From contig CAYTCI010000001.1 of NCBI GenBank assembly GCA_964436305.1, positions 48,037 through 112,036 on the forward strand: a stretch of 64,000 bases of DNA, written 5' to 3'. The number at the start of each line of letters is the position of its first letter. Position 1 is the stretch's first letter. The stretch comes from an uncultured Cytophagia bacterium (GTDB taxonomy: Bacteria; Zhuqueibacterota; Zhuqueibacteria; Residuimicrobiales; Residuimicrobiaceae). The notes under the pieces are model-generated. The model worked only from the letters and a program-made list of their open reading frames with translations, did no database searches and had not been told where the DNA came from. The translations under genes and the position numbers were made by a program. This document shows, in pieces, positions 1 through 64,000 of this stretch.

Positions 1-1073
1 TCGACGTCGAAATGTCCTTCATCGATGAGGAGGCGGTCTTCGCCATGGTCGAGGGTCTGATGGCGGAGATTTTCCGCGAGACGCTGGGTATTGAACTGGC
101 GCTGCCGCTGCCTCGCCTGCCCTTCGACGAGGCGATGGCCCGCTATGGCAGCGACAAACCGGACCTGCGCTTCGGCCTCGAGATCCGGGAGATTTCCGCC
201 CTGGTGACCGACTGCGAATTCAAGGTTTTCCACGACACCGTGGCGGGCGGCGGTATGGTGGCGGGTCTGTGTCTCCCCGGTGGCAGCAGCTATTCGCGCA
301 AGCAGATCGACGACCTGACCGCCTGGGTCAAGGAGCATGGCGGCGCCGGACTGGTGGCGATCAAACTCAAGGAGGGCGACTGGGACAGCTCCCTGGCCAA
401 ATTCTTCAGCGAAAGCCAGCGCCACGCGATCATGCAGGCGATGGGGGCGACCGGTGACGATCTGCTCCTGCTGGTGGCTGACGGACGCGAAAAGGCCCAA
501 CTGCTCCTCGGCGATCTCCGCCTCAAGCTCGCCGCCCAGGAAAAGCTCATCCCGGCCGGAAGCTACAATCTGGTCTGGATCGTTGATTTCCCCCTCTTCG
601 AGTACAATCCGGAGGAGGAGCGTTACGTCGCGCGGCACCACCCCTTCACCTCGCCGCGCCCGGGCGATGAGGAGCTGATGCTCAGCGATCCCGCCCGTGC
701 CAAGGCGCGGGCCTATGACCTGGTGCTCAATGGCATGGAAGTGGCAGGCGGCAGCATCCGGATCCACAAGAGCGATTTGCAGGCGCGGATGTTCCAGGCA
801 CTGGGCATCGAGGCGGCCGAGGCCGAGGAGAAATTTGGCTTCCTGCTCGAGGCCTTCGCCTATGGCGCTCCGCCGCATGGCGGCATCGCCTTCGGATTTG
901 ACCGCCTGGTCATGATCCTCGCCGGGTGTCAATCGATTCGCGAGGTGATCGCCTTCCCCAAGACCGCGAGCGCCATGTCGCTGATGGATGGCTGTCCCTC
1001 GACGGTCAATCCGGCGCAGCTCCGGGAGCTGGGTCTGCAGCTGGAAAAGGGGGAGAGCCCCGCGGCGGGCTAA
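1..1073 (+). CDS. aspS: aspartyl-tRNA synthetase, C-terminal part (5'-truncated at window edge; in-frame codons begin at nt 3)
   Basis: Class II AspRS motifs in the translation: GSDKPDLRF, FPLFEY, RYVARHHPFTSP, AYDLVLNGMEVAGGSIRIH, GAPPHGGIAFGFDRLVMIL, IAFPKT. The frame stays open upstream of the first ATG to nt 3. Confidence 0.95.
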   Translation, partial: DVEMSFIDEEAVFAMVEGLMAEIFRETLGIELALPLPRLPFDEAMARYGSDKPDLRFGLEIREISALVTDCEFKVFHDTVAGGGMVAGLCLPGGSSYSRKQIDDLTAWVKEHGGAGLVAIKLKEGDWDSSLAKFFSESQRHAIMQAMGATGDDLLLLVADGREKAQLLLGDLRLKLAAQEKLIPAGSYNLVWIVDFPLFEYNPEEERYVARHHPFTSPRPGDEELMLSDPARAKARAYDLVLNGMEVAGGSIRIHKSDLQARMFQALGIEAAEAEEKFGFLLEAFAYGAPPHGGIAFGFDRLVMILAGCQSIREVIAFPKTASAMSLMDGCPSTVNPAQLRELGLQLEKGESPAAG

Positions 1074-1097
1074 AAGCGTAAGTAATTATCTTTATCC

Positions 1098-1126
1098 TTG
1101 ACTATTAGCCAAATTATTGCTAAAAT
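1098..1126 (+). promoter_or_regulatory. sigma70-like promoter candidate (TTGACT - 17 nt - TAAAAT) in an AT-rich spacer upstream of the lipoprotein/LysM genes
   Basis: TTGACT at 1098-1103, a 17-nt spacer, and TAAAAT at 1121-1126. It lies in the only AT-rich stretch between aspS and the next gene. Promoter rules for this lineage are unknown. Confidence 0.45.
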
Positions 1127-1235
1127 GACTCGAGCATTATTTGGCGGTGACGAGAGCTACATCTGTTTTTTATTCTATTGAGTTACAAGCTTCTGTACGG
1201 GCTTGGAAGCAACGCAGTGAAAGGAGGTGTATTGC

Positions 1236-1514
1236 ATGAAGAGCACATCACGCTGGATCCCCCGGATTGCCGCTGTTTGTCTGCTGCTTTTCGCGTTTGT
1301 GCTGGTGGCGGGTTGCCATAACCACCCCAATGAAAAGGAGCTGAAGGCGCTGGAAGAGGCCAAGCAGGCAGCGTTGGCGGCTGAAACCAAAGCCGCAGAC
1401 TGCGCAAAGGAAAAAGCCAGCCTTGAGCAACAACTGGCCCAGCAGAAACAGAAGGTCGAGAGCCTGAAACAGGAAAAAGCCGCGGTGGCGAAACGCCTCT
1501 CCGAATGGCAATAA
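1236..1514 (+). CDS. small coiled-coil lipoprotein (about 92 aa), function unknown
   Basis: AAGGAGG sits 8 nt before the ATG at 1236. The signal peptide has lipobox LVAGC. The rest is heptad-like Ala/Lys/Glu/Gln-rich helix (KELKALEEAKQAALAAETKAADCAKEKASLEQQLAQQKQKVESLKQEK). Confidence 0.55.
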   Translation: MKSTSRWIPRIAAVCLLLFAFVLVAGCHNHPNEKELKALEEAKQAALAAETKAADCAKEKASLEQQLAQQKQKVESLKQEKAAVAKRLSEWQ

Positions 1515-1561
1515 TCCCATCATCGATGATACCATCACAAAAAAACTGTGGAGGGAAGCTA

Positions 1562-2416
1562 ATGAGATTTTCTAGCAAGCTCATGGTCTCTTTAGCACTT
1601 GTGCTTTCCTTCTTGCTGATTATGGGTGCGCAGTTGACCTATGCGCAGGACAAGAAAATGAGCATGGATGAGTACCGTACCCAGCTCAAATCATGGCAAG
1701 ATCGTGAAGTCGCTGCCAAGAAAGCAGCGGAGGAATGTGCAACTGCTTGTGCCAATCTGACCACCCAGAGTGCGGCCGCGAAGGCGGAGGCGGGACAGCT
1801 CTGGAGTGATATCCTCAAGAGCGTTGATTCGGACCAGGCTGGCTATGATGCCTACAAGGCCAAAGTGAAAGCCCTGGAAGGCCAGATCGACGGGCTGCTG
1901 GCCCTTTCTCCGGAAGAGCTCTTCAAGAAACGCGATGAGCTGGCTGCGGCCGAGAAACAGTTGGCCGAGCTGAAAAAAGACAAGCTGTATGCCCTGACCG
2001 AGATGCAGAATGCGATCGCCGGTCTCGAAGGCAAGATCGCCCAGCTGAAGAACAAGATGCCGAAGGCCCTGTATGACATGTATACGGTGGTGGTCGGCGA
2101 CTATCTCTGGAAGATCTCGGGCAAGAAGGATATCTATGCGGATCCGATGCAGTGGATGCGCATCTACTCCTACAACAAGGAACAGATCAAGGATCCGGAT
2201 CTGATCTATCCCAAGCAGGAGTTCAAGATCCAGCGCGAGTGTGGCCCCGATGAATATCTGGTGGTCAAGGGTGACAATCTGAAAAAGATCGCGGCCAATC
2301 CGGCCGTCCTGGGCGATCCCGCCGCATGGACCAAGATCTATCAGAAGAACAAAGCGGTCATCGGCGAAGATCCCTTGCGCATCTTCCCGCATACCGTGTT
2401 GATCATTCCCCGGTAA
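1562..2416 (+). CDS. secreted coiled-coil protein with two C-terminal LysM peptidoglycan-binding domains
   Basis: GGAGGG RBS before the ATG at 1562. Signal peptide MRFSSKLMVSLALVLSFLLIMGAQLTYAQ. Two LysM-like units: YTVVVGDYLWKISGKK...IYPKQEFKI and YLVVKGDNLKKIAAN...IFPHTVLIIP. Confidence 0.8.
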   Translation: MRFSSKLMVSLALVLSFLLIMGAQLTYAQDKKMSMDEYRTQLKSWQDREVAAKKAAEECATACANLTTQSAAAKAEAGQLWSDILKSVDSDQAGYDAYKAKVKALEGQIDGLLALSPEELFKKRDELAAAEKQLAELKKDKLYALTEMQNAIAGLEGKIAQLKNKMPKALYDMYTVVVGDYLWKISGKKDIYADPMQWMRIYSYNKEQIKDPDLIYPKQEFKIQRECGPDEYLVVKGDNLKKIAANPAVLGDPAAWTKIYQKNKAVIGEDPLRIFPHTVLIIPR

Positions 2417-2558
2417 AAGCCCCGCCTCGGGCTGCGAGCGATGGGTCTAATCGGGGCGATGCAGCACCTGCTGTATTGGCCCGCCTGTTTCCCCTTTCCT
2501 GAAATCAGGCGGCGGGGATGAGGGATGAGAGACGCATTGCGCGTGAATGAGTATACGG

Positions 2559-2601
2559 CTCCCGGTCTTACCGCCTATGGTTGAAGACCGGGAGTTTTTT
2601 T
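2559..2601 (+). terminator. Rho-independent terminator after the LysM gene
   Basis: An 11-bp perfect stem, ctcccggtctt (2559-2569) with aagaccgggag (2584-2594), followed by T7 (2595-2601). Confidence 0.7.
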
Positions 2602-2617
2602 GTATGGTTGGAAGAGA

Positions 2618-3595
2618 ATGGGAAGTCGATTGAAAGAAGAAGCCGTCATCGAAAAAAGAATCAGCTTGCGGGGTATTGATCCGGTCGATTTTCTCGGTGC
2701 CCAGGATGCCAATCTGCACATGCTGGAGGCCGAGCTGCAGGCCCAGGTGATCGTCCGTGGCCATGAGATCCTGCTGCGGGGGATGCCCGAGCAGGTGGAT
2801 CAGGCCGAGCGCATCATCAGCGAGCTGGTTTTTCTGGCGAACCGCAACGGCCGGGTGGTCCCCCAGGACATCGGAGCGGTGCTGCGACTGAGCGAGCAGG
2901 GCGGCGGCAGCGAAACCGCGGCGCCCGATGCCGAGTCGGTACTGGTCTATACCAAGGGTGGCGTGATCAAACCCCGAACCCCGGGCCAGGAGGAGTACGT
3001 CGCCAGCGCGCAAAAGAATGACATTGTTTTCGCGATCGGGCCTGCCGGCACCGGCAAGACCTTTCTGGCGGTGGCCATGGCCGTGGCGGCACTGCGCGAC
3101 CATCTGGTCGATCGCCTGATCCTCTGCCGGCCCGCGGTGGAGGCGGGCGAGAGTTTGGGGTTTTTGCCGGGGGATTTTCGCGAGAAGGTCGATCCCTACC
3201 TCCGGCCGCTCTATGATGCCTTGCAGGAGATGATCCCCGGGGACAAGCTGCGCCGTCTGATCGAGACGCGGGTGGTTGAGATCGTGCCGCTCGCCTACAT
3301 GCGCGGACGCACCCTCAACAACTGCTTCGTCATCCTCGACGAAGCGCAGAACACCACCGCGGAGCAGATGAAGATGTTCCTCACCCGCCTTGGTGTCAAC
3401 TCCCGCGCCATTGTCACCGGCGACATCACCCAGATAGACCTGCCGGAGAGCGCGATCTCGGGCCTGGTGCAGATTCAGTCGATCCTCAAGGGGATCGATG
3501 GCATTGGTTTTTCGTATCTGGGCGAGCGCGATGTGGTCCGCCACCAGTTGGTGCGCCAGATCATCAAGGCGTATGAAACCCTGCGCCAGGGCTGA
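2618..3595 (+). CDS. phoH: PhoH-family ATPase (YbeZ/PhoH-like)
   Basis: Walker [17 protein letters not shown] and PhoH blocks [44 protein letters not shown]. The track start at 2600 is TTG inside the terminator T-run; the ATG at 2618 is preferred. Confidence 0.93.
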
Positions 3596-3609
3596 TTCCA
3601 GGGGGAACG

Positions 3610-5901
3610 ATGAACCAGCGCTTTGACAAGACCGCGGCCAAGGGTGCCGGGTTGAATGGGGGCAAGAAAAAAGAGCGGCGCCCCGGGGCACACAGCATGC
3701 CGGTGGATTGGCTGCGCCGCTACCGTGCGCTGATCCTGGGCGGACTCTTTCTGGCCGCGGTCATCGCCCTTCTGTTTCCCGGCGAGAAATCCTTCCAGTT
3801 TACCGATCTGCGCGAGGGACGGGTCTATATCGGCCCCGAGATTATCGCCTCTTTCACGTTCCCGGTCAACAAGAGCCACGACGAATATGCTGCAGATCTG
3901 CAGCGGGCGCGCGCCGAGGTGACGCCGGTCTTTACCCGCGATGACGAGGCCGCGGAACAGCAGCTGGAGCGATTCAATCTGCTGGTTCAGCGGGCGGGCA
4001 TGGTGCTGCGCAGCGGTGGGATCACTGCGGACGAGGTGAGCCGGGTCTTTCAAGAGTCCGGCGTGACGCTCTCAGAAGGGGATCTCCTTAACCTGCTCAC
4101 CGGCACGGCCGGGGGAGGTGGCGGTGAAAACCGGCAATGGTACCGTTTTCGTGAAGTCGCCACCGCGGTGGAAAAGGTGCTGCGCGAGGCCTACGCCAAC
4201 GGAATTCTCAGTATCGAGCGCAGCACGTTCAACCCCATGCCGCCCAAGATCTCGGTGCGCCACGAGGGTCTGGAGGTGCTCGAGAACAGCGAGTTCTCCT
4301 TCGGCCTGAAGGAGAGCCAGATGCAGCTGCTGGAAAAGCTGCGTGCCAACCAGCAGTTGGACGAGCGGCAGGTCAAGATCGGCTACCAGCTGGCCGGGGC
4401 TTTTCTCGCCGCCAACCTGAACTACGACCAGAAAGAGACGCAGTCGCGCATCGAGGAGGCCGAGGCGCTGGTGCCGCTTGCCAAGGATCAGGTGCTGGCC
4501 GGTGAGCGCATCATTGACGGACATGAGCGCATCACCCGTGAACATATCGAAAAGCTGAACTCCTATGCCGCAGCCAAGCGCGAGCGCGGCGAACGGCAAG
4601 GCCTGATCAACCACCTGGTCCATGGCCTCGGGCAGTGGAGTAATACCCTCTTCATCCTGTGCATTCTGCTCTTTTTCCTCTGGCAGGGGCGGCGCGACAT
4701 CACCGCCGCGCCCAAACAGCTGCTGCTGATCGGCCTGATTGTGCTGCTGCCGGCCGCACTGACCTTCCTGGCGACCCAGCTTAATCTCTCCCCCCTGCTG
4801 GTTCCGGTGGCGGCGGGGGCGATGATCATCACCATCTTTTTCGATGTCTATGTCGGGCTGCTTTATGCCCTGTCGGTCAGCCTGCTGATCGGCGCGATGC
4901 GCGGCAACGAGTTCGGCATCACCTATATCTCGATCTTTGTTTCGGCGATGGCGATCCTCTCGGTCAGCCGGGTGCGCTCTCGCAACTGGGTATTGCGCAG
5001 TATGGCGGTGGTGATGATCGCCTACCTGCTCTCGATCACGGTGCACGACATCCTCAACTACCAGAGCCTCAAGGAGATCTTGCGCGACTGGGGTCTGGGG
5101 TTCATCAATGGCTTCATCTCGCCCATCATCGCGTATGCCCTGGTGCTTCTGCTCGAGCGCACCTTTCACCTGACCACCGACATGACGCTCCTCGAGCTCT
5201 CGGACCTGAACCATCCGTTGCTGCGCCAGATGGCGATGCAGGCGCCGGGGACCTATCATCATTCCCTCTCGGTTGGCAATCTGGCGGAGGCGGCGGCTGA
5301 GGCGATTGGTGGCAACGGTTTGCTGGCGCGGGTGGGGGCCTATTATCATGATATCGGCAAACTGGAAAAGCCGGAGTATTTTGTCGAAAACCAGATGCGC
5401 GGACGCAATCCCCAGGAGAAGCTGGCGCCGACGATGAGCTCGCTGATCCTGGCCAATCACGTGCGCCGCGGCGGGGAGATGGCGCAGCAGTACCATCTGC
5501 CGCAGGTCGTTCAGGACTTTATTTTCGAGCATCACGGCACCAGCCTGATGCACTATTTTTATCAGAAAGCGGTGGCGCAAAGCTCGGTTGATCTGGTTCC
5601 ACAGGATGAATTCCGCTACCCCGGTCCGCGCCCGCAGTCGCGCGAGTCAGCCATTGTCATGCTGGCGGATGCGGTCGAAGCCACCTCACGGACGCTGCGG
5701 GATCCTTCCTTCAGCCGGATCAAGAGCATCGTCGACGAGATCATTGACGAGCGCTTCAAGAGTGGCGAGCTGGACCACTCGCCGCTGACACTACAGGATC
5801 TGGCGCGGATCTCGGAGGCCTTTCAAAAAATTCTCAATGCGCGTTTTCATCGCCGCATTCCCTATCCGGGGCAGAATCTCAGCGAGGAGGAGCGAGAGTG
5901 A
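3610..5901 (+). CDS. 7TM-receptor HD-domain phosphohydrolase (PgpH/YqfF-like, HDIG family)
   Basis: Extracellular N-terminal region, then seven hydrophobic helices, then an HD/HDIG domain (HHSLSVGNLAEAAAEAIG, AYYHDIGKLEKPEYF, FEHHGTSLM). Conserved phoH-pgpH-ybeY gene order. Confidence 0.88.
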   Translation: MNQRFDKTAAKGAGLNGGKKKERRPGAHSMPVDWLRRYRALILGGLFLAAVIALLFPGEKSFQFTDLREGRVYIGPEIIASFTFPVNKSHDEYAADLQRARAEVTPVFTRDDEAAEQQLERFNLLVQRAGMVLRSGGITADEVSRVFQESGVTLSEGDLLNLLTGTAGGGGGENRQWYRFREVATAVEKVLREAYANGILSIERSTFNPMPPKISVRHEGLEVLENSEFSFGLKESQMQLLEKLRANQQLDERQVKIGYQLAGAFLAANLNYDQKETQSRIEEAEALVPLAKDQVLAGERIIDGHERITREHIEKLNSYAAAKRERGERQGLINHLVHGLGQWSNTLFILCILLFFLWQGRRDITAAPKQLLLIGLIVLLPAALTFLATQLNLSPLLVPVAAGAMIITIFFDVYVGLLYALSVSLLIGAMRGNEFGITYISIFVSAMAILSVSRVRSRNWVLRSMAVVMIAYLLSITVHDILNYQSLKEILRDWGLGFINGFISPIIAYALVLLLERTFHLTTDMTLLELSDLNHPLLRQMAMQAPGTYHHSLSVGNLAEAAAEAIGGNGLLARVGAYYHDIGKLEKPEYFVENQMRGRNPQEKLAPTMSSLILANHVRRGGEMAQQYHLPQVVQDFIFEHHGTSLMHYFYQKAVAQSSVDLVPQDEFRYPGPRPQSRESAIVMLADAVEATSRTLRDPSFSRIKSIVDEIIDERFKSGELDHSPLTLQDLARISEAFQKILNARFHRRIPYPGQNLSEEERE

Positions 5902-6353
5902 GTGCAAGAGCCGGGCAACGGCAGCTGCAGCTGGTCAACCAGACCCGGCGCAAACTTGCCCTGGGTGGACTCGGCCTGATCGGCGGGTTGGTCCTGAGCA
6001 AAGCCCGGCCGGCCGCGGGATGGCATATCCGCATCATTCTGGTGCCGGAGCGGCAGATCATCCAGCTGAACCGGCGCTTTTTCCAGCGGTCGGGGAGCAC
6101 CGACGTCATATCGTTCAACCTGAATTCTGCCGGCGAGCCGGTTCTTGAGGGGGAGGTATACATCTGCCTGGAGGTGGCCGAACGCCAGGCAAAGAGGTAT
6201 GGGGTCAGTCTGGACAACGAGCTGCAGCGGCTGACCGCGCATGGTCTCTATCATCTGCTTGGCTATGAGGATGGTGAACCGCAGCAGAAGGAGATCATGA
6301 CCGCCCTGGAGGACGAGGCCCTGCAACAAGCGGCGGCCTGCATCGGCCGCTGA
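5898..6353 (+). CDS. ybeY: rRNA maturation endoribonuclease YbeY
   Basis: TDVISFNL block and metal motif HGLYHLLGYED. GTG start overlaps the pgpH stop (GTGA, 5898-5901). Position after phoH/pgpH is canonical. Confidence 0.85.
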   Translation: MSARAGQRQLQLVNQTRRKLALGGLGLIGGLVLSKARPAAGWHIRIILVPERQIIQLNRRFFQRSGSTDVISFNLNSAGEPVLEGEVYICLEVAERQAKRYGVSLDNELQRLTAHGLYHLLGYEDGEPQQKEIMTALEDEALQQAAACIGR

Positions 6354-6414
6354 CGGGTCGATCGTAATGCATTGAATGTGCACCCGATGGGTGCAGAGCA
6401 GCAGGAGGCGTTAA

Positions 6415-7584
6415 ATGCTCACACTCAAGTTTGACCTGCGCGATCTAGTACGGGCCCCGCGGCTGGCGCTCAGCCTGCAACGGATGTGGATCATGCTGGT
6501 GGGCCTCGGCATCAGCTGGTTGATCTATCTCCTTTTCACCTACCTGGCCCTCCTGTCGGCGGGCGGCGCTCTCAGTGACCTGTGGCACCGTTTTGGCCTG
6601 CTGCCCGTTTTGTCCGGCTTGGGCGGTGTGCCCTGGTACAGCTGGGGGCTCCACCTCGTGGGAGCTGCTGCGGCGCTCGCCATGCTGCTGATGGCGCAAA
6701 CAGCGCTGGCGCGGGCGATTTATATGGCCGCCAAGGGGGAGCATTTTTACAGTGTGAAGCAGGCTTTCGCTTTCGCCCGCCGTAAATTCGGCGCGGTGCT
6801 GATGACCCCGCTCGCCCTCGGCGTGCTCCTTCTGCTGCTGGTGGCCGGCAGCTTTGCGATCGGGCTGCTGGGCCGGATCCCCTGGGCCGGCGAGCTGGGT
6901 GTGGCGCTCTTCACCCCCATCTGGTTTGTGCTGGCCCTGGTGCTGATCTTTCTCGGCATCGTCTTTTGTGTCTCGCTTTTCCTGGCGCCGGCGATTGTGG
7001 CGACAACCGATGAGGATGCCTTCGAAGCGATCTTCCAGCTCTTCGGCCTGACCTGGCGGCAGCCGTGGCGGCTCCTGCTCTATGGTGGGGTGACCTGGCT
7101 GCTGGCGGTGGGCGCACTCGGTCTCTTTGCAGCCTTTTGCAAGGAGGGCGTGGTGATCACCAACCATCTCCTCGCCCTCTTCATGGGCAGCAATTTCAGC
7201 GACCTGGCCAACAACGGGCAGGCACTTGTCCAGGCCTGGAGTGCGACGGCGGAAGAGGCGCTCTTTTGGCTTTTCCGCGGTTTCACCCCCTATCTCTTTT
7301 TTACCCAGGAGTTCTACTACCTGCCGCTGCGGGAGCTGGCGCGTCCGAGCGTGGCGATCGCGGGATACTTTTATGCCTTCGGACTGCTCCTGCTGGCCGG
7401 CTGGATCGTCGCCTATGGCTTCGCCACCCTCAACGCGGGGGCGGTGCTCTCCTATCTCTCCCTGCGTTGGCGCAAGGATGGCGTGAATCTGCTCGAGCGC
7501 AAGGACAAGGAGGAGGAGTCCGAGGAGGAAGAGGAGGTCGAGATGGGCCTCAGCCCAGGGGAACCGGCGGTGGAGCAGAATTAG
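6415..7584 (+). CDS. polytopic membrane protein, unknown function, acidic C-terminal tail
   Basis: GCAGGAGG RBS before the ATG at 6415. About 8 long hydrophobic segments. C-terminus KDKEEESEEEEEVEM. No family recognised. Confidence 0.6.
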   Translation: MLTLKFDLRDLVRAPRLALSLQRMWIMLVGLGISWLIYLLFTYLALLSAGGALSDLWHRFGLLPVLSGLGGVPWYSWGLHLVGAAAALAMLLMAQTALARAIYMAAKGEHFYSVKQAFAFARRKFGAVLMTPLALGVLLLLLVAGSFAIGLLGRIPWAGELGVALFTPIWFVLALVLIFLGIVFCVSLFLAPAIVATTDEDAFEAIFQLFGLTWRQPWRLLLYGGVTWLLAVGALGLFAAFCKEGVVITNHLLALFMGSNFSDLANNGQALVQAWSATAEEALFWLFRGFTPYLFFTQEFYYLPLRELARPSVAIAGYFYAFGLLLLAGWIVAYGFATLNAGAVLSYLSLRWRKDGVNLLERKDKEEESEEEEEVEMGLSPGEPAVEQN

Positions 7585-7723
7585 CGCTTTCTTTCCGCAC
7601 TTGTGCTCCTTGGAAGCTAGTTTATAAAGAGTGTGTAGGCTTGGGGGTTTTGGGGGCATTCCTTGCCAAAACGGACAGAGTCTGCAACGGTTGTGCATCC
7701 CTTGAAGAAAGAACTCATGCATC

Positions 7724-9007
7724 ATGTCCGTCTTCATCAAGATCAAAGAGCAGCAGCTGGGGCCCTACTCCTATTCTGAGCTGCGGAAACTGGTTGCCGA
7801 GGGTTCGTTCGACCAGGACGACCTGGTCTTCAGCGAGACCCGGCAGGAGTGGGTGCGTGCGGGGCAGCTGGAGGAATTGCGCAAGCTCTTTCCTCAGGAG
7901 TCCGCTGCGTCGTCGCAAAGAATCGTCTATGCGATTGGCGGCGGCAAGGGGGGCGTCGGCAAGACCGTGCTCACCGCTTCGATTGGCATTGGCCTGGCCA
8001 CCCTTGGGCATCGGGTGGTGATGGTCGATGCCGACCTTGGGGGCGCCAATCTGCACACCTGCATGGGGATTCTCGAGCCGCAATATACCTTTTACCACTT
8101 TTACTCCCTGCAGAAGGAGAGTCTCAGCGATATTCTCCTCGACACGCCGGTCGAGAATCTCAAGCTGATCAGCGGGGCGTGCGGAACCCTGGGGCTGGCC
8201 AATCCGCGTTATTCGCAAAAGCTGCGGTTCATCCACGAGCTGCGCAAGATCGACGCCGATTTCATTCTGCTCGACCTTGGCGCCGGCTCTTCCTTTAATG
8301 TCATTGATTTCTTTCTCGCTGCAGACCAGGGCCTGGTCGTGACCACACCCGAGCCGATGGCCATACAGGAAGCCTTCAATTTTCTCAAGATTGCCTTGAT
8401 GCGCAAACTGACGCGGGAGTTCCGCGATGATCCGGAGACCATCCGTCGTCTGGAGCAGGAGATTTTTGCCGACAGCGGACGGATGGCCCAGTCGGTCGGC
8501 GGTGCTCTGGAGATTCTCGCCGGCCAGGACGATGCAGCGGCGAGCCGGATCAGGGGGATTCTCGAGGCCTTCAATCCGGCGCTGATCCTCAATATGGTCC
8601 ATTCCGAGGAGGAGGTCAAGGAGGGGATTGCTTTGCGTACAGCGGCGGAGGAGCTGCTTTCGCTGCGGATGGAATTTCTCGGCTACGTCGAACACGATGA
8701 GAGTGTGCGCCGGGCGGTCAAGGAATTGCGCCCCTTTGTCATCGACGACCCGCACTCCCGCGCCGCGCGCAGTCTGGCGAAAATGATCGCGGTGGGTCTG
8801 TTGAAGAAGAGTGGATGGGCCGGTTTTCGGGAGAAGCGCCGGGTGCTGCGCGAGATCCGGCAGCAGAACCAGAGTTATCCCGGCCAGCCGATGCGGGAGA
8901 GCGATACCATTTGCTCGGTGCAGTGTTTTTACTGGGGGGATTGCGAATATCAGAACGGGGGCTATCCCTGCCCGGTGCGCCATCTTGATCCCATCTTCAA
9001 GGCTTGA
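7724..9007 (+). CDS. GYF_2-domain / MinD-ParA-family P-loop ATPase with Cys-rich C-terminal tail
   Basis: N-terminal GYF_2-like segment (QQLGPYSYSELRKLVAEGSFDQDDLVFSETRQEWVRAGQLEEL). Deviant Walker A GGGKGGVGKT followed by VVMVDADLGGANLH. Tail is CSVQCFYWGDCEYQNGGYPCP. Confidence 0.85.
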   Translation: MSVFIKIKEQQLGPYSYSELRKLVAEGSFDQDDLVFSETRQEWVRAGQLEELRKLFPQESAASSQRIVYAIGGGKGGVGKTVLTASIGIGLATLGHRVVMVDADLGGANLHTCMGILEPQYTFYHFYSLQKESLSDILLDTPVENLKLISGACGTLGLANPRYSQKLRFIHELRKIDADFILLDLGAGSSFNVIDFFLAADQGLVVTTPEPMAIQEAFNFLKIALMRKLTREFRDDPETIRRLEQEIFADSGRMAQSVGGALEILAGQDDAAASRIRGILEAFNPALILNMVHSEEEVKEGIALRTAAEELLSLRMEFLGYVEHDESVRRAVKELRPFVIDDPHSRAARSLAKMIAVGLLKKSGWAGFREKRRVLREIRQQNQSYPGQPMRESDTICSVQCFYWGDCEYQNGGYPCPVRHLDPIFKA

Positions 9008-9051
9008 GTTGAAATTGCTTTTCTTTTTTGCCAATTTTATGTATACTATGA

Positions 9052-9080
9052 GGTGAACAGGGCTCTGTTCACCTTTTTTT
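9052..9080 (+). terminator. Rho-independent terminator after the GYF-MinD gene
   Basis: Stem ggtgaacag (9052-9060) with ctgttcacc (9065-9073), loop ggct, then T7 (9074-9080). Confidence 0.75.
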
Positions 9081-9095
9081 AAGTAAAAGGCCGAT

Positions 9096-10466
9096 ATGAA
9101 TACTCCACTGCGATTTTGGCGCAACCTTTCCCGCCACGCTCATCCAGCGCACATCCTGGCCATCAGTTTTCTCGTACTTATACTATTGGGCACAGTGCTG
9201 CTGACCTTGCCGGCCAGCAAGCTCGATCCGAATGCCGGTGTGGTGGATGCGCTCTTCATCTCCACCTCCGCCGCCTGTGTCACGGGGCTCTCGTCAGTGG
9301 ACATCACCACGACCTATACCTTTTTCGGGAATGCAGTGATCCTCTTGCTGATTCAGTTTGGCGGTCTGGGGATCATCACCTTCTCCACTTTTTTCGCCTA
9401 TATTCTGGCCGGGCGATTGAGCATGCGCGGGCGCGACCTGATCGAGAACAGCATCAGCGCCGAATCTGCGCCCTACCTCGGCCGGCTGCTCAAATTCGCC
9501 GTGCTCGGCACCCTGGCCATCGAGGGCATCGGCACCCTGATCCTGACCGTGCGCTTCAGCCAGGAGTATCCCTTTTGGCAAGCGCTGTGGAGTGGGCTGT
9601 TTCATGCCGTCTCGGCCTTTTGCAATGCCGGCTTTTCCACCTTTGCGCACAACCTCGCCGATCATGTGACCGATGCGACCGTCAATCTGACGATCATGAC
9701 GCTGATCGTCCTGGGCGGACTCGGCTTTTGGGTGCTGCACGACCTCTTTTTCTGGCGTCCTGGAGGACATAGACGCCTCTCGCTGCACAGCAAGCTCGCC
9801 CTCTCGATGACCGGTTTGCTCATCCTTATCGGCGCCTGCATGCTGCTCTTTTTTGAGCGGGACCACTCGATGCGGGATTTTGGCGTCGGCGGCAAGCTGC
9901 TCGCTTCGTTTTTCCAGTCGGTCACTGCCCGCACGGCCGGATTTAATACCCTGCCGATCGGTGATCTGACCAATGGGGCGTTGCTGATCCTGATCATTCT
10001 CATGGCGATCGGCGCCTCCCCCGGCTCGACCGGAGGCGGAATCAAGACAACGACCTTTGCCATCATCCTGAGCTCCTTTTTCACCCGGCTGCGTTCACAG
10101 GAACAGGTCCGGATCTTCAACCGCGGCATCCCTGAATCGATCGTAACCAAGGCTATCGGCATCAGCTTTTTCTGGGTCATGACCATTGCCGTGGCAGTCC
10201 TGCTGATGAGCATAACGGAAGCGCGGTCACCCTCCGATCCCCTTGCCCATCGCACCCTGGTCGAAACCACCTTCGAGGCCTTTTCCGCCCTGGGTACAGT
10301 TGGATTGAGCATGGGGATCACGCCCCGCTTGAGCGATGCCGGCAAGATCATCTGTGTTTTGCTGATGTATATCGGCCGGGTCGGTCCGGTGACCCTGGCC
10401 CTTTCGATCGCAGCGCACCGGACCCTGCCGGTGCGCTTTGTCGAAGAAAACGTCATCGTCGGTTAA
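9096..10466 (+). CDS. trkH: TrkH/KtrB-family potassium uptake membrane subunit
   Basis: Multi-pass protein with repeated pore-loop signatures (FGGLGIITF, NAGFSTF, TAGFNTL, GSTGGGIKTTTF) and a trkA-like gene immediately downstream. Confidence 0.92.
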   Translation: MNTPLRFWRNLSRHAHPAHILAISFLVLILLGTVLLTLPASKLDPNAGVVDALFISTSAACVTGLSSVDITTTYTFFGNAVILLLIQFGGLGIITFSTFFAYILAGRLSMRGRDLIENSISAESAPYLGRLLKFAVLGTLAIEGIGTLILTVRFSQEYPFWQALWSGLFHAVSAFCNAGFSTFAHNLADHVTDATVNLTIMTLIVLGGLGFWVLHDLFFWRPGGHRRLSLHSKLALSMTGLLILIGACMLLFFERDHSMRDFGVGGKLLASFFQSVTARTAGFNTLPIGDLTNGALLILIILMAIGASPGSTGGGIKTTTFAIILSSFFTRLRSQEQVRIFNRGIPESIVTKAIGISFFWVMTIAVAVLLMSITEARSPSDPLAHRTLVETTFEAFSALGTVGLSMGITPRLSDAGKIICVLLMYIGRVGPVTLALSIAAHRTLPVRFVEENVIVG

Positions 10467-10487
10467 CCTGCTACAAGGAATGCCACC

Positions 10488-11144
10488 ATGCGCTCTTTTG
10501 CTATCATCGGTTTGAGCAGTTTCGGCCACTATCTGGCCAAGGAACTCAGCCACCGCGGCCACCACATTCTCGCCATCGACATCGATGAGGACAAGATTGA
10601 CAAGGTGCGCGGCTTCGTCGAGCGGGCGGTCATTGCCGACGCCGGCGACAAGGAAATCCTCGAGGGCTTGGGACTGGCCGAGCTCGACGGTGTGGTGGTG
10701 AGCATGGGGGAAAAGATCGACGCCAGTATCCTGGTCACCCTTTATCTGCGCGAGCTCAAGGTTAAAAAGATTATCGCCAAGGCGATCACCAACGATCACG
10801 GCCGCATTCTCGAGATCATCGGCGCCACGCAGGTGGTCTTTCCCGAGCGCGACGAGGCGATGCGCCTGGCCCATACCCTCGAGAGTGACTATTTCCTGCA
10901 CGCCATCACCCTCTATGAGGGAATCAGTATCATCGAAATTGCTCCGCCCAAACCCTTCGTCGCCAAAACGCTGGGTGAACTGGACCTGCGCAATCGCTAC
11001 GGGGTCTCTGTGCTGCTGATCAAGGAGTGGGTGCCGGAGAAGGTCGTCCTGATCCCAACCGCCGACCGGGTGATCAAGGATAGCGATACCCTGGTCCTGC
11101 TCGGGCAGGATGAAGATCTGGAAAAAATGAAGGAGCTGCGCTAG
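10488..11144 (+). CDS. trkA: TrkA/KtrA potassium uptake regulatory subunit (TrkA-N plus TrkA-C)
   Basis: Rossmann start FAIIGLSSFGHYLAKEL and a C-terminal TrkA-C-like region (LGELDLRNRYGVSVLLIKE...DTLVLLG). Confidence 0.92.
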   Translation: MRSFAIIGLSSFGHYLAKELSHRGHHILAIDIDEDKIDKVRGFVERAVIADAGDKEILEGLGLAELDGVVVSMGEKIDASILVTLYLRELKVKKIIAKAITNDHGRILEIIGATQVVFPERDEAMRLAHTLESDYFLHAITLYEGISIIEIAPPKPFVAKTLGELDLRNRYGVSVLLIKEWVPEKVVLIPTADRVIKDSDTLVLLGQDEDLEKMKELR

Positions 11145-11256
11145 TTCGCGCCGGATGGGGAATATTTGGGCGCTGTAATGAATTATCTGTTTTGCATCAC
11201 AACCCGGCTGCAATCCGAGGCGGGATCAGCCGGGCGAATGAGGGAGGTTGGTTGAA

Positions 11257-11700
11257 ATGACCCTGCATGTTCTGCACATCATACGCGATATGAGCGATCG
11301 CGGCAGCGCCGCACAGCGGCGATGCCCATACTCCTGTCCGGATATCGATCCGCCGATGGTTTCCTTCTGGAAACCGAACACCGATATTTTCGAGAGCGAG
11401 GGAGAGGTGAGGATCAGGATCGAGCTCGCCGGCGTCAGCCGGGAGAACATCAGCATTGAGCTCAAGAACGGCAAGCTGATCGTCAGCGGCATCCGCCTGG
11501 AGCGGCGGCCGGAAGAGCGGATCTGTTACCACCAGCTCGAGCAGCAGTACGGCCATTTTATGCGTATCATCGCTCTGCCGGAGACGGTTGAGCACAACGA
11601 GATCACGGCAGCCCTGGAAGACGGGGTGCTGGAAGTAATCATTTCAAAGGATGAGCGGGCGGTGGAGATTCCGATCACCGGTTTTGCTGAGAAGGCCTAG
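11257..11700 (+). CDS. Hsp20/alpha-crystallin small heat-shock protein
   Basis: Alpha-crystallin core: WKPNTDIFESEGEVRIRIELAGVSRENISIELKNGKLIVSG...FMRIIALPETVEHNEITAALEDGVLEVIISK. GGGAGG RBS before the ATG at 11257; the track start at 11248 is TTG. Confidence 0.88.
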   Translation: MTLHVLHIIRDMSDRGSAAQRRCPYSCPDIDPPMVSFWKPNTDIFESEGEVRIRIELAGVSRENISIELKNGKLIVSGIRLERRPEERICYHQLEQQYGHFMRIIALPETVEHNEITAALEDGVLEVIISKDERAVEIPITGFAEKA

Positions 11701-11749
11701 TCCCCCCCGGCTTGCGCCCCGCCAGAGTCTGTTGGAGATTGGAGCACGT

Positions 11750-14152
<2,403 letters not shown>

Positions 14153-14155
14153 CGC

Positions 14156-15592
14156 ATGGAATCCCTGAGCGACCGGTTTCGCCGGATGCGGCAGAAAGTG
14201 GCAGGATGGGGGCAGGAGAGTGTCTGGCGCTTTTGGGATGAACTCGATCCGGCGGCGCAGGCGCGCTTTATCGACCAGCTCGAGCAGCTGGATGAGCACT
14301 TTATCACTTCCCTGAGTGGCGGCCCCTGGCCGCCGGCAGAAACCCGGTTCGGTTCGCTCGCCGACTTGACGCCCCTGGAGCACATTCCGCTGCCCTCCAC
14401 CCCGGAGGAAGAGCGGAGTTGGCAGCGGGCAAAACAGCGGGGAGAGGCGCTGCTCGCCGAAGGAACGGTGGCCGTACTGGTCGTCGCCGGCGGGCAGGGC
14501 ACCCGGCTCGGCTTCCCGGGGCCGAAGGGGCTCTTCCCGGTCGGCCCGGTGAGCGGACGCTCGCTCTTTCAGTTTCACACCGAACAAATCCTCGCACTGG
14601 AGCGGCGTTTCGGCGCCACCCTGCCCTTTTATATCATGACCAGCCCGGCCAACCACCAGGAGACGGGCGACTTTTTCATCCGCAACGGTTTTTTTGGCAA
14701 GGATCCGGAGAGCGTGCGATTTTTTCCGCAGCGCATGCTGCCGGTCTTCGATCGCCAGGGACGGCTGCTGCTGGAAGAGAAGGGCCAGGTGAGCCTCTCG
14801 CCCGATGGCCACGGCGGCGTGCTGCATGCGCTCAACCGGCATCACCTCCTCGAGGATATGCAACAGCGGGGCATCCGCCAGCTCTATTATTTCCAGGTGG
14901 ACAATGTGCTGGCCCGGATCGCGGATCCGGTCTACCTCGGTTTTCATGACGAAAAGGCCGCCGAGCTCTCCGCCAAAACGGTCTACAAACGCGATCCCTG
15001 GGAAAAACTGGGCAATATCGGACGACTCGATGGCCACTTCCAGGTCATCGAGTATACCGAGCTGCCGGATGAGCTCAAGACCGCCCGCAACGCCGAAGGC
15101 AAACTGCTCTTCGGGCAGGGCAGCATCGCCATTCATCTCTTCTCGGTCGATTTTCTTGCCCGCCTGCTGCAACAGCAGATCGAACTGCCCTATCATGTTG
15201 CCTATAAAAGGATGGCCAGTCTCCCCGATCAGGCAGGCGACGAAGGAGCCGACGGTCTGAATGGTGTCAAATTCGAGCAGTTCATCTTCGATGCCTTCCG
15301 CTTTGCCAGTCGGGTCATGGTGCTGGAATGCGACCGGCGTCTGGAGTTCAGCCCGATCAAGAACCGTGAGGGAGAGGATTCGCCGGAGAGCGCCCGCCGC
15401 GACCTCGGAGAGTTTTTCGCCGGTTGGCTCGAACGCTGCGGGCATCCGCCCAGGCGCCATGCCGACGGCTCGCTCGCCGTCCGGCTGGAGATCAGCCCGC
15501 TGGTCGCCCTCTCGGCCGAAGAGCTCAGGGCGCGATTGCCCCGCCAACTGGATGCGGCAGCCGATCTGCTGCTTGAGGATCAGACCGGATGA
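14156..15592 (+). CDS. UDPGP-family nucleotide-sugar pyrophosphorylase (UAP1/UDP-sugar pyrophosphorylase-like)
   Basis: VLVVAGGQGTRLGFPGPKGLFPV, SPDGHGGV and YYFQVDNVL blocks typical of the eukaryote-type UTP--glucose-1-P uridylyltransferase family. Starts 3 nt after the lon stop. Confidence 0.82.
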   Translation: MESLSDRFRRMRQKVAGWGQESVWRFWDELDPAAQARFIDQLEQLDEHFITSLSGGPWPPAETRFGSLADLTPLEHIPLPSTPEEERSWQRAKQRGEALLAEGTVAVLVVAGGQGTRLGFPGPKGLFPVGPVSGRSLFQFHTEQILALERRFGATLPFYIMTSPANHQETGDFFIRNGFFGKDPESVRFFPQRMLPVFDRQGRLLLEEKGQVSLSPDGHGGVLHALNRHHLLEDMQQRGIRQLYYFQVDNVLARIADPVYLGFHDEKAAELSAKTVYKRDPWEKLGNIGRLDGHFQVIEYTELPDELKTARNAEGKLLFGQGSIAIHLFSVDFLARLLQQQIELPYHVAYKRMASLPDQAGDEGADGLNGVKFEQFIFDAFRFASRVMVLECDRRLEFSPIKNREGEDSPESARRDLGEFFAGWLERCGHPPRRHADGSLAVRLEISPLVALSAEELRARLPRQLDAAADLLLEDQTG

Positions 15593-15658
15593 ACCGGGGC
15601 TGCCGGGCAGGGTAACCACACCCCGGCCCGGAACCCGGTCACGAGAGAGAACCCAAGT

Positions 15659-18600
15659 GTGAACAAAGAACCTGAAGATCATAGCGGAGCCCAGCCCAAG
15701 GCCCAGCGCAAACCTCGTCGGTGGTGGCGCCGGCTGCTGCGCTTTTTCCTCTTTTCCCTCCTGGCGCTTCTTTTCCTGCTGCTGACAGCCGTCATTGTCT
15801 TGCGGCTGCTCTATCCGCCCGAGCGCCTTCGGGCCATGGCCAACGACGCCGCCCACACCTATCTCAATCGCCAGCTCAGCATCGGCAAGGTCTGGATCCA
15901 TCCCCTGCGCGGTATCATCCTTGAGGATCTCCGGCTCTCACCCTGGCCCGATTCCACCAGGGGCTATGATCTCTTCGTCTTCCGCAAGCTCAGCATCAAG
16001 AAACTGGCCCTCCATTATTCGCTGGCCGATATCCTGGACCGCCAGCTCCATCTGACCGCCATTGAGATCAGCGAGCCCGAGATGGAGATCTTTGTCGATA
16101 TGCTGGATACAACCGCGGTCGATCTGGCGGGCCTGGTGCGGACCAATCTGCCGCTGGCGATCGATCTCAAGTCCTTTCACATGCGCGAGTGCAAGATCAG
16201 GATCATCCTGGCTGACACGCTGACCCGGCAGGAGGTCTATATCGGCGATCTCAGCGGCGCCCTGGAGGAGGTCCGGCTGCCGGCGGGAGGATTCCTGGCG
16301 CATGACAGCGCCTTGCAAGTGCAGGTTGCCCTTCACGCTGATCACACGCCGCTTATGGTCGGCCTGAGCGATCTGCATGCCGGTTCCTCACAGCGGCTGC
16401 AGGGGCGCATGGATCTCGATGTGCAACTGGCCCTCCACAGTTACCGCGACATCGCTCTCCGGCTGGGTCTGGGTTTGCAGGAGCTGGTGCTGGAGGAGAA
16501 CGACGGAGTGCGCGTCAAGGCCACGCGCGTGCCGCCGACGCTGGGGCTTGCCCTCGCGGCGCATGGAGATGGTCTGGGCGGGGTCGCACGCCTCGATTCC
16601 CTGGTCATCGCCCTCGACGGCCAAAAGTGGCTGCAAGCGGAGGGGGAGGCCGACAGCCTCTATCGCCAGCCCCGCCTTACCATGCGGATGCCCTATGCGG
16701 CGATCCCGCTCGCCCGGACGCTCGATTGGGCGCGGCAGTTGCTGCCGGCCGGGACGGTGCCCGATCTCCACTGGATCGATGACCAGGCTGCACTCAGTTG
16801 CAGCGGCGCCCGCCTCGCGGGCTCCCCGGCCGGGGGATGGCGCCTCGATCTCCCGCTGCGGCTGACGCAAGCCGGCCTGCGGATGAACCGCGATTCCCTC
16901 CGCGTCTTCGGCTTTGGGGCGGAGTTCACCCTGGAGGGGCTGCTGGGAGCCGCGGGGATGGAGCGCGCTGAGCTCAAGGGGACCCTGGCCTGTGACAGCC
17001 TCCTTTTTATGCCGCCCGCCGGGGAGGCCCTGACCGCCGGTTCCGGCCGCGTGACCATCGATGCGTTGATCAATCCGCAAATGCTGCCCGAACGGCTGGG
17101 CGCCTCCCTGCAGATCAGCAACCTGATGGGCATGAAACTGGCGGGGGGATGCGACCTGCGCGGCGGCGCCACCCTGAACGATCTGCGCGGCAGCGGCGAG
17201 CTGCGGCTGACGGGGATCGATCTGGCGCGGTTTCCTGTGCTGCAGGTGGCCGGCGAGAGTGAGGCGGAGCTGACCGTGCGGATCCATTCGCTGGCGGATA
17301 TCCAGCCGCAGCTTCGCGTCCTCACCTCGCCGCTGACCTTGCGCGTCGACGAGGAACCCGTGCTCCTCAGCGATCTCAATCTCACCCTCGCCGCGCAGGC
17401 CGGCACCGACACCACCTTCAGCGTCCTGCATCTCGATTCCCTGCGCTTCTCCCTGAACCGCATGATCGAGGGCGCGGCCGCGGCCGAGATCCAGCTGGCG
17501 CCGGCGCTCGCGGCGGAGCTGGATCTCCGCCGGATCATCTTCCGCCATGATGCCATCTGGAACTATATCCCCGAATCGCTGCGCGAGGCCTTCGCCGAAG
17601 CGGAGCTGACCGGCACGACCACCCTCAGTGGCCGCGGCCATGTCGCAATGGCCGGGGGGGCGATGCAATACACCCTCGCAGCGCAGCTGGCCACCCTCAA
17701 TACCTCCTTCCTCGCCCCGGCACAGTTCACCATGGTTCATGGCCTTGGCATCCAGGCCCGGTTGACTGGCGGGAGCCGCGAGGGCGTCCGCGCGGCCCTG
17801 AGCGTCGGCCTCGATACCCTGCGTACCGGCCGGACCGAAAGTGTCGCGTTCCATCACAACCGTCTTGAACTCAATGTAAACAGTGCCGATCCGGCGGCGC
17901 TGATCGAGGCCAATGGCCGCCTCGAACTCCCGGATCTCTTCACCAGCGCCGAATTCCAGACCCGGATCGCCGATATGGCCAAAGCCCTGCGCGTCAAGGC
18001 GCAGTTCACACTGACCCAGAACGTCGCTGATACCTTACGGCTGCCGCAGGGCATCAAGCTGCGCGGCGAGAGCCGCTTCTCGATCCAGCTGGAGGCTGAC
18101 ACCGCGCGAGCGCACCTCGCTGCGCAAGTGGCGACCAAAGCCCTCTCCCTCTTCATGCCAGGCAACCTGCTCGTCCGCGATGTGGCAGCCGATATCCATC
18201 TGGATCAGGAGGTGGATTTGCTGCACAAGCGCCTGGTCGGCATGCCCAACTACCAGATCGCCTCGCCGAGTACCGCTCTGATGGATTATCTGGTCTATCG
18301 CGGCTATTATCAGAGGCGCCTGCCAGGGCTCTCGCATGTGCACATCGCCCGCGTCGAATTCGGCGACTATGCCGTGGATGATATCGACCTCGAACTCAGC
18401 GCCCGGCAGGGAAGGCTGGAGATCCCGGAGGCGATGGCCAGAATCTATGGCGGCAATATGGGATTCCGGGCGGCGGTCGATCTGGCTGAAGGCGATCTGG
18501 GCAAGGCCAGCTTTGACGTCAATGCCCATTTCGCCAACATCAATTCGGACCTGCTGCTGCCCAGAGGGCAGCGCCAGTCCCGGCAAGGCATCATCAATGC

Positions 18601-18946
18601 CAACCTCGATCTGCATGGCACAGGCCTGGACGTGGCGGCCGGCATCCGGCTGGAGGGTCAGGCCTACATCACGCAAATCGGCCCCAAAGTGGCCGACAAT
18701 CTTCTCCGCTCTCTCGATCCACAAGGCAAGGATTCGAGCATCCGCTCCACGCGGCTGCTGATCAATCAGGGCTTCAAGCCCAAACTGATGACCTTCGTGC
18801 TGCGTCATGGCTATCTCTATCCCGAGATCATCTTCGACCAGCCCTGGTACTTTCCGATGCGCCTCAGCGGCGGCAAGGTCGAGCTGGCGCGCATCCCACT
18901 GGACTTTTTCCTGCGAGCATCCGCTACGGGCACCGAGGCGCGCTGA
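15659..18946 (+). CDS. AsmA-like/TamB-YdbH-like giant envelope protein (N-terminal membrane anchor, long repetitive beta-rich body)
   Basis: GTG start. Basic N-terminus plus one TM helix (RRWWRRLLRFFLFSLLALLFLLLTAVIVLRLL), followed by the AsmA-type opening AAHTYLNRQLSIGKVWIHPLRGIILEDLRLSP. About 1,000 aa of beta-strand-like repeats. A DUF1318-like gene lies downstream, as in E. coli ydbH-ynbE-ydbL. Confidence 0.68.
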   Translation: MNKEPEDHSGAQPKAQRKPRRWWRRLLRFFLFSLLALLFLLLTAVIVLRLLYPPERLRAMANDAAHTYLNRQLSIGKVWIHPLRGIILEDLRLSPWPDSTRGYDLFVFRKLSIKKLALHYSLADILDRQLHLTAIEISEPEMEIFVDMLDTTAVDLAGLVRTNLPLAIDLKSFHMRECKIRIILADTLTRQEVYIGDLSGALEEVRLPAGGFLAHDSALQVQVALHADHTPLMVGLSDLHAGSSQRLQGRMDLDVQLALHSYRDIALRLGLGLQELVLEENDGVRVKATRVPPTLGLALAAHGDGLGGVARLDSLVIALDGQKWLQAEGEADSLYRQPRLTMRMPYAAIPLARTLDWARQLLPAGTVPDLHWIDDQAALSCSGARLAGSPAGGWRLDLPLRLTQAGLRMNRDSLRVFGFGAEFTLEGLLGAAGMERAELKGTLACDSLLFMPPAGEALTAGSGRVTIDALINPQMLPERLGASLQISNLMGMKLAGGCDLRGGATLNDLRGSGELRLTGIDLARFPVLQVAGESEAELTVRIHSLADIQPQLRVLTSPLTLRVDEEPVLLSDLNLTLAAQAGTDTTFSVLHLDSLRFSLNRMIEGAAAAEIQLAPALAAELDLRRIIFRHDAIWNYIPESLREAFAEAELTGTTTLSGRGHVAMAGGAMQYTLAAQLATLNTSFLAPAQFTMVHGLGIQARLTGGSREGVRAALSVGLDTLRTGRTESVAFHHNRLELNVNSADPAALIEANGRLELPDLFTSAEFQTRIADMAKALRVKAQFTLTQNVADTLRLPQGIKLRGESRFSIQLEADTARAHLAAQVATKALSLFMPGNLLVRDVAADIHLDQEVDLLHKRLVGMPNYQIASPSTALMDYLVYRGYYQRRLPGLSHVHIARVEFGDYAVDDIDLELSARQGRLEIPEAMARIYGGNMGFRAAVDLAEGDLGKASFDVNAHFANINSDLLLPRGQRQSRQGIINANLDLHGTGLDVAAGIRLEGQAYITQIGPKVADNLLRSLDPQGKDSSIRSTRLLINQGFKPKLMTFVLRHGYLYPEIIFDQPWYFPMRLSGGKVELARIPLDFFLRASATGTEAR

Positions 18947-18979
18947 TGGCGCCGGCGGACCCGCCGGTCAGGAGGTGTA

Positions 18980-19534
18980 ATGAACAGAGCAGCTTTCGCG
19001 GCTGGCGCCTTGCTGGCGCTCGCCTGTTTGCAGTGCAGTGTCAAGGCACCGGAACTCAATGTCACCGGCGAGAAGACCGCGCTGGAAAATCAGGTGCTGG
19101 GGTCCTACCAGCAAATCGAGAACGACTCCTGGCTCATCGCCTCGGCGCGGGCAGTCGGCTCGACCCCCACCACACTCCTCTCCGGCAACAAAAAAGAGGT
19201 GATGGAGGCGGTGCAGAATCGCAAGTTTAACAAGGATGAAGTCGACGAGCTCAAGGCCGGCAAGGTGGTCGGCGAGAACAACCGCGGGCTGCTGCAGACC
19301 CTGGCCAACACCCGCTATGACGCCGACCCGGAGTACCGCCTCTATGTGGACCAGATCGTCGGTGAGGAGAACACCGACCGCCAGGTCATTTATGAGCGGG
19401 CCCTGAGCGTCAACCAGACCACCACCGAGAACACCCAGGCCAACGAGATCTTTGCCAAACTCAATTTCGACAACTCACCCGCCGGGACGATGATTCAGAA
19501 ACCGGACGGGAGCTGGGTGGAAAAAGGAAAGTAA
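18980..19534 (+). CDS. lipoprotein with DUF1318 (YdbL-like) C-terminal half
   Basis: GGAGG RBS and lipobox LALAC. The C-terminal half matches the remembered YdbL pattern: AGKVVGENNRGLL...DRQVIYERAL...AGTMIQKPDGSWVEKGK. Confidence 0.58.
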   Translation: MNRAAFAAGALLALACLQCSVKAPELNVTGEKTALENQVLGSYQQIENDSWLIASARAVGSTPTTLLSGNKKEVMEAVQNRKFNKDEVDELKAGKVVGENNRGLLQTLANTRYDADPEYRLYVDQIVGEENTDRQVIYERALSVNQTTTENTQANEIFAKLNFDNSPAGTMIQKPDGSWVEKGK

Positions 19535-19539
19535 TCCGC

Positions 19540-22500
19540 ATGGAACGCCGGCTTTTCCTGCTCATCGCTTTATCTCTGCTGGTGCCACTCGGGCGTCCCG
19601 CGCCGGTGGTGGCGCAGCAACCCGATCTGCGCCAGGTGACCACACACCCCGACATCGACCTCTCGCCGCGCCTCTCACCGGACGGCAAATTTCTGGCCTA
19701 TGTCTCGCGGCAAACCTACAACTTTGATATCTGGATCAAGAGCACGACCAGCACGCGTTCCCGCCAGGTCACCTTCAACAAGGCGGATGATTTTTACCCG
19801 GTCTGGTACCCCGACAGCCGTTCGCTGGTCTTTGTATCGCAAAAGGAGGATGCGGCGGGGGATATCTGGCGCATCCGTTTCCGCGAGGTCAAGGGCGACC
19901 TCATTCCCCGAGGTGAGCCGGAGAAGATCAGCCACTATCAGGGCTTTGACAGCTATCCGACGGTCTCGCCCGATGGCAAAAAGATCGCCTGGGTTTCGGA
20001 CGCCAGCGGCCGCGATGAAATCTGGTTTCATAACGACAATACCGGCAAGACCAGCCAGCTGACCTTCCTCGGCGGTACCCATCCGGCCTGGAGCTCCCGC
20101 CAGGACCTGATCGCCTTCACCTCCTTCCGCGCCGGCCCGGCCTGCGGCGGTGACATCTGGCTGATGAACCTGCATGGGCCGCGGCCGCAAGAGGAGGCCG
20201 ACTCCTCCTGGTGGGATCCGCGAGAGAACCCCGTCTATCGTCTCACCCGCAGCGGTGCGGCGGATGGCTTCCCGACCTGGTCGCCTGACGCCAGCCGCAT
20301 CATTTTTCTCCGGTTCAGCCAGGACACCAACGGCGATTCGCTGCTGACGCCCGCCGACCGCGGGGCGCTCTGGAGCATGGCGCCGGCCCCGGCGCCGGAA
20401 CAACCCACCCTCTCCTCATCGCCGCTGGCCGGGCTGCTGCTCCCCTCCTTCAATCCGGCGCTGGTGCGCCGTGCGATGCCCCTGACCAGCGACAGCGATA
20501 CCATCATGCAGCCCTGGTGCGGCGGCGACAGCCGGGTCTACTTTTCATCGGATCGCGGCGGCAACCTCGATATCTGGTCGATCCCGCTTGATGGGCCGGT
20601 GCCGCGTGCAGCCACCGCCGCCGAACAATATCGCTGGGCCGAGGCAACCTTTCCCCTGCCCGAACGCGCCTCGCGCTGGTACCTGGGGCCGCTGCTGACC
20701 GGTTACCAAAGCATTCAGCCCGATGCCGAGGAAGGGCGTATCCTCAATGAACGCTTCCTCGCCCTGCGCCGCCTCGCTGATTTCTTTCCCGATAGCAGCC
20801 GCCATACCGCCGAGGCCCTCTATGGCATGGGGGTGGTCGCGATGCTGCAGGGTGATGAGGAGTTGGCCCGCACCTGCCTGCATCTGGTATTGAGCCGCTA
20901 TGGCAGCGAGCGCCAGACCGCCGCGTGGACCGAACTCGCCCTGCTGGGGCTGCAGGAGGGCGGAACCGGTGCGGATGCTTCCCGTACCGCCCGGCTGAAG
21001 CGCGGCGTGGACGACATTCTGCAGCGTTACGCCGACCAGAGTGCCCCCGCTGCCGCGGGGCGGCTGGCGATCGGCGATCTCTATGCCGCGGCCGGCGACC
21101 AGACGCGCGCCTTCCAGGAATATGCCCGGGTCCGCAAGGAGTATCCCGGGGAGCGTGACGCGTGCGCCGCCAGTCAGCTCAAGATAGGTGACCTCTTCCG
21201 GCGCTTCGCCAGCCAGGAGGAGGTGGTCCAGGCTTATCTGCGCGTCATCGACGATTATCCCGACCAGCGTCAGTGGATGTTGCCGGCGCGAGACCGCGTC
21301 CTCGACCTGCTCATCGCCGGCCGCAGCGGCGCCGCCGCCTATATCGCGCGCTACCGCGAAATCGTCGGGCTCTATCGCCGCTATCCGGAACTCGCCGCCG
21401 AAGCGCAGTTCCGCATCGGCAACCTGCTGCTAACCGGCAAGGAGTACCGCGCCGCCATCCTCGAGTTCGAGGCGGTCGAAACCCTCTTCCCCGACCTGGT
21501 CGATGAGGTCTTTGCGGCGCGGATGAGCCGGGCCGAGGCCTATCTCCGCCTCGGCGACAGCGCCACCGCCCTCTCCCTGCTCGACCAGCTGAGCAAGGAG
21601 GAGCAGGCCACGCGGCCCGACCTGGCCGAGCAGGCCTCCGACCGCCTGGTCGCGGCCCTGCTCTCCTCAGCCGACCATCTGCGCGCTAGCGGTGACCTGC
21701 AGCTGGCGGCCCTGCGCTACCGCAATGCCTGGGAACGCGATCTGCGTAACCTCCACGCCCACCGCGGTTATCTGGAGTGCCTCTATTACCAGAAAAAGAT
21801 CGATCAGGCCATCGATGAGTACCGCCAGCTTAATATTCTCCATCCCAAAGACAACATCCTCACCTATGCCCTGGGCTTGGCCTACAGCTACAAGGGGACC
21901 GAAAAGGCGGAGCTCTACAACGATCCGGACGGCCTCGATCCGGTCTTCCTGGTCAACCGCTCGAGCGCGGTCATCGCCCGCGCCCTCTCCTACGACTATA
22001 CCATGGTGCCGGGCTATTTGACCATCGCCTTCAACTTTGAAATGATGGAGAACTATGAGGCACGGCAGCAGGCCAGGGCGATTCATCCCGTTCGCCGGGC
22101 CTGGAAAGCCCTGACAGCGCCGATCGTGGATATCTATCATCGCCTGACCTTTTATGAAGAGCGCAAGCCGGCCCGCTACTACGAGCGTGCCATCCATGAA
22201 CTCAACAAGGCGATCGTTCTCAACGACGAGAACAAGGAGCCGCTCCTCGAAGCCAATCTCGCGCTCAATCTCGCCAACAACTATTACAGCCTGGGCGAAT
22301 TCGGCTTCGACAAGGCCTATGCCTATTATCAGGTCAAACTCCTCTATGATTCCACCTTCATTGACAAGCAGCGCGAGGCCCTCATTTACGAGCGCATGGG
22401 CCATTGTGCGCTGGTGACCGAGGATCTGGAAAAAGGCCCGCGCTTCCTCAAGCATGCGATCGCACTCTATGCCGCCATGGACAAGGAAACGAAGGTGCTG

Positions 22501-25500
22501 CTCAATACCAAGCGTCTTGCCCTGCTCTATGAGATTGGGGAACGCTATCAGGCCGCGATCGATTATTATCAGGCCGCCGCCGAGATTGAGAAGAGGGGGA
22601 ACAATCTCGTCGACCTGATGCGCAGCTATCGCAGCGTGGCCTACAACTACCTCCGCCTCAACGAGCCGCAGGAGGCGATCCTCTATGCCCGCCGTGCCCT
22701 CGAACTGCTCGACAGCGGCAAGATCAAAAAGATCAAGGGCGAAAGCAGCCGGATGGAGATCGGATTCCTTGGCTGGTATTTCCCGGTCCCCTTTATCGAT
22801 TTCAGCACGATGGGGGTGAATTCGCTCAAGAGTTTTACCACCGAGGACGAGCGCGCACTGCTCTTCTCCATTTTCGCCGACAGCTACCAGCAAAACCGCG
22901 AGTATGATTCCGCCATCGAGTTCGTCCGCAAAAAAAGCGAGCTCTTTCACAAGCGCAAGAACTATCGTGCCGAGGCGACCTTTGAGAACAATCTGGCCTA
23001 TATCTGTTATCTCAAAGGCGATTATCGCGAGGCGTGGCGCCACTATGGCCGCTCCCTCAGGCTGTGCCAGGAGTACAAGATCGCCGATGGCGTTATTCAG
23101 AACAGCATCAATCTGGGGCGGCTCGCCAGCGGAATGAACCTGCAGCAGCAATTGGGGCGAGAGGCGAGCGGCACTTTGGTGGCACAGCGGCACTATGCCG
23201 ACTCGGCGGCGGTGGTGCTCAAGGATGCCCTGCGTTTTCTCGAGCAAAGTACGCTCTTTTACGGGCGGGATCGTTCGCAGCTGCTGCTGCAGCTGGCCGA
23301 GGTCCTGTTGATCGAGCCGCAGCCGGCTGGGGGGGGAAGTGCTGCCACCGGATTGCCCGGCACGCTGGCACGACTGGATCAGCTGGGCCAGGCCAAACTC
23401 TACCTCGACGAGGCGCTCGATCTCAGTCGCCGTTACGGGCTCGAGCGCAACGAGCTGGCGGCCGATTTTGCCATCGCCGAGGTCTACCGCAATGCGGGCG
23501 ATACCGATCAGGCCTGGGAGCAGCTCAACCGCTGCCGCCGCCTGGCCCTGCGCCAGGGCGAATTCGAGCTCGCCTGGCGGATCGACCTCGCCCTTGGCGA
23601 TCTGGTTGACGAGATGAGCCGCGAGAGCAAATTCCGGTATGCCATCCAGAAGACACCGCTGGAATTCTACCTGGAAGCGGTCGATCTGCTCGAGGCGCAC
23701 TCCGCCGTTTCGGTCGGGGCGATGGCGAGCGATTCGCGCCGGGTGCGTCTGCAGCCCTATAACCGGGTAATCACCGCCCTGGCCCGGATGGGCGATCAGA
23801 AAGGCGCCCTGGTCTTCGCCGAACGCCAGCGCGCCAAGCTCTTTCTGGATCTGAGCCGCCAGGAAACGATTGAACTGCGCAAGGAGCGGCACAAGATTTT
23901 TCTCGGCAACGCCCGTTACGTCCAGGATCGGATCGATGTCCTCAGCAGCGAGCTCTTGCGCGCCCGCAGCCAGAGCGACATTACCGCCAAGCAGGTGCGG
24001 GCATGGCGACAGGAACGGGAGAAGTACCAGCAGGAATATGAGGAGATCCTGCAGCAGGTCCGCAGCGAGGTGCCGGAGCTCGAGGGCATGGTGCGCGTGC
24101 AGCCGGTCGAACTGCTGCGGCTGCAGCGGACGCTGCAAAACCGGGAGGCGGTGGTCGTCAATCAGCTGCTGCCGGCCGGGATGCTGGTCTGGACCATCCG
24201 GCCGCAGTCGATTGACATGGGGGAGATCCCTCTCGCCGGAGCGGAGGTGGCGGCCGCGCTGCGCCGCTGGAGCGAGGCGGGGCAGGCGGCCACGATCCTG
24301 CAGGATACCCTCTGGCAGGCGATGACCGCCCCCCTGCTGCGACTGCCGGTGGAGGTACAGCGCCTGGTCGTCATCCCGGACGGTGCGCTGCTCGGTATGC
24401 CCTGGGGTGCCTCCGTACAGGCCGCCCGGGGGCATGAGCTGGCTGTCACGCTCAGCTCCAGTCTGACCGGCTATTATTATGCCGAGCAAAAACGCAAACT
24501 GCAGGGTGACACGATCCACCTCGCTGATAATCCGCCGCTCGCCGGCAGCGATTCCTTTGTCGCCTGGGAGCGCGGGCTTTTCTACAGTGGGCTGCCGGGA
24601 TTCCTGACAAGCCTGTGGCCAGGGGATCAGGCCCGTGAACGCGAATTTTTCGACCTCTTTTATTCCCATCTCAAGAGCATGCCGCCAGCCGCCGCCCTGG
24701 CGCTGACACAGCGGGATTTGGCGGGCCGTGGTCTCCCCTTTTCGGAATGGGGACGCTTTCAGTACTATGGATTCGGGGGCATGACCGAGGCGGAGGAGCG
24801 TCAGTTCGCCGTCGAGGGTTTTACCGGGACCGTACGCCGCGGCCACAGCGCCTTCCAGCTGGGCGAATGGCACGACGCCATCGCCTTCTATGAGGAGGCG
24901 ATGCAGATGGCCGAACGCCAGGGCGATAGCGAGAGTAAAACCCGACTGGAGGAGCGCATCCTTGAAGCGGCGGTCAATGGCGGCTTTTGGAGCAAGGCGA
25001 TCGAGATTCAGCAGCGCGCCCTGCAGACGGCGAAAGGCGCCGGCAAGGTCGATGCCCTCGCCAGCAGCCTGAACAATCTCGCCTACTTTTATACGCGCAA
25101 CGGCCAGTATGACGAGGGCGTTGCCGCGAAAAAAGAGTATGCCGAGCTGGCGCAAAAATACGGTCTGCAGGAGCAGGAGGCGCAATCCCTGCGCGAAACC
25201 GGGCTGATCTATGAACGCGGCGGACAATACGACCAGGCCATGGCGCTCTTCGATCAGGCCTTTGCACTCTACGAACGGATTGGCAAACCCCTCGGCATGG
25301 GCCAGTCTCTGCGGGACAAGGGCCGCATCGAATTTCTCTATCGCGACCATTACACGGCGGCGCTGGCGCTGCAGGAGCAGGCGCTGGCGCTGCTGCGCTC
25401 CGAGGCGGCGGGGAGCGATTTGATCGATGCCCTGCACAATCTCGGCATTACCCACGAAAAAATGGGCGAGTATCCCGCGGCGCTGCGGATCCAGACCGAG

Positions 25501-27687
25501 GCCCTGGCCATTGCGCGTAAAAACGGCAGCGACAGAGAGGTGGCCCTTTCGCAGCAAAACCTCGCCAATGTGCAGTGGAAAATGGGGGAGTACCAGGCGG
25601 CCCTGGCCAACCAGAATGCGGCCCTGGAGACCTTTACCCGGCTGAATGAGGAACCGCTGCTGCAAACGGCCTATGCGACGCGGGGTTTGCTCGCCCTCAG
25701 CCTGGGCCAGCCGCAGCAGGCCCTCGAGTTCGAGCAAAAGGCGCTCGTGATCGCCACTCGGCTCGATGACCGTCTCAATCAGGCGACCATACAGAAAAAC
25801 CTCGGCATGATCTATCGCGCCGATGGCCGTTTCGAGCTGGCCCGCGCCAGCTTTGAGCAGGCCCGCGTGCAGGACTCGCTGCTGGTCTCCCGGCGCGGCC
25901 TGGCCTACGATTATCGCAATCTCGCGGCCATCTATGGCCTGATCGGCCGCGGCCCGGAGGGGGTGGGGCTGGCTCGCCGGGCCCTGGATTTGAGCCGCGA
26001 TATTCTCGACCGCCGCAATGAAGCGCAGAGCCTGCTCGTTCTCGGAACCCTGCAGCGGCGGTTCGGGGCGCCCGACTCGGCCCGGCGTCATCTGGCTATG
26101 GCGGCGGCCCTGGCCGATTCAATGTTCATGCCCGACATCGGCTGGCGGGCCCAACGGCAGTTGGCTGATCTGTACGATGCCGAAAAAAATCGCAGCAGCC
26201 AGATCGCTGCCCTCTATGCCAGTCTGGAGATCATCGAAGGTCTGCGCGCCCGCATCCGGGTGGAGGACTACGCCGCCGGCTTCATCGATGACAAGCTCGA
26301 GGTCTACGGCGCCCTGATCGACGTGCTGGCGGCGGCGGAGCGCACCGGTGAGGCACTCGAAGTGGCCGAGCGCGCCCGCGCCCGCGGTTTCCTCGACCTG
26401 CTCGGTCAGAAGCAGATCCCCTTCGCCGACCCGGCCGATGCCCGCCTGGCCGCGGCCGGCGACAGCCTGCAAACGGAACTGGCCCGCGCCCAGAGTGAGC
26501 TTCTCTACCTGCAGACACAAAACGATCCCCTGCAGGCGCAGCATCTGCGTCAGCTGCAGGAACGGATCGGGATGCTGCGCCGCAGCTATTCGGACCATCT
26601 CACCCGCGTCCGCACCACCAATCCCGAGCTCTCCACCCTGCTGGAGGTCCGGCCCCTGGGCAAAGAGGCGATCCAGAGGCTCGTCCCGGAAAAAGGTGGC
26701 ATGCTGGTCTATCATCTCCTGCGCGACCGTCTCTTCATCTGGCTGGTCACACCGCAAGCCATCCAGCTGCAGCGTGTGGAGATCGGCGAGGCGGCGCTGG
26801 CGGAGCAGGTCTCGACGCTGCGCCGTACCCTCGGTCGTCAGCTCTCGATAGACGAGATCGCACGCACCCTCCACGATGAGCTGATCAAACCCTTCGGCGC
26901 GGAGATCGCCCGCTGCGGCCACCTGGTGATCCTGCCGCACGGCGCCCTGCATTACCTGCCCTTTGCCGTGCTGCAGGATGACGCGAAACGCTATCTCGGG
27001 GTCGAACACACCCTCTCCTTCGCTGCCAGCGCCTCGGTGCTCGCCAGCTGTTTGGCCAGGGGGGAGTCCTATGTCAGTCAGGAGAAACGGCAGATGCACG
27101 TCCTCGCCTTCGGGGATCCCGACCTGGGCGACCACCAGTACGATCTCCCCTTTGCCGAGCGCGAGGCGGCCAGCCTGAAGCGGTACTATCCGCAGGTCAC
27201 ACTCTTCACCGGTCCCGAGGCCAGCGAGACCCACCTGCGGGCGGCCTTGCCCTCGCCGCCACTGGTGCTTTTCAGCTGCCATGGCGTTTATGATGAGGCC
27301 AACCCCCTGCTCTCCGCACTGCTGCTGGCGCCGGACGGCCGTAACGACGGGCGTCTGGAGGCGCACGAGATCTTTGCCCTCAAGATGGAGGCCTATCTGG
27401 TGGCGATGAGCGCCTGCGAGACCGGGATCGGGGCGCTGCGCAGCGGCGATGAGATGATCGGTCTGACGCGCAGTTTCACCTATGCGGGGGCGGCCTCGCA
27501 GCTGGCCACGCTGTGGAAGGTGGACGATCTGGCGGCGGCGGTGCTGGTCAAGCGCTTTTTCCGCCATCTGGCTGAGGGTGAGTCGCGGCCGGAGGCGCTG
27601 CGCAAGGCGCAGCAGATCGTTGCGGCGGAGCTCAATCCCTATCCCGCCTTCTGGGCAGCTTTCCAGATCAGCGGCGATTATCGCTGA
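19540..27687 (+). CDS. giant exported PD40(TolB-like propeller)-TPR-CHAT protease-like protein (2,715 aa)
   Basis: Signal-like N-terminus MERRLFLLIALSLLVPLGRPAPVVAQQ. PD40 blades (SPDGKFLAYVS, SPDGKKIAWVSDASGRDEIW, WSPDASRIIF, SSDRGGNLDIWSI). Very long TPR arrays. C-terminal CHAT with HLVILPHGALHYLPF, FSCHG (His codon 27280-27282), MSACETG (Cys codon 27415-27417) and FWAAFQISGDYR. Confidence 0.9.
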   Translation: MERRLFLLIALSLLVPLGRPAPVVAQQPDLRQVTTHPDIDLSPRLSPDGKFLAYVSRQTYNFDIWIKSTTSTRSRQVTFNKADDFYPVWYPDSRSLVFVSQKEDAAGDIWRIRFREVKGDLIPRGEPEKISHYQGFDSYPTVSPDGKKIAWVSDASGRDEIWFHNDNTGKTSQLTFLGGTHPAWSSRQDLIAFTSFRAGPACGGDIWLMNLHGPRPQEEADSSWWDPRENPVYRLTRSGAADGFPTWSPDASRIIFLRFSQDTNGDSLLTPADRGALWSMAPAPAPEQPTLSSSPLAGLLLPSFNPALVRRAMPLTSDSDTIMQPWCGGDSRVYFSSDRGGNLDIWSIPLDGPVPRAATAAEQYRWAEATFPLPERASRWYLGPLLTGYQSIQPDAEEGRILNERFLALRRLADFFPDSSRHTAEALYGMGVVAMLQGDEELARTCLHLVLSRYGSERQTAAWTELALLGLQEGGTGADASRTARLKRGVDDILQRYADQSAPAAAGRLAIGDLYAAAGDQTRAFQEYARVRKEYPGERDACAASQLKIGDLFRRFASQEEVVQAYLRVIDDYPDQRQWMLPARDRVLDLLIAGRSGAAAYIARYREIVGLYRRYPELAAEAQFRIGNLLLTGKEYRAAILEFEAVETLFPDLVDEVFAARMSRAEAYLRLGDSATALSLLDQLSKEEQATRPDLAEQASDRLVAALLSSADHLRASGDLQLAALRYRNAWERDLRNLHAHRGYLECLYYQKKIDQAIDEYRQLNILHPKDNILTYALGLAYSYKGTEKAELYNDPDGLDPVFLVNRSSAVIARALSYDYTMVPGYLTIAFNFEMMENYEARQQARAIHPVRRAWKALTAPIVDIYHRLTFYEERKPARYYERAIHELNKAIVLNDENKEPLLEANLALNLANNYYSLGEFGFDKAYAYYQVKLLYDSTFIDKQREALIYERMGHCALVTEDLEKGPRFLKHAIALYAAMDKETKVLLNTKRLALLYEIGERYQAAIDYYQAAAEIEKRGNNLVDLMRSYRSVAYNYLRLNEPQEAILYARRALELLDSGKIKKIKGESSRMEIGFLGWYFPVPFIDFSTMGVNSLKSFTTEDERALLFSIFADSYQQNREYDSAIEFVRKKSELFHKRKNYRAEATFENNLAYICYLKGDYREAWRHYGRSLRLCQEYKIADGVIQNSINLGRLASGMNLQQQLGREASGTLVAQRHYADSAAVVLKDALRFLEQSTLFYGRDRSQLLLQLAEVLLIEPQPAGGGSAATGLPGTLARLDQLGQAKLYLDEALDLSRRYGLERNELAADFAIAEVYRNAGDTDQAWEQLNRCRRLALRQGEFELAWRIDLALGDLVDEMSRESKFRYAIQKTPLEFYLEAVDLLEAHSAVSVGAMASDSRRVRLQPYNRVITALARMGDQKGALVFAERQRAKLFLDLSRQETIELRKERHKIFLGNARYVQDRIDVLSSELLRARSQSDITAKQVRAWRQEREKYQQEYEEILQQVRSEVPELEGMVRVQPVELLRLQRTLQNREAVVVNQLLPAGMLVWTIRPQSIDMGEIPLAGAEVAAALRRWSEAGQAATILQDTLWQAMTAPLLRLPVEVQRLVVIPDGALLGMPWGASVQAARGHELAVTLSSSLTGYYYAEQKRKLQGDTIHLADNPPLAGSDSFVAWERGLFYSGLPGFLTSLWPGDQAREREFFDLFYSHLKSMPPAAALALTQRDLAGRGLPFSEWGRFQYYGFGGMTEAEERQFAVEGFTGTVRRGHSAFQLGEWHDAIAFYEEAMQMAERQGDSESKTRLEERILEAAVNGGFWSKAIEIQQRALQTAKGAGKVDALASSLNNLAYFYTRNGQYDEGVAAKKEYAELAQKYGLQEQEAQSLRETGLIYERGGQYDQAMALFDQAFALYERIGKPLGMGQSLRDKGRIEFLYRDHYTAALALQEQALALLRSEAAGSDLIDALHNLGITHEKMGEYPAALRIQTEALAIARKNGSDREVALSQQNLANVQWKMGEYQAALANQNAALETFTRLNEEPLLQTAYATRGLLALSLGQPQQALEFEQKALVIATRLDDRLNQATIQKNLGMIYRADGRFELARASFEQARVQDSLLVSRRGLAYDYRNLAAIYGLIGRGPEGVGLARRALDLSRDILDRRNEAQSLLVLGTLQRRFGAPDSARRHLAMAAALADSMFMPDIGWRAQRQLADLYDAEKNRSSQIAALYASLEIIEGLRARIRVEDYAAGFIDDKLEVYGALIDVLAAAERTGEALEVAERARARGFLDLLGQKQIPFADPADARLAAAGDSLQTELARAQSELLYLQTQNDPLQAQHLRQLQERIGMLRRSYSDHLTRVRTTNPELSTLLEVRPLGKEAIQRLVPEKGGMLVYHLLRDRLFIWLVTPQAIQLQRVEIGEAALAEQVSTLRRTLGRQLSIDEIARTLHDELIKPFGAEIARCGHLVILPHGALHYLPFAVLQDDAKRYLGVEHTLSFAASASVLASCLARGESYVSQEKRQMHVLAFGDPDLGDHQYDLPFAEREAASLKRYYPQVTLFTGPEASETHLRAALPSPPLVLFSCHGVYDEANPLLSALLLAPDGRNDGRLEAHEIFALKMEAYLVAMSACETGIGALRSGDEMIGLTRSFTYAGAASQLATLWKVDDLAAAVLVKRFFRHLAEGESRPEALRKAQQIVAAELNPYPAFWAAFQISGDYR

Positions 27688-27847
27688 GGGCGAAGCGGGC
27701 GGGCAAAAAAGAGCGGGGTATCCGGCAAAAAGCAGTTGCGTCGCACGGAAAAACTTGATAATTTAGCCCAGGCTGCACCCGGCCGCGGCGAACCGGGTGG
27801 CGGAGCAAATCCCTGTTGGCAGGTTGAATCCTAACCGGTGAAGGCCC

Positions 27848-29122
27848 ATGAAAAAGACCCTCGCATTGATCCTGGCCGGCGGCCGGGTCGATGAACTCTC
27901 CGTATTGACGCTGTATCGTCCCAAATCGGCTTTGCCCTTTGGCGGGCTCTTCCGGGTCATCGATTTTCCCCTCAGCAATCTGCTCCATTCCGGCATCGAA
28001 CGCGTCGGGATCCTCTCGCAATACCGTTCCGACTCCCTCATCAATCATATCGGCTCGGGTGCGGGCTGGGATATGATCGGCAGCCAGCGTGGGATCACCA
28101 TGCTGCCGCCGATGAAGGGGACGCAGAGTTCCGACTGGTACCGGGGGACGGCCGATGCGGTCTACCAGAATCGTGAGTTCATCGCCCGCCATCATCCGGA
28201 TTACATCCTGGTGCTCTCCGGCGATCACATTTATCGGATGGATTATCAGGAGATGATCGCCTTTCATGAACGGATGGAGGCCGATCTCACCTGCGCCTTC
28301 GTTGAAGCCCCGGCCGGCGGCATGGAGCGTTTTGGCCAGGGGGTCATCGAGGGCGACGATCCCATGGGCGGGCGCCTCTCCCGTTATGTCGAAAAGCCTA
28401 ACGAATCGATCTCTCCCTGGGCCTCGATGACGATCTACCTCTTCAGCCGCGACACCCTGCGCTACATCCTCGATGAGATGATGCAGCCGCCGGCGACCGA
28501 GCATTTCGGCCGCGACATTCTGCCGGTGCTGATCGGCAAGAAGAAGGTTTTCGGCTACAAGTTCCGCGGGCCCTGGGGCTATACCCGCACCATCGACGAA
28601 TATTATGCGGCCAGCATGGCCCTGCTCTCCGAGACGCCGGCGCTGCGGCTGGAAGAATGGCCGGTCCGCACCAATCTCGACAATGAGCGCATCCGCGACC
28701 GCGCGCCGGCCTTGATCGGCGCCGGTGCCGAGTGCAGCAAGACCCTGCTGCATCATGGCTGCGAGATCCAGGGCAAGGTGTACAACTCGATCCTCTTCCC
28801 CGGCGTGCGGGTCAAGGCCGGGGCAACGGTCGAAAACTCGATCCTGATGTTCGACACTGTCGTCGAGCAGGGCGCCCGTCTGAGCCGGGTCATCGCCGAC
28901 GTCGAGGTGACGATCGGCCCCAATGCGGTCATCGGCGACGGCGAGGAGAGCGGCGCCAACACCGAATATCCCGATCTGCTCAATTCCGGCCTTACCCTCA
29001 TCGGCCGCAACACCCGCCTCCCCGGCGGCATGCGCGTGGGGCGGAACTGCATCGTCTATCCCAACAAAAAGGAAGCCGATTTCTCGAGCCTGAATATTGC
29101 CAATGGAAGGACCCTCAAATGA
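27848..29122 (+). CDS. glucose-1-phosphate adenylyltransferase paralog with degenerate nucleotide-binding loop (GlgD-like, probable regulatory subunit)
   Basis: ADP-Glc PPase fold (RPKSALPFGGLFRVIDFPLSN, WYRGTADAVYQN, LSGDHIYRMDY, C-terminal left-handed beta-helix). The G-rich loop reads LAGGRVDEL instead of LAGGxGxRL. Confidence 0.82.
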   Translation: MKKTLALILAGGRVDELSVLTLYRPKSALPFGGLFRVIDFPLSNLLHSGIERVGILSQYRSDSLINHIGSGAGWDMIGSQRGITMLPPMKGTQSSDWYRGTADAVYQNREFIARHHPDYILVLSGDHIYRMDYQEMIAFHERMEADLTCAFVEAPAGGMERFGQGVIEGDDPMGGRLSRYVEKPNESISPWASMTIYLFSRDTLRYILDEMMQPPATEHFGRDILPVLIGKKKVFGYKFRGPWGYTRTIDEYYAASMALLSETPALRLEEWPVRTNLDNERIRDRAPALIGAGAECSKTLLHHGCEIQGKVYNSILFPGVRVKAGATVENSILMFDTVVEQGARLSRVIADVEVTIGPNAVIGDGEESGANTEYPDLLNSGLTLIGRNTRLPGGMRVGRNCIVYPNKKEADFSSLNIANGRTLK

Positions 29123-30375
29123 GAAATACCGTCGCGTTACTGCTCGCCGGCGGCATGGGCAGCCGCCTCAATATCCTGGGATGGATGCGCGCCAAGCCGG
29201 CCGTCCCCTTCGGCGGCTGCTATCGGCTCATCGATTTCACTCTCAGCAATGCGATGTATTCCGGGATTCAGCAGATCGGCATTCTCACCCAGTACCGGCC
29301 CTACTCCCTCATGGGCCACATCGGCTCGGGCGAATCCTGGGATCTGGTCGGACGCAGCCGCTGCGCCAAGGTGCTGCCGCCGAGCACCGGCATCGACGAT
29401 TATGACTGGTACCGCGGCACCGCCGACGCCGTCGCCCAGAACATGCAGTTTGTCCACCATTATCATGCCGAGCGCCTGCTGGTCCTCTCCGGGGACCATA
29501 TCTATCGCATGGACTACGCCCCGATGGTCGAGTTTCACAAGGAGAAGAAAGCGCACATCACCATCGCGATGATGCGCGTGCCCTGGGAGGAGACGCGCCA
29601 TTTCGGCATCGGCATCACCAACAAAGAGCAGCGCATCGTCGAGTGGGAGGAAAAACCGGAGAAGGCGAAGAGCAATCTTGCCTCGATGGGCGTCTACGTC
29701 TTCGATACGGCCTATCTGGCGGATGCCCTGGCCAAGCGCAGCGGCCATGATTTCGGCAAAAACATTATTCGCGATGCAATCCAGGCGAAAAGTGTCTACG
29801 CCTACCCCTTTGAGGGCTATTGGGCCGATGTCGGGACGATCAAGGCCTACTGGCAGGCGAGCATGGATATCCTGCTGCCTGAATCGGGCCTCCGGCTGCA
29901 GGAGTGGGGGGTGCGTACCAATTTCGACGAGGAGGGGCTCGAGGGCGACCGGCCGCCGGTGCATATCGGCAGCGAGGCGCAGGTGATCAATTCACTGGTC
30001 TCGGCGGGCTGCCGGATCGAGGGTTTTGTGCAGAACAGCATCCTCTCGCCGGGCGTTCGTGTCGAAAAAGGCGCCGAGGTGATCGATTCGGTGATCATGC
30101 AGGACACCGTGGTGAGCGCCAAAGCCCGGCTCTTCCGGGTGATCGCCGACAAGAATGCCCGCTTCGGCGAGGGGGTCATCGCCGGGGGTGTCGAGGCCGA
30201 TGAACCCAACGAAAAATATCCCGAGCATCTCTACAGCGGCCTGACGGTCATCGGCAAGCGCGCGGATATCCCGGCCGGAGTGCAGATTGCCGCCAACACC
30301 ATCGTCGAGCCGCTGGCCTCCGCCAGCAGTTTTTCCGGCATCACCCTGCGGACCGGTTCCTATGTGAAACGCTGA
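29119..30375 (+). CDS. glgC: glucose-1-phosphate adenylyltransferase (catalytic-type GlgC)
   Basis: Canonical LLAGGMGSRL, RAKPAVPFGGCYRLIDFTLSN, WYRGTADAVAQN, LSGDHIYRMDY. The ATG at 29119 overlaps the upstream stop (ATGA). The track ORF start at 28732 is an out-of-gene extension. Confidence 0.93.
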   Translation: MRNTVALLLAGGMGSRLNILGWMRAKPAVPFGGCYRLIDFTLSNAMYSGIQQIGILTQYRPYSLMGHIGSGESWDLVGRSRCAKVLPPSTGIDDYDWYRGTADAVAQNMQFVHHYHAERLLVLSGDHIYRMDYAPMVEFHKEKKAHITIAMMRVPWEETRHFGIGITNKEQRIVEWEEKPEKAKSNLASMGVYVFDTAYLADALAKRSGHDFGKNIIRDAIQAKSVYAYPFEGYWADVGTIKAYWQASMDILLPESGLRLQEWGVRTNFDEEGLEGDRPPVHIGSEAQVINSLVSAGCRIEGFVQNSILSPGVRVEKGAEVIDSVIMQDTVVSAKARLFRVIADKNARFGEGVIAGGVEADEPNEKYPEHLYSGLTVIGKRADIPAGVQIAANTIVEPLASASSFSGITLRTGSYVKR

Positions 30376-30395
30376 CCGGTGGAATGGTTGCGATC

Positions 30396-30424
30396 AGCGC
30401 CCGGACCACCGGGCGCTTTTTTTT
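30396..30424 (+). terminator. Rho-independent terminator after glgC
   Basis: Stem agcgcccgg (30396-30404) with ccgggcgct (30409-30417), loop acca, then T8. Confidence 0.8.
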
Positions 30425-30429
30425 ATGAC

Positions 30430-31203
30430 CTAAAACCTGAGTGAGAAGGTGGATTTGGTGATGGTGTCCAGCTTTTTTACCCCTTCGGGCGGCCGGCTGT
30501 CGCGGCGGAGGGTGAAGCCGAGCTTGAGAGTGAGAAAGGTCGTGAGGCCTATGGCCAGGGCGTTTTCGGAAAGGATGCGGTGGTCGCGCCAGTCGTTCAG
30601 GGCGGGCTGGAAATAACTCACGCTGAGCAGGGAGAGGCCGCCCTCGCGCCCGAGTTCCCAGGTGGCATAGGTGCTGAGCCGGTGGGTTGAGAGCTCGTGG
30701 GGATGGCGGTTGCCCGCCGCCAGGTCGTAACGCTCGCGTTCGAACATCCAGGCGGCGCCGAGGCGCAGCTTGGCCAACTGCGAGGTGAGCATCTTGAGCC
30801 GGATCCCCAGACCGGCCAGTTCGCGGCCACTCAGGTGGCGCTTGCGGTTGCTGTCGAACTGGACGAACCATTCATTCTGCAGCCGGTCGCTCAGCAAAAA
30901 GACATGGCGCAGGTGGGCGGTGTTCTGATCCATGAAACGATCGCCGTTGCTCCAGCCGATGCTGCCGTTAAGGACCAGGAAAGTATACGCTGTGGTCCAG
31001 TTGTAGTTGAGACGGCTGTTGAGCCCGATCAGGCGAAAATCGGTGTTGCCGGTCATGACGGTGAGGTCGAGATCGAGGTTGCCCTCGAATCCCTTTTTCT
31101 GGGTGGCATGGCGGAAGCGTTCGGTATTGATCTGTGCCTGCGCGGCGGGGAGCGCGGCGAGCAGCGACAGCAGCAGGGCGAGGATCCGGGCGGTGCGATT
31201 CAT
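30430..31203 (-). CDS. outer-membrane beta-barrel protein, DUF481/YdiY-like
   Basis: Signal peptide MNRTARILALLLSLLAALPAAQAQ, alternating amphipathic beta-strand pattern, terminal aromatic residue (FSLRF). The DUF481 assignment comes from remembered pattern only. Confidence 0.55.
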   Translation of the reverse strand: MNRTARILALLLSLLAALPAAQAQINTERFRHATQKKGFEGNLDLDLTVMTGNTDFRLIGLNSRLNYNWTTAYTFLVLNGSIGWSNGDRFMDQNTAHLRHVFLLSDRLQNEWFVQFDSNRKRHLSGRELAGLGIRLKMLTSQLAKLRLGAAWMFERERYDLAAGNRHPHELSTHRLSTYATWELGREGGLSLLSVSYFQPALNDWRDHRILSENALAIGLTTFLTLKLGFTLRRDSRPPEGVKKLDTITKSTFSLRF

Positions 31204-31451
31204 GACGGTCTTTCGTTATGGGGTGGATGAGAATTAGGGGATAATGTACCATCCCCGCGTGAAAAATGCAACTCCTGATCGGCCGTGGTCCGCCCACAAA
31301 TTCTGGCGCCGACCCGGCTGCCCGCACCTCTGGTGCCCACCCGGGTCAACGCAAGAGTAAGGGGCGCCGAGATGGTCGGCACCAGCTGTTGGCGGTCTCC
31401 TTGATCCGCGTCACGCTTTCCCGTCAAGAAGCGGGAAAAGGCCTCTTTTTA

Positions 31452-31480
31452 CTTGCATTTCATGCAAAATAATGATACAC
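31452..31480 (+). promoter_or_regulatory. promoter-like element with embedded palindrome upstream of the inhibitor/protease pair
   Basis: TTGCAT (31452-31457), a 17-nt spacer, then TACACT (31475-31480). TTGCAT-ttc-ATGCAA is a perfect 6-bp inverted repeat (31452-31466). Confidence 0.3.
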
Positions 31481-31532
31481 TTCCTTGAGGGGCTATCTGG
31501 CCCTCTATTTCTTTGGACAAGGGAGGGTTGCG

Positions 31533-31919
31533 ATGATTCCCGTCGAGACCTTGCTTTGCATCGGCATGCTTCTGCTCACCTGCTCCCAGAATCCGCCCGC
31601 GAACCTGCTCACCCGTGAAGATCAGGGCAAACTCATTCCATGCCAGCTTCGTCAGGAATTTGTCGTCGAACTGGAAAGCAATCCGGCGACGGGCTTCTCC
31701 TGGCAGTTGGACAAGGGGGATAATCCCTATGTCAAACTGCTGCGCGAGGAGTTCATTCCCGGCGACCGGAAGCGGCTCGGTGCACCGGGCAAACAACTCT
31801 TTCACTTCCAGGCGATGGCCATTGGCCGAACCCCGCTGGTCATGGAATACCGGCGGGCATGGGAAGGGGAGACACCACCCGCGAAGACATTTTCGGTCAC
31901 CCTGGTTATCCGCAACTAA
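31533..31919 (+). CDS. chagasin-family cysteine-peptidase inhibitor (MEROPS I42), lipoprotein
   Basis: GGGAGGG RBS before the ATG at 31533 and lipobox LLTC. All three chagasin loop motifs are present: NPATGFSW, GAPGKQLF, YRRAWE. Confidence 0.85.
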   Translation: MIPVETLLCIGMLLLTCSQNPPANLLTREDQGKLIPCQLRQEFVVELESNPATGFSWQLDKGDNPYVKLLREEFIPGDRKRLGAPGKQLFHFQAMAIGRTPLVMEYRRAWEGETPPAKTFSVTLVIRN

Positions 31920-31967
31920 CGCTTCCTGGAAGAAAGCAGCATTTGAACTGCACAAAGGGAGGTGGCT

Positions 31968-32909
31968 ATGAGGAGAAGTCTCTGGTTGTGTTGCCTTGCG
32001 CTGATCCTGTTCTGCGCCGGAGTTTGGGCGCAGGGGCTGGATGAAAGCCAGGCGCTGCCGGCGGTACGCCAGCAGCTGCAGCGGATGCGGGAGGAGATCG
32101 GTAAACAGCAGCTTTCGTTCCGCGTCGGCTACAATGCCGCGATGACCCGCACCATCGCGCAGTTGTGCGGTACCAAAGCGCCGCAGAACTGGTGGCAGAC
32201 GGCCAAAGCCAAAAATCTGGCTAAGATCGCCGCGGCCAAATTGAAGGCGTCAGTCGCACTGCCAACCCAATGGGATTGGCGGGATCACAATGGCGTGACC
32301 GCGATCCGCGATCAGGGGAGCTGCGGCAGCTGCTGGGCCTTCGGCACCATCGGCGCTTTCGAATGCTTCCTGCTGGCGAGAAACAGTGTGACCGCCGATC
32401 TCTCGGAACAGCACCTCGTCTCCTGCAATCCGTGGGGCTATGGCTGCAACGGCGGGTGGTGGGCGTTCGACCTGCTGGTCAATCCCGGGGCCGTGCTGGA
32501 ATCGCAGTTTCCCTATGTCGCCGCGGATGTCCCCTGCCCCTCCGGCCTGACCTATGCCTACCAGGCCAGCGGCTGGGCCTATGTCGATGGCGAAAACCAG
32601 ATTGCGAACACGCAAAAGATCAAGGAGGCGATCTACCAGATCGGTCCGGTGGCCGCTGCGGTCTATGTCGGCCCCTATTTCCAGGCCTATACCGGCGGGG
32701 TTTTTGACAAGGAAGAGGCCAAGGGGGGATTCCTCAGCTGTTCAGCCGACAAGGCGGTCAACCACGCGATCCTGCTGGTGGGATGGGATGATGCCCAGGG
32801 CGCATGGATCCTGCGCAACAGCTGGAGCGCCGGCTGGGGAGAAGCGGGGTACATGCGGATCAAATACGGCATCAGCAAAGTGGGTTTTGCGGCGGCCAGC
32901 GTCTATTGA
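31968..32909 (+). CDS. secreted papain-family (C1A) cysteine peptidase
   Basis: Signal peptide MRRSLWLCCLALILFCAGVWAQG. Catalytic blocks DQGSCGSCWAF (Cys codon 32331-32333), NHAILLVGWDD and WILRNSWSAGWGEAGYMRI. AAGGGAGG RBS before the ATG at 31968. Confidence 0.93.
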   Translation: MRRSLWLCCLALILFCAGVWAQGLDESQALPAVRQQLQRMREEIGKQQLSFRVGYNAAMTRTIAQLCGTKAPQNWWQTAKAKNLAKIAAAKLKASVALPTQWDWRDHNGVTAIRDQGSCGSCWAFGTIGAFECFLLARNSVTADLSEQHLVSCNPWGYGCNGGWWAFDLLVNPGAVLESQFPYVAADVPCPSGLTYAYQASGWAYVDGENQIANTQKIKEAIYQIGPVAAAVYVGPYFQAYTGGVFDKEEAKGGFLSCSADKAVNHAILLVGWDDAQGAWILRNSWSAGWGEAGYMRIKYGISKVGFAAASVY

Positions 32910-32960
32910 GCCGCGAGGAGCGCTGCTCCACAGATGGGTGTAGCCTCAGAAAAGGGATCG

Positions 32961-32994
32961 GGAATGGGCTCTGAAAGGAGCCCATTCCTGTTTT
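32961..32994 (+). terminator. Rho-independent terminator after the C1 peptidase gene
   Basis: An 11-bp stem, ggaatgggctc (32961-32971) with gagcccattcc (32978-32988), then tgtttt. Confidence 0.7.
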
Positions 32995-33006
32995 GGGGAC
33001 GTGGAC

Positions 33007-33732
33007 CTAGCGCAGCTCGCGGATGCGCACCTCGATCTTTTCCCCCTGCAGCAGATCGATCAGCTTGCGGGTATCGGTGTCTCCGAAATGGTAGGGATAG
33101 AGGATGTGCGGCTGGAAGGCCCGGGCGGCATCGGCCACCATCTCAGGCGTCATGGTGTAAGGCAGGTTCATCGGCAGAAAGGCGACATCGATGTCCTTGA
33201 GACCTTTCATCTCCGGCGTATTCTCCGTATCGCCGGCGACATAGATGCATTTGCCACCGAAGCGCAGGAGGTAGCCATTACCCTCGCCCTTGGGATGGAA
33301 AGGCTGCTGGTCCGGACGCTTGTGGACCAGGTTATAGGCCGGCACTGCCTCGACCTCGAGATTGCCGACGGCGCATTTGCCGCCGTTGGCCAGGAGAGTG
33401 GCAGCAGGCACCTTGTCGCGGCAGACGGACGCAGCGATGATCTGCGTTTTGGGTCCGGAGATCTGGCGGATCGCCTTGGGATCGAGATGATCGAAATGGG
33501 CGTGGGTGATCAGGATCAGGTCCGCCTTGGGCAGGCTGCCATAGTCGCCGAATTCCGCGACCGGGTCGATATAGGTCACCATCGGGCCAAACTGGATCAT
33601 CAGGCTGCCGTGGCCGATGAAAGAGAGAACGACAGGGCCCCTGGCCGTCGTCAGGGTATCACTTTTGGACATGGCATGGCTCCCGGCCGAAGTGAGCAGC
33701 AAGAGAAGCAGGATCATTCCGCTCGGTTTCAT
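33007..33732 (-). CDS. secreted MBL-fold metallo-hydrolase
   Basis: Signal peptide MKPSGMILLLLLLTSAGSHA. Metal motif LILITHAHFDHLD and later YVAGDTE. GAGAGG RBS before the ATG at 33732. Confidence 0.8.
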   Translation of the reverse strand: MKPSGMILLLLLLTSAGSHAMSKSDTLTTARGPVVLSFIGHGSLMIQFGPMVTYIDPVAEFGDYGSLPKADLILITHAHFDHLDPKAIRQISGPKTQIIAASVCRDKVPAATLLANGGKCAVGNLEVEAVPAYNLVHKRPDQQPFHPKGEGNGYLLRFGGKCIYVAGDTENTPEMKGLKDIDVAFLPMNLPYTMTPEMVADAARAFQPHILYPYHFGDTDTRKLIDLLQGEKIEVRIRELR

Positions 33733-33837
33733 GGGCACCTCTCTGATTGACAAATGATTTCCCCCGCGATGCACTCTTTAATCTATTACATTGGCCGGAA
33801 AAAAGCAATCCCTTTTGGCGGCAGCCGGGGCGGCATT

Positions 33838-34710
33838 TCAGCGGAGGCGGACGAGGCGAAGGGTGACGGTGCGGCTGCCGTCGCAGCGGAGCCGGCCGAA
33901 ATAGATGCCGGTGGGGAGGGGCGCGCCATTGCCGTCGCAGCCATCCCAACGCTGACGCTGGCGCCCGCGCGGTGTGGCCCAGGAGCGCACGATGCGGCCG
34001 CGCAGATCGAGGATTTCGAGCAGAGCCGCTTCGGGGGTCCGCCACTCGAGGAGGATTTCGGGATTGAAGGGATTGGGCCAGGCGGTCAGTACAGCGGGGA
34101 CGGCTGCCCCGATGGGGGCGGGATCCTGGCGGGTTTCGACCGGCAGGGTATGGTCGTAAACGCTGTTGGCTGCGCCCGGGGTGCCGTTGATGGGCAGACC
34201 GTTGGCATCACTGCCGTTGCGCGTCAGGGTGTCGTTGGCAGCCCAGCTGGCGGGGAGCATTCCGTCGATGACAGGGTGTTTTTTCTCCATGCTGGTTTTG
34301 GGATTGTTCGAGCCGGCAAACCAGCCGCTCGAATCGCACCGCACCTGATCGACCAGCAGCGAGTCGGCATCGCGCAGGGTCAGCCATTCGCCGCTGTTTT
34401 TGAGGTCGCCGGTGAAGAGCAGGTCGGCGGGCCGGTCGCTGATGGTCTGCTCGTCGGTTCGTTCCAGCACAAAAAAGCCGCCCGGCGGGATGATGCCGGA
34501 GAGCCGGATGACCGGGGCGCCATCGGCCGCGCTCAGGCTCCAGCCCTGGAGATCGATCGCGCCGGGGGTGGGGTTGCAGAGCTCGATCCACTCATCGCTG
34601 GCGCTGGCCCGGGTGCCCATCCAGGCGATCTCGTTGATGACCACCGTTTGCGCCGGCAGCCAGGCCGGCAGGGCCAGTGCGAGCAGGAGATGTCCAGCCG
34701 CTATCCGCAT
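33838..34710 (-). CDS. secreted lamin-tail-domain (LTD) protein with T9SS-type C-terminal sorting domain
   Basis: Signal peptide. LTD signature VVINEIAWMG...DEWIELCNPTPGAIDLQGWSL...LKNSGEWLTLRD. C-terminus is WPNPFNPEILLEW...GIYFGRL...LRLVRLR (Por_Secre_tail/FlgD-Ig-like). Confidence 0.78.
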   Translation of the reverse strand: MRIAAGHLLLALALPAWLPAQTVVINEIAWMGTRASASDEWIELCNPTPGAIDLQGWSLSAADGAPVIRLSGIIPPGGFFVLERTDEQTISDRPADLLFTGDLKNSGEWLTLRDADSLLVDQVRCDSSGWFAGSNNPKTSMEKKHPVIDGMLPASWAANDTLTRNGSDANGLPINGTPGAANSVYDHTLPVETRQDPAPIGAAVPAVLTAWPNPFNPEILLEWRTPEAALLEILDLRGRIVRSWATPRGRQRQRWDGCDGNGAPLPTGIYFGRLRCDGSRTVTLRLVRLR

Positions 34711-34872
34711 ACTGTAATATCCCCATCCCGCGTTAAAAAATCAAGGGACAAAATCGCCACTCCTTCCCCTTGCGGTCGGCAGCCATGTGCGAGCGCCGCA
34801 GAAAAAGAGTGGTTTTTTTGCTCAAATTCTCCTATTTTATGGGCGTTGGTCACCTCCAATCCTGAGAGCGGC

Positions 34873-35667
34873 ATGAGTTATCCGATCCGGCCGAAGAAGA
34901 GCCTCGGCCAGAATTTCCTGGTAGACGGCAACGTCCTGCGCAGCATCGCCGATGCCCTGGCGCTCGGGCCGGGGGATACGGTGCTGGAGATCGGTCCGGG
35001 CACGGGCCTGCTGACCGAACTGCTGCAGCCGCGGGTCGGGCAGCTGGTGGCCGTCGAGATCGACCGCCAGCTGGCGGCGGTGCTGCGGGTGAAATTTTTC
35101 AGCGCCGCCAATTTCAGGCTGGTGGAGGGCGACATCCTCGATATGGCACCGATGACGCTCGCCGAGGAGCGCCCGCTGCGGGTAGTGGGCAACATCCCCT
35201 ACTACATCACCTCGCAGATCATTTTTCACTTTTTCGATGACCGCCGCAACCTGGTTGACATGGCCCTGCTCATGCAGCGCGAGGTGGCGGAACGGATCGT
35301 CGCCGGGGTGGGCGACCCCGAGTATGGCATCCTCTCGGTCTTCAGCCGCACCTTCGCCGATGCGGAGATTCTGCTGCAGGTGCCACGGACCGTCTTCAAG
35401 CCGCGGCCCAAGGTCGACTCCGCCCTGGTGCGCTGGCGGTTCACCGACCGGCATACGCGCGGACTGCACGACGAGACTCTTTTCCGCCGCCTGGTGCGCA
35501 GTGCGTTCGGCCAGCGCCGCAAGATGCTGCGCAAATCCCTGCGCGACAAATTCGATCTCGAAAGGCTGGCCGCTTTCGACCTGACGCGCCGCCCCGAAGA
35601 ACTGGATGCAAGCGACTGGATCACCATGGCCAACGCCCTTGCCGGTCCGCCGGCGGGCACGGCCTGA
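34873..35667 (+). CDS. rsmA: 16S rRNA (adenine1518/1519-N6)-dimethyltransferase
   Basis: KKSLGQNFLVDGNVLRSI, VLEIGPGTGLLTELL, VVGNIPYYITS. The ATG at 34873 is the homologous N-terminus; the track ORF start at 33754 is an antisense extension. Confidence 0.95.
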   Translation: MSYPIRPKKSLGQNFLVDGNVLRSIADALALGPGDTVLEIGPGTGLLTELLQPRVGQLVAVEIDRQLAAVLRVKFFSAANFRLVEGDILDMAPMTLAEERPLRVVGNIPYYITSQIIFHFFDDRRNLVDMALLMQREVAERIVAGVGDPEYGILSVFSRTFADAEILLQVPRTVFKPRPKVDSALVRWRFTDRHTRGLHDETLFRRLVRSAFGQRRKMLRKSLRDKFDLERLAAFDLTRRPEELDASDWITMANALAGPPAGTA

Positions 35668-35677
35668 GGAGCGCTCC

Positions 35678-36508
35678 ATGCCCCTGAGCAAGACCGAAGC
35701 GATCGTCCTGCACGCGCGCAAACAGGGGGAGACCAGCAAGATCCTCTCACTCTACACCCTGCATTACGGCCGTCAGAGCGTGATGGCCAAGGGGGCGCGC
35801 AGCCTGAAATCCCGCTACAGCGGCGTGCTTGAGCCGCTGAGCCATATTCAGATGGTGTTTTACCGCTACGAGAACCGCGACCTGCACTATCTGAGCCAGG
35901 CGGAAGCGGTGCATCCCTTTCCCCGGGTGCATGGCGAGCTCGGCCGGATGGCGCTGGCAGCGATCCCTTGCGAGATCTGTGAGCGCAATGAGGCCGGCGG
36001 CCACGCCAACCCGGCCCTCTTCCGCCTCCTGCTCGAGAGTCTGATGCTGCTGGACGCGGCGGAGAGCGGCCTGCGCCAGATCGTCCGCGCCTTTATGCTC
36101 CACTATCTTGATCTCTCCGGTTTCCGCGGCGAGTACCGGCTCTGCCTGGGCTGCCGGGAGGAAAAGCTGCGCGACCGGCAGTTTTTTGATTACAGCAGCG
36201 GCGGCTACCGCTGCAGTGCCTGCGAGGGGATGGCGGGCGAGGGACAGCCCCTCTCGAAACGGGCGCTGCTGGCCCTCCACTTTCTCGGCCATGCCCGCCT
36301 GGATCAAAGCACCACCCTGCGCAGCGATCCCGAACTCGGGCGTGAGCTCGATCAGTTCCTGCTCGCCAACATGCGCTGGCATCTCGAACCGCTGCGCTCG
36401 CTGCGCAGCGTCGCCTATCTGGAACAATTACAGACCCATTTGCAGCAAACCCAAGAGGAAGAACAAGGAAAACCGTATGGCCAACCCGACCCCCAATGCC
36501 CTGGATAA
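35678..36508 (+). CDS. recO: DNA repair protein RecO
   Basis: N-terminal OB-fold (TEAIVLHARKQGETSKILSLYTLHYGRQSVMAKGAR) and Zn-finger CLGC...CSAC. The last ~30 nt overlap glyQS. Confidence 0.88.
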   Translation: MPLSKTEAIVLHARKQGETSKILSLYTLHYGRQSVMAKGARSLKSRYSGVLEPLSHIQMVFYRYENRDLHYLSQAEAVHPFPRVHGELGRMALAAIPCEICERNEAGGHANPALFRLLLESLMLLDAAESGLRQIVRAFMLHYLDLSGFRGEYRLCLGCREEKLRDRQFFDYSSGGYRCSACEGMAGEGQPLSKRALLALHFLGHARLDQSTTLRSDPELGRELDQFLLANMRWHLEPLRSLRSVAYLEQLQTHLQQTQEEEQGKPYGQPDPQCPG

Positions 36509-37790
36509 ACTGATCTCCCTGTGCCGCCGCCGCGGCTTTATCTTTCAGTCGAGTGAGATCTATGGCGGACTGAACGCCTGCTATGATTACGGCCCACTCG
36601 GGGTCGAGTTGAAACGCAACGTCAAGGATTTCTGGTGGAACTGGATGGTGCGCCGCCGCCGCGATGTGGTCGGACTCGATGCCGCCATCCTCATGGCCCC
36701 CAGGGTGTGGGAAGCCTCCGGCCATGTCGCCGGCTTCACCGACCCCATGGTCGACTGCAAGGTCTGCAAACGTCGCTTCCGCGCCGACATGATTCCCGAA
36801 GCCGGCAAATGCCCCGAATGCGGCGGCCAGCTGACCGACATCCGTCAGTTCAACCTGATGTTCAAGACCTTTATGGGGCCGGTCGAGGAGAGCGCCAGCG
36901 TCGTCTATCTGCGCCCGGAGACCGCCCAGGGCATCTATGTCAACTATCAGAATGTCCTTGACTCGAGCCGCCTCAAGGTGCCCTTCGGCATCGGCCAGAT
37001 CGGCAAGGCCTTCCGCAACGAGATCACCACCGAGAATTTCATCTTTCGCACCCGTGAATTCGAGCAGATGGAGATGCAGTATTTCGTCAAACCCGGGACG
37101 GACATGGAGTGGTTCGAGACCTGGAAACAGGACCGCCAGAGCTACTATGCCGCCCTGGGCATCCGGCCGGAGAAGATCCGCTTCCACCAGCACGGCGCGG
37201 ATGAGCTGGCCCATTATGCCGCGGCGGCCTTCGACATCCAGTACGAATTCCCCTTCGGCTGGAAGGAGCTTGAGGGCATCCACAACCGCACCGATTTTGA
37301 TCTCAAACGCCACCAGGAGTACTCCGGCGTCGATCTGAGCTACTTTGATGAAGTGACCCGTGAGCGTTATATCCCCTACATCATCGAGACCTCGGCCGGG
37401 GTCGACCGCACCATGTTGTGCATCCTCAGTGACGCCTTTGAGGAACAACAGCTTGAGAAGGACACCCGCACCGTGCTCCATTTCCACCCGGCCGTTGCGC
37501 CGGTCAAGGCGGGCATCTTCCCGCTGGTGAAGAAGGATGGCATGCCCGAACTGGCCCATGAGATCGAGGCGATGCTACAGCCCTACTTTGCCGTCTTTTA
37601 CGACGAGAGCGGCGCTGTCGGACGCCGTTACCGCCGCCAGGACGAGATTGGCACCCCCTTCTGTCTGACGGTCGATACCGAGAGCCTGCAGAACCAGACG
37701 GTCACGGTGCGTGACCGCGACACCATGCAGCAGGAGCGCCTCCCGATCGCCGAGCTGATGAGCTTTCTGCATAAAAAGATCCACGGCTAG
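36477..37790 (+). CDS. glyQS: glycyl-tRNA synthetase (homodimeric GlyQS type)
   Basis: LCRRRGFIFQSSEIYGGLNACYDYGPLGVELKRNV, YLRPETAQGIYVNY, GKAFRNEITT, RTREFEQMEMQYF, IETSAGVDR. Confidence 0.95.
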   Translation: MANPTPNALDKLISLCRRRGFIFQSSEIYGGLNACYDYGPLGVELKRNVKDFWWNWMVRRRRDVVGLDAAILMAPRVWEASGHVAGFTDPMVDCKVCKRRFRADMIPEAGKCPECGGQLTDIRQFNLMFKTFMGPVEESASVVYLRPETAQGIYVNYQNVLDSSRLKVPFGIGQIGKAFRNEITTENFIFRTREFEQMEMQYFVKPGTDMEWFETWKQDRQSYYAALGIRPEKIRFHQHGADELAHYAAAAFDIQYEFPFGWKELEGIHNRTDFDLKRHQEYSGVDLSYFDEVTRERYIPYIIETSAGVDRTMLCILSDAFEEQQLEKDTRTVLHFHPAVAPVKAGIFPLVKKDGMPELAHEIEAMLQPYFAVFYDESGAVGRRYRRQDEIGTPFCLTVDTESLQNQTVTVRDRDTMQQERLPIAELMSFLHKKIHG

Positions 37791-37802
37791 AAAGGAGAGG
37801 CG

Positions 37803-38615
37803 ATGCACTTCGCCGAACGTCTTGACCAGATCATCCGGACGCGCAAGAGTCTGCTTTGCGTCGGTCTGGACAGTGTGCTCGACAAGATTCCCGAGTCCCT
37901 GCGGCACGAGCCCGATCCGCTCTTTGCCTTCAACAAGGCGATCATCGATGCCACCGCCCCCTATGCAGCGGCCTTCAAGGTGAATACGGCCTTTTATGAG
38001 GCCCATGGAGTGACCGGGTGGCGGACGCTGGAGGCGACCTTCCGCTATCTGCCGGCGGAAACCCTCCGTATCGCAGATGCCAAACGAGGCGACATCGGCA
38101 ACACCTCCAGGATGTACGCCCGCGCCGTCTTTGAACATCTGGGGGCGGATGCGGTGACGGTCCATCCGCTGATGGGTGGCGATTCGGTGGCGCCGTTTCT
38201 TGAGGATGAATCGCGCGGCGCTTTCTTCCTCTGCCTCACCTCCAATCCCGGCTCGCGCGATTTTCAGCACCTCGATTGCGGCGGACGTCCGCTCTACGAG
38301 GTCATCGCCCGGCAAGTGCAGCAATGGAATGCCCGCGGCAACTGCGGACTGGTGGTTGGTGCGACCCAGCCCGACCAGCTGGCTGCGATCCGCCAGCTGG
38401 CGCCGGAGCTGCCCTTGCTCATTCCGGGCATCGGCGCCCAGGGTGGCGAACTCGAGGCGGCGGTGCGCGCCGGGTGCGACAGCGCGGGGCGCGGAGCGCT
38501 GTTCAACTCGAGCCGGGCGATCCTTTTCGCCGGCAGCGGAGCGGACTTTGCCGGAGCGGCCGGGGCGGCAGCCCGGGCAACCCGGGATGAGCTGGAGCAA
38601 GCCAGAAGAATCTGA
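37803..38615 (+). CDS. pyrF: orotidine 5'-phosphate decarboxylase (type 2)
   Basis: LLCVGLDS, ADAKRGDIGNTS, LLIPGIGAQGG blocks. Confidence 0.9.
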   Translation: MHFAERLDQIIRTRKSLLCVGLDSVLDKIPESLRHEPDPLFAFNKAIIDATAPYAAAFKVNTAFYEAHGVTGWRTLEATFRYLPAETLRIADAKRGDIGNTSRMYARAVFEHLGADAVTVHPLMGGDSVAPFLEDESRGAFFLCLTSNPGSRDFQHLDCGGRPLYEVIARQVQQWNARGNCGLVVGATQPDQLAAIRQLAPELPLLIPGIGAQGGELEAAVRAGCDSAGRGALFNSSRAILFAGSGADFAGAAGAAARATRDELEQARRI

Positions 38616-38629
38616 ACAAGGAGCACAGG

Positions 38630-39202
38630 ATGACCAACGATGAAGCTTTGGCCCTATTCCGGGAGAGCGAGGCGCTGCTCGAGGGCCATTTCCGCCTCAC
38701 CTCGGGATTGCACAGCCCGAATTACTTCCAGTGCGCCCGGGTGCTGCAGTATCCGCAGCATGCCGAGCGCTTTTGCCGGCTGATCGCCGAACGGTTTCAC
38801 AGTGAAGGGATCGAGGTGGTGATCTCGCCGGCGATCGGCGGGATCGTGGTGGGCCAGGAGGTGGCGCGCCTGCTCGGTTGTCGCGCGATTTTTGCCGAGC
38901 GCGAGGAGGGGGCGATGACGCTGCGCCGCGGTTTCGCGATCCGGCCGGGCGAACGCTGTCTGGCGGTGGAGGATGTCGTCACCACCGGCGGCTCGGTCAA
39001 GGAAGTGATCGCTCTGGCGCAGGCCGCCGGCGCCGAGGTCAGGGGCGCGGCCTTCATCGTCGATCGCAGCGCCGGCCGGGCGTCGTTTACCGTCCCCTTT
39101 TACGCGGCGCTCAGGATGGAGGTGGTCACCTATCCACCGGAGGAGTGCCCGCTCTGCGCCCGGGGGATTCCCGTCGTCAAGCCGGGCAGCCGCAAGGTTT
39201 GA
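38630..39202 (+). CDS. pyrE: orotate phosphoribosyltransferase
   Basis: LEGHFRLTSGLHSPNYFQC and PRPP loop CLAVEDVVTTGGSVKE. Confidence 0.93.
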   Translation: MTNDEALALFRESEALLEGHFRLTSGLHSPNYFQCARVLQYPQHAERFCRLIAERFHSEGIEVVISPAIGGIVVGQEVARLLGCRAIFAEREEGAMTLRRGFAIRPGERCLAVEDVVTTGGSVKEVIALAQAAGAEVRGAAFIVDRSAGRASFTVPFYAALRMEVVTYPPEECPLCARGIPVVKPGSRKV

Positions 39203-39221
39203 AACACCGCTGCCTGTAACG

Positions 39222-39253
39222 AAAAAAAAGCCCTGTCGAGTGACAGGGCTTTT
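39222..39253. terminator. bidirectional Rho-independent terminator between convergent pyrE and the sigma factor gene
   Basis: A8 (39222-39229), then stem agccctgtc with gacagggct and loop gagt, then TTT. On the minus strand the hairpin is followed by T8. Confidence 0.8.
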
Positions 39254-39258
39254 GCGTT

Positions 39259-40143
39259 TCAGCCGAGGTATTTTCGCAGCGGCTCCAGCCGGGAGCGATG
39301 GCGCAAACGGCGCAGGGCTTTCTCCTTGATCTGCCGGACGCGTTCACGCGTCAGGGTGAAGTATTCGCCGATCTCCTCAAGCGTCAGAGGACGGTCGCCA
39401 TCCAGCCCGAAATAGAGTTTGACTATTTCCGCTTCGCGCGGTTTGAGGGTGGAGAGGACCTTCTCGATCTCTTCACGCAGGGAGGAGCGCATCAGGGTGC
39501 CGTCGGGGGGCTCGTAGCGATCGCTTTCGAGCACATCGAGGAGACTGTTGCCCTCATCCTCCTTGAAAGGTTCGTCGAGGGAGAGATGGCGCGCGGAGGT
39601 CTTGAGGACGTCCGCCACTTCAAAGGAGCTCATGTCCATGCGGGTGGCGATTTCATCCATGCTGGGTTCGCGGCCGTACTCTTTTTCGAGGGCTTCAAGC
39701 GCCCGGCCGACCTTGTTGATGGCCCCGACACGGTTGAGAGGCAGGCGCACCACGCGGGACTGTTCCGCCAGTGCCTGCAGGATGGATTGGCGAATCCACC
39801 AGACCGCATAGGAGATGAATTTGAAGCCCCTGGTCTCATCGAATCGCTGGGCAGCCTTGATGAGGCCGAGGTTGCCTTCGCTGATCAGATCCTGCAGGGG
39901 CAATCCCTGACCCTGGTATTCCTTGGCGACGCTGATGACAAAGCGCAGATTGGCTTTGACGAGCTTGTCCAGAGCTTCTTCGTCGCCTTTGCGAATACGC
40001 CGGGCCAGAGCGATCTCTTCTTCCGGAGGCAGCGGGGAAAAGCCGCCGATCTCCTCGAGATACTTTTCAATCGACTCCTTGGTCCTGGTCTCGGCAGGTT
40101 TTTTCTTTTTCTTTTTGGTCATGAGCTGCACTTGCGTTGGCAT
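39259..40143 (-). CDS. rpoD: RNA polymerase primary-like sigma-70 factor, short Bacteroidota/Chlorobi type (no region 1.1)
   Basis: [57 protein letters not shown] (regions 2.x) and [27 protein letters not shown] (4.2). Lys-run near the N-terminus. The start could instead be the ATG at 40122. Confidence 0.92.
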
Positions 40144-40212
40144 AGATGGAAACGGGCCTTTTTGAAAAGGGTTGGTTAGGAGATGATCATGTGCGTGAAT
40201 TAGGGGTCTTGC

Positions 40213-41253
40213 TTACAAAGAATGGCGCAGGACGGTTTCGATCTGCTCACAGGCCTCCGCGACTGCTGCGTCATCGACGTCAAGGTGGGTGACGAGACGG
40301 ACACGGGTGGGAGCGGTGGCGATGCAGAGCACACCTTTGTCTTTCAGTTTAACAACCAAATCAGGCGCATTTAATCCAGTTTTTCTCAGCTCAACGATGA
40401 CTATATTGGTTTGCGCCGCTTCAAGATCGACCTCGATGGGAGGAAATTTGACGAAAGTCTCAGCAATTTGACGGGCGTGGCGGTGATCGATTGCCAGGCG
40501 CTCAATATGATGATCGAGGGCATAGAGGCCGGCTGCGGCGAGGAGACCGGCCTGGCGCATGCCGCCGCCCCACATTTTGCGGAAGCGGTGGGCGCGGTCG
40601 ATAAACTCGGCGGTGCCCGTCAGCACCGAACCAACCGGAGCGCCCAGTCCCTTGGAGAGACAAACCGAGATCGAATCGAATAGGCGGCCGTACTCCAGCA
40701 GGGGGATGCCGGTGGCGACATGGGCATTCCAGATGCGCGCCCCATCGAGGTGGAGGGCCAGTCCCTGCTTGCGTGTCAGGGCCGCAATCTTTTCGATTTC
40801 GGCGAAGGGAAAGATCGCCCCGCCGGCGCGGTTATGGGTGTTCTCGAGCATCACGAGGCGGGATTGCGGGTTGTGATGGTCCGGCGGACGCAGGGCGGCT
40901 GCGATCTGCTCCGTGGTGATTGCGCCGCGCACACCTGGCAGGGGGCGGACCTGTACACCGGAAAGAGCGGCCGGCGCCCCGGCCTCATAGTTATAGATGT
41001 GGCCGTTCTCTTCACAATAGATCTCGTCCCCGGGTGAGGTATGGCTCTTGATCGCCAGCTGGTTGCTCTGGGTGCCGCTGCTGACATAAAGCGCCGCCTC
41101 CTTGCCGAAGAGGGCGGCGACCCGGGCTTGCAGCCGGTTGACGGTCGGATCTTCGCCAAAAACGTCATCGCCGACCTCGGCAGCGGCAATGGCCGCGCGC
41201 ATTTCCGGGGTTGGTCTGGTCACGGTGTCGCTGCGCAAATCGATGCTTTTCAT
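40213..41253 (-). CDS. ltaE: low-specificity L-threonine aldolase
   Basis: [38 protein letters not shown] and the PLP-fold remainder. The ATG overlaps the upstream helicase stop (ATGA, 41250-41253). Confidence 0.9.
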
Positions 41254-44246
41254 AGTGAATCCTGTTTGAAAAGGTTGAGTTGAGGGTTACTGCCGGCGCG
41301 CCGGCGCGGAGTGTGTCTCTGCAGCAGCTGCCTGCTGATGTCCTGGAGAAACCGCGAGGGGATCTGGGTATGGCGCTGGCCGCGCACCAGCCGCTGCCGC
41401 GCATGGGTCAGATAGAGCCGCTCACGGGCCCGGGTCATCCCGACATAGAAGAGCCGGCGTTCCTCCGCGATATCGCCGGTTGAGCCGAAGGCGAAGGGGA
41501 GGAGGTTCTCCTCACAGCCGATGATAAAGACTACCGGAAACTCGAGCCCCTTGGCGGCGTGCAGGGTAAGGATCTGGATGCGGTCGCCGCGCGGATCGAG
41601 GATCAGGGGTGAACTGGCCTCGGCGCCGCTGGCCGGGATCGCCTCAGCGCCATGGACGAGATCGGTGCGGTCCTGTTCATACTGATCGGCGATACGCTTG
41701 AAGGGCAGGCCGCTTTTACGCAGGACCTCCTCCAGGGGATCGGCGAGCAAACGGCTGCGCAGCAGGATGGCAAAATCGCCAAAGCTGCAGGCTCCGGCCT
41801 GTTCCGGGGCTGCCGAGCGGCTGTCCAGGGCGTAATGGCTCGTCCCCCCCATCAAGGATTCGATCTGTTCGACGACGAAGAGCGCCTCCGCCAGGTCGGA
41901 GGCGGCGGCATGGAACTGGATCCTGAGATCCGACTGCAGATGCGGAATCAGCCTCTCTTCCGGCGCCGGTGCCGCGCCCTGGTGCAGCATCCCCGCTGAT
42001 GCGGTCAGGATGGCCGGCGCGGAACGGTAATTCTCGCGCAGGACCAGGCGGCGTGCCGCCGGGAAATCGCTCTGCATGCGGGTGAAGAACTCCGGGCTTG
42101 CGCCGCGGAAGCCATAGATCGACTGGTCCGGGTCGCCGATGACACAGACATCCCGGGCGGGCAGGGCGAAGAGATGGAAGAGCTCATACTGTGCCGCATC
42201 GATATCCTGAAATTCATCGACAGCGATCACTTGCACCTGCGCGAGCAGCTGACGGCGGAGTCCGGCGTCAAAACGGAGGAGGCGCACCGGCAAGGCGATC
42301 AGGTCGTCAAAATCAACGGCATTCCATTCTACCAGCAGGTTTTCAAAGGTGCGGAAAAGGGTGAGAAAATTGGCCGGTACCGTACGGGCGATCTCCTCCG
42401 GCAGGCTATCCGGGGTATAGAGCAGCCCCTTGAGGGTGGCGATCCGCTGCAGGGCGGTGGCGCTGAGGCGTTCGCCGCTGCGTTCCATGACGGCTTGGCG
42501 AAACGCGCCGTCGGATTCCGGATCGATGAGGCGGAAGCCGGCGGAGCGGCCGAAGAAGGTGCCGGCTCTCTCCAGAAGTTCTATACCGAAGCTGTGAAAG
42601 GTGCGGATGCGCAGTCGGGCGGCTTTCTCCGCGCCGATCCGTTCGGTCAGGCGAACCTGCATCTCGCGGGCGGCCTTGCGCGTGAAGGTGATCGCGAGGA
42701 TCTCCTCGGGCCGGGCGAAATCCTCCTCAAGCAGGCTGGCGATGCGCCGGGTCAGGGTCCGGGTTTTGCCGGTGCCCGGGCCGGCCTGGATGATCAGGGG
42801 GGCGCCGCGATGGCGGACCGCTTCGCGCTGGACGGGATTGAGGCCCCAGGGATCGGCGGCTGGTTCAGCGGCACGGGAGAATGTGGCGGGCCGGGCGGGC
42901 GGCGTCGCCGGTGCAGACGCAAGCGCGGGCGCGCTGCGGGGGGCGGTGGCCGGGGCAAAGAGGGCCGCTTGCCGCAGCCAGTGCGCGCGCTCTTCAGGGT
43001 TGAACAGGGCGATATGGCCATACTCGCCATCATAGCCGGGGTGCGCGTCGACCTCGCCGCTGCGCATCCGGCGGACGGCCTCGGCCGCCATCGGTCCGGC
43101 GGCACGCTCGAGGTCGGCGAGCGGCAGATCCATCAGGATCGCGAGTTCGGGACCGAGGTCGCGCAAGAGAGCCTGATACAATCCCTGCACTTTTTTGGTC
43201 GCCGGACCGGCATCGAGGACCTCGCCGAGCAGCTCCGGCAGGGGGATCAGACTGTGGAAGGGCCTGGCCTCCGGCGGCCGATAGCCTTCGGGCCGGTCGG
43301 CCAGCTGCTGAACACGGTAACTGACACCGAGGGTGGCCGGCTTGCCGCATACCGGACAAAGTCCACCACGGCTCAGGGTCTCGGCGGGGCGCATCATCCG
43401 GCTGCACTTGCGGTGGCCGTCCATGTGGTATTTGCCCTCTTCGGGGAAGAACTCGATGGTGCCGGCAAAATCCTGGCGTTCATGATCGCTGAGCGCGGCG
43501 AAGATCGCCGGATAGGAGAGTTCGGTGTCGAAGAGATTGGCCTCGCGGGCGAGTTTTTCCGGAGAATGGGCGTCGGAATTGGAGACCAGGTGGAGGCCAT
43601 CGAGCTGCGAGAGGCGCCAGTTCATCGGCGGGTCGGAGGAGAGGCCGGTTTCAACGGCGAAGAGATGCGGCGTCAGATCGCCGAAGCACTCTGCGAGCGA
43701 ATCGAATCCGGACTGCGATCCGAGCGCCGAGAACCAGGGGGTCCAGATGTGCGCCGGAATCAGACGTGCGCCGGGATCGGTCTCGAGGACAATCTCGAGC
43801 AGATCGCGGGCATCGAGGCCGAGAATAGGCCGGCCGTCGGAGCGAATGTTGCCGATGCGCTCGAGGCGCTGCTGGAAGCGGGCGACGGCGTCGAAAGAGG
43901 GCAAAAAGACCACATTGTGGACCTTGCGCACCACTCCCTCTTTTTTGTAGATGCTGCTGATCTCACCGGAAAGGATGAAAAAGGTCTCACGGCGGCAGGC
44001 AGCGGGCACGGCCCCGGCCTGGCCGGCCGCACGCTCCGGGTTGAGGACGAAGAGGCCTTCGGTGTTGCTGGCGGGAAGCAGGGCCGCGCGCAGCTCTTCG
44101 AGCCAGGCGGGATGGGTCAGATCGCCGGTGGCGATGACCTGCAGGCCCTTGAGCTGGCCCCAACGCCATAGCTGCTCCGGGACCAGCTGGCTGCTGGTCG
44201 CCCGGGAATAACGGGAATGGATATGAAGATCGGCGATGAACCTCAT
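41250..44246 (-). CDS. fusion protein: EndoQ-like PHP-domain nuclease (TIGR00375-type) N-terminal half plus UvrD/PcrA-type SF1 helicase C-terminal half
   Basis: N-terminal half: [102 protein letters not shown]-terminal half: [62 protein letters not shown]. The ATG at 44246 is chosen because homology begins there. Confidence 0.86.
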
Positions 44247-44685
44247 GGAGCCGGGGGCCTCTGCGGATTGGTACGGATAGACGGCAGGAACGAGATGCCC
44301 TAATATACGCATTTTCAGGCAAAGTGCCAACCCTTTTGACGGCGGGAGCGCGAGCGGTCGCGGATTGCGCCAGAGCGGCACAAGGGCGCTGCTGCGCGGA
44401 CGGGTGGGAGTGGGGCGGTGAAAAGGGAGGGCGGCGCATCGCCGGTAAGTTGGTCTTTCAAAAAAACGGCAGACCATTCTGTGCAAAAGGAGGCCCTGAC
44501 TACCGATTTCAGGCCACGTGCCCGGGGTATCACTCCCCTTTTACCCGGATCAGGATCACGAGGCGGGTGGTTGTTTTTGTGTGAAGAATAACCATTTTAT
44601 AGCACTTATCAATTAGAATAAACTTGCATATTTTTAATTTTAATATTATTTTATCCTGCAAAAGGAGTAGGCTGAGGAGGAGGCG

Positions 44686-46002
44686 TTGAAGAAGACTTTT
44701 GTCCTTGATACCAACGTTATTCTGCATGATTCCGGCTGCATCTTTTTTTTCCAGGAAAACGACATCGTCATCCCGATCACCGTCATTGAAGAGATCGATG
44801 CCTTCAAGCGGGGTCAGGATCTGATCAATTACCATGCACGCGAGTTCGTCCGCCTGCTCGATACCTTCCCGGGCGACGCCCTGGTGAAGGGAGGGGTGAG
44901 CCTCGGCGAGGGGCGGGGCCATATTTCCATCCTCACGATTTTTGATGAAGAGCCGGAGATCCATCGCGCCTTTCTCGAGCAAACCCCCGACAACCGCATC
45001 CTCAGCGCCGCCCTCTTTCTCCACAAATCCGGCCGCACCGCGCAGGTAATCCTGGTCAGCAAGGATGTCAATCTGCGTCTCAAGGCCCGCGCCCTCGGGC
45101 TGGAATCCCAGGACTACACCACCGACAAGATCAAGGATATCGACAAGCTTTACCGCGGCAAGCGGCTGATCGAGGAGGTCAATCCGGAGATCATCAACCG
45201 CTTGTTCTCCGCTCCCTATGAGGTCCCTGCCGCCGAGGCCGAGATAGAAGCTCCCGTCGCCAACGAATACTTCATTCTGCGCAATGCCAGCAAATCGGTC
45301 CTGGCCTGCTGCAATCCGCACACCCAGATGCTGGAGCGTGTCGAAAAGCTGCAGGCCTACGGGATCACGCCGCGCAACGCCGAGCAATCCTTCGCCCTGC
45401 ATGCCTTGCTCAATCCCGCGGTGCCGCTGGTGACGCTGAGCGGCAAGGCGGGAACCGGCAAGACCCTGCTGACGCTGGCGGCGGCCCTCGAGCGGCGAAA
45501 GGAGTACCGGCAGATCTTTCTGGCGCGGCCGGTGGTCGCCCTGTCGAACAAGGATCTTGGCTACCTGCCCGGGGACATCGAATCCAAGCTCGATCCCTAT
45601 ATGCAGCCCCTTTACGACAATCTCGGTGTCATCCGCAATCAGTTCAAGGAGAGCGATGAGCGGGCGCAGCGCATCGGCGAAATGCTCGAGAGCGGCAAGC
45701 TGGAGATCGCCCCTCTTGCCTATATCCGCGGACGCAGCCTGGACCACATCTATTTCATCGTCGACGAGGCGCAGAATCTGACGCCGCATGAGGTCAAGAC
45801 CATCATCACCCGGGCCGGCGAGGGCACCAAGGTGGTCTTTACCGGCGATCCCTCGCAGATCGACACCCCCTATCTGGACAGCCGGTCGACCGGTCTGAAC
45901 TATCTGATCAACCGCATGCAGGGTCAGGCGATGTATGCGCATGTCACCCTGGAGAAGGGCGAACGCTCTCCGCTGGCGGAACTGGCGAGCGATCTGCTCT
46001 AA
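44686..46002 (+). CDS. PhoH2-type protein: N-terminal PIN domain fused to PhoH ATPase (YlaK-like)
   Basis: PIN: [14 protein letters not shown]...[12 protein letters not shown]. PhoH: [54 protein letters not shown] start preceded by GGAGGAGG. Confidence 0.9.
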
Positions 46003-46010
46003 CAAAAGTA

Positions 46011-46039
46011 TTGACTTTGTGGGGGAAAAGTGGTAGACT
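46011..46039 (+). promoter_or_regulatory. sigma70-like promoter candidate with extended -10 (TTGACT - 17 nt - TGgTAGACT), about 280 nt upstream of the first TonB-dependent receptor
   Basis: TTGACT at 46011-46016, a 17-nt spacer ending in tgg, and TAGACT at 46034-46039. Confidence 0.45.
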
Positions 46040-46318
46040 ATAAACATGACCAGTTTTTCCGGCCGGTCATCAGGCCTACAATGAAAATCTGCTCTAAGCC
46101 ATGAATAACCGTCTAATTTCCTCTGCAGACGGGGGTAACCAGGATGTGCTCACCATGCCTCTGCCAGAGCAGCCTCCCTTTTCGAGAACCATCCAGCGGC
46201 ACGGGGGCCTGTTTTGCAGCGGTTCATCTCATCCCCGCCATCGCACCCCCTGCGGAGCGACCTTTCTTCAGTATACCCTCAACTCACGCTACGTTCCCAA
46301 ATAGAGGAGAAATCCGTT

Positions 46319-49300
46319 ATGAAGCTTCGTCGGCTACTGGTTTTGTTGCTGGTTCTCGGTTCCGTGACCGTTGTGCTGGCGGGAACGACCGGCAAGATCG
46401 CCGGCTCGATCACCGATTCCGCCACGGGTCAGGGGCTGCCCGGCGCCAATGTCCTGGTCAAGGGCACGAGCTATGGCGCGGTCACCGATCTGAACGGTCA
46501 CTATACCATCCTTAACGTGCCGCCGGGAACCTATGATCTGCAGATCTCCTTCATCGGTTTCAGCGCGGTCACGGTTACCGATGTCAAGGTGAACATTGAT
46601 CTGACCACCACCCAGAATGTCAAGCTGCGCGAGCAGTCGCTGGTGGGGGAGGAGATCACAGTGCGCGCCGAGCGGCCGGTGATCCAGAAGGACCTGGCCG
46701 CCAGCGAGCTGCAGGTGACCTCCGACCAGATCAAGAATCTGCCGATCTCTTCGGTGGGCGAGGCCATCGGCATCCAGGCCGGTGTCACCTCCGGCCTCTC
46801 GATCCGCGGCAGTGGCTCGGATGAAGCCCTCTTCATGGTCGACGGTATCTCGCTGCGCGATGAACGCGACAATACCCCGATCGCCAAAGTCCCCTTGAGC
46901 GCGGTCAAGCAGGTCTCGGTGCAGGCCGGCGGCTTCGGGGCCGAGTACAATAACGTCCGTTCGGGTCTGGTCAACGTCGTCACCCGCGAGGGCGATTCCC
47001 GCGGTCTGAGCGGCACCCTCACCCTGCGCACCAACTACCAGCCCTGGCAGTCCGGCAAAAGCTATCTGAAAAAGTATTTCGGCGATGTCTCCCCCTTCGG
47101 CGCCGACTCTTACTGGCTGCGTCCCTATCTGGATGATGCCGTCGCCTGGACGGGCACCAAAAACGGCGCCTGGGATCCCTACACCCGCCGGCAGTATCCG
47201 GAGTTTGACGGCTGGAATGCCGTCTCGCAGACCTCGCTGACCGATGACGACCCGACCAACGATGTTACCCCGGAAGCGGCCCAGACCATCTTCAAGTGGC
47301 AGCATCGCAAGCAGGGCGACATCACCAAGCCCGACTACCTGGCCGATTTCGGTTTCGGCGGCCCGGTGCCGCTCATCGGCAAAAAACTCGGCAACCTGCG
47401 CTTCTTCATCTCCGGGCGCCAGGAGAGCGAGCAGTACCTTTTTGAGATGTCCCGCAAGGATCTGCTCGACAAGAGCACCCTGCTGCGCCTCGGCGCCGAC
47501 ATCACCCCCTCGATGAAGCTCTCGCTGAGCGGTCTCTACGGCGAAACCTACGGCACCAACTACAGCCTCTCGGGCGGCACCTCAATCATGAGCAGCCCCG
47601 AGGACATCGCGGACCAGATGGCGTCGGCGGGATTCACGGTGCCGACGCGTATCTACACCGACATCTACTTCTCGCCGACTTCGCGGTTTTACTCGACCTT
47701 TTCCTCCAAATTGACCCACTTTATTAACAAGAGCACCTACTACGATCTTCAGCTCAAGTATTCACAGAAAAAATACTTCACCAATCCCGGACGCTTCCGT
47801 GAGGCCGCGGCCAAATACGAGATCGTTCCCGGCTATTTCGTCGATGAGGCCCCCTTCGGCTTCAGCACGACGCCGGTCTATGGCATCGACGGCGATTTTA
47901 TGATGGGCGGCGCCGTCGGCGTCTCCCGCGACTATAGCAAATACCGCACCTACAGCGGCAAGCTCGACATGGTCAGCCAGGTCAATCGCCGCAACCAGAT
48001 CAAGAGCGGTGTTGAGTTTGTCATGGACGACTATGAACTCTCCTACGGCGCCTACAATGCCTATTTGCCCGAGGGCAACTTTTGGAACGACGTCCAGCAG
48101 AAGCCGATCCGCGGCAACGTCTACCTGCTCGACAAGCTGGAATACGAGGGTTTCATCGCCACCGTCGGCGCCAACCTCGATTATTACACCCCCAACAGCC
48201 AGTGGTATAACGTGGCCACCTACGACCGCACCTTTTTCGGCCAGGGTTATTCCAGCGATCTCGATGCCAAATACAAGTCCAAGGATGTCAAACCCCGCTG
48301 GATCCTCAGCCCGCGTATGAGCATCTCGCATCCGATCACGGAGAATTCCAAGCTCTACTTCAACTATGGCCATTACCGCCAGATCCCGAACTCGGAGAGC
48401 CTCTACCGGGTTCAGCGCACCGGCATCAACGCCCTGAGCCGCTATGGCGATCCGACGGTGCCCTTTGAGAAAACGGTCGCCTACGAACTGGGTTACGACC
48501 ACGCGCTCTTTAACAATTTCCTGCTGCACATGGCCGCCTATTACAAGGATATCACCGACCAGGCCTATTCGGTCCGCTACATCAGCTACGACGGCAAGGT
48601 CAATTATTACAAGAACACCAACAACTCCTACGAGGATATCCGCGGCTTTGAAGTGGATCTCTCCCGGACGATGGGGCGGTGGCTGGTCGGCGACGTCAAC
48701 TATGAGTATCGCGTCGAGACCTCCGGTTATTTCGGCCGCGCCTACCAGTACGAGGATCCTGCAGCGCAGCGTGAATACAACAAGAGCAACCCGGTGCAGT
48801 CCAAACCGCGGCCGCGCCCGCGGGTCAAGGCTTACCTGGACTTCAATACCCCCTCCGATTTTGGCGCGATCCTTGGCGATTGGCACTTTACCACCACCGC
48901 GCAGTGGATCGCCGGCTACTGGATGACCTGGAATCCTCAGGACATCGCCGGCATCAGCCTCAATACCCAGTACAAGGATTGGTATGGCCTGAACCTCAAA
49001 CTCTCCAAGACCGTCGGCCTCGGCCCGGTCGAGCTCAAGGGCTTCGTTGACGTGTACAATGCCATCAACTACAAGTACCTCTCCGGCAGTGCCCACGTCG
49101 ACATTTACGATTACAACTATTACATGAAATCGCTCCATCTGCCTCAATCCGTTGCCCGTCATCTCGGCTACAACAACATCCCCGGCAGCGACCGGCCGGG
49201 CGATTACCGCAATGACGATGTCGAATTTGTGCCAATGGAATGGGTTGCCGATGTCAATACGATCACCGCGCCGAGCTCCCGGGCCGTCTATTATGAGGGG

Positions 49301-49474
49301 CCCTCGGGGCGCTATATGCAGTATGTCGACGGCCAGTGGCAGAAGGTCGCCGACGGCAAGATCAAGAAGATTCTTGACGACAAGGCCTACATCGATATGC
49401 CGAACCAGACCTTTCTCAATTTCTTCAATCCGCGGCAGATCTTCTTCGGCATCACGCTGAATTATAATTTTTAA
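46319..49474 (+). CDS. TonB-dependent outer-membrane receptor with N-terminal CarboxypepD_reg-like domain (paralog 1)
   Basis: AGGAGA RBS and signal peptide. GTTGKIAGSITDSATGQGLPGANVLVKGTSYGAVTDLNGHYTILNVPPGTYDL (CarboxypepD_reg). Plug: IRGSGSDEALFMVDGISLRDERDN...GGFGAEYNNVRSGLVNVVTREG. Long barrel ending in ...ITLNYNF. Confidence 0.88.
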   Translation: MKLRRLLVLLLVLGSVTVVLAGTTGKIAGSITDSATGQGLPGANVLVKGTSYGAVTDLNGHYTILNVPPGTYDLQISFIGFSAVTVTDVKVNIDLTTTQNVKLREQSLVGEEITVRAERPVIQKDLAASELQVTSDQIKNLPISSVGEAIGIQAGVTSGLSIRGSGSDEALFMVDGISLRDERDNTPIAKVPLSAVKQVSVQAGGFGAEYNNVRSGLVNVVTREGDSRGLSGTLTLRTNYQPWQSGKSYLKKYFGDVSPFGADSYWLRPYLDDAVAWTGTKNGAWDPYTRRQYPEFDGWNAVSQTSLTDDDPTNDVTPEAAQTIFKWQHRKQGDITKPDYLADFGFGGPVPLIGKKLGNLRFFISGRQESEQYLFEMSRKDLLDKSTLLRLGADITPSMKLSLSGLYGETYGTNYSLSGGTSIMSSPEDIADQMASAGFTVPTRIYTDIYFSPTSRFYSTFSSKLTHFINKSTYYDLQLKYSQKKYFTNPGRFREAAAKYEIVPGYFVDEAPFGFSTTPVYGIDGDFMMGGAVGVSRDYSKYRTYSGKLDMVSQVNRRNQIKSGVEFVMDDYELSYGAYNAYLPEGNFWNDVQQKPIRGNVYLLDKLEYEGFIATVGANLDYYTPNSQWYNVATYDRTFFGQGYSSDLDAKYKSKDVKPRWILSPRMSISHPITENSKLYFNYGHYRQIPNSESLYRVQRTGINALSRYGDPTVPFEKTVAYELGYDHALFNNFLLHMAAYYKDITDQAYSVRYISYDGKVNYYKNTNNSYEDIRGFEVDLSRTMGRWLVGDVNYEYRVETSGYFGRAYQYEDPAAQREYNKSNPVQSKPRPRPRVKAYLDFNTPSDFGAILGDWHFTTTAQWIAGYWMTWNPQDIAGISLNTQYKDWYGLNLKLSKTVGLGPVELKGFVDVYNAINYKYLSGSAHVDIYDYNYYMKSLHLPQSVARHLGYNNIPGSDRPGDYRNDDVEFVPMEWVADVNTITAPSSRAVYYEGPSGRYMQYVDGQWQKVADGKIKKILDDKAYIDMPNQTFLNFFNPRQIFFGITLNYNF

Positions 49475-49506
49475 TTTTCTCATCCCCTAATCGAGAAGGA
49501 ACGGAT

Positions 49507-51618
49507 ATGAGACGAAATGAATTGTGGATCTTGACCAGCCTTGTTGCCGCCCTGCTCCTGGCCATTCACCCGGTCCAGGCGGATGACACCAAATGGCTGG
49601 CTACCGGCATGCTGCACGACTGGTTCTCCAGCGCTGGTTACGAGCAGGAGGTCGGCCGGCGTCATCTGGTGGCCGATCAGCAGGATGGACTGCAGTGGCC
49701 CGCCTTGTTTGAATATCAGGACTGCAAGGCGGCCAAGGCGTTGTGGATCGGTGCGACCAATTATAACGACCCGATCGCCGGCAAGACCTACCCCTTCAAG
49801 GTGGTGCACGTCGGTCCGCGTGTGCTCAATGAGCTGAGCGAGTGGATGCCGTCGAAATTCAAGCTCTACGGCCGTCACGACAAGTCGACGGTTTATGTCG
49901 ACGGGACCTCCGGCGGCAAGCTCGATCTGCTCGATTTCGTGGATGAGGTCGATCCCAATCTGACCGCCGACCGCTACCTCTATACCGAGGCCAACACCCA
50001 GATGGGCATCACCGAAAAACGCAAGGTCTACCAGTTCGGCCAGCAGTATCACAATAACTATTTCATCCAGGAATACACCTTTGTCAACACCGGCATTATC
50101 GACACCAAGGGCACCAAGGTCAGCCAGACCTTAACCGGGGTGGTCTTTTTCTTCCAGCATCGCTACGCGACCTCCAAGGAGGCCTGTGTCTACGGCCTCT
50201 CCATCCTGCCGCAGTCGGCGGCCTGGGGACACAGCGAAATGAACGATACGATGTGGGTTTCGGATCAGGACGGGATCGAGAAGTATCTCTCGCTCTTTTC
50301 CTGGAAGGGCCAGCACTCCAAGGCGGGGTTTGACTGCATCGGCGCCCCGGATAACCGGGAGAACGGCGACGGCCACCTTACCGCGCCGCATTATGCCGGC
50401 TTTGCGGTCTTGCACGCCGACAAGAGCGCCTCGGATCGATCCAATGACAAGAGCCAGCCGACCACAACCCAGTACATGGGTTCGGATGTCACCATCACCT
50501 CGGGCAACGACCCCTACAACGAGCCCAAGATGACCCAGGAGTATGCCGCGATGACGGCGGGCCATCCGGCCAAGAGTCATGCGGATGGGGTGATCGCCTC
50601 GGGCCAGGCGGCCGATGAATATCTCGGGACGGTCGGCGGCTTCACCCAGTGCGCCGGCTTCGGGCCCTACACCATGGCGCCGGGCGACAGCGTCCACATC
50701 GTCCTGGCCGAAGGCATTGCCGGTCTCGACCGCAAGGCCTGCTACACCATCGGCGCCAAATGGTTCAAGGAAGTGGGCCCCTATGTACTGCCGAACGGTT
50801 CGACGACCACCGACCGGGATGAGTACAAGGATAAATGGGTCTACACCGGCCGCGACTCCCTGATCAAGACCTTTCAGCGTGCTGCCGCCAACTACAAGGC
50901 CAACTACAAGATCCCGGTTCCCCCGCCGGCACCGAGCTTTTTCGAGGTCGCTGGTGGCGGCGACCGTATCCAGCTCAAATGGTCGAACAACGCCGAAAGC
51001 TGGCCGGGGTTTGCCGGATACAAGATCTTCCGGGCCATCCACACCCCCGATACCCTCTTTGAAGAGCTGTTTGAATGCGGCAAGGGCACCAAAAACCCCC
51101 AGGTTGTCAACAGCTATGATGACCTGACGGCCATCCGTGGTTTTGACTATTACTACTACATCGTCTCCTTTGACGATGGCAGCAGCAACAAGACCATGGC
51201 CAATCCCGGCGGTCCGCTCTACAGCAGTATCTTTTACGCCAAGACCATCAATCCGACCAACCTCAAGCGCAAGGCAGGTGAGGTTCTGGATGACAGCCTC
51301 GACGCCAGTGGCCATATTGTCAAGACCGGCATCCGTATCGTTCCCAATCCCTACAGCATTCGTGCGCGGGATTTGCAGTTCGGCGACAGCGGGCCGGACC
51401 GTATCATGTTCTACAACATCCCGGGCATTTGCACGATCAAGATCTATACCGAGCGCGGTGACCTGATCCATACCATTGAGCATACCAACGGCAGCGGCGA
51501 TGAAGCCTGGAATTCCATCACCTCCTCGTCCCAGACGGTCGTCAGTGGCGTCTATATCGTCGTTTTCGAGACGCCCAGTGGCCAGAAAGCCGTTCGCAAA
51601 TTTGTCGTCATCCGTTAA
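49507..51618 (+). CDS. secreted ~700-aa protein of unrecognised family with FN3-like module and T9SS-like C-terminal domain (TBDR partner, paralog 1)
   Basis: Signal peptide. Paralogous to 59848-62001 with shared blocks QQYH.NYFI, DCIGAPD, LPNGSTTT..DEYKD.WVY.G.DS, GGD.I...W...GYK.(F/Y)RA, and tail VPNPY.IR.R.LQ...IMF.NIPG.CTI.IYTERGDLI.TI.H.NGSGDE.WNSITS...VVSGVYIV.FE...RKFV.IR. Confidence 0.72.
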   Translation: MRRNELWILTSLVAALLLAIHPVQADDTKWLATGMLHDWFSSAGYEQEVGRRHLVADQQDGLQWPALFEYQDCKAAKALWIGATNYNDPIAGKTYPFKVVHVGPRVLNELSEWMPSKFKLYGRHDKSTVYVDGTSGGKLDLLDFVDEVDPNLTADRYLYTEANTQMGITEKRKVYQFGQQYHNNYFIQEYTFVNTGIIDTKGTKVSQTLTGVVFFFQHRYATSKEACVYGLSILPQSAAWGHSEMNDTMWVSDQDGIEKYLSLFSWKGQHSKAGFDCIGAPDNRENGDGHLTAPHYAGFAVLHADKSASDRSNDKSQPTTTQYMGSDVTITSGNDPYNEPKMTQEYAAMTAGHPAKSHADGVIASGQAADEYLGTVGGFTQCAGFGPYTMAPGDSVHIVLAEGIAGLDRKACYTIGAKWFKEVGPYVLPNGSTTTDRDEYKDKWVYTGRDSLIKTFQRAAANYKANYKIPVPPPAPSFFEVAGGGDRIQLKWSNNAESWPGFAGYKIFRAIHTPDTLFEELFECGKGTKNPQVVNSYDDLTAIRGFDYYYYIVSFDDGSSNKTMANPGGPLYSSIFYAKTINPTNLKRKAGEVLDDSLDASGHIVKTGIRIVPNPYSIRARDLQFGDSGPDRIMFYNIPGICTIKIYTERGDLIHTIEHTNGSGDEAWNSITSSSQTVVSGVYIVVFETPSGQKAVRKFVVIR

Positions 51619-51658
51619 GGGCTATAGACACGCAATCCCAATAAAGGAGTAATGGATT

Positions 51659-52666
51659 ATGAAGCGTATGATCATTGGTATCGTATCCGTTCTTCTGGTG
51701 CTTGGCGCCTTTTATTCGGATGGCCAGGCGCAGAAAAAGCTCGCCCAGACCGGATGCCAGTTTCTCAGCGTCGGCACCGATGCCCGCGCCACCGGCATGG
51801 GTGAGGCCTTCACCACGGTGGAGGGCTCCGGCTCCGCCCTCTTTTACAATCCCGCCGGCATGGCCGGCAATATCAGGAATCTCGATGCCTCGTTCACCCA
51901 AATGACCTGGATCGCCGATATCCAGTACCTGGCCCTCTCGCTGGCCGGCCGGCCCTTCCGCGGTCAGTACGGCACCTTCGGCGTCAGCGCCATGGCCATC
52001 GATTATGGCGATCTGGATGGCACCGTCGTCGCGGATAACGAGCAGGGTTTTCTGGATACCGGCAAATTCGGACCGGGCGCGTGGACCATCGGACTGGGCT
52101 ATGCCATCGATCTGACTGACCGCTTCTCGGTCGGCGGGCAGGCCAAATATGTACACCAGGATCTCGGCCATGTCACCATCCCGCTGAACAATACATCGCC
52201 CTACGTCACCGACAAGAAGGATTACCTCAAGAACGTCTATGCTTTTGATTTTGGTACACTCTACAAAACCGGCTTCAAAAGCCTCGCCTTTGGCATGTGC
52301 GTGCGCAATTTCTCGCAGGAGGTCAAGTACGAGCGCGAGGGTTTCCAGCTGCCGCTGACCTTCAAGGTGGGTTTTTCAATGGATGCCCTCGATTTCTTTC
52401 CCGGGATCGCCAAGAATCACAATCTGCTGCTATCGATCGATGCGGTCCATCCGCGTGATTTCCCGGAATATCTCAATCTGGGCGCCGAATACAAGCTCAT
52501 GGATCTGCTGGCGCTGCGTGCCGGCTACATCACCCGCCAGGATGACTATGGCTTCACCGCGGGTTTCGGTGTGAACACCAATTTTGGCGTGGCCATCGAT
52601 TACTCCTATTCGCCGATGGATGTATTCAATAACGTTCACCGTTTCACCTGCAGATTCGGCATCTAA
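51659..52666 (+). CDS. PorV/PorQ-family (FadL-like) outer-membrane beta-barrel protein
   Basis: Signal peptide, then the family-typical opening QTGCQFLSVGTDARATGMGEAFTTVEGSGSALFYNPAGMA. Beta-barrel pattern ending in ...HRFTCRFGI. Confidence 0.72.
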   Translation: MKRMIIGIVSVLLVLGAFYSDGQAQKKLAQTGCQFLSVGTDARATGMGEAFTTVEGSGSALFYNPAGMAGNIRNLDASFTQMTWIADIQYLALSLAGRPFRGQYGTFGVSAMAIDYGDLDGTVVADNEQGFLDTGKFGPGAWTIGLGYAIDLTDRFSVGGQAKYVHQDLGHVTIPLNNTSPYVTDKKDYLKNVYAFDFGTLYKTGFKSLAFGMCVRNFSQEVKYEREGFQLPLTFKVGFSMDALDFFPGIAKNHNLLLSIDAVHPRDFPEYLNLGAEYKLMDLLALRAGYITRQDDYGFTAGFGVNTNFGVAIDYSYSPMDVFNNVHRFTCRFGI

Positions 52667-52711
52667 TTCACTGAACCTTGATTCGTTGATCCTTAGATGA
52701 GGACGTTTCAT

Positions 52712-53935
52712 ATGGGAAAGAGATTTATCATTATACAAGCGATCCTCCTGGTGGCCGCCTTGATGCTCGTGCTGGCGGGGTGTGACAGTAATGACTATCC
52801 GCCCAGCCTCTATGATCCCAATGCCAAGACCAGTGCTGCGGCGGTCATCAGCGCCGTGGATCCCGCCAGTGTCGCCCTCTCGGGCGTGACCATGATCACC
52901 TTCACGGGGAGCAACTTTTCGACGGTGAAGGAGGACAACATTGTTTACTTCAACGCCGAGAAAGGCACGGTGCTGGAGGCCTCGTCGACGATGCTGAAGG
53001 TTCGCGCGCCGATCTACGTCTCCGACTCGATCGCCATCCGCATCGCGGTCAAGAATTCCGAGCTCTTCAGCAACAAGTGGACCTACAAGCTTGAAGCAGC
53101 GCAGGAGAATCTCCTCACCTTGACGCCGGCGGAGATCCCCTACGGTATTGCGACGGATGCGGCCGGTAATGTCTACGCCTCGCTGATCGTCAGCAACGCC
53201 GGTGCCGGCGTCAAGATCGTCACCCCGGGTGCCGAGAAATATGTCGACTATGCCCCCAAGGGCGGCGAGACCTTCTGGACGGCCATGAAGATGGGTCCGG
53301 GCAATGTGCTCTATTGCGCGCGTAATCTCAAGGGCATCTTCACCATTGCCGCGGCCGCAGCCAAGCCCGCGACCTTCGCCTCTTCCGGTCTGGGCAACAT
53401 CTATGACCTGGATTTTGACGCCAGCCACAACCTCTGGGGCGTGGGTAACAACACCGACATTTATCGCGTCAAGCCCGACAAATCGATCACCAAATTCCCC
53501 TTCACTGCCAACCTCAAATCGGTGCGCGTCTACAACGGCTATCTCTACGTTGCCGGTAAAAAAGACAACGCCGACAAGGTCTGGCGCTTCGCGATCAACG
53601 GCGAGACGCTCGGCGCGGCTGAGGAGTATTTTGATTTTTCGGCCAAGGTCGGCGGCGGTGCGAGCGTCTATTGCATCACCTTCTCGGCGGACGGCTATAT
53701 GTACGTTGGCACCGATGCCGCCGAGGCCATCTTTATCGTCAGCCCCACCGGCTCCTTCGAGCCCCTCTATCCCGGGCAGTTCTTCCCCAAGACCCTGCTC
53801 TTCGCCTGGGGCCCGGGCGCCAGTCTCTATATGACGCGCGAACAGGTGCTGGAAGGCGACCAGATCAAGTACGCCCAGACGATCATTCGCATCAATACGC
53901 AAAAGGAGAGTGCGCCCTACTACGGTCTGCAATGA
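52712..53935 (+). CDS. lipoprotein with IPT/TIG domain and beta-propeller (NHL/SMP-30-like) body
   Basis: Lipobox VLAGC. TIG-like ISAVDPASVALSGVTMITFTGSNFS...VYFNAEKGTVLEASSTMLKVRAP. Repeated blade-like segments (GIATDAAGNVYAS, NIYDLDFDASHNLWGV, GYLYVAG, ITFSADGYMYVGT). Confidence 0.68.
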   Translation: MGKRFIIIQAILLVAALMLVLAGCDSNDYPPSLYDPNAKTSAAAVISAVDPASVALSGVTMITFTGSNFSTVKEDNIVYFNAEKGTVLEASSTMLKVRAPIYVSDSIAIRIAVKNSELFSNKWTYKLEAAQENLLTLTPAEIPYGIATDAAGNVYASLIVSNAGAGVKIVTPGAEKYVDYAPKGGETFWTAMKMGPGNVLYCARNLKGIFTIAAAAAKPATFASSGLGNIYDLDFDASHNLWGVGNNTDIYRVKPDKSITKFPFTANLKSVRVYNGYLYVAGKKDNADKVWRFAINGETLGAAEEYFDFSAKVGGGASVYCITFSADGYMYVGTDAAEAIFIVSPTGSFEPLYPGQFFPKTLLFAWGPGASLYMTREQVLEGDQIKYAQTIIRINTQKESAPYYGLQ

Positions 53936-54103
53936 CCGTTGAACAGCGCCGCTTTTCCTGCGGACAAAAGCATTCCACCATAACTGGAAGGCGCAGGCAT
54001 CCTTCCCGGCAAAGAATTTACCTGGAAAGGAGGGTGATCGGCAGATTTTACGCTGTATCCAGCTTTGAGTAATTACGTAACGTTGTTCACAAAGGAGGTT
54101 AAC

Positions 54104-56521
54104 ATGAAGAAAATGTTAGTGTTCGCCATCGCACTGGTGCTCCTGACCGCGATGGCCGCATCGGCTGGCTGGGAATTCGTCCGGAATTTCCCGAACAATG
54201 ACTTCAAGCCGGTCGGTGGTATGGGTTCGCACGGCCTTATCGTTGACCGCGAAGGCAAGGTCTGGCTGCAAATGTACGGCGCCACCGGCTCGATCACCAA
54301 GGCCAACGGCACCACCGCCACCACCCGGCAGATCTTCTGCTTCTATCCGGATGGTACTCCCACCGCCTGGAGCGGCAACAACCTGATCACCGGCTTTGGC
54401 CAGACCGATACCCTCTACAATTCCCACCGCGGTCTGGGCATGGACCATGATGGCAACATCCTCTGGACGGCCTATCCCTACATCTACCGCTTCGATTACA
54501 AAACCGGCGATCTGCTCCAGCGCATCGTCCCGCAGCAACTGACCTCGTACTGCGCCCCGGTGGCGGATGTCGATGGCGATATCTATCTGGGCTACGTCCT
54601 CCCGGGTAAGCCGATCGAGACCTACGGCGCCGATGGCTCCTACCTCGGCAATGTGAGTGATTCGCAGGACGGCTACGGCCGTACCATGGCGGTCTCGGAT
54701 GACGGCCTCAGTGTCTACGTCCCGAGATACGATAAAAAGTTCCTGCTGCGCTACACCCGTCCCGACAAGTTCAGCCCCTTCGCGGTTCCCGACACGCTCT
54801 GCAAGGGCGCGGCCACCGCTTCGATGAACTGGAACTATGCCACCAGCAAGCTGTGGATCGACGGCGGCAACAACGACGAAGCCCCCTCCGGCGGCCGCTA
54901 TCTGTCCATGACCTGGTACGAGATCGATCCGGTCACCTTCACCCCGACCGACAGCATCAGATGGCAGACCAACGATCCGGCCCAGCCGGCTGGCGAAAAG
55001 CCGCGTGGTATTTCCTTCACGGTCACCGGCGACACGGCCTACGTCTCCTGCTTCGGCGCGGATTACTATGTTCCGGCGCAGATGTTCGTCAAGAGTGCGG
55101 GCGGCGATGTCAATGTCACCTTCCGCATCAACATGGGCATCCAGCAGCAGTATGGCAATTTCAATCCGGCCACCGACAAGGTCGTCATCCGCGGCAGCTT
55201 TAATGGCTGGGCGGGCGATGCCGATGAGTGCCTGCCGACGGCTGAAGCAGGCGTCTATGCGCTGACCAAGACCTTCCCGGCCGCTCAGGTCGGCACCGAG
55301 GTCGAGTTCAAGTACGTCATGATGCCCGGCGATCGCTGGGAGAGCGTCGACAACCGCAAACTGACCATTCCTGGCGTCTCCAAGAGCCTCGATGTGGTCT
55401 ATTACAACAACGTCAGTGTCTACACCGAGACCAAGACCGCCAATGTCACTTTCCAGGCGGATGTGACCGACATGCTGGCCAAGGGCTTCACCCCCGGGAC
55501 CGACGAGATCCTCGTCCTCGGCGGCTTCAACGGCTGGGCCTACAACGATGAGTGGATCGCCCAGCCCGACCTGGTGGTCCCGACCCTCTACACGGTCACC
55601 CATGCCATTACCGACGTTGTCGGCGCCTCCCAGGGCTGGAAATGGCGTGGACGCCCCGAGGGCAATTTTGCTGACGGTGGCTGGGAAGGCGGCGACAACC
55701 ATACCTTCACCTTCACCGGTGAGGATCTGGTGCTGGATGCCTTCAAGCCGAATGTGGCTCCTGCCGGCAAGAAACTGGCGCAGGATGTCACGGTGACCTT
55801 CAAGGTCAATGTGGCCGGCGCGAAGGATTATTTCAACAAAATGGCCTTCCCGACGGTTGACAAGGTCGTCCTCAACGGCGATTTCGCTCCGCTGGGCACC
55901 GGTGGCTGGGCGGGTTGGAGTGTCTCCGATATCGGCGGCACCCTGATCACGATGTACGATGACGCCACCAACGGCGATGCGACCGCTGGCGACGGCATCT
56001 GGACCACCCAGGTGAAATTCGCGGCTGGCACCATTGCCACCCACTATTACAAGTACGGCATCTACTCCGTCGGCTATACCGACACCCTCAACGCCGGTAC
56101 CATCCCGATGGACAACGAAGCCGGAATGTCGATGAACCATCTGATCACCATCCCCGACGCCAATCCGGTTTATGTCAATGCCACCGACAAGTTTGGCTCG
56201 CAGTGGGTCAAGGTCGACAGAATTCCGACCAGCGGTTTGCCTGCAGAATTCACCCTGAATGCCAACTATCCGAACCCCTTCAACCCGACCACCTCGATCA
56301 CCTATGATCTGCCGATGAGAAGCCGTATCCGTCTGACGGTCTTCAATGCGATGGGTCAAGTGGTGGCCAATCTGGTTGATGGCGAACAGAATGCCGGCAG
56401 CTACCGGGTCTCCTGGAACGGCACCAACCTGGACGGCAGCATTGCCCCGAGCGGCATCTATTTCTACCGCCTCGAAGGCGATGGTTTTGCCAAAACCATG
56501 AAAATGACCCTGATGAAGTAG
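54104..56521 (+). CDS. secreted protein: N-terminal propeller-like region, three CBM-like beta-sandwich repeats, T9SS type-A C-terminal sorting domain
   Basis: AAGGAGG RBS and signal peptide MKKMLVFAIALVLLTAMAASA. Three repeats with the (V/T)F..(N/D)...D.(V/I)(V/L)(I/L).G.FNGW signature. C-terminus YPNPFNPTTSITYDLP...GIYFYRLEGDGFAKTMKMTLMK. Confidence 0.72.
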   Translation: MKKMLVFAIALVLLTAMAASAGWEFVRNFPNNDFKPVGGMGSHGLIVDREGKVWLQMYGATGSITKANGTTATTRQIFCFYPDGTPTAWSGNNLITGFGQTDTLYNSHRGLGMDHDGNILWTAYPYIYRFDYKTGDLLQRIVPQQLTSYCAPVADVDGDIYLGYVLPGKPIETYGADGSYLGNVSDSQDGYGRTMAVSDDGLSVYVPRYDKKFLLRYTRPDKFSPFAVPDTLCKGAATASMNWNYATSKLWIDGGNNDEAPSGGRYLSMTWYEIDPVTFTPTDSIRWQTNDPAQPAGEKPRGISFTVTGDTAYVSCFGADYYVPAQMFVKSAGGDVNVTFRINMGIQQQYGNFNPATDKVVIRGSFNGWAGDADECLPTAEAGVYALTKTFPAAQVGTEVEFKYVMMPGDRWESVDNRKLTIPGVSKSLDVVYYNNVSVYTETKTANVTFQADVTDMLAKGFTPGTDEILVLGGFNGWAYNDEWIAQPDLVVPTLYTVTHAITDVVGASQGWKWRGRPEGNFADGGWEGGDNHTFTFTGEDLVLDAFKPNVAPAGKKLAQDVTVTFKVNVAGAKDYFNKMAFPTVDKVVLNGDFAPLGTGGWAGWSVSDIGGTLITMYDDATNGDATAGDGIWTTQVKFAAGTIATHYYKYGIYSVGYTDTLNAGTIPMDNEAGMSMNHLITIPDANPVYVNATDKFGSQWVKVDRIPTSGLPAEFTLNANYPNPFNPTTSITYDLPMRSRIRLTVFNAMGQVVANLVDGEQNAGSYRVSWNGTNLDGSIAPSGIYFYRLEGDGFAKTMKMTLMK
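55109..56068 (+). repeat. three tandem ~90-aa protein-level repeats (about 55109-55375, 55438-55720, 55784-56068) inside the 818-aa T9SS cargo
   Basis: VNVTFRINM...DKVVIRGSFNGWAGD / ANVTFQADV...DEILVLGGFNGWAYN / VTVTFKVNV...DKVVLNGDFAPLGTGGWAGW. Reminiscent of starch/glycogen-binding CBM20/25/48-type modules. Boundaries are approximate. Confidence 0.5.
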
Positions 56522-56536
56522 TTCTCTGATCGAACT

Positions 56537-56570
56537 AGCCTGTGCGCCGAAAGGCGCACAGGCTTTTCTT
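56537..56570 (+). terminator. Rho-independent terminator after the 818-aa gene
   Basis: A 12-bp stem, agcctgtgcgcc (56537-56548) with ggcgcacaggct (56553-56564), GAAA tetraloop, then tttctttg. Confidence 0.8.
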
Positions 56571-56614
56571 TGATGGTGACCTTGATCGGTGTGCCAAATG
56601 AAGCCAGGATACTT

Positions 56615-56650
56615 CCTGCCGGAAGACGGCCCCCACCGCCTTCCGGCAGG
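56615..56650 (+). promoter_or_regulatory. strong hairpin in the leader of TonB-dependent receptor paralog 2
   Basis: Perfect 10-bp arms ctgccggaag (56616-56625) and cttccggcag (56640-56649), extendable by a C-G pair, with a 14-nt C-rich loop. No U-tract follows. Function unknown. Confidence 0.35.
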
Positions 56651-56790
56651 GAGCACCCGCACGGGCACTCATCGACCGTCACAACGCAAGACGACCTCTT
56701 TATCCGGACCGGGAGGGCACGGTCGTTGCTCCTCCACTCCTCGGCCGCTGCCGTATCGTCCGATCACGACCTTTTTAAAATGAGGGTTCT

Positions 56791-59700
56791 ATGCGACGAG
56801 CGCTGCTTCTTGTTCTGATCTGTCTCACAACGGGGACACTCCTTGCCGGCACGACCGGCAAGATCACCGGAGTCGTCACCGATGCCGAGAACGGGGAGAG
56901 TTTACCGGGGGTTAACGTCAGCCTCCCGGGCAGCGGGTTCGGCGGGATCACCAATTTGAATGGCCGCTTTCTCATCCTCAATGTCCCTCCGGGAACCTAC
57001 GATCTCAAATTCAGCCTGATGGGCTATGCCACCGTGACCATGCGGGCGGTGCGTGTGGAGATCGATTTGACCACCCAGGCCGACGTGCAGCTCAAGGCGG
57101 AAACCCTGCAAGGGGAGGAGGTTGTCGTTGTCGCCCATCGTCCCCTGGTGGTGCGCGATATCTCCAACAGCCAGATGAGCATCGAGGCGGCCAGGATCGA
57201 GAGCATGCCGGTCGAAACCGTGCGTCAGGTGCTCAGCCTCCAGGCGGGCATTCAATCCGGCCGTGAGGGCATCCTCGTCCGCGGCAGCAGCGCCGGGCAA
57301 ACAGCCTTTATGATGGACGGCGTCTCCCTCAATGACGAACGCTCCAACATTCCCTACACCGCGGTTGGCTTCAGCGCGGTCAAGGAGATCAGCGTCCAGA
57401 CCGGCGGCTTCAACGCCGAATATGGCAATCTCCGCGCCGGCCTGGTCAATGTCATCACCAAGGAGGGGGAATCGGGACAGTACAACGGCGCCCTGATCCT
57501 GCGCTACAGCCCGCCCGCCGCCAAGCATTTCGGTTCCTCGATCTATGACCCCTACTCCTTCTTCAACCGTGTCTATATGGATCCGGCGGTCTGTTATACC
57601 GGCACCAACAACGGCGCCTGGGATGAATTCACCCGCCGGCAGTACCCCAGTTTCGACGGCTGGAACACCTATTCGGAAAAGACCCTGCAAGACAAGGATC
57701 CCAGCAATGATCTGACGCCGGAAGGCGCACGGCAGCTCTATGAATGGCAGCACCGCCGGCAGGGGGATATCACCAAACCGGACTATATCATCGATGGCAC
57801 CTTTGGCGGGCCGGTGCCGCTGGTCGGCTCCCGCCTCGGCCACCTGCGCTTTCTCGCTACCCATGTCCGCGAACAGGATATGTTTATCTATCCCTTGTCA
57901 CGCGATAACTATGGCGAAAATTATACCCGTCTGAAACTCACCAGCGACATCAGCCCCAAAATGAAGCTGATCCTCTCCGGCCTCTATGGTGAGGTCCACT
58001 CCGTTTCACCCTATAACTGGACCACCTTGCCCAACGGCCGCGTGCTGCGCGACCAGAGCGAGATCGCCGATCTGCTCACCGCCACCGAAGGCCGGGCTGT
58101 CCTCTACATGCCCGGGTACTACAGCCCGAGCTCGGTCTATCGCCAGGTCTATAGCGCCCAGCTCACCCATATGCTCAGCACCCGGACCTATTACGATCTT
58201 TCTCTGCAGTATAATTACAGCCGTAACAATACCTACAAAACCGCTGACCGCGACACCGCCCGCATCTATCAGCCGGTTCCGGGATATTACGTCGACGAAT
58301 TGCCCTACGGCTATATGGGTTACAGCGCCCCGAGCATCAACGGCGACCGGATGGGGGCCTGGATGAATCTTGGCCGGGACAAGAGCATCAACTCGACCGC
58401 TCACTTCAAGCTGGATTTGACCAGCCAGGTCAACCATCGCAACCAGGTCAAGACCGGCGTGCAGGTCGTCTACAACGACTATAATATCCGTTCCTTCACC
58501 GAGAGCCTCGCCCTCCCCGATGGCTGGAGCCGCACGATGTTCTACCACGTGTTCCCCTATCGGGTCGGGGCCTACCTGCAGGACAAGCTCGAGTTCCAGG
58601 GATTCGTCGCCAATCTCGGCTTGCGCATGGATTACAGCGATCCCAATGGCAGCTATTTGGTCCTGGGCGACTTTGACGAAAACCTGGGCAAGGGATTGGG
58701 CAAGCAGCTGTTGCAGAGGGTCAGCAAGGCGGATGCCAAATCGACGCTGCTCTGGAGCCCGCGCCTTGGGGTTTCGCACCCGATCACTGCCAACTCCAAA
58801 CTCTATTTCAACTACGGCCATTTCACCCAGGAACCCTCCTCTGCCAACCGGTTCATGCTGCAGCGCGAGCAGAACGGCTCGGTGACCTACCTCGGCAATC
58901 CCAATCTGGCGCCGGAGAAAACGATCCAGTATGAACTGGGCTATTCGCAGAATTTGCTCGACCTCTTCCTGTTGAATATCGCCGCCTATTACAAGGATAT
59001 TACCAATCAGCCGGGCTGGATCAACTATATCAATGTCAACAGCACGGTGAATTACAGCAAGGCAGCCAACAACAACTATGCGGATATCCGCGGACTCGAG
59101 CTGACCCTGAACAAGACCGCGGGCCGCTGGATCTCCGGTTTCATCAACTATACCTACGATGTCCGTACCAGCGGCTATTTCGGCCTGCTGAGCTATTACC
59201 AGGACCCGGCGCGGCAGCGGGACTATCTGGCGCTGAATACCTACCAGTCCAAGCCGCGGCCGCAGCCCTACGCCCGCTTCAATCTGGATCTGCACACGCC
59301 GCGGGATTGGGGCGGCAAGCTCTTCAGCGATATCAACTTTAACTGCCTCGGCGGCTGGAGTGCCGGCGCCTACGATACCTACAATCCCAACGATCTGGCG
59401 GGTATTCAGGATAACGTCCGCTGGAAAGATACCTATTACCTCGACATGCGTCTCTCCAAGCAGGTGAGCGCCGCCGGTCTGCAGGTCCAGCTCTATGTCG
59501 ATGCCAGCAATATCTTCAATTTCAAGTTCCTCAACTATGCCGGCTTTTCCGACAGCTATGATTACGACTTTTACATGCAGTCTCTCTGCTTTTCCTGGGA
59601 GAAGGGCGATAACAAGGGGAGCGACCGCATCGGCGCGTATCGCCCCGCCGACGTCGCCTACGATCCCCTGGAAGCTAATCCTGGGAACAATCCGGCGATT

Positions 59701-59817
59701 TCCGCCCGCAATGCCAAACGCAAGGAGAACAAGTCCTATATCGACAATCCTAATATCGAGGCCCTGACCTTTCTTAATCCCCGCGATATCACCTTTGGTC
59801 TAAAGCTGAATTTTTAA
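56791..59817 (+). CDS. TonB-dependent outer-membrane receptor with CarboxypepD_reg-like domain (paralog 2)
   Basis: AGTTGKITGVVTDAENGESLPGVNVSLPGSGFGGITNLNGRFLILNVPPGTYDL. Plug: VRGSSAGQTAFMMDGVSLNDERSN...GGFNAEYGNLRAGLVNVITKEG. Barrel ends in ...FGLKLNF. Confidence 0.88.
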   Translation: MRRALLLVLICLTTGTLLAGTTGKITGVVTDAENGESLPGVNVSLPGSGFGGITNLNGRFLILNVPPGTYDLKFSLMGYATVTMRAVRVEIDLTTQADVQLKAETLQGEEVVVVAHRPLVVRDISNSQMSIEAARIESMPVETVRQVLSLQAGIQSGREGILVRGSSAGQTAFMMDGVSLNDERSNIPYTAVGFSAVKEISVQTGGFNAEYGNLRAGLVNVITKEGESGQYNGALILRYSPPAAKHFGSSIYDPYSFFNRVYMDPAVCYTGTNNGAWDEFTRRQYPSFDGWNTYSEKTLQDKDPSNDLTPEGARQLYEWQHRRQGDITKPDYIIDGTFGGPVPLVGSRLGHLRFLATHVREQDMFIYPLSRDNYGENYTRLKLTSDISPKMKLILSGLYGEVHSVSPYNWTTLPNGRVLRDQSEIADLLTATEGRAVLYMPGYYSPSSVYRQVYSAQLTHMLSTRTYYDLSLQYNYSRNNTYKTADRDTARIYQPVPGYYVDELPYGYMGYSAPSINGDRMGAWMNLGRDKSINSTAHFKLDLTSQVNHRNQVKTGVQVVYNDYNIRSFTESLALPDGWSRTMFYHVFPYRVGAYLQDKLEFQGFVANLGLRMDYSDPNGSYLVLGDFDENLGKGLGKQLLQRVSKADAKSTLLWSPRLGVSHPITANSKLYFNYGHFTQEPSSANRFMLQREQNGSVTYLGNPNLAPEKTIQYELGYSQNLLDLFLLNIAAYYKDITNQPGWINYINVNSTVNYSKAANNNYADIRGLELTLNKTAGRWISGFINYTYDVRTSGYFGLLSYYQDPARQRDYLALNTYQSKPRPQPYARFNLDLHTPRDWGGKLFSDINFNCLGGWSAGAYDTYNPNDLAGIQDNVRWKDTYYLDMRLSKQVSAAGLQVQLYVDASNIFNFKFLNYAGFSDSYDYDFYMQSLCFSWEKGDNKGSDRIGAYRPADVAYDPLEANPGNNPAISARNAKRKENKSYIDNPNIEALTFLNPRDITFGLKLNF

Positions 59818-59847
59818 CCCGGCAAACGGCAGAGGAGCGATTAGTCC

Positions 59848-62001
59848 ATGAACAAGAATTCCAGATTTCTGTCGGTCATCGTCGGGGTGCTGATCTCTTT
59901 AACACTGGTGCAAATGGCCTCGGGACAACTGCTGGGTACAGAACGGCGCTATGTCCGTGTCGGCCCGCTGCAGAGCTTTTTCCAGTCGTATGGCCGTGAG
60001 CGCGCCTTTAACAACTCCTATTATGAAGGGCTGATGTGGCCGGCCGACTATTCCTACCAGGACAATGCTGTCATCAACTGTATCTGGATGGGGTGCCGGG
60101 AGTTCCGGAACAAGAACGACAAATATTACGACAAGTATGCGTTCCCGATGGCCACCGACGAAAATGTCGGCATGGCGATCTTTCCCCTCGAGATCAAGCA
60201 GATCGCCAAATTTACACCGCCCTCGATCTATGTGGATGGCAGTGATATAACCGCGATCTATGCCGGCGATGTGGACGAGATCAATCCCGACCAGGCCGCC
60301 GACCGCGTCATCATCAATCGCATCAATACCTCGATGGGACTCTCGATGACGCGGGAGATCTATTATTTTTCCCAGCAATATCACGACAATTATTTTATCA
60401 AGGTTTTCACCTTCACCAACACCGGCAATACCGATTTCGACGACGAGATCGAGTTGACCACGCCGCTCAAGGCGGTGCGGATCAGTACCGCGGTGCGCTA
60501 CAGCGTGTGCCGGGAGGGGGCGATGATGACCAGCGGCACCCAGCAGTGGGGTCAGCAGAGCTGGGTGACCCGGCGCGGCGAGAACTATGCTGCGCATGCC
60601 GGTGAAACCCTCACCGAAGCGAACGGACCGGTGCAGTGGTTGCGGTGTAATTTTGCCTGGGCCGGGCAGAAAAAGGAGATCGCCTGGGATTGCATCGGGG
60701 CTCCGGATGTCACAGGGGACGGCCGCCTGGCTGCGCCGCAGCATGCCGGCAGCGTCATCCTGCATGTTGACAAGAGCGGGAGCGACAAGTCCGATGATCC
60801 AGCCCAGCCCTTGCTCAATGGCTGGCACGGCGCGGATGCGCAGAGCTTTTTCTCGACCGGGCTGATGACCGACAACGATCTGCCACTGATGGCCAAGCTC
60901 TATGATATGACGGCCGGTGCTGCCCTCGGCGGGATCGGCGGCAACGAACGCTTTGACGAAAAATATCAGGCCTCCTCGCCCGACGCCTTTACCGTCCACG
61001 GGGACGCTGGCGGGACCCACATGTGGGTCTGTTACGGCCCCTGGGATCTGGCGCATGGTGAAAGCATCACCATCGTCGAGGCCGAGGGGGTGGCCGGCTT
61101 GTCGCGCGAGCAGTGCGAGCGAATCGGCCGCCGCTGGAAGAAGGCCTACAACAATCCCAGCGATGCGGGGCCCTTTACGCTGCCCAACGGCTCGACCACG
61201 ACCAGCAAGGATGAATACAAGGACCAATGGGTCTATAGTGGCAAGGATTCGATCCTGCTCACCTTCAGCCGGGCCAAACGGAATTTCGATTCCGGTTTCA
61301 GGATTCCCCAGCCGCCGATGCCGCCCTCCTTTGTGGAGGTCAAATCGGGTGGCGACATGATCAGCGTCTCCTGGGGTCCGAGCAGCTCCGAGAGCGCCGG
61401 CGGTTTCGGCGGCTACAAGGTCTATCGCGCCATCGGCCGGCCCGACACCCTCTACACGGAGATCTACAGCGGCGGCCCCGGGACCTATGCCTATAATGAC
61501 AAGCAGGCTGTACGCGGGCAAGCCTACTACTATTATGTGGTCGCCGTCGATGACGGCTCGAACAATAGTGAAGGCCGCCATAATCCGGCCGGTCCCCTGC
61601 ACAGCAGCAAGTTCTATGGCCTGGCGAGCCAGCCTGCCTATCTCTCACGCCAGGCCGGCCAAAAGCTCCAGGATATTCGCGTCGTCCCCAATCCCTACGA
61701 TATCCGGTCGCGAAAACTGCAGTATGTGGGGGAGGATGACAAGATCATGTTCCTCAACATCCCCGGTCACTGCACCATCCGGATCTATACCGAGCGGGGC
61801 GATCTGATCGACACGATCCACCACGAGAATGGCAGCGGCGATGAGCGCTGGAATTCGATCACCTCTGCACGCCAGGTGGTGGTCTCCGGCGTCTATATTG
61901 TTCACTTTGAGGTTACCCAGGATTACCGGGACAGCGTTACCGACCAGCTCCTTTACAGCAAGGGCGAAGGCACGTTCCGCAAATTCGTGATCATTCGCTG
62001 A
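59848..62001 (+). CDS. secreted ~700-aa protein of unrecognised family with FN3-like module and T9SS-like C-terminal domain (TBDR partner, paralog 2)
   Basis: Signal peptide. Colinear with 49507-51618 (see the shared blocks listed there). Starts 30 nt after TBDR paralog 2. Confidence 0.72.
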   Translation: MNKNSRFLSVIVGVLISLTLVQMASGQLLGTERRYVRVGPLQSFFQSYGRERAFNNSYYEGLMWPADYSYQDNAVINCIWMGCREFRNKNDKYYDKYAFPMATDENVGMAIFPLEIKQIAKFTPPSIYVDGSDITAIYAGDVDEINPDQAADRVIINRINTSMGLSMTREIYYFSQQYHDNYFIKVFTFTNTGNTDFDDEIELTTPLKAVRISTAVRYSVCREGAMMTSGTQQWGQQSWVTRRGENYAAHAGETLTEANGPVQWLRCNFAWAGQKKEIAWDCIGAPDVTGDGRLAAPQHAGSVILHVDKSGSDKSDDPAQPLLNGWHGADAQSFFSTGLMTDNDLPLMAKLYDMTAGAALGGIGGNERFDEKYQASSPDAFTVHGDAGGTHMWVCYGPWDLAHGESITIVEAEGVAGLSREQCERIGRRWKKAYNNPSDAGPFTLPNGSTTTSKDEYKDQWVYSGKDSILLTFSRAKRNFDSGFRIPQPPMPPSFVEVKSGGDMISVSWGPSSSESAGGFGGYKVYRAIGRPDTLYTEIYSGGPGTYAYNDKQAVRGQAYYYYVVAVDDGSNNSEGRHNPAGPLHSSKFYGLASQPAYLSRQAGQKLQDIRVVPNPYDIRSRKLQYVGEDDKIMFLNIPGHCTIRIYTERGDLIDTIHHENGSGDERWNSITSARQVVVSGVYIVHFEVTQDYRDSVTDQLLYSKGEGTFRKFVIIR

Positions 62002-62065
62002 GCTGGCGTAGCGCGCCCTCCGGGCGCATGTTCAAGGGCATTACGGATTACAGGAGAGAAGCATT

Positions 62066-64000
62066 ATGGCAAGACTGTTAAAATGGAGCCTGATTCTTGT
62101 ACTCGGCCTTTCATGCGGGCTGTTCGCCGGGACGACCGGCAAATTGACCGGCACAGTGACGGATGCCGAGAGTGGAGGGCCTCTCCCCGGGGTCAACGTC
62201 GTCATCGAGGGGACAAGTTATGGCGCCGTGACCAATATCGAGGGGCGCTATACCATCATCAACCTCCCGCCCGGCACCTATGATCTCCGCATTTCGATGC
62301 TGGGCTATGCCACCTACCAGGTGCGCCAGGTGCGCGTTGAGATCGACCGCACCACCGAGGTCAACCGCGCCCTGAAAAGCCAGGCGATCGAGGGTGAGAA
62401 CGTGGTCGTCGTCGCCCAGCGCCCGGTGGTCAAGCGGGATATCTCCAGCAGCCAGACCAATCTTGAGGCGGCCGCGATCGAGAACATGCCCGTACAGACC
62501 GTGCGCGAAGCCCTCGTCCTTCAGGCCGGCATCCAGAAGGGCAGCGAGGGCTTGTTGATCCGCGGTGGCGCGGCCAATCAGACCGGCATGCTGCTCGACG
62601 GTCTGTCGCTCAACGATGAGCGTTCCAACATCCCCTATGCGGCGCTCTCGATGAGTGCGGTCAAGGAGATCCAGATCCAGACCGGCGGATTCAATGCCGA
62701 ATATGGTAATATCCGTTCCGGCCTGGTCAACGTCATCACCAAGGAGGGCGATGCCTCCCGTTACAATTTCACGGCCAATCTCAATTACAGCCCCCCCGCG
62801 AAAAAACATTTCGGCCGCTCGCTCTATGATCCGATGTCTTATTTTAATCGGGTTTACATGGATCCGACGGTCTGTTTCTCCGGCACCAACAACGGCGCCT
62901 GGGATGACTATACCCGCAGCCAGTATCCCAATTTTGACGGCTGGCAGTCGGTGGCTGACAAGACTCTGCAGGATGCCAATCCTGATAACGACCTCACAGC
63001 CGTGGGCGCGCAGCGCCTCTATGAGTGGCAGCACCGCCGCCAAGGCGATATCACCAAGCCCGATTACGTAGCGGATCTTGGCTTCGGCGGCCCGGTGCCC
63101 CTGCTCAATAAATTCGGCCGCACCCGTTTCTTCCTCAGCCACTTCCGCGAACAGGAGATGTTCGTCTTTCCGCTCTCCCGCGACGGCTATACCGAGAATT
63201 ATACCCAGATCAAACTGACCTCGGACCTCACCAAAAACATGAAGGTGATGTACACCGGGCTGTACGGTGAACTCTACTCGGTATCCCCCTACAACTGGAC
63301 CACCGCGCCGACCGGATATGTCCTTCGCGATCAGGGCGAGATCGCCGATCTGCTCAACAGCACCGACGGCCTCGCCGTCCTCTATGTGCCGGCCTACTAC
63401 AGCCCGACAGCGATCTATCGTCAGATGCACGGCCTCAAGCTGACCCATATGCTCTCACCGAAGACCTTTTATGAAGTCACGGCGGAGTATCAATACAACC
63501 GCACCAATACCTATCAGATGAGCCTGCGGGATACCGCCAAAACGAACCAGATCCTGCCCGGCTATTTTGTCGACGAAATGCCCTACGGCTACTGGGGCTA
63601 TGGCACCAACAGCATCAACGGCGACCGCATGGGCGGCTGGATGAATCTGGGCCGCGACAAAAGCATCAATGCCACCACCAATCTCAAGGTTGACCTGACC
63701 AGCCAGATCGCCGCGCGCCATCAGATCAAGACCGGCGCCCAGGTGGTCTATAACGATTATAATATCAACTCCGGGACGGTCAGCCCCTCGATGGACACCT
63801 GGAACCGGTCGATGACCTACCGGGTTTTCCCCTTCCGCATTGGCGCCTACCTGCAGGACAAGATCGAGTATCAGGGTTTTGTCGCCAATCTCGGCTTGCG
63901 CATGGATCAGGTCAGTCCCAACGGCGACTATCTGGTCCTCGATGCCTATGATGTCAATCTGGGCGCGGGCTATGGCAGGGAGATCACCACCAACGTGGTC
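62066..64000 (+). CDS. TonB-dependent outer-membrane receptor with CarboxypepD_reg-like domain (paralog 3), 3'-truncated by the window end; not listed in the supplied ORF track
   Basis: Hand translation from the ATG at 62066: MARLLKWSLILVLGLSCGLFAGTTGKLTGTVTDAESGGPLPGVNVVIEGTSYGAVTNIEGRYTIINLPPGTYDL...IRGGAANQTGMLLDGLSLNDERSN...LYEWQHRRQGDITKPDY...GAGYGREITTNVV. The frame is open to nt 64000 and colinear with paralog 2. Confidence 0.85.
   Translation, partial: MARLLKWSLILVLGLSCGLFAGTTGKLTGTVTDAESGGPLPGVNVVIEGTSYGAVTNIEGRYTIINLPPGTYDLRISMLGYATYQVRQVRVEIDRTTEVNRALKSQAIEGENVVVVAQRPVVKRDISSSQTNLEAAAIENMPVQTVREALVLQAGIQKGSEGLLIRGGAANQTGMLLDGLSLNDERSNIPYAALSMSAVKEIQIQTGGFNAEYGNIRSGLVNVITKEGDASRYNFTANLNYSPPAKKHFGRSLYDPMSYFNRVYMDPTVCFSGTNNGAWDDYTRSQYPNFDGWQSVADKTLQDANPDNDLTAVGAQRLYEWQHRRQGDITKPDYVADLGFGGPVPLLNKFGRTRFFLSHFREQEMFVFPLSRDGYTENYTQIKLTSDLTKNMKVMYTGLYGELYSVSPYNWTTAPTGYVLRDQGEIADLLNSTDGLAVLYVPAYYSPTAIYRQMHGLKLTHMLSPKTFYEVTAEYQYNRTNTYQMSLRDTAKTNQILPGYFVDEMPYGYWGYGTNSINGDRMGGWMNLGRDKSINATTNLKVDLTSQIAARHQIKTGAQVVYNDYNINSGTVSPSMDTWNRSMTYRVFPFRIGAYLQDKIEYQGFVANLGLRMDQVSPNGDYLVLDAYDVNLGAGYGREITTNVV

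Follow-up and report, generated by a model that had tools for sequence, protein, structure and literature searches.

The question raised by this locus is whether a giant ORF represents one real protein and, if so, which task a predicted exported product that joins a TolB-like propeller, TPRs and a caspase-like CHAT domain fulfils next to envelope genes. In the window, i.e., the whole stretch of 64,000 nt that was analyzed, ORF translation yields one uninterrupted frame of 2,715 aa at 19540-27687 on the plus strand (Table 1). The original prediction had described this ORF with the same ends and a series of motifs, all of which were found in the translation, and the His and Cys codons of the CHAT domain are located exactly where it had placed them.

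An ORF created by chimeric assembly or by fusion of gene calls, and hence no real single protein, might be presumed from the ease with which TPR-repeat proteins in MAGs misassemble and from a length about 90 aa below that of the relatives, but this reading is effectively refuted by the same length and domain order in more than 100 orthologous clusters, by 10 independent per-run Logan assemblies which are colinear and gap-free over window positions 15000-26521 (99.7-99.8% identity; five cross the short junction), by the lack of long DNA repeats in an internal repeat check of the ORF DNA, and by natural variants (30 synonymous, 11 nonsynonymous, no stop). The gap-free assemblies also speak against the concern, voiced with the original prediction, of a misassembly in the repetitive TPR region. 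The last 1.1 kb of the ORF, situated beyond the Logan alignments, is backed by more than 100 full-length orthologs. Based on the natural variants, the gene is under purifying selection. Due to a GC3 of 0.80 in the frame of the giant ORF, long antisense ORFs are regarded as GC shadows. One antisense ORF of 362 aa (27668-28756) merely shadows the NTP-transferase gene and was rejected. The giant ORF is confirmed as encoding a real, conserved protein of an uncultured KSB1/Zhuqueibacterota lineage, for which export is predicted.

Table 1. Positions of the giant gene, its sections and the two partner genes in the window
Feature	Positions	Strand	Basis or description
AsmA-like protein (repeating beta-groove type), inner-membrane-anchored, 1,095 aa	15659..18946	+	Pfam AsmA
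YdbL-fold (DUF1318) probable lipoprotein, 184 aa	18980..19534	+	Pfam DUF1318, fold match
Giant ORF	19540..27687	+	ATG start, 2,715 codons + stop; mature protein ~303 kDa
Putative Sec-type signal peptide, aa 1-25 (MERR / LFLLIALSLLVPL / GRPAPVVA-QQ)	19540..19614	+	heuristic hydrophobicity call
Six-blade PD40 / TolB-type beta-propeller, aa ~28-365	19621..20634	+	PD40, TolB, TIGR02800 matches
TPR region A, aa ~400-760	20737..21819	+	TPR_6 1e-16, TPR_16 (Pfam)
Family-specific conserved helical core, aa ~760-1100 (...YALGLAYSYKGT...NLANNYYSLGEFG...)	21817..22839	+	family alignment
TPR region B, aa ~1100-1400, TPR_12/MalT-like	22837..23739	+	Pfam
Helical linker + pseudo-CHAT, aa ~1400-1750	23737..24789	+	Pfam CHAT 1e-9, distal model positions only
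Array of ten regular 40-aa TPR_12 repeats, aa ~1760-2200	24817..26139	+	TPR_12 2e-48, 8 stretches
Helical linker + complete CHAT caspase-like domain, aa 2200-2715	26137..27684	+	Pfam 5.9e-64 (full model length), AF2, Foldseek
Putative catalytic His2581 (FSCHG)	27280..27282	+	aligned to His of Csx29/TPR-CHAT 7zoq
Putative catalytic Cys2626 (MSACETG)	27415..27417	+	aligned to Cys of Csx29/TPR-CHAT 7zoq

The N-terminus fits the export signal that had been proposed. The only hydrophobic segment of the protein comprises aa 5-25 with an n-h-c layout ending VVA-QQ, and by the same heuristic a signal-like h-region occurs in 96 out of 113 full-length homologs, whereas in the others the start seems to have been called too far downstream. 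Neither a TM anchor nor a second hydrophobic segment was detected (hydrophobicity windows, Pfam), and secretion tags, the C-terminal sorting domain of the T9SS included, were likewise absent (Pfam, sequence check). The cysteine content is low. Another protein encoded in the window does carry a T9SS sorting domain.

The propeller claimed for the N-terminal part was recovered with PD40 matches of 7.4e-31 in the whole protein and 1e-35 (5 stretches) for aa 1-400 scanned alone, its six blade motifs being located at aa 46, 90, 143, 185, 248, and 328. It matches TolB in the PDB (4e-14) and the TolB equivalog TIGR02800 (2e-29), the latter with 102.9 bits versus a cut-off of 343 and at model positions 185-388 (the propeller) only, so that the N-terminal, TolA-binding domain of TolB is absent. 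Similar to CpoB (YbgF), a YbgF-type TPR_6 segment follows at aa 493-578 within TPR region A (TIGR02795 tol_pal_ybgF 3e-14, below cut-off). In contrast to TolB and CpoB, the propeller is fused to approximately 2,300 further residues and no tol-pal operon is present. Judged from these matches, the propeller is of the TolB type and the protein is not TolB. Some matches of orthologs are to Tricorn_N/Tricorn_2nd. The core between TPR regions A and B contains many invariant residues in the family alignment and, with 38% mean pairwise identity, is conserved equally to the propeller. Used as query, it gave matches confined to the giant-protein family (62 at E<=1e-30 among 1.84e9 representatives).

In total, TPRs account for about 1,500 residues. 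The approximately 40-aa TPR_12 array of the original prediction was reproduced (1.6e-53 in the whole protein) with a strict 40-aa period and ten anchors from 1844 to 2206. The subsequent CHAT domain (PF12770, aa 2439-2713) covers model positions 2-289 of 289 and reaches 2.9e-72 and 244 bits versus a cut-off of 24 in the whole-protein scan. For linker and CHAT, an AF2 model (pLDDT 87, pTM 0.85) was compared by Foldseek with known structures, and matches were obtained to Csx29/TPR-CHAT (1e-12), the periplasmic TPR-CHAT protein DdvA (2.5e-10), separase (1e-8 to 1e-6), SAVED-CHAT (7e-5), and caspase-4. The modelled domain has a caspase/separase-type fold. Both catalytic contexts expected for it are in register with Csx29: FSCHG and SACETG align with the cHG and aCEt motifs of 7zoq_A. 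His2581 and Cys2626 are each conserved in at least 90% of 50 family members, and the dyad is kept in 99 out of 120 clusters. These observations support a catalytically complete CHAT domain and a predicted protease.

Upstream of the array, a pseudo-CHAT and with it a module duplication had been missed, while the propeller, the TPRs and the C-terminal CHAT had been recognized. The His/Cys dyad is absent from the pseudo-CHAT of all 24 aligned family members. As this region matches the C-terminal module (BLASTP 9e-19), the protein contains the TPR-linker-CHAT module twice in tandem, and its pseudo-CHAT and dyad-bearing CHAT are kept apart by the 440-aa TPR array. Compared to relative L003, 92 further codons are missing from the pseudo-CHAT here; the junction at 24517-24540 was reproduced in 5 independent assemblies. 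Separase (Peptidase C50) is similarly a giant helical solenoid which ends in a caspase-like domain and holds a dead protease-like domain in addition, and some orthologs of the giant protein give faint matches to PF03568. Separase, however, is eukaryotic and nuclear/cytoplasmic with adjacent pseudo- and active protease domains, whereas the two CHAT copies described here derive from duplication of the whole TPR-linker-CHAT module.

Clustering at 50% identity yields about 130 clusters for this small family of fixed architecture (2.5-2.9k aa), which is hosted by KSB1/Zhuqueibacterota and related MAGs, with candidate division KSB1 as the nearest named relatives. Databases already annotate members automatically as 'CHAT domain-containing protein'. 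Among the loci kept, one occurs per genome. No paper pairing 'CHAT domain' with 'PD40' was found in the literature, and the published description of the Zhuqueibacterota makes no mention of CHAT or proteases. No protein with the propeller-TPR-CHAT architecture is characterized, and the family itself is conserved and no singleton oddity. The original prediction went too far in regarding CHAT effectors of this kind as cytoplasmic and without characterized example, because DdvA is a solved periplasmic TPR-CHAT (8rot, PMC11506125); it holds true for the full propeller-TPR-CHAT combination.

In the window, the neighbors of the giant gene encode Lon, UDPGP, the AsmA-like and DUF1318 proteins and NTP-transferases (Pfam). 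The AsmA-like protein exhibits a basic stretch and a TM helix at its N-terminus, where Pfam AsmA scores 36.9 bits versus a cut-off of 29.8, together with a weak C-terminal match; DUF748/YhdP matches stay under the cut-off. A YdbH subtype was not assigned, as matches are restricted to the generic Pfam AsmA family and NCBIfam gave none. The DUF1318 gene is preceded by an AGGAGG Shine-Dalgarno sequence, and its product matches PF07027 with 46.3 bits versus a cut-off of 27 and carries an invariant Cys19 after the h-region and, at its N-terminus, a helical extension that is conserved. Neither NCBIfam nor a search of PDB sequences returned a match for this protein; the fold search with its AF2 model (pLDDT 83.5) revealed E. 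coli YdbL (28oj) as the sole significant PDB match (E 6e-4, TM 0.80, rmsd 2.4 A). Since Pfam detects no YnbE-like or other domain in the extension at E<=10, the idea of a YnbE-YdbL fusion is unsupported, and a gene for a YnbE-like small outer-membrane lipoprotein was not found at the locus either (Pfam, ORF check between the AsmA-like and DUF1318 genes). A 94-aa ORF at 18946-19230 lacks a Pfam match and overlaps the DUF1318 gene with its good Shine-Dalgarno sequence out of frame, so that we dismiss it as spurious.

The three genes are separated by 33 nt (AsmA-like/DUF1318) and, as had been stated, by 5 nt (DUF1318 stop at 19534, giant gene start at 19540), with no terminator-like site before 30396. 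Among 50 informative loci, 38 have the DUF1318 gene as the direct upstream neighbor of the giant gene in the same orientation, and 42 have it within 2.6 kb. For the AsmA-like gene, linkage was observed in 36 loci, 31 times upstream and 5 times downstream, and thus survives relocation. At least one of the two partners is present at 46 of the 50 loci, which makes the link to the envelope genes much stronger than could be known from a single locus. An exception is given by L070, the most distant full-length relative (Delongbacteria), with neither partner within 8-10 kb. Iterating the profiles added no further, more divergent copies of DUF1318 or AsmA to the phmmer matches. Synteny of the giant gene furthermore extends to genes for Trk, HSP20, Lon, and UDPGP. 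In one subclade, the gene directly downstream codes for an exported protein with a FecR domain.

In E. coli, YdbH (AsmA-like), YnbE, and YdbL form a lipid bridge between inner and outer membrane, of which YdbL is the periplasmic modulator and undergoes periplasmic proteolysis by DegP (PMC11126948; bioRxiv 10.64898/2026.03.16.712125). The cluster resembles this system in its AsmA-like inner-membrane-anchored protein and its YdbL-fold protein and differs from it by the missing YnbE gene; unlike E. coli YdbL, the YdbL-like protein is a probable lipoprotein of about twice the length with a conserved extra helix. When AsmA-family bridges are overproduced, a TPR-adaptor/protease complex of the periplasm becomes less active (PMC12569750). 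In NlpI-Prc and LbcA-CtpA, a serine C-terminal processing protease is combined with a separate TPR adaptor, whereas the CHAT domain described here belongs to clan CD and is fused to its own TPRs.

Gene linkage and architecture point to an uncharacterized role in envelope maintenance and not in phage defense. Our preferred reading, to which we assign a probability of roughly 0.45, is a two-unit periplasmic scaffold and regulated protease tied to an AsmA-type lipid bridge. The protein would be exported by Sec and soluble in the periplasm. Its first unit (aa ~28-1400), with the propeller, CpoB-like and other TPRs, and the core, would serve as envelope-binding scaffold, and its second unit (aa ~1760-2715), composed of the 40-aa TPR array, the helical linker, and the His-Cys caspase-like domain, as TPR-CHAT protease module, probably kept inactive as long as no protein partner is bound to the TPRs, by analogy to Csx29, DdvA, and separase. 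The pseudo-CHAT is a degenerate copy of the second unit placed between both. Together with the presumably co-transcribed AsmA-like lipid-bridge protein and the YdbL-fold lipoprotein, the giant protein would most likely act as scaffold and quality-control or regulatory protease for the trans-envelope bridge or for coupled envelope remodelling. The gene order could alternatively reflect a general envelope-biogenesis neighborhood without a physical complex.

The division into two units is derived from the approximately 10% of family lineages without the His-Cys dyad, in which the TPR12, linker, and CHAT segments drop to 15-22% identity while propeller and core are held at 38-39% (39% for the core), and the gene linkage is held as well. 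Proteolysis is therefore dispensable for whatever keeps the cluster together, and scaffolding without catalysis is no less conserved than proteolysis. Carried further, the protein might be mainly a structural envelope scaffold or tether, a connector reminiscent of Tol-Pal, with CHAT as an accessory or mostly non-catalytic binding module; the retention of the pseudo-CHAT throughout the aligned members and an N-terminus which resembles a TolB propeller with CpoB/YbgF TPRs agree with that. However, the Pfam match spans the full CHAT model, and in the dyad-bearing lineages (about 80-90%), CHAT shows the highest conservation within the protein (43% identity) with nearly invariant SCHG and SACETG, which is hard to explain by a scaffold without catalysis, and we consider a mainly structural role somewhat unlikely. 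It is tempting to speculate that an AsmA-type phospholipid bridge in KSB1/Zhuqueibacterota includes the giant protein as an integral part in the periplasm or on the outer-membrane side, where propeller and core would replace the missing YnbE/TamA-type outer-membrane partner and the TPR-CHAT module would control bridge assembly by proteolysis, e.g., by processing the YdbL-like lipoprotein or the C-terminus of the AsmA-like protein; this more specific proposal is in itself unlikely.

The nearest solved folds, Csx29 and DdvA, would be in line with a sensor-protease outside the cytoplasm that serves phage or stress signalling in the manner of DdvA or Craspase and is activated when the TPRs bind a foreign or damage-associated protein. 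Csx29, the type III-E TPR-CHAT of Craspase and best structural match, is a protease regulated by partner binding and likewise has a TPR array before CHAT. In contrast to the giant protein, it is cytoplasmic, about 700 aa long, and bound to Cas7-11; the giant protein scores 37.8 bits against the Csx29 model (NCBIfam NF041237), far from its cut-off of 300. DdvA of Myxococcus xanthus, a transmembrane anti-sigma factor, crosses the membrane once, with a zinc anti-sigma domain (ZASD) in the cytoplasm and a TPR-CHAT in the periplasm. It is the partner of an ECF sigma factor and has a CBASS/CRISPR island under its control; three helices are missing from its CHAT, and a signal-activated periplasmic caspase-like protease was proposed (PMC11506125). 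Both are TPR-CHAT proteins with a His-Cys dyad, predicted to be extracytoplasmic in case of the giant protein, but the latter is predicted to be soluble after signal cleavage, is about three times as heavy, covers the CHAT model in full, includes a propeller and a pseudo-CHAT, and is encoded with AsmA-like/YdbL genes. Its N-terminus consists of a putative signal peptide followed by the propeller, without ZASD or TM anchor, and no ECF sigma gene is among the neighbors scanned. The CHAT domain could cleave a signalling partner such as the FecR-domain neighbor of some relatives, whose gene is absent from the window and most loci. Among the neighbors scanned (Pfam, PADLOC), no sigma factor, anti-sigma, CRISPR/cas, CBASS, or other defense genes were detected; in PADLOC-DB, only a generic TPR model matches the giant protein (1e-15) and none the four neighboring ORFs submitted. 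A one-lineage family in stable synteny is unlike defense islands, and Trk/HSP20/Lon/UDPGP synteny, one locus per genome among those kept, purifying selection, and the lack of a PADLOC defense match indicate a housekeeping character. We therefore judge a role in phage or stress signalling quite improbable.

Clan CD includes secreted proteases such as gingipain and clostripain. TonB-dependent receptors and a T9SS cargo protein are encoded in the window. With the putative signal peptide, these would be compatible with a secreted degradative protease for nutrient acquisition, which is nevertheless very improbable: the protein has no secretion tag, more than 1,500 TPR residues and a pseudo-protease domain are typical of regulated, partner-specific proteases, and the conserved linkage is to AsmA-like/YdbL genes and not to uptake loci.

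A periplasmic TPR-CHAT as such has a precedent in DdvA. New here are the fixed-architecture family, the module duplication with pseudo-CHAT, the conserved AsmA-like/DUF1318 linkage, and the dyad-dead lineages. Which partners AsmA-like lipid bridges have and how they are regulated is an open problem of outer-membrane biogenesis, and a whole uncultured lineage keeps a bridge gene, a YdbL-like gene, and the gene of a 300-kDa predicted exported caspase-like scaffold-protease together. If the coupling is physical, lipid transport would be served by a new accessory machine, and bacterial CHAT proteases that act extracytoplasmically would be given a housekeeping function unrelated to defense. In case the protein is an integral part of the bridge, a caspase-like protease would be built into the lipid-transport machinery, a type of envelope regulation undescribed in bacteria. 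The dyad-dead lineages and the family-wide pseudo-CHAT provide a clean evolutionary model for the conversion of protease modules into scaffolds, as in separase.

The giant gene comprises an uninterrupted ORF of 2,715 codons with an ATG start, and all motifs quoted in the original prediction were found in its translation. Pfam recovered the predicted combination of CHAT (2.9e-72, 244 bits, aa 2439-2713, full model length), TPR_12 (1.6e-53), and PD40 (7.4e-31). Six PD40 blade motifs are situated within the N-terminal 400 aa, where a propeller related to that of TolB (PDB match, 4e-14) is also matched by TIGR02800 (2e-29, limited to the propeller part) and, in orthologs, by Tricorn_N/Tricorn_2nd. 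A match of aa 493-578 to the YbgF/CpoB TPR of Tol-Pal (3e-14) is below the cut-off. The helical core (aa 760-1100) contains many invariant residues and is specific to this family. From 1.84 billion representatives it retrieved 62 proteins at E<=1e-30 (130 at E<=1e-10); almost all of the full-length matches are 2.5-2.9k aa long and carry the segment in the same place. At aa 1844-2206, TPR_12-type units recur ten times, strictly every 40 aa.

In case of the C-terminal CHAT domain, the catalytic codons (His2581, Cys2626) were correctly placed by the original prediction, and both residues fall in catalytic register with the cHG/aCEt motifs of 7zoq_A, a solved TPR-CHAT of Csx29 type. The high-confidence model of the C-terminal 516 aa (pLDDT 87, pTM 0.85) matches Csx29/TPR-CHAT (E ~1e-12), the periplasmic domain of the anti-sigma factor DdvA (2.5e-10), separase (1e-8 to 1e-6), SAVED-CHAT (7e-5), and, weakly, caspase-4, so that the anticipated likeness to separase, Csx29, and caspases is reproduced at model level. 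By HMM, dyad, and fold, this is a bona fide CHAT-domain protein.

The domain order recurs in more than 100 clusters (90% identity) with lengths of 2.6-2.9k aa, under source names of the type 'CHAT domain-containing protein / Tol biopolymer transport system component', and a full-length copy occurs in ~55 species-representative genomes. Hosts are mainly candidate division KSB1/Zhuqueibacterota, with further members in MAGs labelled Calditrichota and in distant Delongbacteria; outside these, the matches are only generic cyanobacterial TPR-CHAT proteins lacking the propeller. A signal-like N-terminus is present in 96 of 113 full-length homologs, and most of the remainder look like truncated start calls. 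His and Cys occur in 99 of 120 clusters, and in about a dozen full-length lineages one or both residues are lost or the region no longer aligns. Loss was recorded for protein clusters P0063, P0064, P0065, P0078, P0081, P0084, P0087, P0088, P0099, P0103, and P0068/P0073 and for related loci L016, L017, L019, L024, L026, L029, and L057. The giant protein evolves as two units, since the whole TPR12-linker-CHAT unit drops to 15-22% in dyad-dead lineages, whereas propeller and core hold 38-39%. Lineages that lost His and/or Cys retain the AsmA-like and DUF1318 neighbours, which speaks for a mainly structural tether; with CHAT being the most conserved part (43%; propeller and core 38% each) wherever the dyad persists, we regard this alternative as unlikely.

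A partial CHAT match (1e-9) was observed at aa ~1530-1750. Due to the homology of aa 1380-1760 to aa 2200-2715 (BLASTP 9e-19), the protein represents a TPR-linker-CHAT module duplicated in tandem, and due to the lack of His and Cys in 24 of 24 aligned members, the first CHAT is a pseudo-protease across the aligned family. Here it has lost 92 codons in-frame relative to the nearest relative. As the junction is gap-free in five independent assemblies, this loss is a real population feature, and it suggests that the core of the dead domain is dispensable.

On the + strand, Trk-HSP20-Lon-UDPGP genes are followed by the AsmA-like, DUF1318, and giant genes, and the predicted tight spacing of the upstream stop codon to the giant gene ATG was found. 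No terminator-like site precedes a strong hairpin, the only one of this kind in the whole Lon-to-NTP-transferase gene run. Downstream, two consecutive NTP_transferase/GlmU-like ORFs overlap as listed; thus the second probably starts later.

Features of the window and of related loci (L-handles; coordinates refer to the respective sequence)
Feature	Coordinates	Strand	Remark
Giant gene	19540-27687	+	
His codon; Cys codon	27280-27282; 27415-27417	+	
Pseudo-CHAT junction	24517-24540		replaces 300 nt (L003 14981-15280)
AsmA-like gene	15659-18946	+	33 nt ahead of DUF1318 gene
DUF1318 gene	18980-19534	+	5 nt ahead of giant gene
NTP_transferase/GlmU-like ORFs	27848-29122; 28732-30375		
Hairpin	30396-30417		
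FecR-domain gene	L039 11540-12319; L041 18939-19733; L045 19112-19876; L050 ~18287-19258; L051 18643-19446; L052, L054, L055, L057		downstream of giant gene
7TM receptor	3610-5901		
UvrD-type helicase	41250-44486	-	
Receptors and ~700-aa ORFs, in listed order	46214-49474; 49507-51618; 56791-59817; 59848-62001		
T9SS-sorted protein	54065-56521		

Linkage was compared across 50 related loci whose upstream flank measures 800 nt or more. In 38 of them the DUF1318 gene lies no more than 700 nt ahead of the giant gene in the same orientation, and in another 4 the distance is up to 2.6 kb; it is preceded by an AsmA-like gene (~1,090 aa) in 31. In five loci of one subclade the AsmA-like gene is relocated to the near 3' side of the giant gene, from which an exported FecR-domain gene separates it. 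At least one partner is kept in 46 of 50 loci, and the proposed neighbourhood is thus conserved; linkage to Lon and UDPGP is restricted to closer relatives. The FecR-domain protein (PF04773, 2e-12; ~255-280 aa), encoded directly 3' of the giant gene in one subclade, is missing both from the window and from related locus L001.

Together with ~190-aa relatives from the same kinds of MAG, the DUF1318 protein forms a tight subfamily. An invariant Cys directly after the signal region makes it a probable lipoprotein, although the residue ahead of this Cys is in many cases not a small one. The highly conserved, helical N-terminal extension (CSVKAPExxVTGEKTALENQ...) exceeds even the DUF1318 domain in conservation. 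Among PDB structures, only the E. coli YdbL crystal structure 28oj matches the model of the protein (pLDDT 83.5) significantly (TM 0.80, rmsd 2.4 A); the protein is about twice as long as YdbL. As expected, the AsmA-like protein carries an N-terminal membrane anchor. A YnbE-like gene or domain was seen neither among neighbouring genes nor within the DUF1318 protein.

In E. coli, AsmA-like YdbH and YnbE form a lipid bridge between inner and outer membrane, whose assembly is modulated by YdbL, which DegP degrades unless YnbE-bound (PMC11126948; bioRxiv 10.64898/2026.03.16.712125). When AsmA-family bridges are overproduced, LbcA-CtpA, a periplasmic complex of TPR adaptor and protease, becomes less active, and NlpI-Prc is reported to show a similar link (PMC12569750). 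The TPR-CHAT proteases Csx29, DdvA, and separase are inactive until partner binding (PMC11506125). We tentatively favour, at a probability of about 0.45 and with location, activity, regulation, and coupling all inferred, a periplasmic scaffold at the AsmA-like/YdbL-like system that carries a regulated TPR-CHAT protease. Propeller, TPR, and core would dock in the envelope beside this system, and the protease may act on one of its components or in envelope remodelling linked to the system. A sensor-protease of the DdvA type that responds to stress or phage signals, to which the fold match would lend itself, is rather improbable; tested for the defining features of TolB, Csx29, DdvA-type anti-sigma factors, and PADLOC defence proteins, the giant protein proved to be none of these. 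The view in the original prediction that CHAT effectors are cytoplasmic is outdated, since DdvA is a solved periplasmic TPR-CHAT.

The sole hydrophobic stretch (aa 5-25) follows the classical n-h-c pattern, with VVA|QQ at its end, in line with the predicted signal peptide. Export would also suit a secreted degradative protease, which, considering the conserved partner genes, we deem very improbable. Long antisense ORFs across the gene were rejected as GC-rich shadows because GC3 is 0.80 in the sense frame. The ORF lacks long internal DNA repeats. In place of read mapping, ten independent per-run Logan assemblies carrying the identical upstream protein were compared; across 15000-26521 these match the window colinearly and without gaps, at 99.7-99.8% identity. 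As 30 of 41 variant sites in the ORF are synonymous (chance expectation 24%), 11 nonsynonymous, and none a stop, the gene is real and under purifying selection. An assembly artefact splitting or fusing the ORF is effectively refuted.

Elsewhere in the window, two CarboxypepD_reg+Plug TonB-dependent receptors, each followed by a ~700-aa ORF without Pfam match (SusC/SusD-like layout), and a protein with a T9SS C-terminal sorting domain are consistent with an FCB-type diderm host. The helicase domains of a UvrD-type protein begin only at aa 549, and its 540-aa N-terminal extension has no Pfam match. A 7TM receptor combines extracellular 7TMR-HDED and intracellular HD hydrolase domains.

A literature search for 'CHAT domain' together with 'PD40' found no paper, and the protein goes unmentioned in the description of the phylum. 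The propeller-TPR-pseudoCHAT-TPR-CHAT architecture, its lineage-wide conservation, and its linkage to AsmA-like/YdbL-like genes appear undescribed. Although its hosts are uncultured and every functional step is inferred, the giant protein represents a solid lead, open to testing, on lipid transport at the outer membrane and on what bacterial caspase-like proteases do outside defence.

What the first reader, a model, noticed from the sequence alone, without database searches (positions are those of the whole stretch)
41250..44246. EndoQ-like PHP nuclease fused to a UvrD-type helicase, translationally coupled to ltaE
Seen in sequence: the N-terminal ~400 aa carry the full TIGR00375/EndoQ-type block set ([89 protein letters not shown], Zn-finger CPVCGKP). 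A ~90-aa Ala/Pro-rich linker follows, then a complete SF1 UvrD/PcrA helicase ([36 protein letters not shown]). The stop overlaps the ltaE start (ATGA at 41250-41253). Established knowledge: archaeal and Bacillus EndoQ nicks DNA 5' of deaminated bases (dU, dI) and AP sites. Inference: covalent coupling to a 3'-5' helicase suggests a self-contained nick-and-unwind repair enzyme. I cannot judge how widespread or how well characterised this fusion is in bacteria.
Basis: partly seen in the sequence, partly recalled or inferred. Interest (0 to 1): 0.6.

Follow-up and report, generated by a model that had tools for sequence, protein, structure and literature searches.

The report
Clamp-tethered EndoQ nuclease–UvrD helicase fusion
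This gene really does encode one protein that joins a damaged-base nicking enzyme (endonuclease Q) to a stripped-down UvrD-type DNA-unwinding motor and ends in a sliding-clamp docking peptide; the design is common in bacteria and catalogued in databases, but I found no experimental study of it.

Summary
Window 41250-44246 (minus strand) is one 998-aa ORF.

- **Nuclease half:** residues 1-430 are a full-length homologue of Pyrococcus furiosus EndoQ. All metal ligands and lesion-pocket residues are invariant across 99 homologues.
- **Helicase half:** after a 38-aa disordered Ala/Pro linker, residues 469-984 are an SF1A UvrD/PcrA motor with every helicase motif.

1. The protein ends in QLNLF, a beta-clamp-binding-type motif. 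It sits at the C-terminus of 114 of 120 fused homologues, of most of the 65 standalone bacterial EndoQs checked, and of the two separate partner helicases read. A second, internal QAALF marks the old EndoQ C-terminus.
2. In this genus the helicase's 2B domain is almost entirely deleted, and the PcrA/UvrD C-terminal Tudor domain is absent.
3. The architecture is widespread: at least 593 species. Of the best 80 loci, 56 are fused, 8 are adjacent genes and 14 are nuclease alone.

The long homologues and their clamp motifs were tabulated in a 2016 supplement (PMC4858679). This scan has already noted the fusion 101 times, in at least 91 genomes. I found no biochemical study.

The most likely function is clamp-tethered nick-and-unwind repair of dU, dI and AP sites. 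The ltaE overlap is lineage-specific synteny.

The parts
41250..44246 (-). 998-aa EndoQ-UvrD fusion gene (ATG 44246, TGA 41250-41252)
   Evidence: Homologues are full length and collinear.
42957..44246 (-). EndoQ module, aa 1-430: PHP catalytic domain, Zn-binding domain and C-terminal helical domain. Metal ligands H8, H10, E95, H110, H166, D225, H227. Pocket residues T169, W171, E199, G201, L202, S203, N223.
   Evidence: phmmer against 5zb8/7k30 gives E 9e-47. These residues are invariant or at least 90% conserved in 99 homologues. Residue roles are taken from PMC5961232. The model matches 5zb8 with TM 0.89.
43347..43415 (-). Zn-binding site H278-x2-C281 ... C297-x2-C300 (HCCC; PfuEndoQ has C4: C249/C252/C268/C271)
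   Evidence: Alignment. All four residues are invariant in the fused clade. Translation checked.
42957..42971 (-). Internal QAALF (aa 426-430): a clamp-binding-like pentapeptide at the former C-terminus of the EndoQ module
   Evidence: Q426 and F430 are at least 90% conserved in fused proteins. Most of the 65 standalone EndoQs checked end here with QLTLF, QMTLF or QLSLF.
42843..42956 (-). 38-aa Ala/Pro-rich disordered linker (aa 431-468)
   Evidence: pLDDT is below 50 for 431-464. Length and sequence vary among homologues.
41295..42842 (-). SF1A UvrD/PcrA-type helicase core (aa 469-984): Q473, Walker A 488-495, TFT 520-522, DEFQD 677-681, motif III 704-715, NYRS 739-742, motif V 895-903, motif VI 935-940
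   Evidence: Pfam and NCBIfam matches. PcrA 1pjr E 3e-73. Foldseek matches to 1pjr, 2is1 and 4c2t. The motifs are invariant.
41583..41693 (-). Remnant of the 2B domain (aa 852-888): one helix plus a disordered loop, in place of the roughly 165-aa 2B domain
   Evidence: PcrA residues 391-554 have no counterpart. Motif IV-V spacing is 156 aa against a family median of 246. pLDDT is below 50 for 869-886.
41268..41282 (-). C-terminal QLNLF (aa 989-993), a beta-clamp-binding-type motif preceded by a basic tail and followed by KQDSL
   Evidence: The motif is present in 114 of 120 fused homologues. It is absent from the genome's own 741-aa PcrA/UvrD and its second UvrD-like paralogue. The consensus QL[S/D]LF and a table of bacterial EndoQ homologues are in the PMC4858679 supplement.
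44302..44330 (-). Sigma-70-type promoter TTGGCA-17-TATATT, about 55 nt upstream of the ATG
   Evidence: Best promoter match in 39100-44700, 10 of 12 positions. Both hexamers are conserved in five congeners.
40213..41253 (-). ltaE (low-specificity L-threonine aldolase / GntG-family aldolase), whose start overlaps the fusion's stop
   Evidence: Synteny is seen only in the window's own lineage.
39226..40143 (-). 294-aa RpoD/RpoS-like sigma factor gene (39259-40143) and the only terminator-like hairpin of the region (39253-39226). Probable end of the transcription unit.

Best explanation
The gene encodes a single-chain, sliding-clamp-tethered 'nick-and-unwind' repair enzyme. This is the helicase-fused form of bacterial endonuclease Q.

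Shown here:
- The N-terminal 430 residues have the complete EndoQ architecture (PHP domain, Zn-binding domain and helical domain). Every metal ligand and every residue of the pocket that accepts a flipped-out uracil or hypoxanthine is conserved.
- The C-terminal 530 residues are an SF1A (UvrD/PcrA/Rep-type) ATPase motor with all motifs conserved.
- The two halves occur fused, or as adjacent genes, in many phyla.
- The protein ends in a QLNLF beta-clamp-binding-type peptide. It also keeps a second such peptide (QAALF) at the old EndoQ C-terminus.

Inferred:
1. The EndoQ module flips dU, dI or an abasic site into its pocket. [quoted passage not shown]
2. The tethered 3'-to-5' motor enters at that nick. 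It peels the lesion-bearing strand away, and/or strips the nuclease off its product, much as UvrD clears the post-incision complex in nucleotide excision repair. This creates the flap or gap that a polymerase, a 5'-nuclease and a ligase then process.
3. The clamp-binding peptides dock the enzyme on DnaN rings left on newly replicated or nicked DNA. This parallels the PIP-box/PCNA stimulation of archaeal EndoQ and hands the nick to clamp-bound polymerase and ligase.

In this genus the autoinhibitory 2B domain of the motor is deleted. The helicase is therefore predicted to be constitutively competent as a monomer and to be regulated by the nuclease module and the clamp, not by 2B.
For: EndoQ identity:
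- phmmer against PfuEndoQ 5zb8/7k30 gives E 9e-47 over the whole chain. TIGR00375 gives E 7e-47.
- The AlphaFold model (pLDDT 87.9) matches 5zb8 with TM 0.89 and rmsd 2.5 A.
- Metal ligands H8, H10, E95, H110, H166, D225 and pocket residues T169, E199, G201, L202, S203 correspond to Pfu H8, H10, E76, H84, H139, D193 and T142, E167, G169, L170, S171. Mutation of these abolishes or reduces Pfu activity (PMC5961232). All are invariant in 99 homologues.

Helicase identity:
- PF00580 E 4e-64, PcrA 1pjr E 3e-73 and Foldseek matches to PcrA, UvrD and Rep at E 1e-40.
- Motifs Q, I, Ia, II, III, IV, V and VI are invariant.

Functional linkage of the two halves:
- About 36 of 41 genomes of the order carry the intact fusion; most of the rest hold broken or contig-end copies.
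- Of the 80 best loci from at least 593 species, 56 are fused and 8 are adjacent gene pairs.
- Omnitrophota 428-aa EndoQ genes are followed directly by 508-559-aa UvrD-like genes.
- The best 150 of 3820 family clusters are nearly all longer than 900 aa.

Clamp motif:
- Q[LM]x[LM]F lies at the extreme C-terminus in 114 of 120 fused homologues, in most of the 65 standalone EndoQs checked, and in the split helicases (SQLDFF, SQMSLFE).
- It is absent from the genome's housekeeping PcrA/UvrD and its other paralogue.
- The same motifs were tabulated for bacterial EndoQ homologues by Shiraishi et al. 2016. That paper showed that the analogous PIP box mediates PCNA binding and stimulation in archaea.

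Housekeeping character:
- The gene is single copy and vertically conserved. It is syntenic with ltaE, an rpoD-like sigma gene and phoH2, and has its own conserved promoter.

Niche:
- EndoV was not found in this genome or in 38 of 41 relatives, including a closed genome. UDG and Nfo are present.

2B loss. Engineered 2B deletions unmask helicase activity in UvrD1 (title of PMC13646824).
Against: - No enzymology exists for any fused member in the literature I could search.
- TIGR00375 scores 160.6 bits, below its 326.6-bit cut-off, and identity to PfuEndoQ is only about 30%.
- The Zn site is HCCC, not C4.
- Interdomain geometry is not predicted (pTM 0.58, disordered linker). How the motor reaches the nick is therefore unknown.
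- The strand on which the 3'-to-5' motor loads, and so which strand is displaced, is undetermined.
- 14 of the 80 best loci have EndoQ with no helicase gene found immediately downstream (I searched only the same strand within 1.5 kb), and Bacillus EndoQ works alone. The helicase is therefore not obligatory.
- Clamp binding is inferred from a pentapeptide only.
- The scarcity of EndoV among relatives is based on non-independent, mostly incomplete genomes.
Confidence: 0.65

Rival explanations
1. It is an anti-phage or anti-foreign-DNA nuclease-helicase. The EndoQ module recognises uracil-containing or otherwise deaminated invading DNA (for example dU phages, or DNA attacked by deaminases), and the helicase drives its degradation.
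For: A review reports that a defence role has been suggested for Bacillus EndoQ, which is not inhibited by the phage protein Ugi (PMC8307549). The helicase half hits PADLOC GajB and DRT-associated helicase models at E about 1e-77. Nuclease-helicase fusions are common in defence systems.
Against: - The PADLOC hits cover only the generic UvrD core, and no GajA or other partner is adjacent.
- The gene is single copy, found in about 40 of 41 genomes of the order (intact in about 36), and sits in conserved synteny with core genes (ltaE, rpoD-like sigma, phoH2, pyrE/F). It is not in a variable island.
- No neighbour is conserved across phyla.
- Clamp-binding motifs point to the host's own replication and repair machinery.
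Confidence: 0.08
2. It is a recombination or fork-processing helicase-nuclease analogous to AddA, RecB or AdnB. The PHP domain acts as a general exo- or endonuclease on unwound DNA ends, not as a lesion-specific nickase.
For: PHP domains in PolX and Pol III have exonuclease activity (established knowledge). Foldseek also matches AdnB, AddA and RecB chains through the SF1A core. NCBIfam gives partial recB and addA hits.
Against: - The nuclease half is not a generic PHP domain. It is collinear with EndoQ through the Zn-binding and helical domains, and the lesion pocket (G201, L202, S203, E199, T169) is invariant.
- There is no AddB, RecC or AdnA-like partner gene next to it.
- The nuclease is N-terminal and of a different fold from the PD-(D/E)XK nucleases of AddA and RecB.
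- The recB and addA matches are far below their cut-offs.
Confidence: 0.07
3. The fusion is an assembly or frameshift artefact that joins two separate genes.
For: Split versions, with separate EndoQ and helicase genes, do exist in other phyla.
Against: The single frame is uninterrupted here and in four congeners at 72-84% identity. It is also a single frame in 56 independent species-level loci. The linker is in frame and variable, and the C-terminal motif sits only at the end of the long protein.
Confidence: 0.01

Closest known systems
Archaeal endonuclease Q (PfuEndoQ PF1551, TkoEndoQ; PDB 5ZB8, 7K30-7K33)
   Same: It shares the three-domain architecture (PHP, Zn-binding, helical), all metal ligands, the lesion-pocket residues and the Trp of the beta7-alpha5 loop. 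Both carry a clamp-docking peptide at the C-terminus (a PIP box for PCNA in archaea).
   Different: Identity is about 30% and TIGR00375 scores below its cut-off. The Zn site is HCCC, not C4. A 530-aa SF1A helicase is attached. The docking peptide is of the bacterial beta-clamp type and is present twice.
Bacterial standalone EndoQ (Bacillus pumilus / B. subtilis EndoQ; 'family 2/3' of Shiraishi et al. 2017)
   Same: This is the bacterial branch of the same family. Activity on dU, dI and AP sites has been shown for the Bacillus enzymes (as cited in PMC5961232 and PMC8438529).
   Different: The Bacillus enzymes are about 390-aa nucleases without a helicase. The 2017 paper that defines the three families 'by domain organisation' is not held in the library, so I could not check whether it names the helicase domain.
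Long bacterial EndoQ homologues listed in Supplementary Fig. S1 of Shiraishi et al. 2016 (e.g. Caldilinea aerophila, Rhodothermus marinus, Geobacter metallireducens, Zymomonas mobilis, Sorangium cellulosum; 945-1244 aa)
   Same: They have the same architecture (lengths around 1000-1240 aa) and the same C-terminal QLxLF motif. This is the family to which the window's protein belongs.
   Different: That table reports only the pentapeptide and its positions. The word 'helicase' does not occur in the supplement, and no experiment was done. The window's protein is from an uncultured KSB1-type lineage and lacks the 2B domain.
UvrD / PcrA / Rep (SF1A helicases; PDB 2IS1, 1PJR, 1UAA)
   Same: Domains 1A, 1B and 2A are present with all motifs. 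Acting after a nick has precedent in UvrD's roles after UvrC or MutH/MutL incision (established knowledge).
   Different: Scores are far below the equivalog cut-offs (347 against 911 bits for pcrA). The 2B domain is deleted, there is no C-terminal Tudor/RNAP-binding domain, and it carries a clamp-binding peptide. The genome has a separate canonical 741-aa PcrA/UvrD.
Engineered 2B-deletion helicases (Rep-delta-2B; mycobacterial UvrD1-delta-2B)
   Same: This is a natural counterpart: the motor lacks the 2B domain. The UvrD1 deletion unmasks latent helicase activity in vitro (title of PMC13646824).
   Different: Here the loss is natural. It is fixed in a genus-level clade and recurs elsewhere in the family. 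Its consequence is untested.
AddA / RecB / AdnB helicase-nuclease polypeptides
   Same: An SF1A motor and a nuclease lie in one chain.
   Different: Domain order is reversed and the nuclease fold differs (PD-(D/E)XK). Those enzymes work on double-strand ends with a partner subunit.

Membership tests
Endonuclease Q family (TIGR00375 / COG1379 / Pfam PF27218 MJ0043_C) | PHP-fold catalytic domain with the His/His/Glu/His/His/Asp(/His) metal ligands | tested here: met
   H8, H10, E95, H110, H166, D225 and H227 align with Pfu H8, H10, E76, H84, H139, D193 and H195. All are invariant in 99 homologues.
Endonuclease Q family (TIGR00375 / COG1379 / Pfam PF27218 MJ0043_C) | Deaminated-base pocket (Pfu H139, T142, E167, G169, L170, S171, N191, D193) | tested here: met
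   H166, T169, E199, G201, L202, S203 and D225 are invariant; N223 is at least 90% conserved.
Endonuclease Q family (TIGR00375 / COG1379 / Pfam PF27218 MJ0043_C) | Zn-binding domain with four Cys (C4) and CPxCG | tested here: inconclusive
   CPVCG is present. The first ligand is His (H278-x2-C281 ... C297-x2-C300) and is invariant in the fused clade. This is probably a functional HCCC site but is not the canonical C4.
Endonuclease Q family (TIGR00375 / COG1379 / Pfam PF27218 MJ0043_C) | C-terminal helical domain, and overall fold superposable on PfuEndoQ | tested here: met
   The alignment runs to Pfu residue 383. The model matches 5zb8 with TM 0.89 and rmsd 2.5 A over 426 columns.
Endonuclease Q family (TIGR00375 / COG1379 / Pfam PF27218 MJ0043_C) | Score above the curated TIGR00375 cut-off | tested here: not met
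   The score is 160.6 bits against a cut-off of 326.6. The model is a hypothetical equivalog. Among the control genomes it scores over the cut-off in only 2 of the 3 it hits (Bacillus subtilis, Methanocaldococcus jannaschii, Methanosarcina acetivorans). The precomputed newer Pfam PF27218 does cover this protein and its homologues.
Endonuclease Q family (TIGR00375 / COG1379 / Pfam PF27218 MJ0043_C) | Clamp-interaction peptide at the C-terminus (PIP box in archaea, QL[S/D]LF in bacteria) | tested here: met
   QLNLF lies at 989-993 and QAALF at 426-430. Published table.
Endonuclease Q family (TIGR00375 / COG1379 / Pfam PF27218 MJ0043_C) | Cleavage of the phosphodiester bond 5' of dU, dI or an AP site | not testable with these tools
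   This needs enzymology.
UvrD/PcrA/Rep SF1A helicases | Motifs Q, I, Ia, II (DExQD), III, IV, V and VI | tested here: met
   Q473, 488-[11 protein letters not shown] 520, DEFQD 677, [12 protein letters not shown] 704, NYRS 739, LHAAKGLEF 895 and VGMTRA 935. All are invariant.
UvrD/PcrA/Rep SF1A helicases | Four-subdomain layout 1A/1B/2A/2B | tested here: not met
   The 2B domain is missing. PcrA residues 391-554 are unmatched. Motif IV-V spacing is 156 aa against a median of 246. Only one helix and a disordered loop remain.
UvrD/PcrA/Rep SF1A helicases | Equivalog-level score (pcrA, uvrD, rep) and C-terminal Tudor/RNAP-binding domain | tested here: not met
   pcrA scores 347 against 911 bits, uvrD 254 against 1144 and rep 328 against 951. 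The tail after 2A is about 25 residues ending in the clamp motif. The genome's true PcrA/UvrD has the Tudor-like tail.
Gabija GajB / defence-associated UvrD-like helicases | Adjacent GajA (OLD/TOPRIM nuclease) or another defence partner, and location in a defence island | tested here: not met
   Neighbours are ltaE, a sigma factor gene, phoH2, pyrE/F-like genes and TonB receptor genes. The PADLOC hits are confined to the helicase core.

The most novel reading that the evidence does not exclude
EndoQ plus its dedicated helicase, whether fused or adjacent, is a complete clamp-coupled alternative excision repair machine. On this reading it is the main route for removing hypoxanthine, and a back-up route for uracil and AP sites, in the many bacterial phyla that lack EndoV. 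The helicase would supply the long-unknown step after the EndoQ nick. Natural 2B-less versions, such as the one in this window, would be constitutively active monomeric SF1A helicases regulated in cis by a nuclease domain and the beta clamp.
Probability: 0.4. Interest if true: 0.65.

Novelty: new variant of a known kind. Interest (0 to 1): 0.5.

Why it matters
What happens after EndoQ makes its nick is still unsettled, even in archaea. The published models invoke an unnamed helicase or strand-displacing polymerase (PMC4357722, PMC8438529).

A protein family present in hundreds of bacterial species wires an SF1A motor and clamp-docking peptides directly to the nuclease. That gives a concrete, testable answer: nick, unwind, and hand over on the clamp.

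It would also:
- broaden EndoQ from an 'archaeal and a few Bacillus' enzyme to a mainstream bacterial repair factor;
- explain how lineages without EndoV deal with deaminated adenine;
- offer natural 2B-less UvrD-type motors for the long debate on how the 2B domain regulates SF1A helicases.

Many databases still label these proteins only as 'UvrD-helicase domain-containing protein'. Some nuclease-only proteins are mislabelled 'DNA helicase UvrD'.

Tried and rejected
- **Literature.** Searches for EndoQ with helicase, UvrD, PHP or fused, and for TIGR00375, MJ0043 and YqxK, found no study of the fusion. The 2017 B. pumilus paper, the 2020 J Bacteriol paper and the 2021 PNAS structure paper are not held. 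I therefore could not check whether 'family 3' is defined by the helicase domain.
- **Defence reading.** PADLOC gave only generic GajB-type helicase hits, so I rejected it as the main reading.
- **Conserved partner gene.** All-against-all clustering of ORFs in 80 loci found none across phyla. Apart from antisense shadow ORFs, the only recurring neighbour was dnaN, in 8 Desulfobacterota loci.
- **Sigma-54 promoter.** I considered one in the conserved TTGGCAC box upstream. The GG-GC spacing does not fit. The box is the -35 element of a sigma-70-type promoter.
- **Alternative starts.** The upstream TTG at 44486 and ATG at 44312 are rejected.
- **Functional link to ltaE.** Rejected, because the synteny is restricted to the window's own lineage.

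Full report
**1. Observation**

The minus strand of window 41250-44246 is a single open frame of 998 codons. The frame stays open upstream to a TTG at 44486, but three lines of evidence fix the start at ATG 44246.
- Homologues align from residue 1, and M1 is at least 90% conserved in an alignment of 99 full-length relatives.
- In five members of the genus the coding-type conservation begins exactly at this ATG. The upstream 200 nt are not conserved as protein.
- The alternative ATG at 44312 lies in the 17-nt spacer of the best sigma-70-type promoter of the region, TTGGCA-17-TATATT at 44330-44302. Both hexamers are conserved in the congeners.

The stop TGA overlaps the ATG of the next gene as ATGA.

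**2. The nuclease half**

Residues 5-417 align with PfuEndoQ residues 5-383 (PDB 5zb8, 7k30; E 9e-47). TIGR00375 is matched at E 7e-47, although at 160.6 bits it is below the curated 326.6-bit cut-off.

I mapped the residues that the crystal-structure paper showed to bind the two catalytic Zn ions and to form the lesion pocket (PMC5961232; PMC8307549).
- Metal ligands: Pfu H8, H10, E76, H84, H139, D193, H195 correspond to H8, H10, E95, H110, H166, D225, H227.
- Pocket and loop: Pfu T142, W144, E167, G169, L170, S171, N191 correspond to T169, W171, E199, G201, L202, S203, N223.

All are invariant, or at least 90% conserved, across the 99 relatives.

The structural Zn site differs in one ligand. 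It is H278-x2-C281 ... C297-x2-C300, where Pfu has C4. The His is itself invariant in the fused clade.

An AlphaFold2 model built on the 99-sequence alignment has mean pLDDT 87.9. Its N-terminal half superposes on 5zb8 with TM 0.89 and rmsd 2.5 A.

**3. The helicase half**

Residues 469-984 match PF00580 (E 4e-64) and UvrD_C, PcrA 1pjr (E 3e-73), and by fold PcrA, UvrD and Rep (E about 1e-40). Motifs Q, I, Ia, II, III, IV, V and VI are invariant.

It is not an orthologue of the housekeeping enzymes. Scores are about a third of the pcrA, uvrD and rep cut-offs. The genome also carries a separate canonical 741-aa PcrA/UvrD with a full 2B domain and a Tudor-like tail, plus another UvrD-like paralogue.

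Two features are missing here.
- **The 2B domain.** PcrA residues 391-554 have no counterpart. The motif IV to motif V spacing is 156 aa, against a family median of 246. The model shows only one helix and a disordered loop at 852-888. The loss is shared by the genus-level clade (P0002-P0008). Similarly short versions occur sporadically elsewhere in the family, including one split helicase (P0243).
- **The C-terminal Tudor domain**, which is absent.

**4. The linker and the clamp motifs**

Residues 431-468 are Ala/Pro-rich and disordered (pLDDT below 50). That is 38 aa, not about 90.

The protein ends ...[14 protein letters not shown][LM]x[LM]F pentapeptide preceded by a basic tail sits at or within a few residues of the C-terminus in 114 of 120 fused homologues. 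The 428-431-aa standalone bacterial EndoQs mostly end the same way, with QLTLF, QMTLF or QLSLF. So do the separately encoded partner helicases, with SQLDFF and SQMSLFE. The genome's housekeeping UvrD paralogues do not.

In fused proteins the former EndoQ C-terminus keeps a QxxLF (QAALF 426-430; Q and F at least 90% conserved).

The motif fits the bacterial beta-clamp-binding consensus QL[S/D]LF. This is not new. Shiraishi et al. 2016 tabulated exactly these motifs for bacterial EndoQ homologues, including about 30 proteins of 945-1244 aa from cultured bacteria. In the same paper they showed that the analogous PIP box of archaeal EndoQ binds PCNA and that PCNA stimulates the nuclease (PMC4858679). 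Neither the supplement nor the clamp and bacterial passages I read in the main text mention the helicase domain.

**5. Distribution**

- In the window's own order the fusion was found in about 40 of 41 sampled genomes, as one intact frame in about 36.
They span Chloroflexota, KSB1, Latescibacterota, Fibrobacterota, Gemmatimonadota, Desulfobacterota, Nitrospirota, Planctomycetota, Omnitrophota, Myxococcota, Bacillota, Spirochaetota, Bacteroidota and others.
- Of the best 80 loci, 56 are fused, 8 have the helicase as the next gene, 14 have no helicase gene immediately downstream on the same strand, and 3 are cut by contig ends.
- Two Omnitrophota contigs show the split arrangement with called genes.
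- Among 1.84 billion cluster representatives, 3820 match the nuclease half (1080 at E of 1e-30 or better). The best 150 are almost all longer than 900 aa.

The fused form is thus a major, perhaps the dominant, bacterial form of EndoQ. Repeated fusion, fission and adjacency is classical evidence that the two activities work together.

**6. Context**

The gene has its own conserved promoter. It is followed by ltaE (above the curated cut-off for low-specificity threonine aldolase), then by a 294-aa RpoD/RpoS-like sigma gene, and then by the only terminator-like hairpin of the region at 39253-39226. It is divergent from a PIN-PhoH2 gene.

This synteny is conserved in the genus, in the family and in two further unnamed MAGs, but nowhere else among 80 loci. 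The ltaE coupling is therefore lineage-specific co-transcription. No neighbour is conserved across phyla.

This housekeeping, vertically inherited setting argues against a defence-island function. The PADLOC hits are generic helicase-core matches.

The genome has a UDG-superfamily gene and nfo. No EndoV and no clear xth were found (the genome is 90% complete). EndoV was found in only 3 of 41 relatives, and one closed genome lacks it. This leaves EndoQ as the obvious candidate for hypoxanthine repair in this lineage. The relatives are not independent samples, so this is only suggestive.

**7. Mechanism**

Shown: both catalytic centres, the lesion pocket and the docking peptides are under strong purifying selection, and the two modules are linked genetically.

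Inferred from the known properties of EndoQ (a cut 5' of dU, dI or AP sites that leaves 3'-OH and 5'-P; PMC4357722) and of SF1A helicases (3'-to-5' translocation and entry at nicks, as for UvrD after UvrC or MutH incision):
1. The nuclease nicks.
2. The tethered motor unwinds from the nick, displaces the lesion-bearing strand and/or removes the nuclease from its product.
3. The clamp coordinates hand-over to a polymerase, a 5'-nuclease and a ligase.

Which strand the motor tracks is unknown, and the interdomain geometry is not predicted (pTM 0.58). The 2B domain is autoinhibitory in Rep and UvrD-type enzymes, and its deletion unmasks helicase activity in UvrD1 (PMC13646824). I therefore predict that the natural 2B-less motor of this genus is constitutively competent.

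**8. Rivals**

- Anti-phage defence, about 0.08.
- A RecB/AddA-like end-processing enzyme, about 0.07.
- An assembly artefact, about 0.01.

Each is addressed above and in the Rival explanations section.

**9. Novelty and verdict**

The architecture is catalogued, usually as 'UvrD-helicase domain-containing protein'. Its clamp motif was tabulated in 2016. This scan has flagged it 101 times in at least 91 genomes, with the same reading. I found no experimental work on any fused member.

I file it as a new, uncharacterised variant of a known kind: EndoQ. This window adds a naturally 2B-less motor. Interest is moderate (0.5). It is ordinary as an annotation, but it is a good and directly testable lead on the unknown post-incision step of EndoQ repair.

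Noticed in passing
window 39226-44330 (minus strand): Apparent three-gene transcription unit: a conserved TTGGCA-17-TATATT promoter, then the EndoQ-UvrD gene, then ltaE (ATGA overlap), then after a 69-nt gap a 294-aa RpoD/RpoS-like sigma factor gene, then the only terminator-like hairpin of the region (39253-39226). The first 126-130 residues of the sigma protein are identical across the genus, and it is 95% identical in another unnamed MAG (L013). It may be the short primary sigma factor of this lineage.
   Followed up: partly
window 44686-46002 (+): A PIN-PhoH2-type gene (RNA 5'-3' helicase PhoH2 model at 268 bits, below its cut-off) is transcribed divergently from the fusion gene. The pairing is conserved in the genus and family and in one Fibrobacterota locus (L088).
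   Followed up: partly
L036, L043, L044, L054, L055, L057, L076, L079 (Desulfobacterota loci): dnaN (beta sliding clamp; TIGR00663 at 254 bits for the L055 copy) lies within a few kb of the EndoQ or EndoQ-UvrD gene in 8 of 80 loci, all from one phylum. In at least one locus gyrB is also nearby. This is suggestive given the clamp-binding motifs, but the loci are related.
   Followed up: partly
own genome G000 and 40 relatives: Endonuclease V (PF04493) was found in only 3 of 41 genomes of the order. One closed, 100%-complete genome lacks it, while the EndoQ-UvrD gene is nearly universal. The window's genome has a UDG-superfamily gene (C46) and nfo (C7) but no clear xth.
   Followed up: partly
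proteins P0254, P0378, P0382, P0336, P0243 and the window clade P0002-P0008: The helicase 2B domain has been shortened or lost in scattered members of the family. Motif IV-V spacing is 133-161 aa against a median of 246. The split helicase partners are also short (508-559 aa).
   Followed up: partly
proteins P0146, P0152, P0191, P0214: Public annotation error: nuclease-only EndoQ-family proteins of about 419-431 aa are named 'DNA helicase UvrD' in NCBI records. The name was presumably transferred from the fused proteins.
   Followed up: no
L034, L037, L058, L064, L066, L069, L075, L080 (Nitrospirota / Thermodesulfovibrionales): Standalone EndoQ genes without a helicase gene immediately downstream are concentrated in Nitrospirota and some Desulfobacterota. 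I did not check whether a partner helicase is encoded elsewhere in those genomes.
   Followed up: no
window 40213-41253 (minus strand): The 'ltaE' product scores higher on the GntG-family PLP-dependent aldolase subfamily model (425 bits, cut-off 230) than on the low-specificity threonine aldolase equivalog (328 bits, cut-off 312).
   Followed up: no

Follow-up and report, generated by a model that had tools for sequence, protein, structure and literature searches.

A TonB-dependent transporter module with a putative type IX-secreted surface partner in place of SusD

A conserved multi-gene module was found in the window, the whole stretch of 64,000 nucleotides analysed here, in which genes for TonB-dependent transporters (TBDRs, family T) are paired with genes for secreted partners of about 700 residues (family P) and are accompanied by a barrel (V), a lipoprotein (G) and a cargo protein (C). 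We consider it probable that the module is a SusCD-like machine for uptake in which the surface partner is delivered via the T9SS (type IX secretion system) and held by V as a dedicated barrel. If the uptake reading is right, this would be an undescribed route to nutrient capture at the cell surface, where a secreted partner from a previously uncharacterised family replaces the SusD lid of Bacteroides. No description of the module was found in the searchable literature. Its features are as follows.

46319-49474, + strand: TBDR1 (T1), type-1 TonB-dependent transporter, 1051 aa with the start counted at MKLRRLL
49507-51618, + strand: P1 partner, 703 aa, after a 32-nt gap behind TBDR1
51659-52666, + strand: V, PorV-like barrel, 335 aa, starting 40 nt past P1
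52697-53935, + strand: G, lipoprotein with lipobox LAGC
54104-56521, + strand: C, T9SS cargo, 805 aa
56537-56564, + strand: intrinsic-terminator-like hairpin, 12-bp stem with 9 G-C pairs and a T-rich tail
56791-59817, + strand: TBDR2 (T2), type-2 transporter, 1008 aa
59848-62001, + strand: P2 partner of type 2, 717 aa, after a 30-nt gap behind TBDR2
62066-64000, + strand: TBDR3 (type 2), 645 aa visible, the gene being cut by the window end

All the gene calls of an earlier sequence-only reading stand, including the three paralogous TBDRs and the paralogous ~700-aa secreted proteins that follow the first two after gaps of 30-32 nt. That reading described tandem cassettes with V, G and C as mere genes between them. 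The T-P pairs are indeed present, but they do not form two or three equal units; they are part of a multi-gene module of which V, G and C are conserved integral members. The real unit is therefore larger than first proposed, since V, G and C join two pair types that have co-diverged. The hairpin is located 16 nt 3' of the C stop codon inside the 269-nt gap between C and TBDR2 and, being terminator-like, would split the module into two transcription units.

The survey covered 159 loci in six or more phyla, candidate or named (KSB1/Zhuqueibacterota, Calditrichota, Ignavibacteria, Marinimicrobia, Delongbacteria and WOR-3), and the carriers identified are FCB lineages outside the classical Bacteroidia. 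Family T was observed directly upstream of 177 of the 190 testable P genes, the gap having a median of 43 nt, and P lies behind 177 of 183 T genes. The linkage is not a matter of local chance; two P genes are orphans. The pairing also follows type, T1-P1 being found 83 times and T2-P2 104 times (187 matched vs 5 mismatched), and V is located behind the P1-type partner in 77 of 84 loci. The distance matrices of T and P were observed to correlate with r = 0.92, and with a partial correlation of 0.85 given G, while all other gene pairs gave raw values of 0.68-0.76 and partial values of 0.26-0.54, an excess that is maybe inflated by the greater length of T and P relative to V and G. By these sequence comparisons, the two cognate pair types are ancient and have co-diverged.

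TBDR1 and TBDR2 are 43% identical across about 1050 residues from end to end, TBDR2 and TBDR3 are 63% identical, and P1 and P2 share the same architecture with 39% identity (E 1e-158). Paralogy of both transporters and partners is confirmed by these alignments to be far above chance. The Pfam domain CarbopepD_reg_2 (cutoff 32) was matched by all three TBDRs at 70-81 bits (69.9 for TBDR1), as was Plug (cutoff 23.9) at 35-41 bits (38.9 for TBDR1 and 35.4 for TBDR2). TonB_dep_Rec_b-barrel (cutoff 27) was matched by TBDR2 only, at 84.4 bits; the TBDR1 barrel was not matched by Pfam, though TBDR1 aligns with TBDR2 over its full length. TBDR1 contains a signal peptide, a CarboxypepD_reg-like N-terminal extension, a TonB-box-like motif (GEEITVRA, nt 46646-46669), a plug and a barrel with the C-terminus NYNF. 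In TBDR2, the N-terminal extension (aa 23-101) and the plug (aa 128-231) are accompanied by the TonB-box-like GEEVVVVA (nt 57112-57135), which sits in a low-confidence linker of the AlphaFold model, and by a barrel of 22 strands (model and DSSP) with a long loop L11 (aa 907-998). The model (pLDDT 76.5, pTM 0.71) was matched by Foldseek to solved TonB-dependent transporters (PhuR, FepA, FusA and SusC) with E 7e-24. The earlier TBDR calls are thus upheld by the Plug HMM, by the fold comparison and, for TBDR2, by the barrel HMM.

All three TBDRs contain the block (N/K)NGAWD...WQHR(K/R)QGDITKPDY (residues 283-340 in TBDR1, 275-332 in TBDR2 and 277-334 in TBDR3), as had been noticed, but the reading NNGAWD does not hold for TBDR1, which has KNGAWD. 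The conserved helical part GAWD..KPDY of TBDR1 is found at nt 47165-47338. Loop L1 of TBDR2 (aa 241-330, nt 57511-57780) contains four helices and is placed outside the cell by strand counting from DSSP, not by coordinates. Per-segment conservation shows L1 to be the most conserved segment of the TBDR family, conserved across both types, whereas for the putative loops L3, L5, L6, L7 and L8 conservation holds inside a type and not between types.

No SusD-like gene was found in the window, in the extension beyond it in a 93%-identical relative or in one complete Calditrichota genome, and the T-to-P gaps are too short to hold one; an adjacent SusD-like gene had been named as evidence against the proposal. 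The earlier description "SusC/D-independent" is appropriate for the module, which is without SusD, but not if it is taken to mean lineages devoid of SusCD, as SusCDE genes have been reported in Melioribacter roseus (PMC3534657). The likeness to SusC/SusD (RagA/RagB) is considerable: the transporter has a CarboxypepD_reg-like extension, TonB box, plug and 22-strand barrel, the gene of the surface partner lies directly 3' of it, several paralogous pairs occur per locus and, as in utilisomes, neighbouring genes encode TIG-bearing auxiliary surface binders and a surface enzyme. However, the SusC/RagA model was matched at the N-terminus only (76-82 bits vs a cutoff of 368), the fold of T is no nearer to SusC than to siderophore receptors, and T contains a family-specific conserved helical loop of 90 residues. 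Unlike SusCD loci, the module includes a PorV-family barrel, has neither regulator nor catabolic genes and retains the same two pair types across phyla, whereas SusCD occurs as many substrate-specific loci.

The partner differs from SusD in being mostly beta and not alpha-helical and TPR-like, in not being a lipoprotein and in having a T9SS-type C-terminal domain (CTD). In P1, a signal peptide without lipobox is followed by a beta-rich N-domain (aa 28-465, nt 49588-50901), an FN3 domain (aa 474-560, nt 50926-51186) and a T9SS-type C-terminal beta-sandwich (aa 604-703, nt 51316-51615) in which Cys642 is invariant. The sequence-only reading had listed the FN3-like module, the CTD-like tail and the lack of a lipobox, all of which hold, and its view that the partner is not SusD-like agrees with the AlphaFold model (pLDDT 85.7, pTM 0.82), where no SusD or TPR features were seen. 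The P1 CTD scored 20.7 bits against TIGR04183, under the cutoff of 23, and also matches the C-terminus of PorZ. For P CTDs, matches to CHU_C (type B) outnumber those to Por_Secre_tail, and the scores fall under the curated cutoffs of type-A and type-B models alike. Between P1 and P2, the CTDs are 65-68% identical while the N-domains are 34% identical, and this twofold higher conservation would fit a common recognition partner for the CTD.

The function of the N-domain is where the main competing explanation arises, in which P is an extracellular protein of a new kind, either an enzyme or a stand-alone binder, T is co-transcribed with it and imports its products, and no stable cap or complex is formed on the barrel. 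Many polar residues of the N-domain are invariant (D72, R156, R172, N184, N194, R219, H303, D305, S307, D314, D327, E402, K441 and D450), and they are retained in divergent N-domain relatives that do not adjoin transporters. These relatives are free T9SS cargo with a canonical Por_Secre_tail, located away from TBDRs and fused to pectate-lyase-like beta-helices or BNR/sortilin propellers, so P may act autonomously and not as a lid. The best structural neighbours of the N-domain are glycoside phosphorylase/hydrolase sandwich domains, but for the P1 model, which Foldseek matched to FN3 domains and PorZ, the GH94-type sandwich matches are weak (TM about 0.2). Furthermore, P belongs to no Pfam family, a PDB sequence search gave no match and none of more than 681 homologues has a Pfam domain; with no catalytic family recognised and tight linkage to TBDRs, P does not belong to a known enzyme class, a possibility raised earlier. 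The strictly cognate 1:1 pairing, like the very high degree of co-divergence between T and P, exceeds what simple co-expression would need, and a dedicated barrel is found behind P1. We therefore regard this explanation as rather unlikely.

Returning to the SusCD-like machine, its anchoring component would be V. This protein scored 202.7 bits against NF033709 (PorV/PorQ family, cutoff 90), remained, with 80 and 83 bits, under the thresholds of the PorV and PorQ equivalog models, passed the Pfam PorP_SprF cutoff (30.2 bits, cutoff 22.3) and matched PDB PorV 6h3i with E 4e-6; it is a predicted outer-membrane beta-barrel of the PorV/PorQ/PorP family. A CTD-protein gene beside a barrel gene of the PorV/PorP superfamily is also the arrangement of SprB-SprF, PG1035-PorP and PorZ-PorQ, where such barrels are genetically linked to their cognate CTD cargo and carry and anchor it (PMC9143113, PMC12618676). 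The position of V after P1 in 77 of 84 loci, its family and its PorP_SprF match point to V as the anchor of P. Like type-B carriers, V passes the PorP_SprF cutoff and the P CTD favours CHU_C and matches PorZ; unlike PorP carriers, V scores best as PorV/PorQ family, unlike SprF it has no conserved C-tail cysteines (PMC12635249), and unlike type-B cargo the P CTD passes the cutoff of neither CTD type. We found no description of a carrier barrel and its cargo coupled to a TonB-dependent transporter.

G contains a TIG domain (Pfam TIG, 44.8 bits; IPT/TIG) and an NHL/PknD-type beta-propeller, and both this assignment and the PorV/PorQ-like barrel agree with the sequence-only reading. Its profile (A4) matched PknD-derived propellers in the PDB with E 5e-52 and, weakly, the TIG domains of B. 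ovatus BACOVA_02650. G is conserved in 118 places across loci and is a surface lipoprotein candidate whose architecture resembles that of a surface glycan-binding protein. C had been called a CBM-like T9SS cargo. The T9SS part is sound, with a canonical type-A CTD (TIGR04183, 34.7 bits, cutoff 23), but the CBM part is weak as the CBM_20 and CBM53 matches are under their cutoffs. These CBM20/CBM53-like modules lie between a propeller-like N-terminal core and the CTD; most homologues of C are about 455 aa and consist of core and CTD. In one case (L160), the core has a faint SGL match and is accompanied by Por_Secre_tail. Occasional neighbours are a GHL10 catalytic domain (25 of 159 loci) and NamZ exo-N-acetylmuramidase genes (10 loci, on either strand, amid unrelated housekeeping genes). 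The GHL10 family includes the E. coli denuded-glycan hydrolase DigH. The module is set among differing housekeeping neighbourhoods without a regulator or cytoplasmic catabolic genes nearby, which is unlike most polysaccharide utilisation loci.

In the mechanism we propose, each T would work with its own cognate P in a self-contained outer-membrane nutrient-capture module. P would leave via Sec and then the T9SS using its C-terminal beta-sandwich, without lipidation, and would probably be kept at the surface by binding of its CTD to V. The N-domain, with its intrinsic conserved polar site, would bind, or possibly process, an extracellular polymer and hand fragments to T for import with TonB energy. 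G and C would be auxiliary binding proteins, and the T9SS-tailed GHL10 enzyme in many relatives would supply the cutting activity. The substrate is probably a glycan, given the likeness of G to surface glycan-binding proteins, the weak CBM20/53 modules of C, the recurrence of GHL10, the beta-helix or BNR/sortilin fusions of free N-domain relatives and the weak GH94-type fold likeness. The module may thus parallel the Bacteroides SusCD "utilisome" in function, with a non-homologous lid or partner that takes another route to the surface. A TonB-dependent transporter capped or served by a beta-rich non-SusD surface protein is also known in BtuB-BtuG of Bacteroides. BtuG-type partners are lipoproteins specific to small ligands such as vitamin B12; they are unrelated to P in sequence, and neither a T9SS signal nor a PorV-like barrel is known to be involved.

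The varied housekeeping neighbourhoods without regulator or catabolic genes, the fixed composition across phyla and the combination of a PorV-family barrel with two or three T9SS substrates might instead indicate an envelope or surface-structure system and not a nutrient importer, with the transporters serving export or assembly of surface proteins, or with the set belonging to T9SS or surface-layer housekeeping. A precedent is Oar of Myxococcus xanthus, a transporter of ~1000 aa outside Bacteroidia, with a CarboxypepD_reg-like N-terminal domain and no SusD, implicated as needed in protein secretion (PMC6434023). Oar is not known to have a conserved downstream partner of this kind, and no Oar-specific model had a match among the locus genes in the family-model search. 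We consider such a system improbable because P and C have their own T9SS-type signals, so that no transporter is required for their export, both G and C resemble proteins that bind ligands, secreted GHL10 enzymes recur beside the module, and T has an intact plug, TonB box and barrel, as importers do. That the uptake machine specifically scavenges peptidoglycan glycans or muropeptides from other bacteria is very improbable, for although GHL10 and NamZ occur near the module and Fidelibacter multiformis, a cultured member of Marinimicrobia, requires muropeptides from outside (PMC11652737), few substrates of GHL10 have been identified, NamZ is found in few loci among unrelated genes, the module also occurs in lineages without such reported dependence, and a TonB system is not mentioned in the paper on Fidelibacter.

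As for the module beyond nt 64000, where the sequence-only reading had suggested looking for a partner of TBDR3, the TBDR3 gene of the 93%-identical relative encodes 1013 aa and is followed by a third partner of 720 aa, behind which lies a gene for a GHL10 + Big_5 + T9SS-CTD protein.

A receptor of the family was found directly upstream of the partner P, the secreted protein of about 700 residues, in 177 of the 190 partners with enough upstream sequence (median gap 43 nt), and the partner directly follows the receptor in 177 of 183 cases across 159 loci. The loci come from a scan in which each species was represented by one genome and at least 594 partner-encoding stretches were confirmed, and from a metagenome scan, with adjacency determined by tblastn using the proteins of the window. 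The co-occurrence and adjacency that the sequence-only reading had proposed to examine are therefore borne out. Several apparent exceptions are artefacts of the merging rule and locus L021, as an example, does contain the pair. Two true orphan partners without an upstream receptor were observed (L051, 9950-12031; L065, 9962-12082), and the neighbours of orphans are unrelated, encoding a metallophosphoesterase, a C26 peptidase, an encapsulin and a GDSL esterase. By record title, the carriers belong to KSB1, Calditrichota, Melioribacteraceae/Ignavibacteriales, Neomarinimicrobiota/Fidelibacterota, Delongbacteria and WOR-3, with a few of the MAG labels being loosely assigned. The closest matches of the window are MAGs at 91% and the closest named taxon is Ca. 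Oleimicrobiaceae of the Zhuqueibacterota (formerly KSB1).

Receptors and partners each fall into two types, where T1-P1 forms 83 of the pairs, T2-P2 forms 104 and mixed pairs occur only 5 times; the types are ancient and faithfully paired. The distance matrices of receptor and partner are correlated with r 0.92 (partial 0.85 given G, the TIG and propeller lipoprotein) against 0.68-0.76 (partials 0.26-0.54) for every other pair of genes, where it should be considered that longer proteins give cleaner distances. We also noticed that P1, G and V, the PorV/PorQ/PorP-like barrel, occur in the order P1-V-G on two contigs (L035 and L066) of the Delongbacteria MAG Go_SlDig_bin_59, and some genomes may carry more than one copy of the module.

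All three receptors of the window, TBDR1 (type T1) and TBDR2 and TBDR3 (type T2), match the Plug family PF07715 (38.9, 35.4 and 40.8 bits respectively, cutoff 23.9) and pass the CarboxypepD_reg model. The barrel family PF00593 scores 84.4 bits in TBDR2 and misses TBDR1, although the two are 43% identical from end to end; TBDR2 and TBDR3 are 63% identical over their full length, and all are paralogues. The AlphaFold model of TBDR2 (pLDDT 76.5) has 22 long strands and resembles solved transporters in Foldseek with E 7e-24 and TM(target) 0.6-0.8, so that its predicted fold is unmistakably that of a TonB-dependent transporter. The receptor assignments made earlier thus hold at the plug in all three proteins, and at the barrel profile and the modelled fold in TBDR2. 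The motifs GEEITVRA, GEEVVVVA and GENVVVVA, which follow the N-terminal extension and precede the plug in a region of pLDDT below 50, look like TonB boxes when compared by eye with the consensus.

These receptors are not SusC proteins by the SusC/RagA model TIGR04056 (81.6, 76.0 and 70.8 bits, cutoff 368.25), and the match is limited to the N-terminal 200-240 residues. A profile of the transporter family searched against the PDB gave no full-length SusC, only fragments covering the N-terminal extension, the plug and part of the barrel, and the TBDR2 model was observed to be equally close to siderophore, haem and SusC-type structures. The topology of TBDR2 was read from DSSP under the rule that periplasmic turns are short, and not from coordinates. 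Strand 1 comprises residues 232-240 in this reading and lies about 125 residues from the TonB-box-like motif, which is similar to the spacing in BtuB. The strand count places the conserved block noticed earlier in the inferred extracellular loop 1 (residues 241-330, four helices). This loop is the best-conserved segment of the whole transporter both within and between receptor types (0.71-0.76), whereas conservation of the inferred loops 3, 5, 6, 7 and 8 is confined to receptors of one type.

The partners P1 (703 aa) and P2 (717 aa) are paralogues with 39% identity (E 1e-158) and belong to a family of at least 681 clusters at 90% identity; at 50% identity it has 503 representatives with E below 1e-30. 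No Pfam family was found for P, either singly or across 32 members, and homologues that carry a name are annotated as 'fibronectin' or 'hypothetical protein'. Sequence searches of the PDB with TBDR2, P and C, the T9SS-tailed cargo, gave nothing or matches to the C-terminal domain (CTD) only, with no relative of P. Our AlphaFold model of P1, built on an alignment of 32 sequences (pLDDT 85.7, pTM 0.82), contains a large N-domain at residues 28-465 that is mainly beta with a few helices, an FN3 domain at 474-560 and a C-terminal beta-sandwich at 604-703. Foldseek matched this model to FN3 proteins, to PorZ and weakly (TM ~0.2) to the sandwich regions of GH94-type phosphorylases, and no SusD-like structure was observed among the matches. 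The view that the partner is not SusD-like is therefore strengthened by the lack of a SusD Pfam match, by the mostly-beta model and by the absence of a lipobox. Likewise, neither the window nor any of the related loci examined was found to contain a SusD-like gene, in agreement with the claim that none is adjacent.

The C-terminal domain of P has the look of a T9SS CTD. It forms a beta-sandwich with VPNPY and GxY motifs and a K..R end, and it also matches the C-terminus of PorZ. The type A model TIGR04183 gives 20.7 bits for P1 (cutoff 23) and no match for P2, two of the 32 members match PF18962 at E below 1, and the best score with the type B model PF13585 (CHU_C) is 15.9 bits (cutoff 27), with weak matches in 7 of the 32. 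Between the P1 and P2 types, 65-68% of residues are kept in the CTD compared with 34% in the N-domain. This contrast fits the idea that one component common to both types, V or the T9SS, must still recognize the CTD, and that the N-domain diverged along with its receptor. The argument that conservation of the CTD exceeds what a signal alone would need was dropped, since the difference within the P1 family is slight (0.70 for the CTD and 0.64 for the N-domain) and the CTDs of ordinary cargo, C and the glycosyl hydrolase-like 10 (GHL10) proteins, are likewise better conserved than their bodies. All P1- and P2-type partners share a single invariant cysteine in the CTD (P1 residue 642, window nt 51430-51432, within the motif IPGxCTIKIY), and no other cysteine of P is conserved. 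This invariant residue is unexplained and could be a free thiol or form an intermolecular disulfide.

The tandem cassettes described earlier were upheld in their receptor-partner pairs and revised in one respect: the genes said to lie between cassettes belong to the module and are conserved with it. V directly follows P1 in 77 of 84 cases and the usual order is T1-P1-V-G, followed by T2-P2 and C in varying order. V belongs to the PorV/PorQ family NF033709 (202.7 bits, cutoff 90) and matches PorP_SprF PF11751 (30.2 bits, cutoff 22.3). It stays below the equivalog models of PorV (NF033710, 79.9 bits, cutoff 250) and PorQ (NF033711, 82.7 bits, cutoff 220), which are mainly built from Bacteroidota, and V might therefore still be orthologous to PorV or PorQ in distant phyla. 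SprF-like conserved cysteines in the C-terminal tail were sought among 142 homologues of V, where none of its cysteines is conserved. G combines TIG and an NHL/PknD-type propeller with a weak match to the TIG domains of BACOVA_02650, and its architecture is also found in Bacteroides surface glycan-binding proteins. C (54104-56521) has a propeller-like core and a canonical type-A CTD (TIGR04183 34.7 bits, cutoff 23), and the copy in the window carries additional weakly CBM20/53-like modules.

When the remaining ORFs of the loci were clustered without bias, recurrent neighbours emerged, among them a PD40-like protein. A small lipoprotein without a Pfam family lies between P1 and V in 49 of the 159 loci (about 200 aa, 336 aa in Marinimicrobia), and is absent in the window, where the P1-V gap is 40 nt. 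Examples are:
L008, 12117-12698, small lipoprotein
L037, 12088-12693, small lipoprotein
L160, 12166-12747, small lipoprotein
L043, 12056-13072, Marinimicrobia form of the small lipoprotein

The window ends within TBDR3 and was extended with the metagenome contig L091, whose proteins are 93% identical to P2 and TBDR3. TBDR3 has 1013 residues in L091 and is followed after 17 nt by a third partner of 720 aa (60% identical to P2). Whether TBDR3 has a partner had been left as a check, and this gene order indicates that the third receptor has one too and that no SusD-like gene appears. The third partner is followed by:
L091, 14657-17752, GHL10 + Big_5 + T9SS CTD protein of 1031 aa, its CTD clearly of type A
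and then by a GT9 glycosyltransferase gene. T9SS-tailed GHL10 + Big_5 proteins recur, and a GHL10 catalytic domain was observed near the module in 25 of the 159 loci on either strand. Genes for NamZ exo-N-acetylmuramidases occur close to it in 10 loci. GHL10 and NamZ together give a thin hint of cell-wall glycans as the substrate. More broadly, we lean towards a glycan because of G, C, GHL10 and the beta-helix and BNR fusions found among free relatives of P.

These divergent relatives (P0126, P0128, P0135 and P0157 of 1235-1580 aa; P0203, P0216 and P0224 of 1091-1275 aa; also loci L162-L164) have the P N-domain and FN3 fused to a right-handed beta-helix/DUF1565 (pectate-lyase-like) or a BNR/sortilin propeller, with a canonical Por_Secre_tail. 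In the genomic context of P0126 and P0203, family receptors are not adjacent. The free relatives retain the invariant polar residues of the N-domain away from receptors, which implies a ligand or catalytic site intrinsic to this domain. Chiefly for this reason we keep a serious rival explanation, in which the pair is an enzyme plus an importer instead of a receptor plus a lid.

In SusCD systems a transporter with the same layout of N-terminal extension, TonB box, plug and barrel is encoded immediately upstream of its surface partner, and auxiliary binding proteins and an enzyme are also included. The gene for T9SS CTD cargo often adjoins that of a cognate PorP/SprF-type barrel, which is needed for secretion and surface retention (PMC12618676, PMC9143113). 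The receptor-plus-partner module would unite these two templates: the T9SS would bring P to the surface, and V would keep it there beside its own receptor. We infer that it functions like SusCD without being a member: T falls outside the SusC model, P differs from SusD in fold, lipidation and export route, and a PorV-family barrel is built in. With slightly more doubt than conviction, we propose an ancient SusD-independent 'utilisome' common to several FCB phyla, in which the T9SS, not lipoprotein export, delivers the cognate partner and a dedicated PorV-like barrel holds it by the channel.

The nutrient strategy that defines the Bacteroidota is partner-assisted uptake through SusCD. Oceans, sediments, hot springs and digesters harbour the neighbouring FCB phyla in abundance; most of these bacteria are uncultured, and polymer uptake in them has been little described. 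The composition and order of the module are kept across these phyla, and it joins TonB transport and type IX secretion, which are usually studied apart. If the proposal is true, TonB-dependent uptake assisted by a lid or partner would have been solved a second time, independently, by this module, with P as a new structural class of transporter partner and V as a testable case of a PorV-family barrel serving as a dedicated anchor. Calditrichota, KSB1/Zhuqueibacterota, Marinimicrobia and Ignavibacteria could then rely mainly on it to capture polymers, and its presence would mark a capacity for substrate capture in these lineages. A description was not found in the full-text literature, in which subscription journals are thinly covered so that there may be an earlier mention, and papers on Caldithrix, Melioribacter, Zhuqueibacterota and Fidelibacter do not mention the module. 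SusCDE was reported in Melioribacter roseus (PMC3534657), and if this species also has the module, two systems would be present in one organism. What appears to be new is a large uncharacterised cross-phylum family with a clear, testable mechanistic hypothesis.

In the window, the module consists of eight same-strand genes between 46.3 and 64.0 kb with gaps of 32, 40, 30, 168, 269, 30 and 64 nt, and GC3 of 0.73-0.80 identifies these ORFs as coding frames. The signal peptides of P1 and P2 are cleavable and lack a lipobox, and G has the lipobox LAGC. The earlier gene-level description proved right in every checkable detail. A strong terminator-like hairpin is located 3' of C (56537-56564), and transcription of the module is probably split in two, with T1-P1-V-G-C in one unit and T2-P2-T3 onward in the other. 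A sigma-70 promoter scan was uninformative (12 sites, 8.6 expected) and an Rfam search of the window found no riboswitch or other RNA.

On a complete Calditrichota chromosome (5.03 Mb), independent gene calls gave the order T1-P1-(193-aa protein)-V-G-C-T2-P2, with relA, greA and aro genes as neighbours. The neighbours in the window are also housekeeping genes (phoH, uvrD, a sigma-70 factor, proS, pyrF and lon), and these surroundings indicate that the module is self-contained, without a regulator. Other genes observed in the window are:
2600-3595 (+), PhoH-family gene
3610-5901 (+), 7TM-HD receptor, among the housekeeping genes
15659-18946, AsmA-like gene, 5' of the next ORF
19540-27687 (+), ORF of 2715 aa that joins PD40 beta-propeller repeats to numerous TPR repeats, with a CHAT (caspase-like) domain at the C-terminus
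27848-29122 (+), NTP_transferase + hexapeptide (GlmU/GlgC-like) ORF
28732-30375 (+), adjacent, overlapping ORF of the same kind, which probably truly starts later
31962-32909 (+), papain-family (C1) cysteine protease, among the housekeeping genes
44686-46002 (+), PhoH-family gene, a PIN+PhoH fusion immediately 5' of the module

Follow-up and report, generated by a model that had tools for sequence, protein, structure and literature searches.

Two paralogous genes in the window, that is the whole 64,000-nucleotide stretch of DNA analysed here, encode proteins (X1 and X2) that are likely to serve as extracellular substrate-capture partners of the TonB-dependent receptor encoded directly upstream, exported via the T9SS (type IX secretion system) and anchored to an outer-membrane barrel. 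It is the coupling to the upstream receptor that holds the key to the likely function of this family. In the proposed mechanism, X would be exported by the Sec pathway on a signal peptide lacking a lipid anchor, and its variant C-terminal tail (CTD) would direct it across the outer membrane via the T9SS. Rather than being exchanged for anionic LPS, the tail would remain bound to a PorV/PorQ-family barrel dedicated to it, the gene for which lies in this locus, keeping X on the cell surface beside the transporter. The N-terminal beta-supersandwich and the FN3 domain would there catch the substrate, most likely a glycan, and pass it to the receptor. The features of the locus are as follows:

46011..46039, + strand: candidate sigma-70-like promoter upstream of receptor 1 (TTGACT-17-TAGACT with TG, 9/12; consensus match only)
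46214..49474, + strand: TonB-dependent receptor 1, with a CarboxypepD_reg N-terminal extension, plug and barrel
49507..51618, + strand: partner X1 (P0001, 703 aa), with signal peptide, beta-supersandwich, FN3 and variant CTD tail
51659..52666, + strand: PorV/PorQ-family outer-membrane barrel, 335 aa (NF033709 PorV_fam, 202.7 bits)
52697..53935, + strand: IPT/TIG lipoprotein (lipobox LAGC followed by DSND; Pfam TIG, 1.2e-11)
54065..56521, + strand: protein of 818 aa that has CBM-like repeats and a type A CTD of the canonical form (TIGR04183, 34.7 bits; cut-off 23)
56537..56564, + strand: strong terminator-like hairpin (12-bp stem with nine GC pairs, then a T-run)
56791..59817, + strand: TonB-dependent receptor 2 (Pfam TonB_dep_Rec_b-barrel, 2e-23; CarbopepD_reg_2, 5.9e-20; Plug, 1.7e-8)
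59848..62001, + strand: partner X2 (P0002, 717 aa), with X1-like architecture (tail at about nt 61684-61998) and without a barrel gene of its own
62066..64000, + strand: TonB-dependent receptor 3, continuing beyond the end of the window

The true start of receptor 1 is probably the ATG at 46319. This protein matched the Pfam models CarbopepD_reg_2 (2e-19) and Plug (1.4e-9), and reached 82 bits over its N-terminal part only against the SusC/RagA model TIGR04056, for which the cut-off is 368 bits and the receptors of this locus score 76-82 bits. The terminator-like hairpin at 56537..56564 would end the first transcription unit. Receptor and partner genes are separated by 32 nt (X1) and 30 nt (X2), and a third partner, X3, lies behind receptor 3 at about 1.1 kb beyond the end of the window (G000:C1:113161-115323), followed by a protein combining GHL10, Big_5 and a type A CTD. 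The TIG lipoprotein is a conserved part of the cassette and is found at most related loci; the CBM20 and CBM53 matches of the 818-aa protein are weak. A preliminary description of X1 and X2, made from the sequence of the window, drew no link to the upstream receptor.

Both open reading frames occur exactly where that description placed them on the + strand, and all the motifs quoted from them could be found (QQYHNNYFI/QQYHDNYFI, FVNTG/FTNTG, DCIGAPD, LPNGSTTT..DEYKD.WVY.G.DS, the FN3-like block and the tail). Their colinear paralogy was borne out by BlastP analysis, in which the two products share 39 % amino acid identity from end to end (E 1e-158). The family is not limited to the two paralogs then recognised, with a third close copy (X3) beyond the window, a fourth on contig C2 and twenty-two tail-bearing ORFs genome-wide. 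Conservation is uneven along the proteins: among X1-X3 conservation is highest in the tail (66-72 % identity), followed by the FN3 region (48-57 %), and the N-terminal domain of X1 shares 35-37 % identity with those of X2 and X3.

X1 and X2 carry Sec-type signal peptides without a Cys lipobox (residues 1-25 in X1), and in X1 these are followed by the beta-supersandwich (residues 26-465), the FN3 domain (about 466-600) and the CTD tail (about 606-703; nt 51322-51615). The N-terminal 440-450 amino acids, previously described as unrecognisable, matched nothing in Pfam, NCBIfam or PDB sequence-profile searches apart from FN3. Confident AF2 models of the full-length protein (pLDDT 85, pTM 0.80) and of the N-terminal domain (pLDDT 84, pTM 0.88) predict an all-beta protein, in which a large beta-sandwich and an FN3 domain precede a C-terminal sandwich of seven strands. 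The FN3-like assignment made earlier from the sequence is supported by Foldseek matches to FN3 tandems (probability 1.00), the modelled strands at residues 478-556 and a weak PDB profile match (3mpc, E 0.04). A Foldseek search with residues 26-465 gave no confident match to a characterised family; the only consistent matches, and the best, were the P1 domain of YidC and the non-catalytic domains at the N-termini of enzymes from GH94, GH65 and GH116. The likeness is at the level of the fold, with TM-scores of 0.32-0.37 on the query, rmsd values of about 10 Å or more and 8-11 % sequence identity, and reaches a TM-score of 0.50 for YidC P1 when normalised on the 258 residues of the latter.

A GH94/GH65 phosphorylase or hydrolase was rejected as an identity for X, with only the accessory N-terminal supersandwich aligning, loosely, and the model containing no (alpha/alpha)6 barrel. 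More broadly, X could be an enzyme that does not merely bind the substrate but processes it on the cell surface ahead of import, as a novel family of glycoside hydrolases, lyases or epimerases built on the supersandwich fold. Supersandwich domains of the galactose-mutarotase-like type can have catalytic activity, the Foldseek matches are, YidC P1 aside, all to carbohydrate-active enzymes, and the family shows both unusually high identity across phyla (50-60 %) and invariant charged or polar residues, including E46, D72, R156, R172, N184, N194, R219 and E402. However, the aligned parts of the GH94, GH65 and GH116 enzymes are the non-catalytic ones, YidC P1 is matched as well, and X has no match to a CAZy-type family and, unlike those enzymes, no attached catalytic domain of either the (alpha/alpha)6 or TIM type in its model, making an enzymatic role improbable.

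The tail is homologous to the type A CTDs of the T9SS. Alignment of the twenty-two tails with thirty type A CTDs of the same genome using hhalign spanned the whole domain (79 columns, 98.5 % probability, E 3e-15), and the model predicts a seven-strand sandwich at residues 610-701 of X1. The tails are nevertheless distinct from the canonical form, in that they carry an insertion of about ten residues after PNPY, at residues 616-629 in X1, and fall below the TIGR04183 cut-off of 23 bits (20.7 bits for P0001; no match for P0002). Among seventeen tails, the C-terminus of PorZ was matched by all (17/17; best 3.9e-11), that of PorU by 15/17, TIGR04183 by 14/17 and PF18962 by 2/17 (E < 0.1). A type B CTD could be ruled out, with no match to TIGR04131 among the seventeen tails and PF13585 (CHU_C) remaining under its cut-off (P0001, 15.9 against 27 bits; weak matches in 9/17 tails). 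The preliminary description had seen in the tail either a second CTD class or simply an Ig-like domain, resembling yet distinct from canonical T9SS tails; the former is the better option, the tail being a type A-related subclass whose closest counterparts are PorZ and PorU. The two proteins used there for comparison indeed have canonical tails, namely those encoded at 54065-56521 (Por_Secre_tail, TIGR04183) and 33838-34710 on the - strand. The product of the latter matches FlgD_ig.

The similarity of the tails could have arisen by gene conversion, which is largely ruled out by near-random four-fold sites. At the four-fold sites of the tail, identity amounts to 0.45-0.50 for X1-X2 and X2-X3, against a random expectation of 0.42, and 0.68 on 28 sites only for X1-X3, where slight conversion may have occurred. 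With two of three comparisons near random, the tail thus appears to be kept by selection on the protein and not by recent gene conversion.

The genome is 90 % complete and encodes the T9SS core proteins SprA (855 bits) and PorU (877 bits), one PorV-like match (230 bits) and thirty-four receptors of this kind. A same-strand receptor lies within 2.4 kb of 17/22 tail ORFs, in thirteen cases within about 100 nt, and three further tail ORFs sit at contig ends. Similarly, a PorV-family barrel occurs within 1.4 kb of 18/22 tail ORFs, seventeen of these within 100 nt. The tail defines a discrete set of twenty-two proteins, coupled both to TonB receptors and to private barrels of the PorV/PorQ family. 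The barrel encoded at 51659..52666 belongs to the PorV/PorQ family, exceeding by far the NF033709 cut-off of 90 bits, and stays under the cut-offs of the equivalogs PorV (79.9 against 250 bits), PorQ (82.7 against 220 bits) and PorV2. It also passes that of Pfam PorP_SprF (PF11751; 30.2 against 22.3 bits), although it scores much better as a PorV/PorQ-family member, and is proposed to be the anchor or shuttle for the X tails. At this locus one barrel would serve three partners; X2 and X3 have none of their own. Partial Mantel (mirror-tree) comparisons gave similar r values (0.26 and 0.31), both nominally significant, and did not tell tail-barrel pairing apart from tail-receptor pairing, with all parts of the cassette co-diverging. 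No SusD (PF07980, PF14322) was found in this genome.

The tail could alternatively be an ordinary cleavable type A signal, such that PorU cuts X, which then joins anionic LPS or is released and still serves the receptor. This is consistent with the clear homology to type A CTDs, including the TIGR04183 matches of most tails, with the presence of a PorU sortase gene and with the lack of own barrels for X2 and X3, but is considered unlikely. Some forty-five canonical CTD proteins are apparently served by one orthologue-like PorV, while about twenty extra barrels accompany the twenty-two variant tails, nearly one each; if the tail were cleaved, these barrels would be only private shuttles or serve an unrelated purpose. 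Furthermore, a disposable signal would not be expected to be conserved as strongly at the protein level as this tail is among partners with a common barrel, and the best matches of the tail are to PorZ and PorU, the two proteins whose CTDs are known to bind a barrel (PMC12365241). That the tail stays on the barrel is the preferred reading.

The cassette extends well beyond this genome. The distribution of the family was surveyed, as the preliminary description had suggested, and eighty loci were compared, which come from KSB1, Calditrichota, Ignavibacteria, Marinimicrobia and WOR-3 and thus span at least five candidate phyla. Gene order in these is nearly constant, namely receptor, partner, barrel and TIG lipoprotein, with the receptor ending within 300 nt upstream of the partner gene at 71/75 assessable loci and the barrel starting within 1 kb downstream of it at 58/78. 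Barrel presence does not split cleanly along the deepest division of the family, into two clades. At least 555 loci occur among the GTDB species representatives. Within the phylum, 48/61 sampled genomes encode the family and 25/61 encode SusD, with one to five SusD matches each. A strictly SusD-less phylum is thereby ruled out, and since some of these genomes contain both SusD and the family, the latter is not a strict replacement for the former. There is no Pfam or NCBIfam model for the family, members being annotated only as 'fibronectin' or 'hypothetical', and a literature search found no paper describing the cassette.

Cassettes of more distant family members lie next to genes for GH106, GH43, pectinesterase (CE8) and a GH5-like protein, and the glycan context at the X1/X2 locus consists of the terminal GHL10 protein and the CBM-like protein. 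The conserved core of the X1 cassette includes no CAZyme, so that a glycan ligand for X1 and X2 is a guess. This absence, together with the near-constant order of the X1 cassette and its cross-phylum identity, is more reminiscent of a housekeeping function than of a variable polysaccharide utilisation locus (PUL), and the receptors score below the SusC/RagA cut-off. The receptor-like barrel, X, PorV-like barrel and TIG lipoprotein might then form an envelope, adhesion or export machine and not a nutrient importer, similar to the role proposed for Oar-type receptors. The clearly PUL-like contexts of the more distant superfamily members and the receptor plug domains, which are typical of TonB-driven import, argue against such a machine, and it is deemed highly improbable.

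Outer-membrane capture of glycans and nutrients is known almost entirely from the SusC/SusD systems of the Bacteroidota. In hot springs, sediments and the deep ocean, the sister phyla within the FCB group are plentiful; they have many SusC-like receptors and few or no SusD genes. If the X family is the receptor partner, it would provide a concrete and testable answer to how substrates are captured in these phyla. There is about an even chance that a third class of T9SS CTD, with private PorV/PorQ-family barrels, mounts this unclassified all-beta partner on TonB-dependent transporters, forming a capture and import machine that is independent of lipoproteins and SusD and is the principal one of its type in KSB1/Zhuqueibacterota, Calditrichota, Ignavibacteria, Marinimicrobia and WOR-3. 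If the X family is the receptor partner, T9SS biology would also come to include, beyond the Bacteroidota, a new subclass of CTD served by private barrels, and the combination of receptor, tailed partner and PorV-like barrel would be a genomic marker for utilisation loci missed by current PUL predictors, which are keyed on SusD.

Three known systems can be compared with the X cassette. In the T9SS attachment complex of Porphyromonas gingivalis, PorU is anchored by PorV and PorZ by PorQ (PMC12365241). X resembles these pairs in its type-A-like CTD, for which the PorZ and PorU C-termini are the best matches, and in the adjoining PorV/PorQ-family barrel. By analogy, the X tail may bind to and be retained on its barrel. 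Unlike the known pairs, that of X and barrel occurs about twenty-fold per genome and is wired to TonB-dependent receptors, and the passenger domains of X are unrelated to the PorZ beta-propellers or the PorU sortase. For cargo with type B CTDs, cognate PorP/SprF-like barrels with linked genes serve as specific anchors or shuttles (PMC9143113, PMC12618676). The X gene is likewise linked to a dedicated barrel gene, but in contrast to the type B pairs (SprB-SprF, PG1035-PorP; Flavobacterium johnsoniae) its tail is not of type B and its barrel belongs to the PorV/PorQ family, being no clear member of PorP/SprF.

X is not itself a SusD, an identity ruled out by the lack of a PF07980 or PF14322 match, the Cys-less signal peptide of a protein that is not a lipoprotein, and an all-beta model where SusD/RagB is helical and TPR-like. 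Its anchor would be a T9SS tail and barrel instead of a lipid, and its receptors, unlike the SusC/RagA transporters of the Bacteroidota, score far under the SusC/RagA cut-off. The arrangement is otherwise that of SusD/RagB, with X encoded directly downstream of a receptor that bears the CarboxypepD_reg extension and presumed to capture the substrate, and more distant members of the family, like SusC/SusD, occur in PUL-like neighbourhoods. By this analogy, X is proposed to fulfil the role played in the Bacteroidota by SusD and the SusE/F-type surface glycan-binding proteins.

The genes for X1 and X2 lie in a locus that also encodes TonB-dependent receptors, a PorV/PorQ-family barrel and a TIG lipoprotein, and that continues past the window end:

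46214-49474, +, receptor 1 (TonB-dependent)
49507-51618, +, X1 (P0001), 703 aa
51659-52666, +, outer-membrane barrel, 335 aa, passing the curated PorV/PorQ family cut-off (202.7 versus 90 bits)
52697-53935, +, IPT/TIG lipoprotein, lipobox LAGC followed by DSND
downstream of X1, protein of 818 aa combining CBM-like repeats with a canonical type A CTD
56537-56564, strong putative terminator downstream of the 818-aa protein gene
56791-59817, +, receptor 2
59848-62001, +, X2 (P0002), 717 aa
62066-64000, +, receptor 3, running off the window and followed outside it by a third paralog, X3
G000:C1:115330-118494 (L097:31-3195), 1054-aa GHL10 (PF02638), Big_5 and type A CTD protein, closing the locus

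Both open reading frames were confirmed at these coordinates, and their description as colinear paralogs held, with an end-to-end alignment (39% identity, E 1e-158) and all previously quoted motifs found in the two sequences. Each protein begins with a Sec-type signal peptide without a lipobox cysteine, and each gene begins 30-32 nt downstream of a ~1000-residue receptor comprising a CarboxypepD_reg extension, plug and barrel. The longest ORF of receptor 1 begins with TTG at 46214; counted from ATG 46319, its CarboxypepD_reg domain begins at residue ~27, compared with 25 and 27 in receptors 2 and 3, and this agreement makes the ATG the likelier start. The 335-aa barrel falls short of the PorV and PorQ equivalog cut-offs. 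The acidic DSND after the lipoprotein cysteine resembles the Bacteroidota lipoprotein surface-export signal, so the cassette may combine two surface proteins, one anchored by lipid and the other through the T9SS. Beyond X3 lie genes for the GHL10 protein, a glycosyltransferase of family GT9, and a histidine kinase together with a sigma-54 response regulator. The presence at the locus end of GHL10, a putative and little characterised glycosidase family, may hint at the substrate. Elsewhere in the window, the KsgA/RrnaAD domain of the 637-aa ORF at 33754-35667 (+) is confined to residues 381-628, and its first ~320 codons are antisense to a 290-aa Lamin-tail-domain and FlgD_ig/CTD gene (33838-34710, -), so that the real ksgA start is probably near 34.9 kb.

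The genome of the window encodes SprA (855 bits), a PorU sortase (877 bits), one near-orthologous PorV (230 bits) and ~45 proteins with canonical CTDs. With an HMM built from the final ~100 residues of the paralogs, twenty-two tail-bearing ORFs could be distinguished in this genome (4.36 Mb, 90% complete). Profile-profile comparison of these tails with thirty of its canonical type A CTDs gave 98.5% probability (E 3e-15, 79 columns), the tails differing by a ~10-residue insertion directly after the PNPY strand, in agreement with the preliminary description of a tail akin to yet distinct from canonical ones. When seventeen tails were scanned individually, matches were obtained to the PorZ C-terminus (NF052228; 17/17, best E 3.9e-11), PorU C-terminus (NF033707; 15/17), type A model TIGR04183 (14/17), Pfam FlgD_ig and CHU_C (9/17 each) and Por_Secre_tail (2/17), while none matched the type B model TIGR04131; of the two CTD classes compared, type A kinship thus stood and type B did not. 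These results identify the tail as a genuine T9SS-type CTD, a distinct type A-related subclass nearest to the PorZ and PorU CTDs. The N-terminal domain HMM also matches only nine of the twenty-two ORFs. Most of the others, judged by eye, have the core motif (..Y.W....D.I...Y...N.G) and FN3 block, which suggests that the family is the compact end of a larger partner superfamily of ~480-1400 residues. The weakest tail score (E 6e-6) belongs to a 1418-aa protein (G000:C18:23329-27585, -) with a subtilase-like N-terminus and FG-GAP/VCBS-like repeats, which is without an adjacent receptor and ~4.6 kb from the closest PorV-like barrel.

A same-strand receptor occurs within 2.4 kb of 17/22 tail-bearing ORFs (thirteen within ~100 nt), with three further ORFs at contig ends, and a PorV-family barrel within 1.4 kb of 18/22 (seventeen within 100 nt); the barrel of X1 shares its locus with X2 and X3. 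A partial Mantel test did not tell tail-barrel apart from tail-receptor co-divergence. Another contig of this genome carries a second full core cassette (G000:C2:83688-91546, -), encoding a receptor, partner X4, PorV-like barrel and TIG lipoprotein, with the gene of a type A CTD protein after it. We consider it reasonably probable that X is exported by Sec, after which the variant CTD would direct it through the T9SS, its tail would be held on the private PorV/PorQ-family barrel, and its supersandwich and FN3 domains would catch substrate for the neighbouring receptor. PorV and PorQ anchor PorU and PorZ (PMC12365241), while genetically linked PorP/SprF-like barrels shuttle and anchor type B cargo (PMC9143113, PMC12618676), and by analogy these systems would support the translocation and retention steps. 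Three partners sharing one barrel would furthermore explain tails that are ~70% identical against bodies at ~36%. An ordinary cleavable signal, with the barrels as private shuttles, is considered unlikely.

Similarity among X1, X2 and X3 climbs from the N- to the C-terminus, from 35-37% identity in the N-terminal domain (X1 versus X2/X3) through 48-57% in the FN3 region to 66-72% in the last ~95 residues. In two of three comparisons the four-fold degenerate sites of the tail are nearly saturated (0.45-0.50, versus 0.42 expected at random), which argues that protein-level selection rather than recent gene conversion preserves this similarity; X1-X3 gave 0.68 over just 28 sites. The deepest split of the midpoint-rooted tree separates X1 and the C2 copy from X2/X3 (its two sides having local support of 1.0 and 0.59), and the duplication is thus probably old.

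Pfam and NCBIfam scans of X1 and X2 gave nothing above any cut-off, the sub-threshold matches being confined to the tail (CHU_C, E 0.014; PorZ C-terminus, 8.8e-5; TIGR04183, 3e-4), and when all PDB sequences were searched with a profile of thirty-six family members, FN3 domains alone were matched (E 0.04). The N-terminal region, previously unrecognised, represents an unclassified family. The AlphaFold2 model on the 36-member alignment (pLDDT 85, pTM 0.80) comprises a large, mostly beta N-terminal domain ending in a long helix (residues 26 to ~465), an FN3 sandwich (478-556) where such a segment had been proposed, a flexible linker and a seven-stranded C-terminal sandwich (610-701), with low confidence at 616-624 and 626-629, within the tail-specific insertion, and at 673-676. 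Modelled alone (pLDDT 84, pTM 0.88), the N-terminal domain matched only beta-supersandwich domains in a Foldseek search of the PDB, including the N-terminal non-catalytic domains of GH94 cellobiose/cellodextrin phosphorylases, GH65, GH116 and glucosidase-II-type enzymes, and the YidC periplasmic P1 domain. These matches are low-scoring (E down to 1e-7, query TM 0.32-0.37, 8-11% identity; for the small YidC domain, TM 0.50), and a fold-level likeness to carbohydrate-associated accessory domains is predicted, while membership of the GH94, GH65, GH116 or YidC families was rejected. That X is a new surface enzyme appears improbable; a catalytic barrel is absent from the protein.

The genome encodes thirty-four receptors of the same type as receptors 1-3, and SusD (PF07980, PF14322) was not detected in its 90% complete sequence. 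Neighbours of other cassettes include a GH106 rhamnosidase, GH43, a pectinesterase with type A CTD, and GH65-C-like and GH5-like proteins, suggesting that the superfamily occupies PUL-like settings; an envelope machine in place of an importer is very improbable. The survey of distribution proposed earlier found at least 681 relatives among 5.8 billion proteins (KSB1, Calditrichota, WOR-3, Fidelibacterota/Marinimicrobia and Delongbacteria), which lack Pfam domains and are annotated only as 'fibronectin' or 'hypothetical', and at least 555 in GTDB species genomes, adding Melioribacteraceae and Ignavibacteriales. Gene order is near-constant (receptor, partner, (small ORF), PorV-like barrel, TIG, receptor, partner). 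In eighty loci, a receptor ends ≤300 nt upstream of 71/75 assessable complete partner genes, and a barrel starts ≤1 kb downstream of 58/78. The small ORF (~190-230 aa, no Pfam match) separates partner from barrel in Calditrichota, Fidelibacterota and WOR-3 loci (L001:10166-10747, L003:10140-10829, L005:10165-10761) and is absent from the window, where the 51618-51659 gap is only 40 nt. In the phylum of the window, 48/61 sampled genomes contain the family and 25/61 have one to five SusD matches; the two can coexist, and those searched from its own order had no SusD. Published papers deal with T9SS and SusCD, none being found on this cassette or family, and the finding joins known kinds, namely a T9SS CTD-plus-barrel anchor and a TonB transporter partner.
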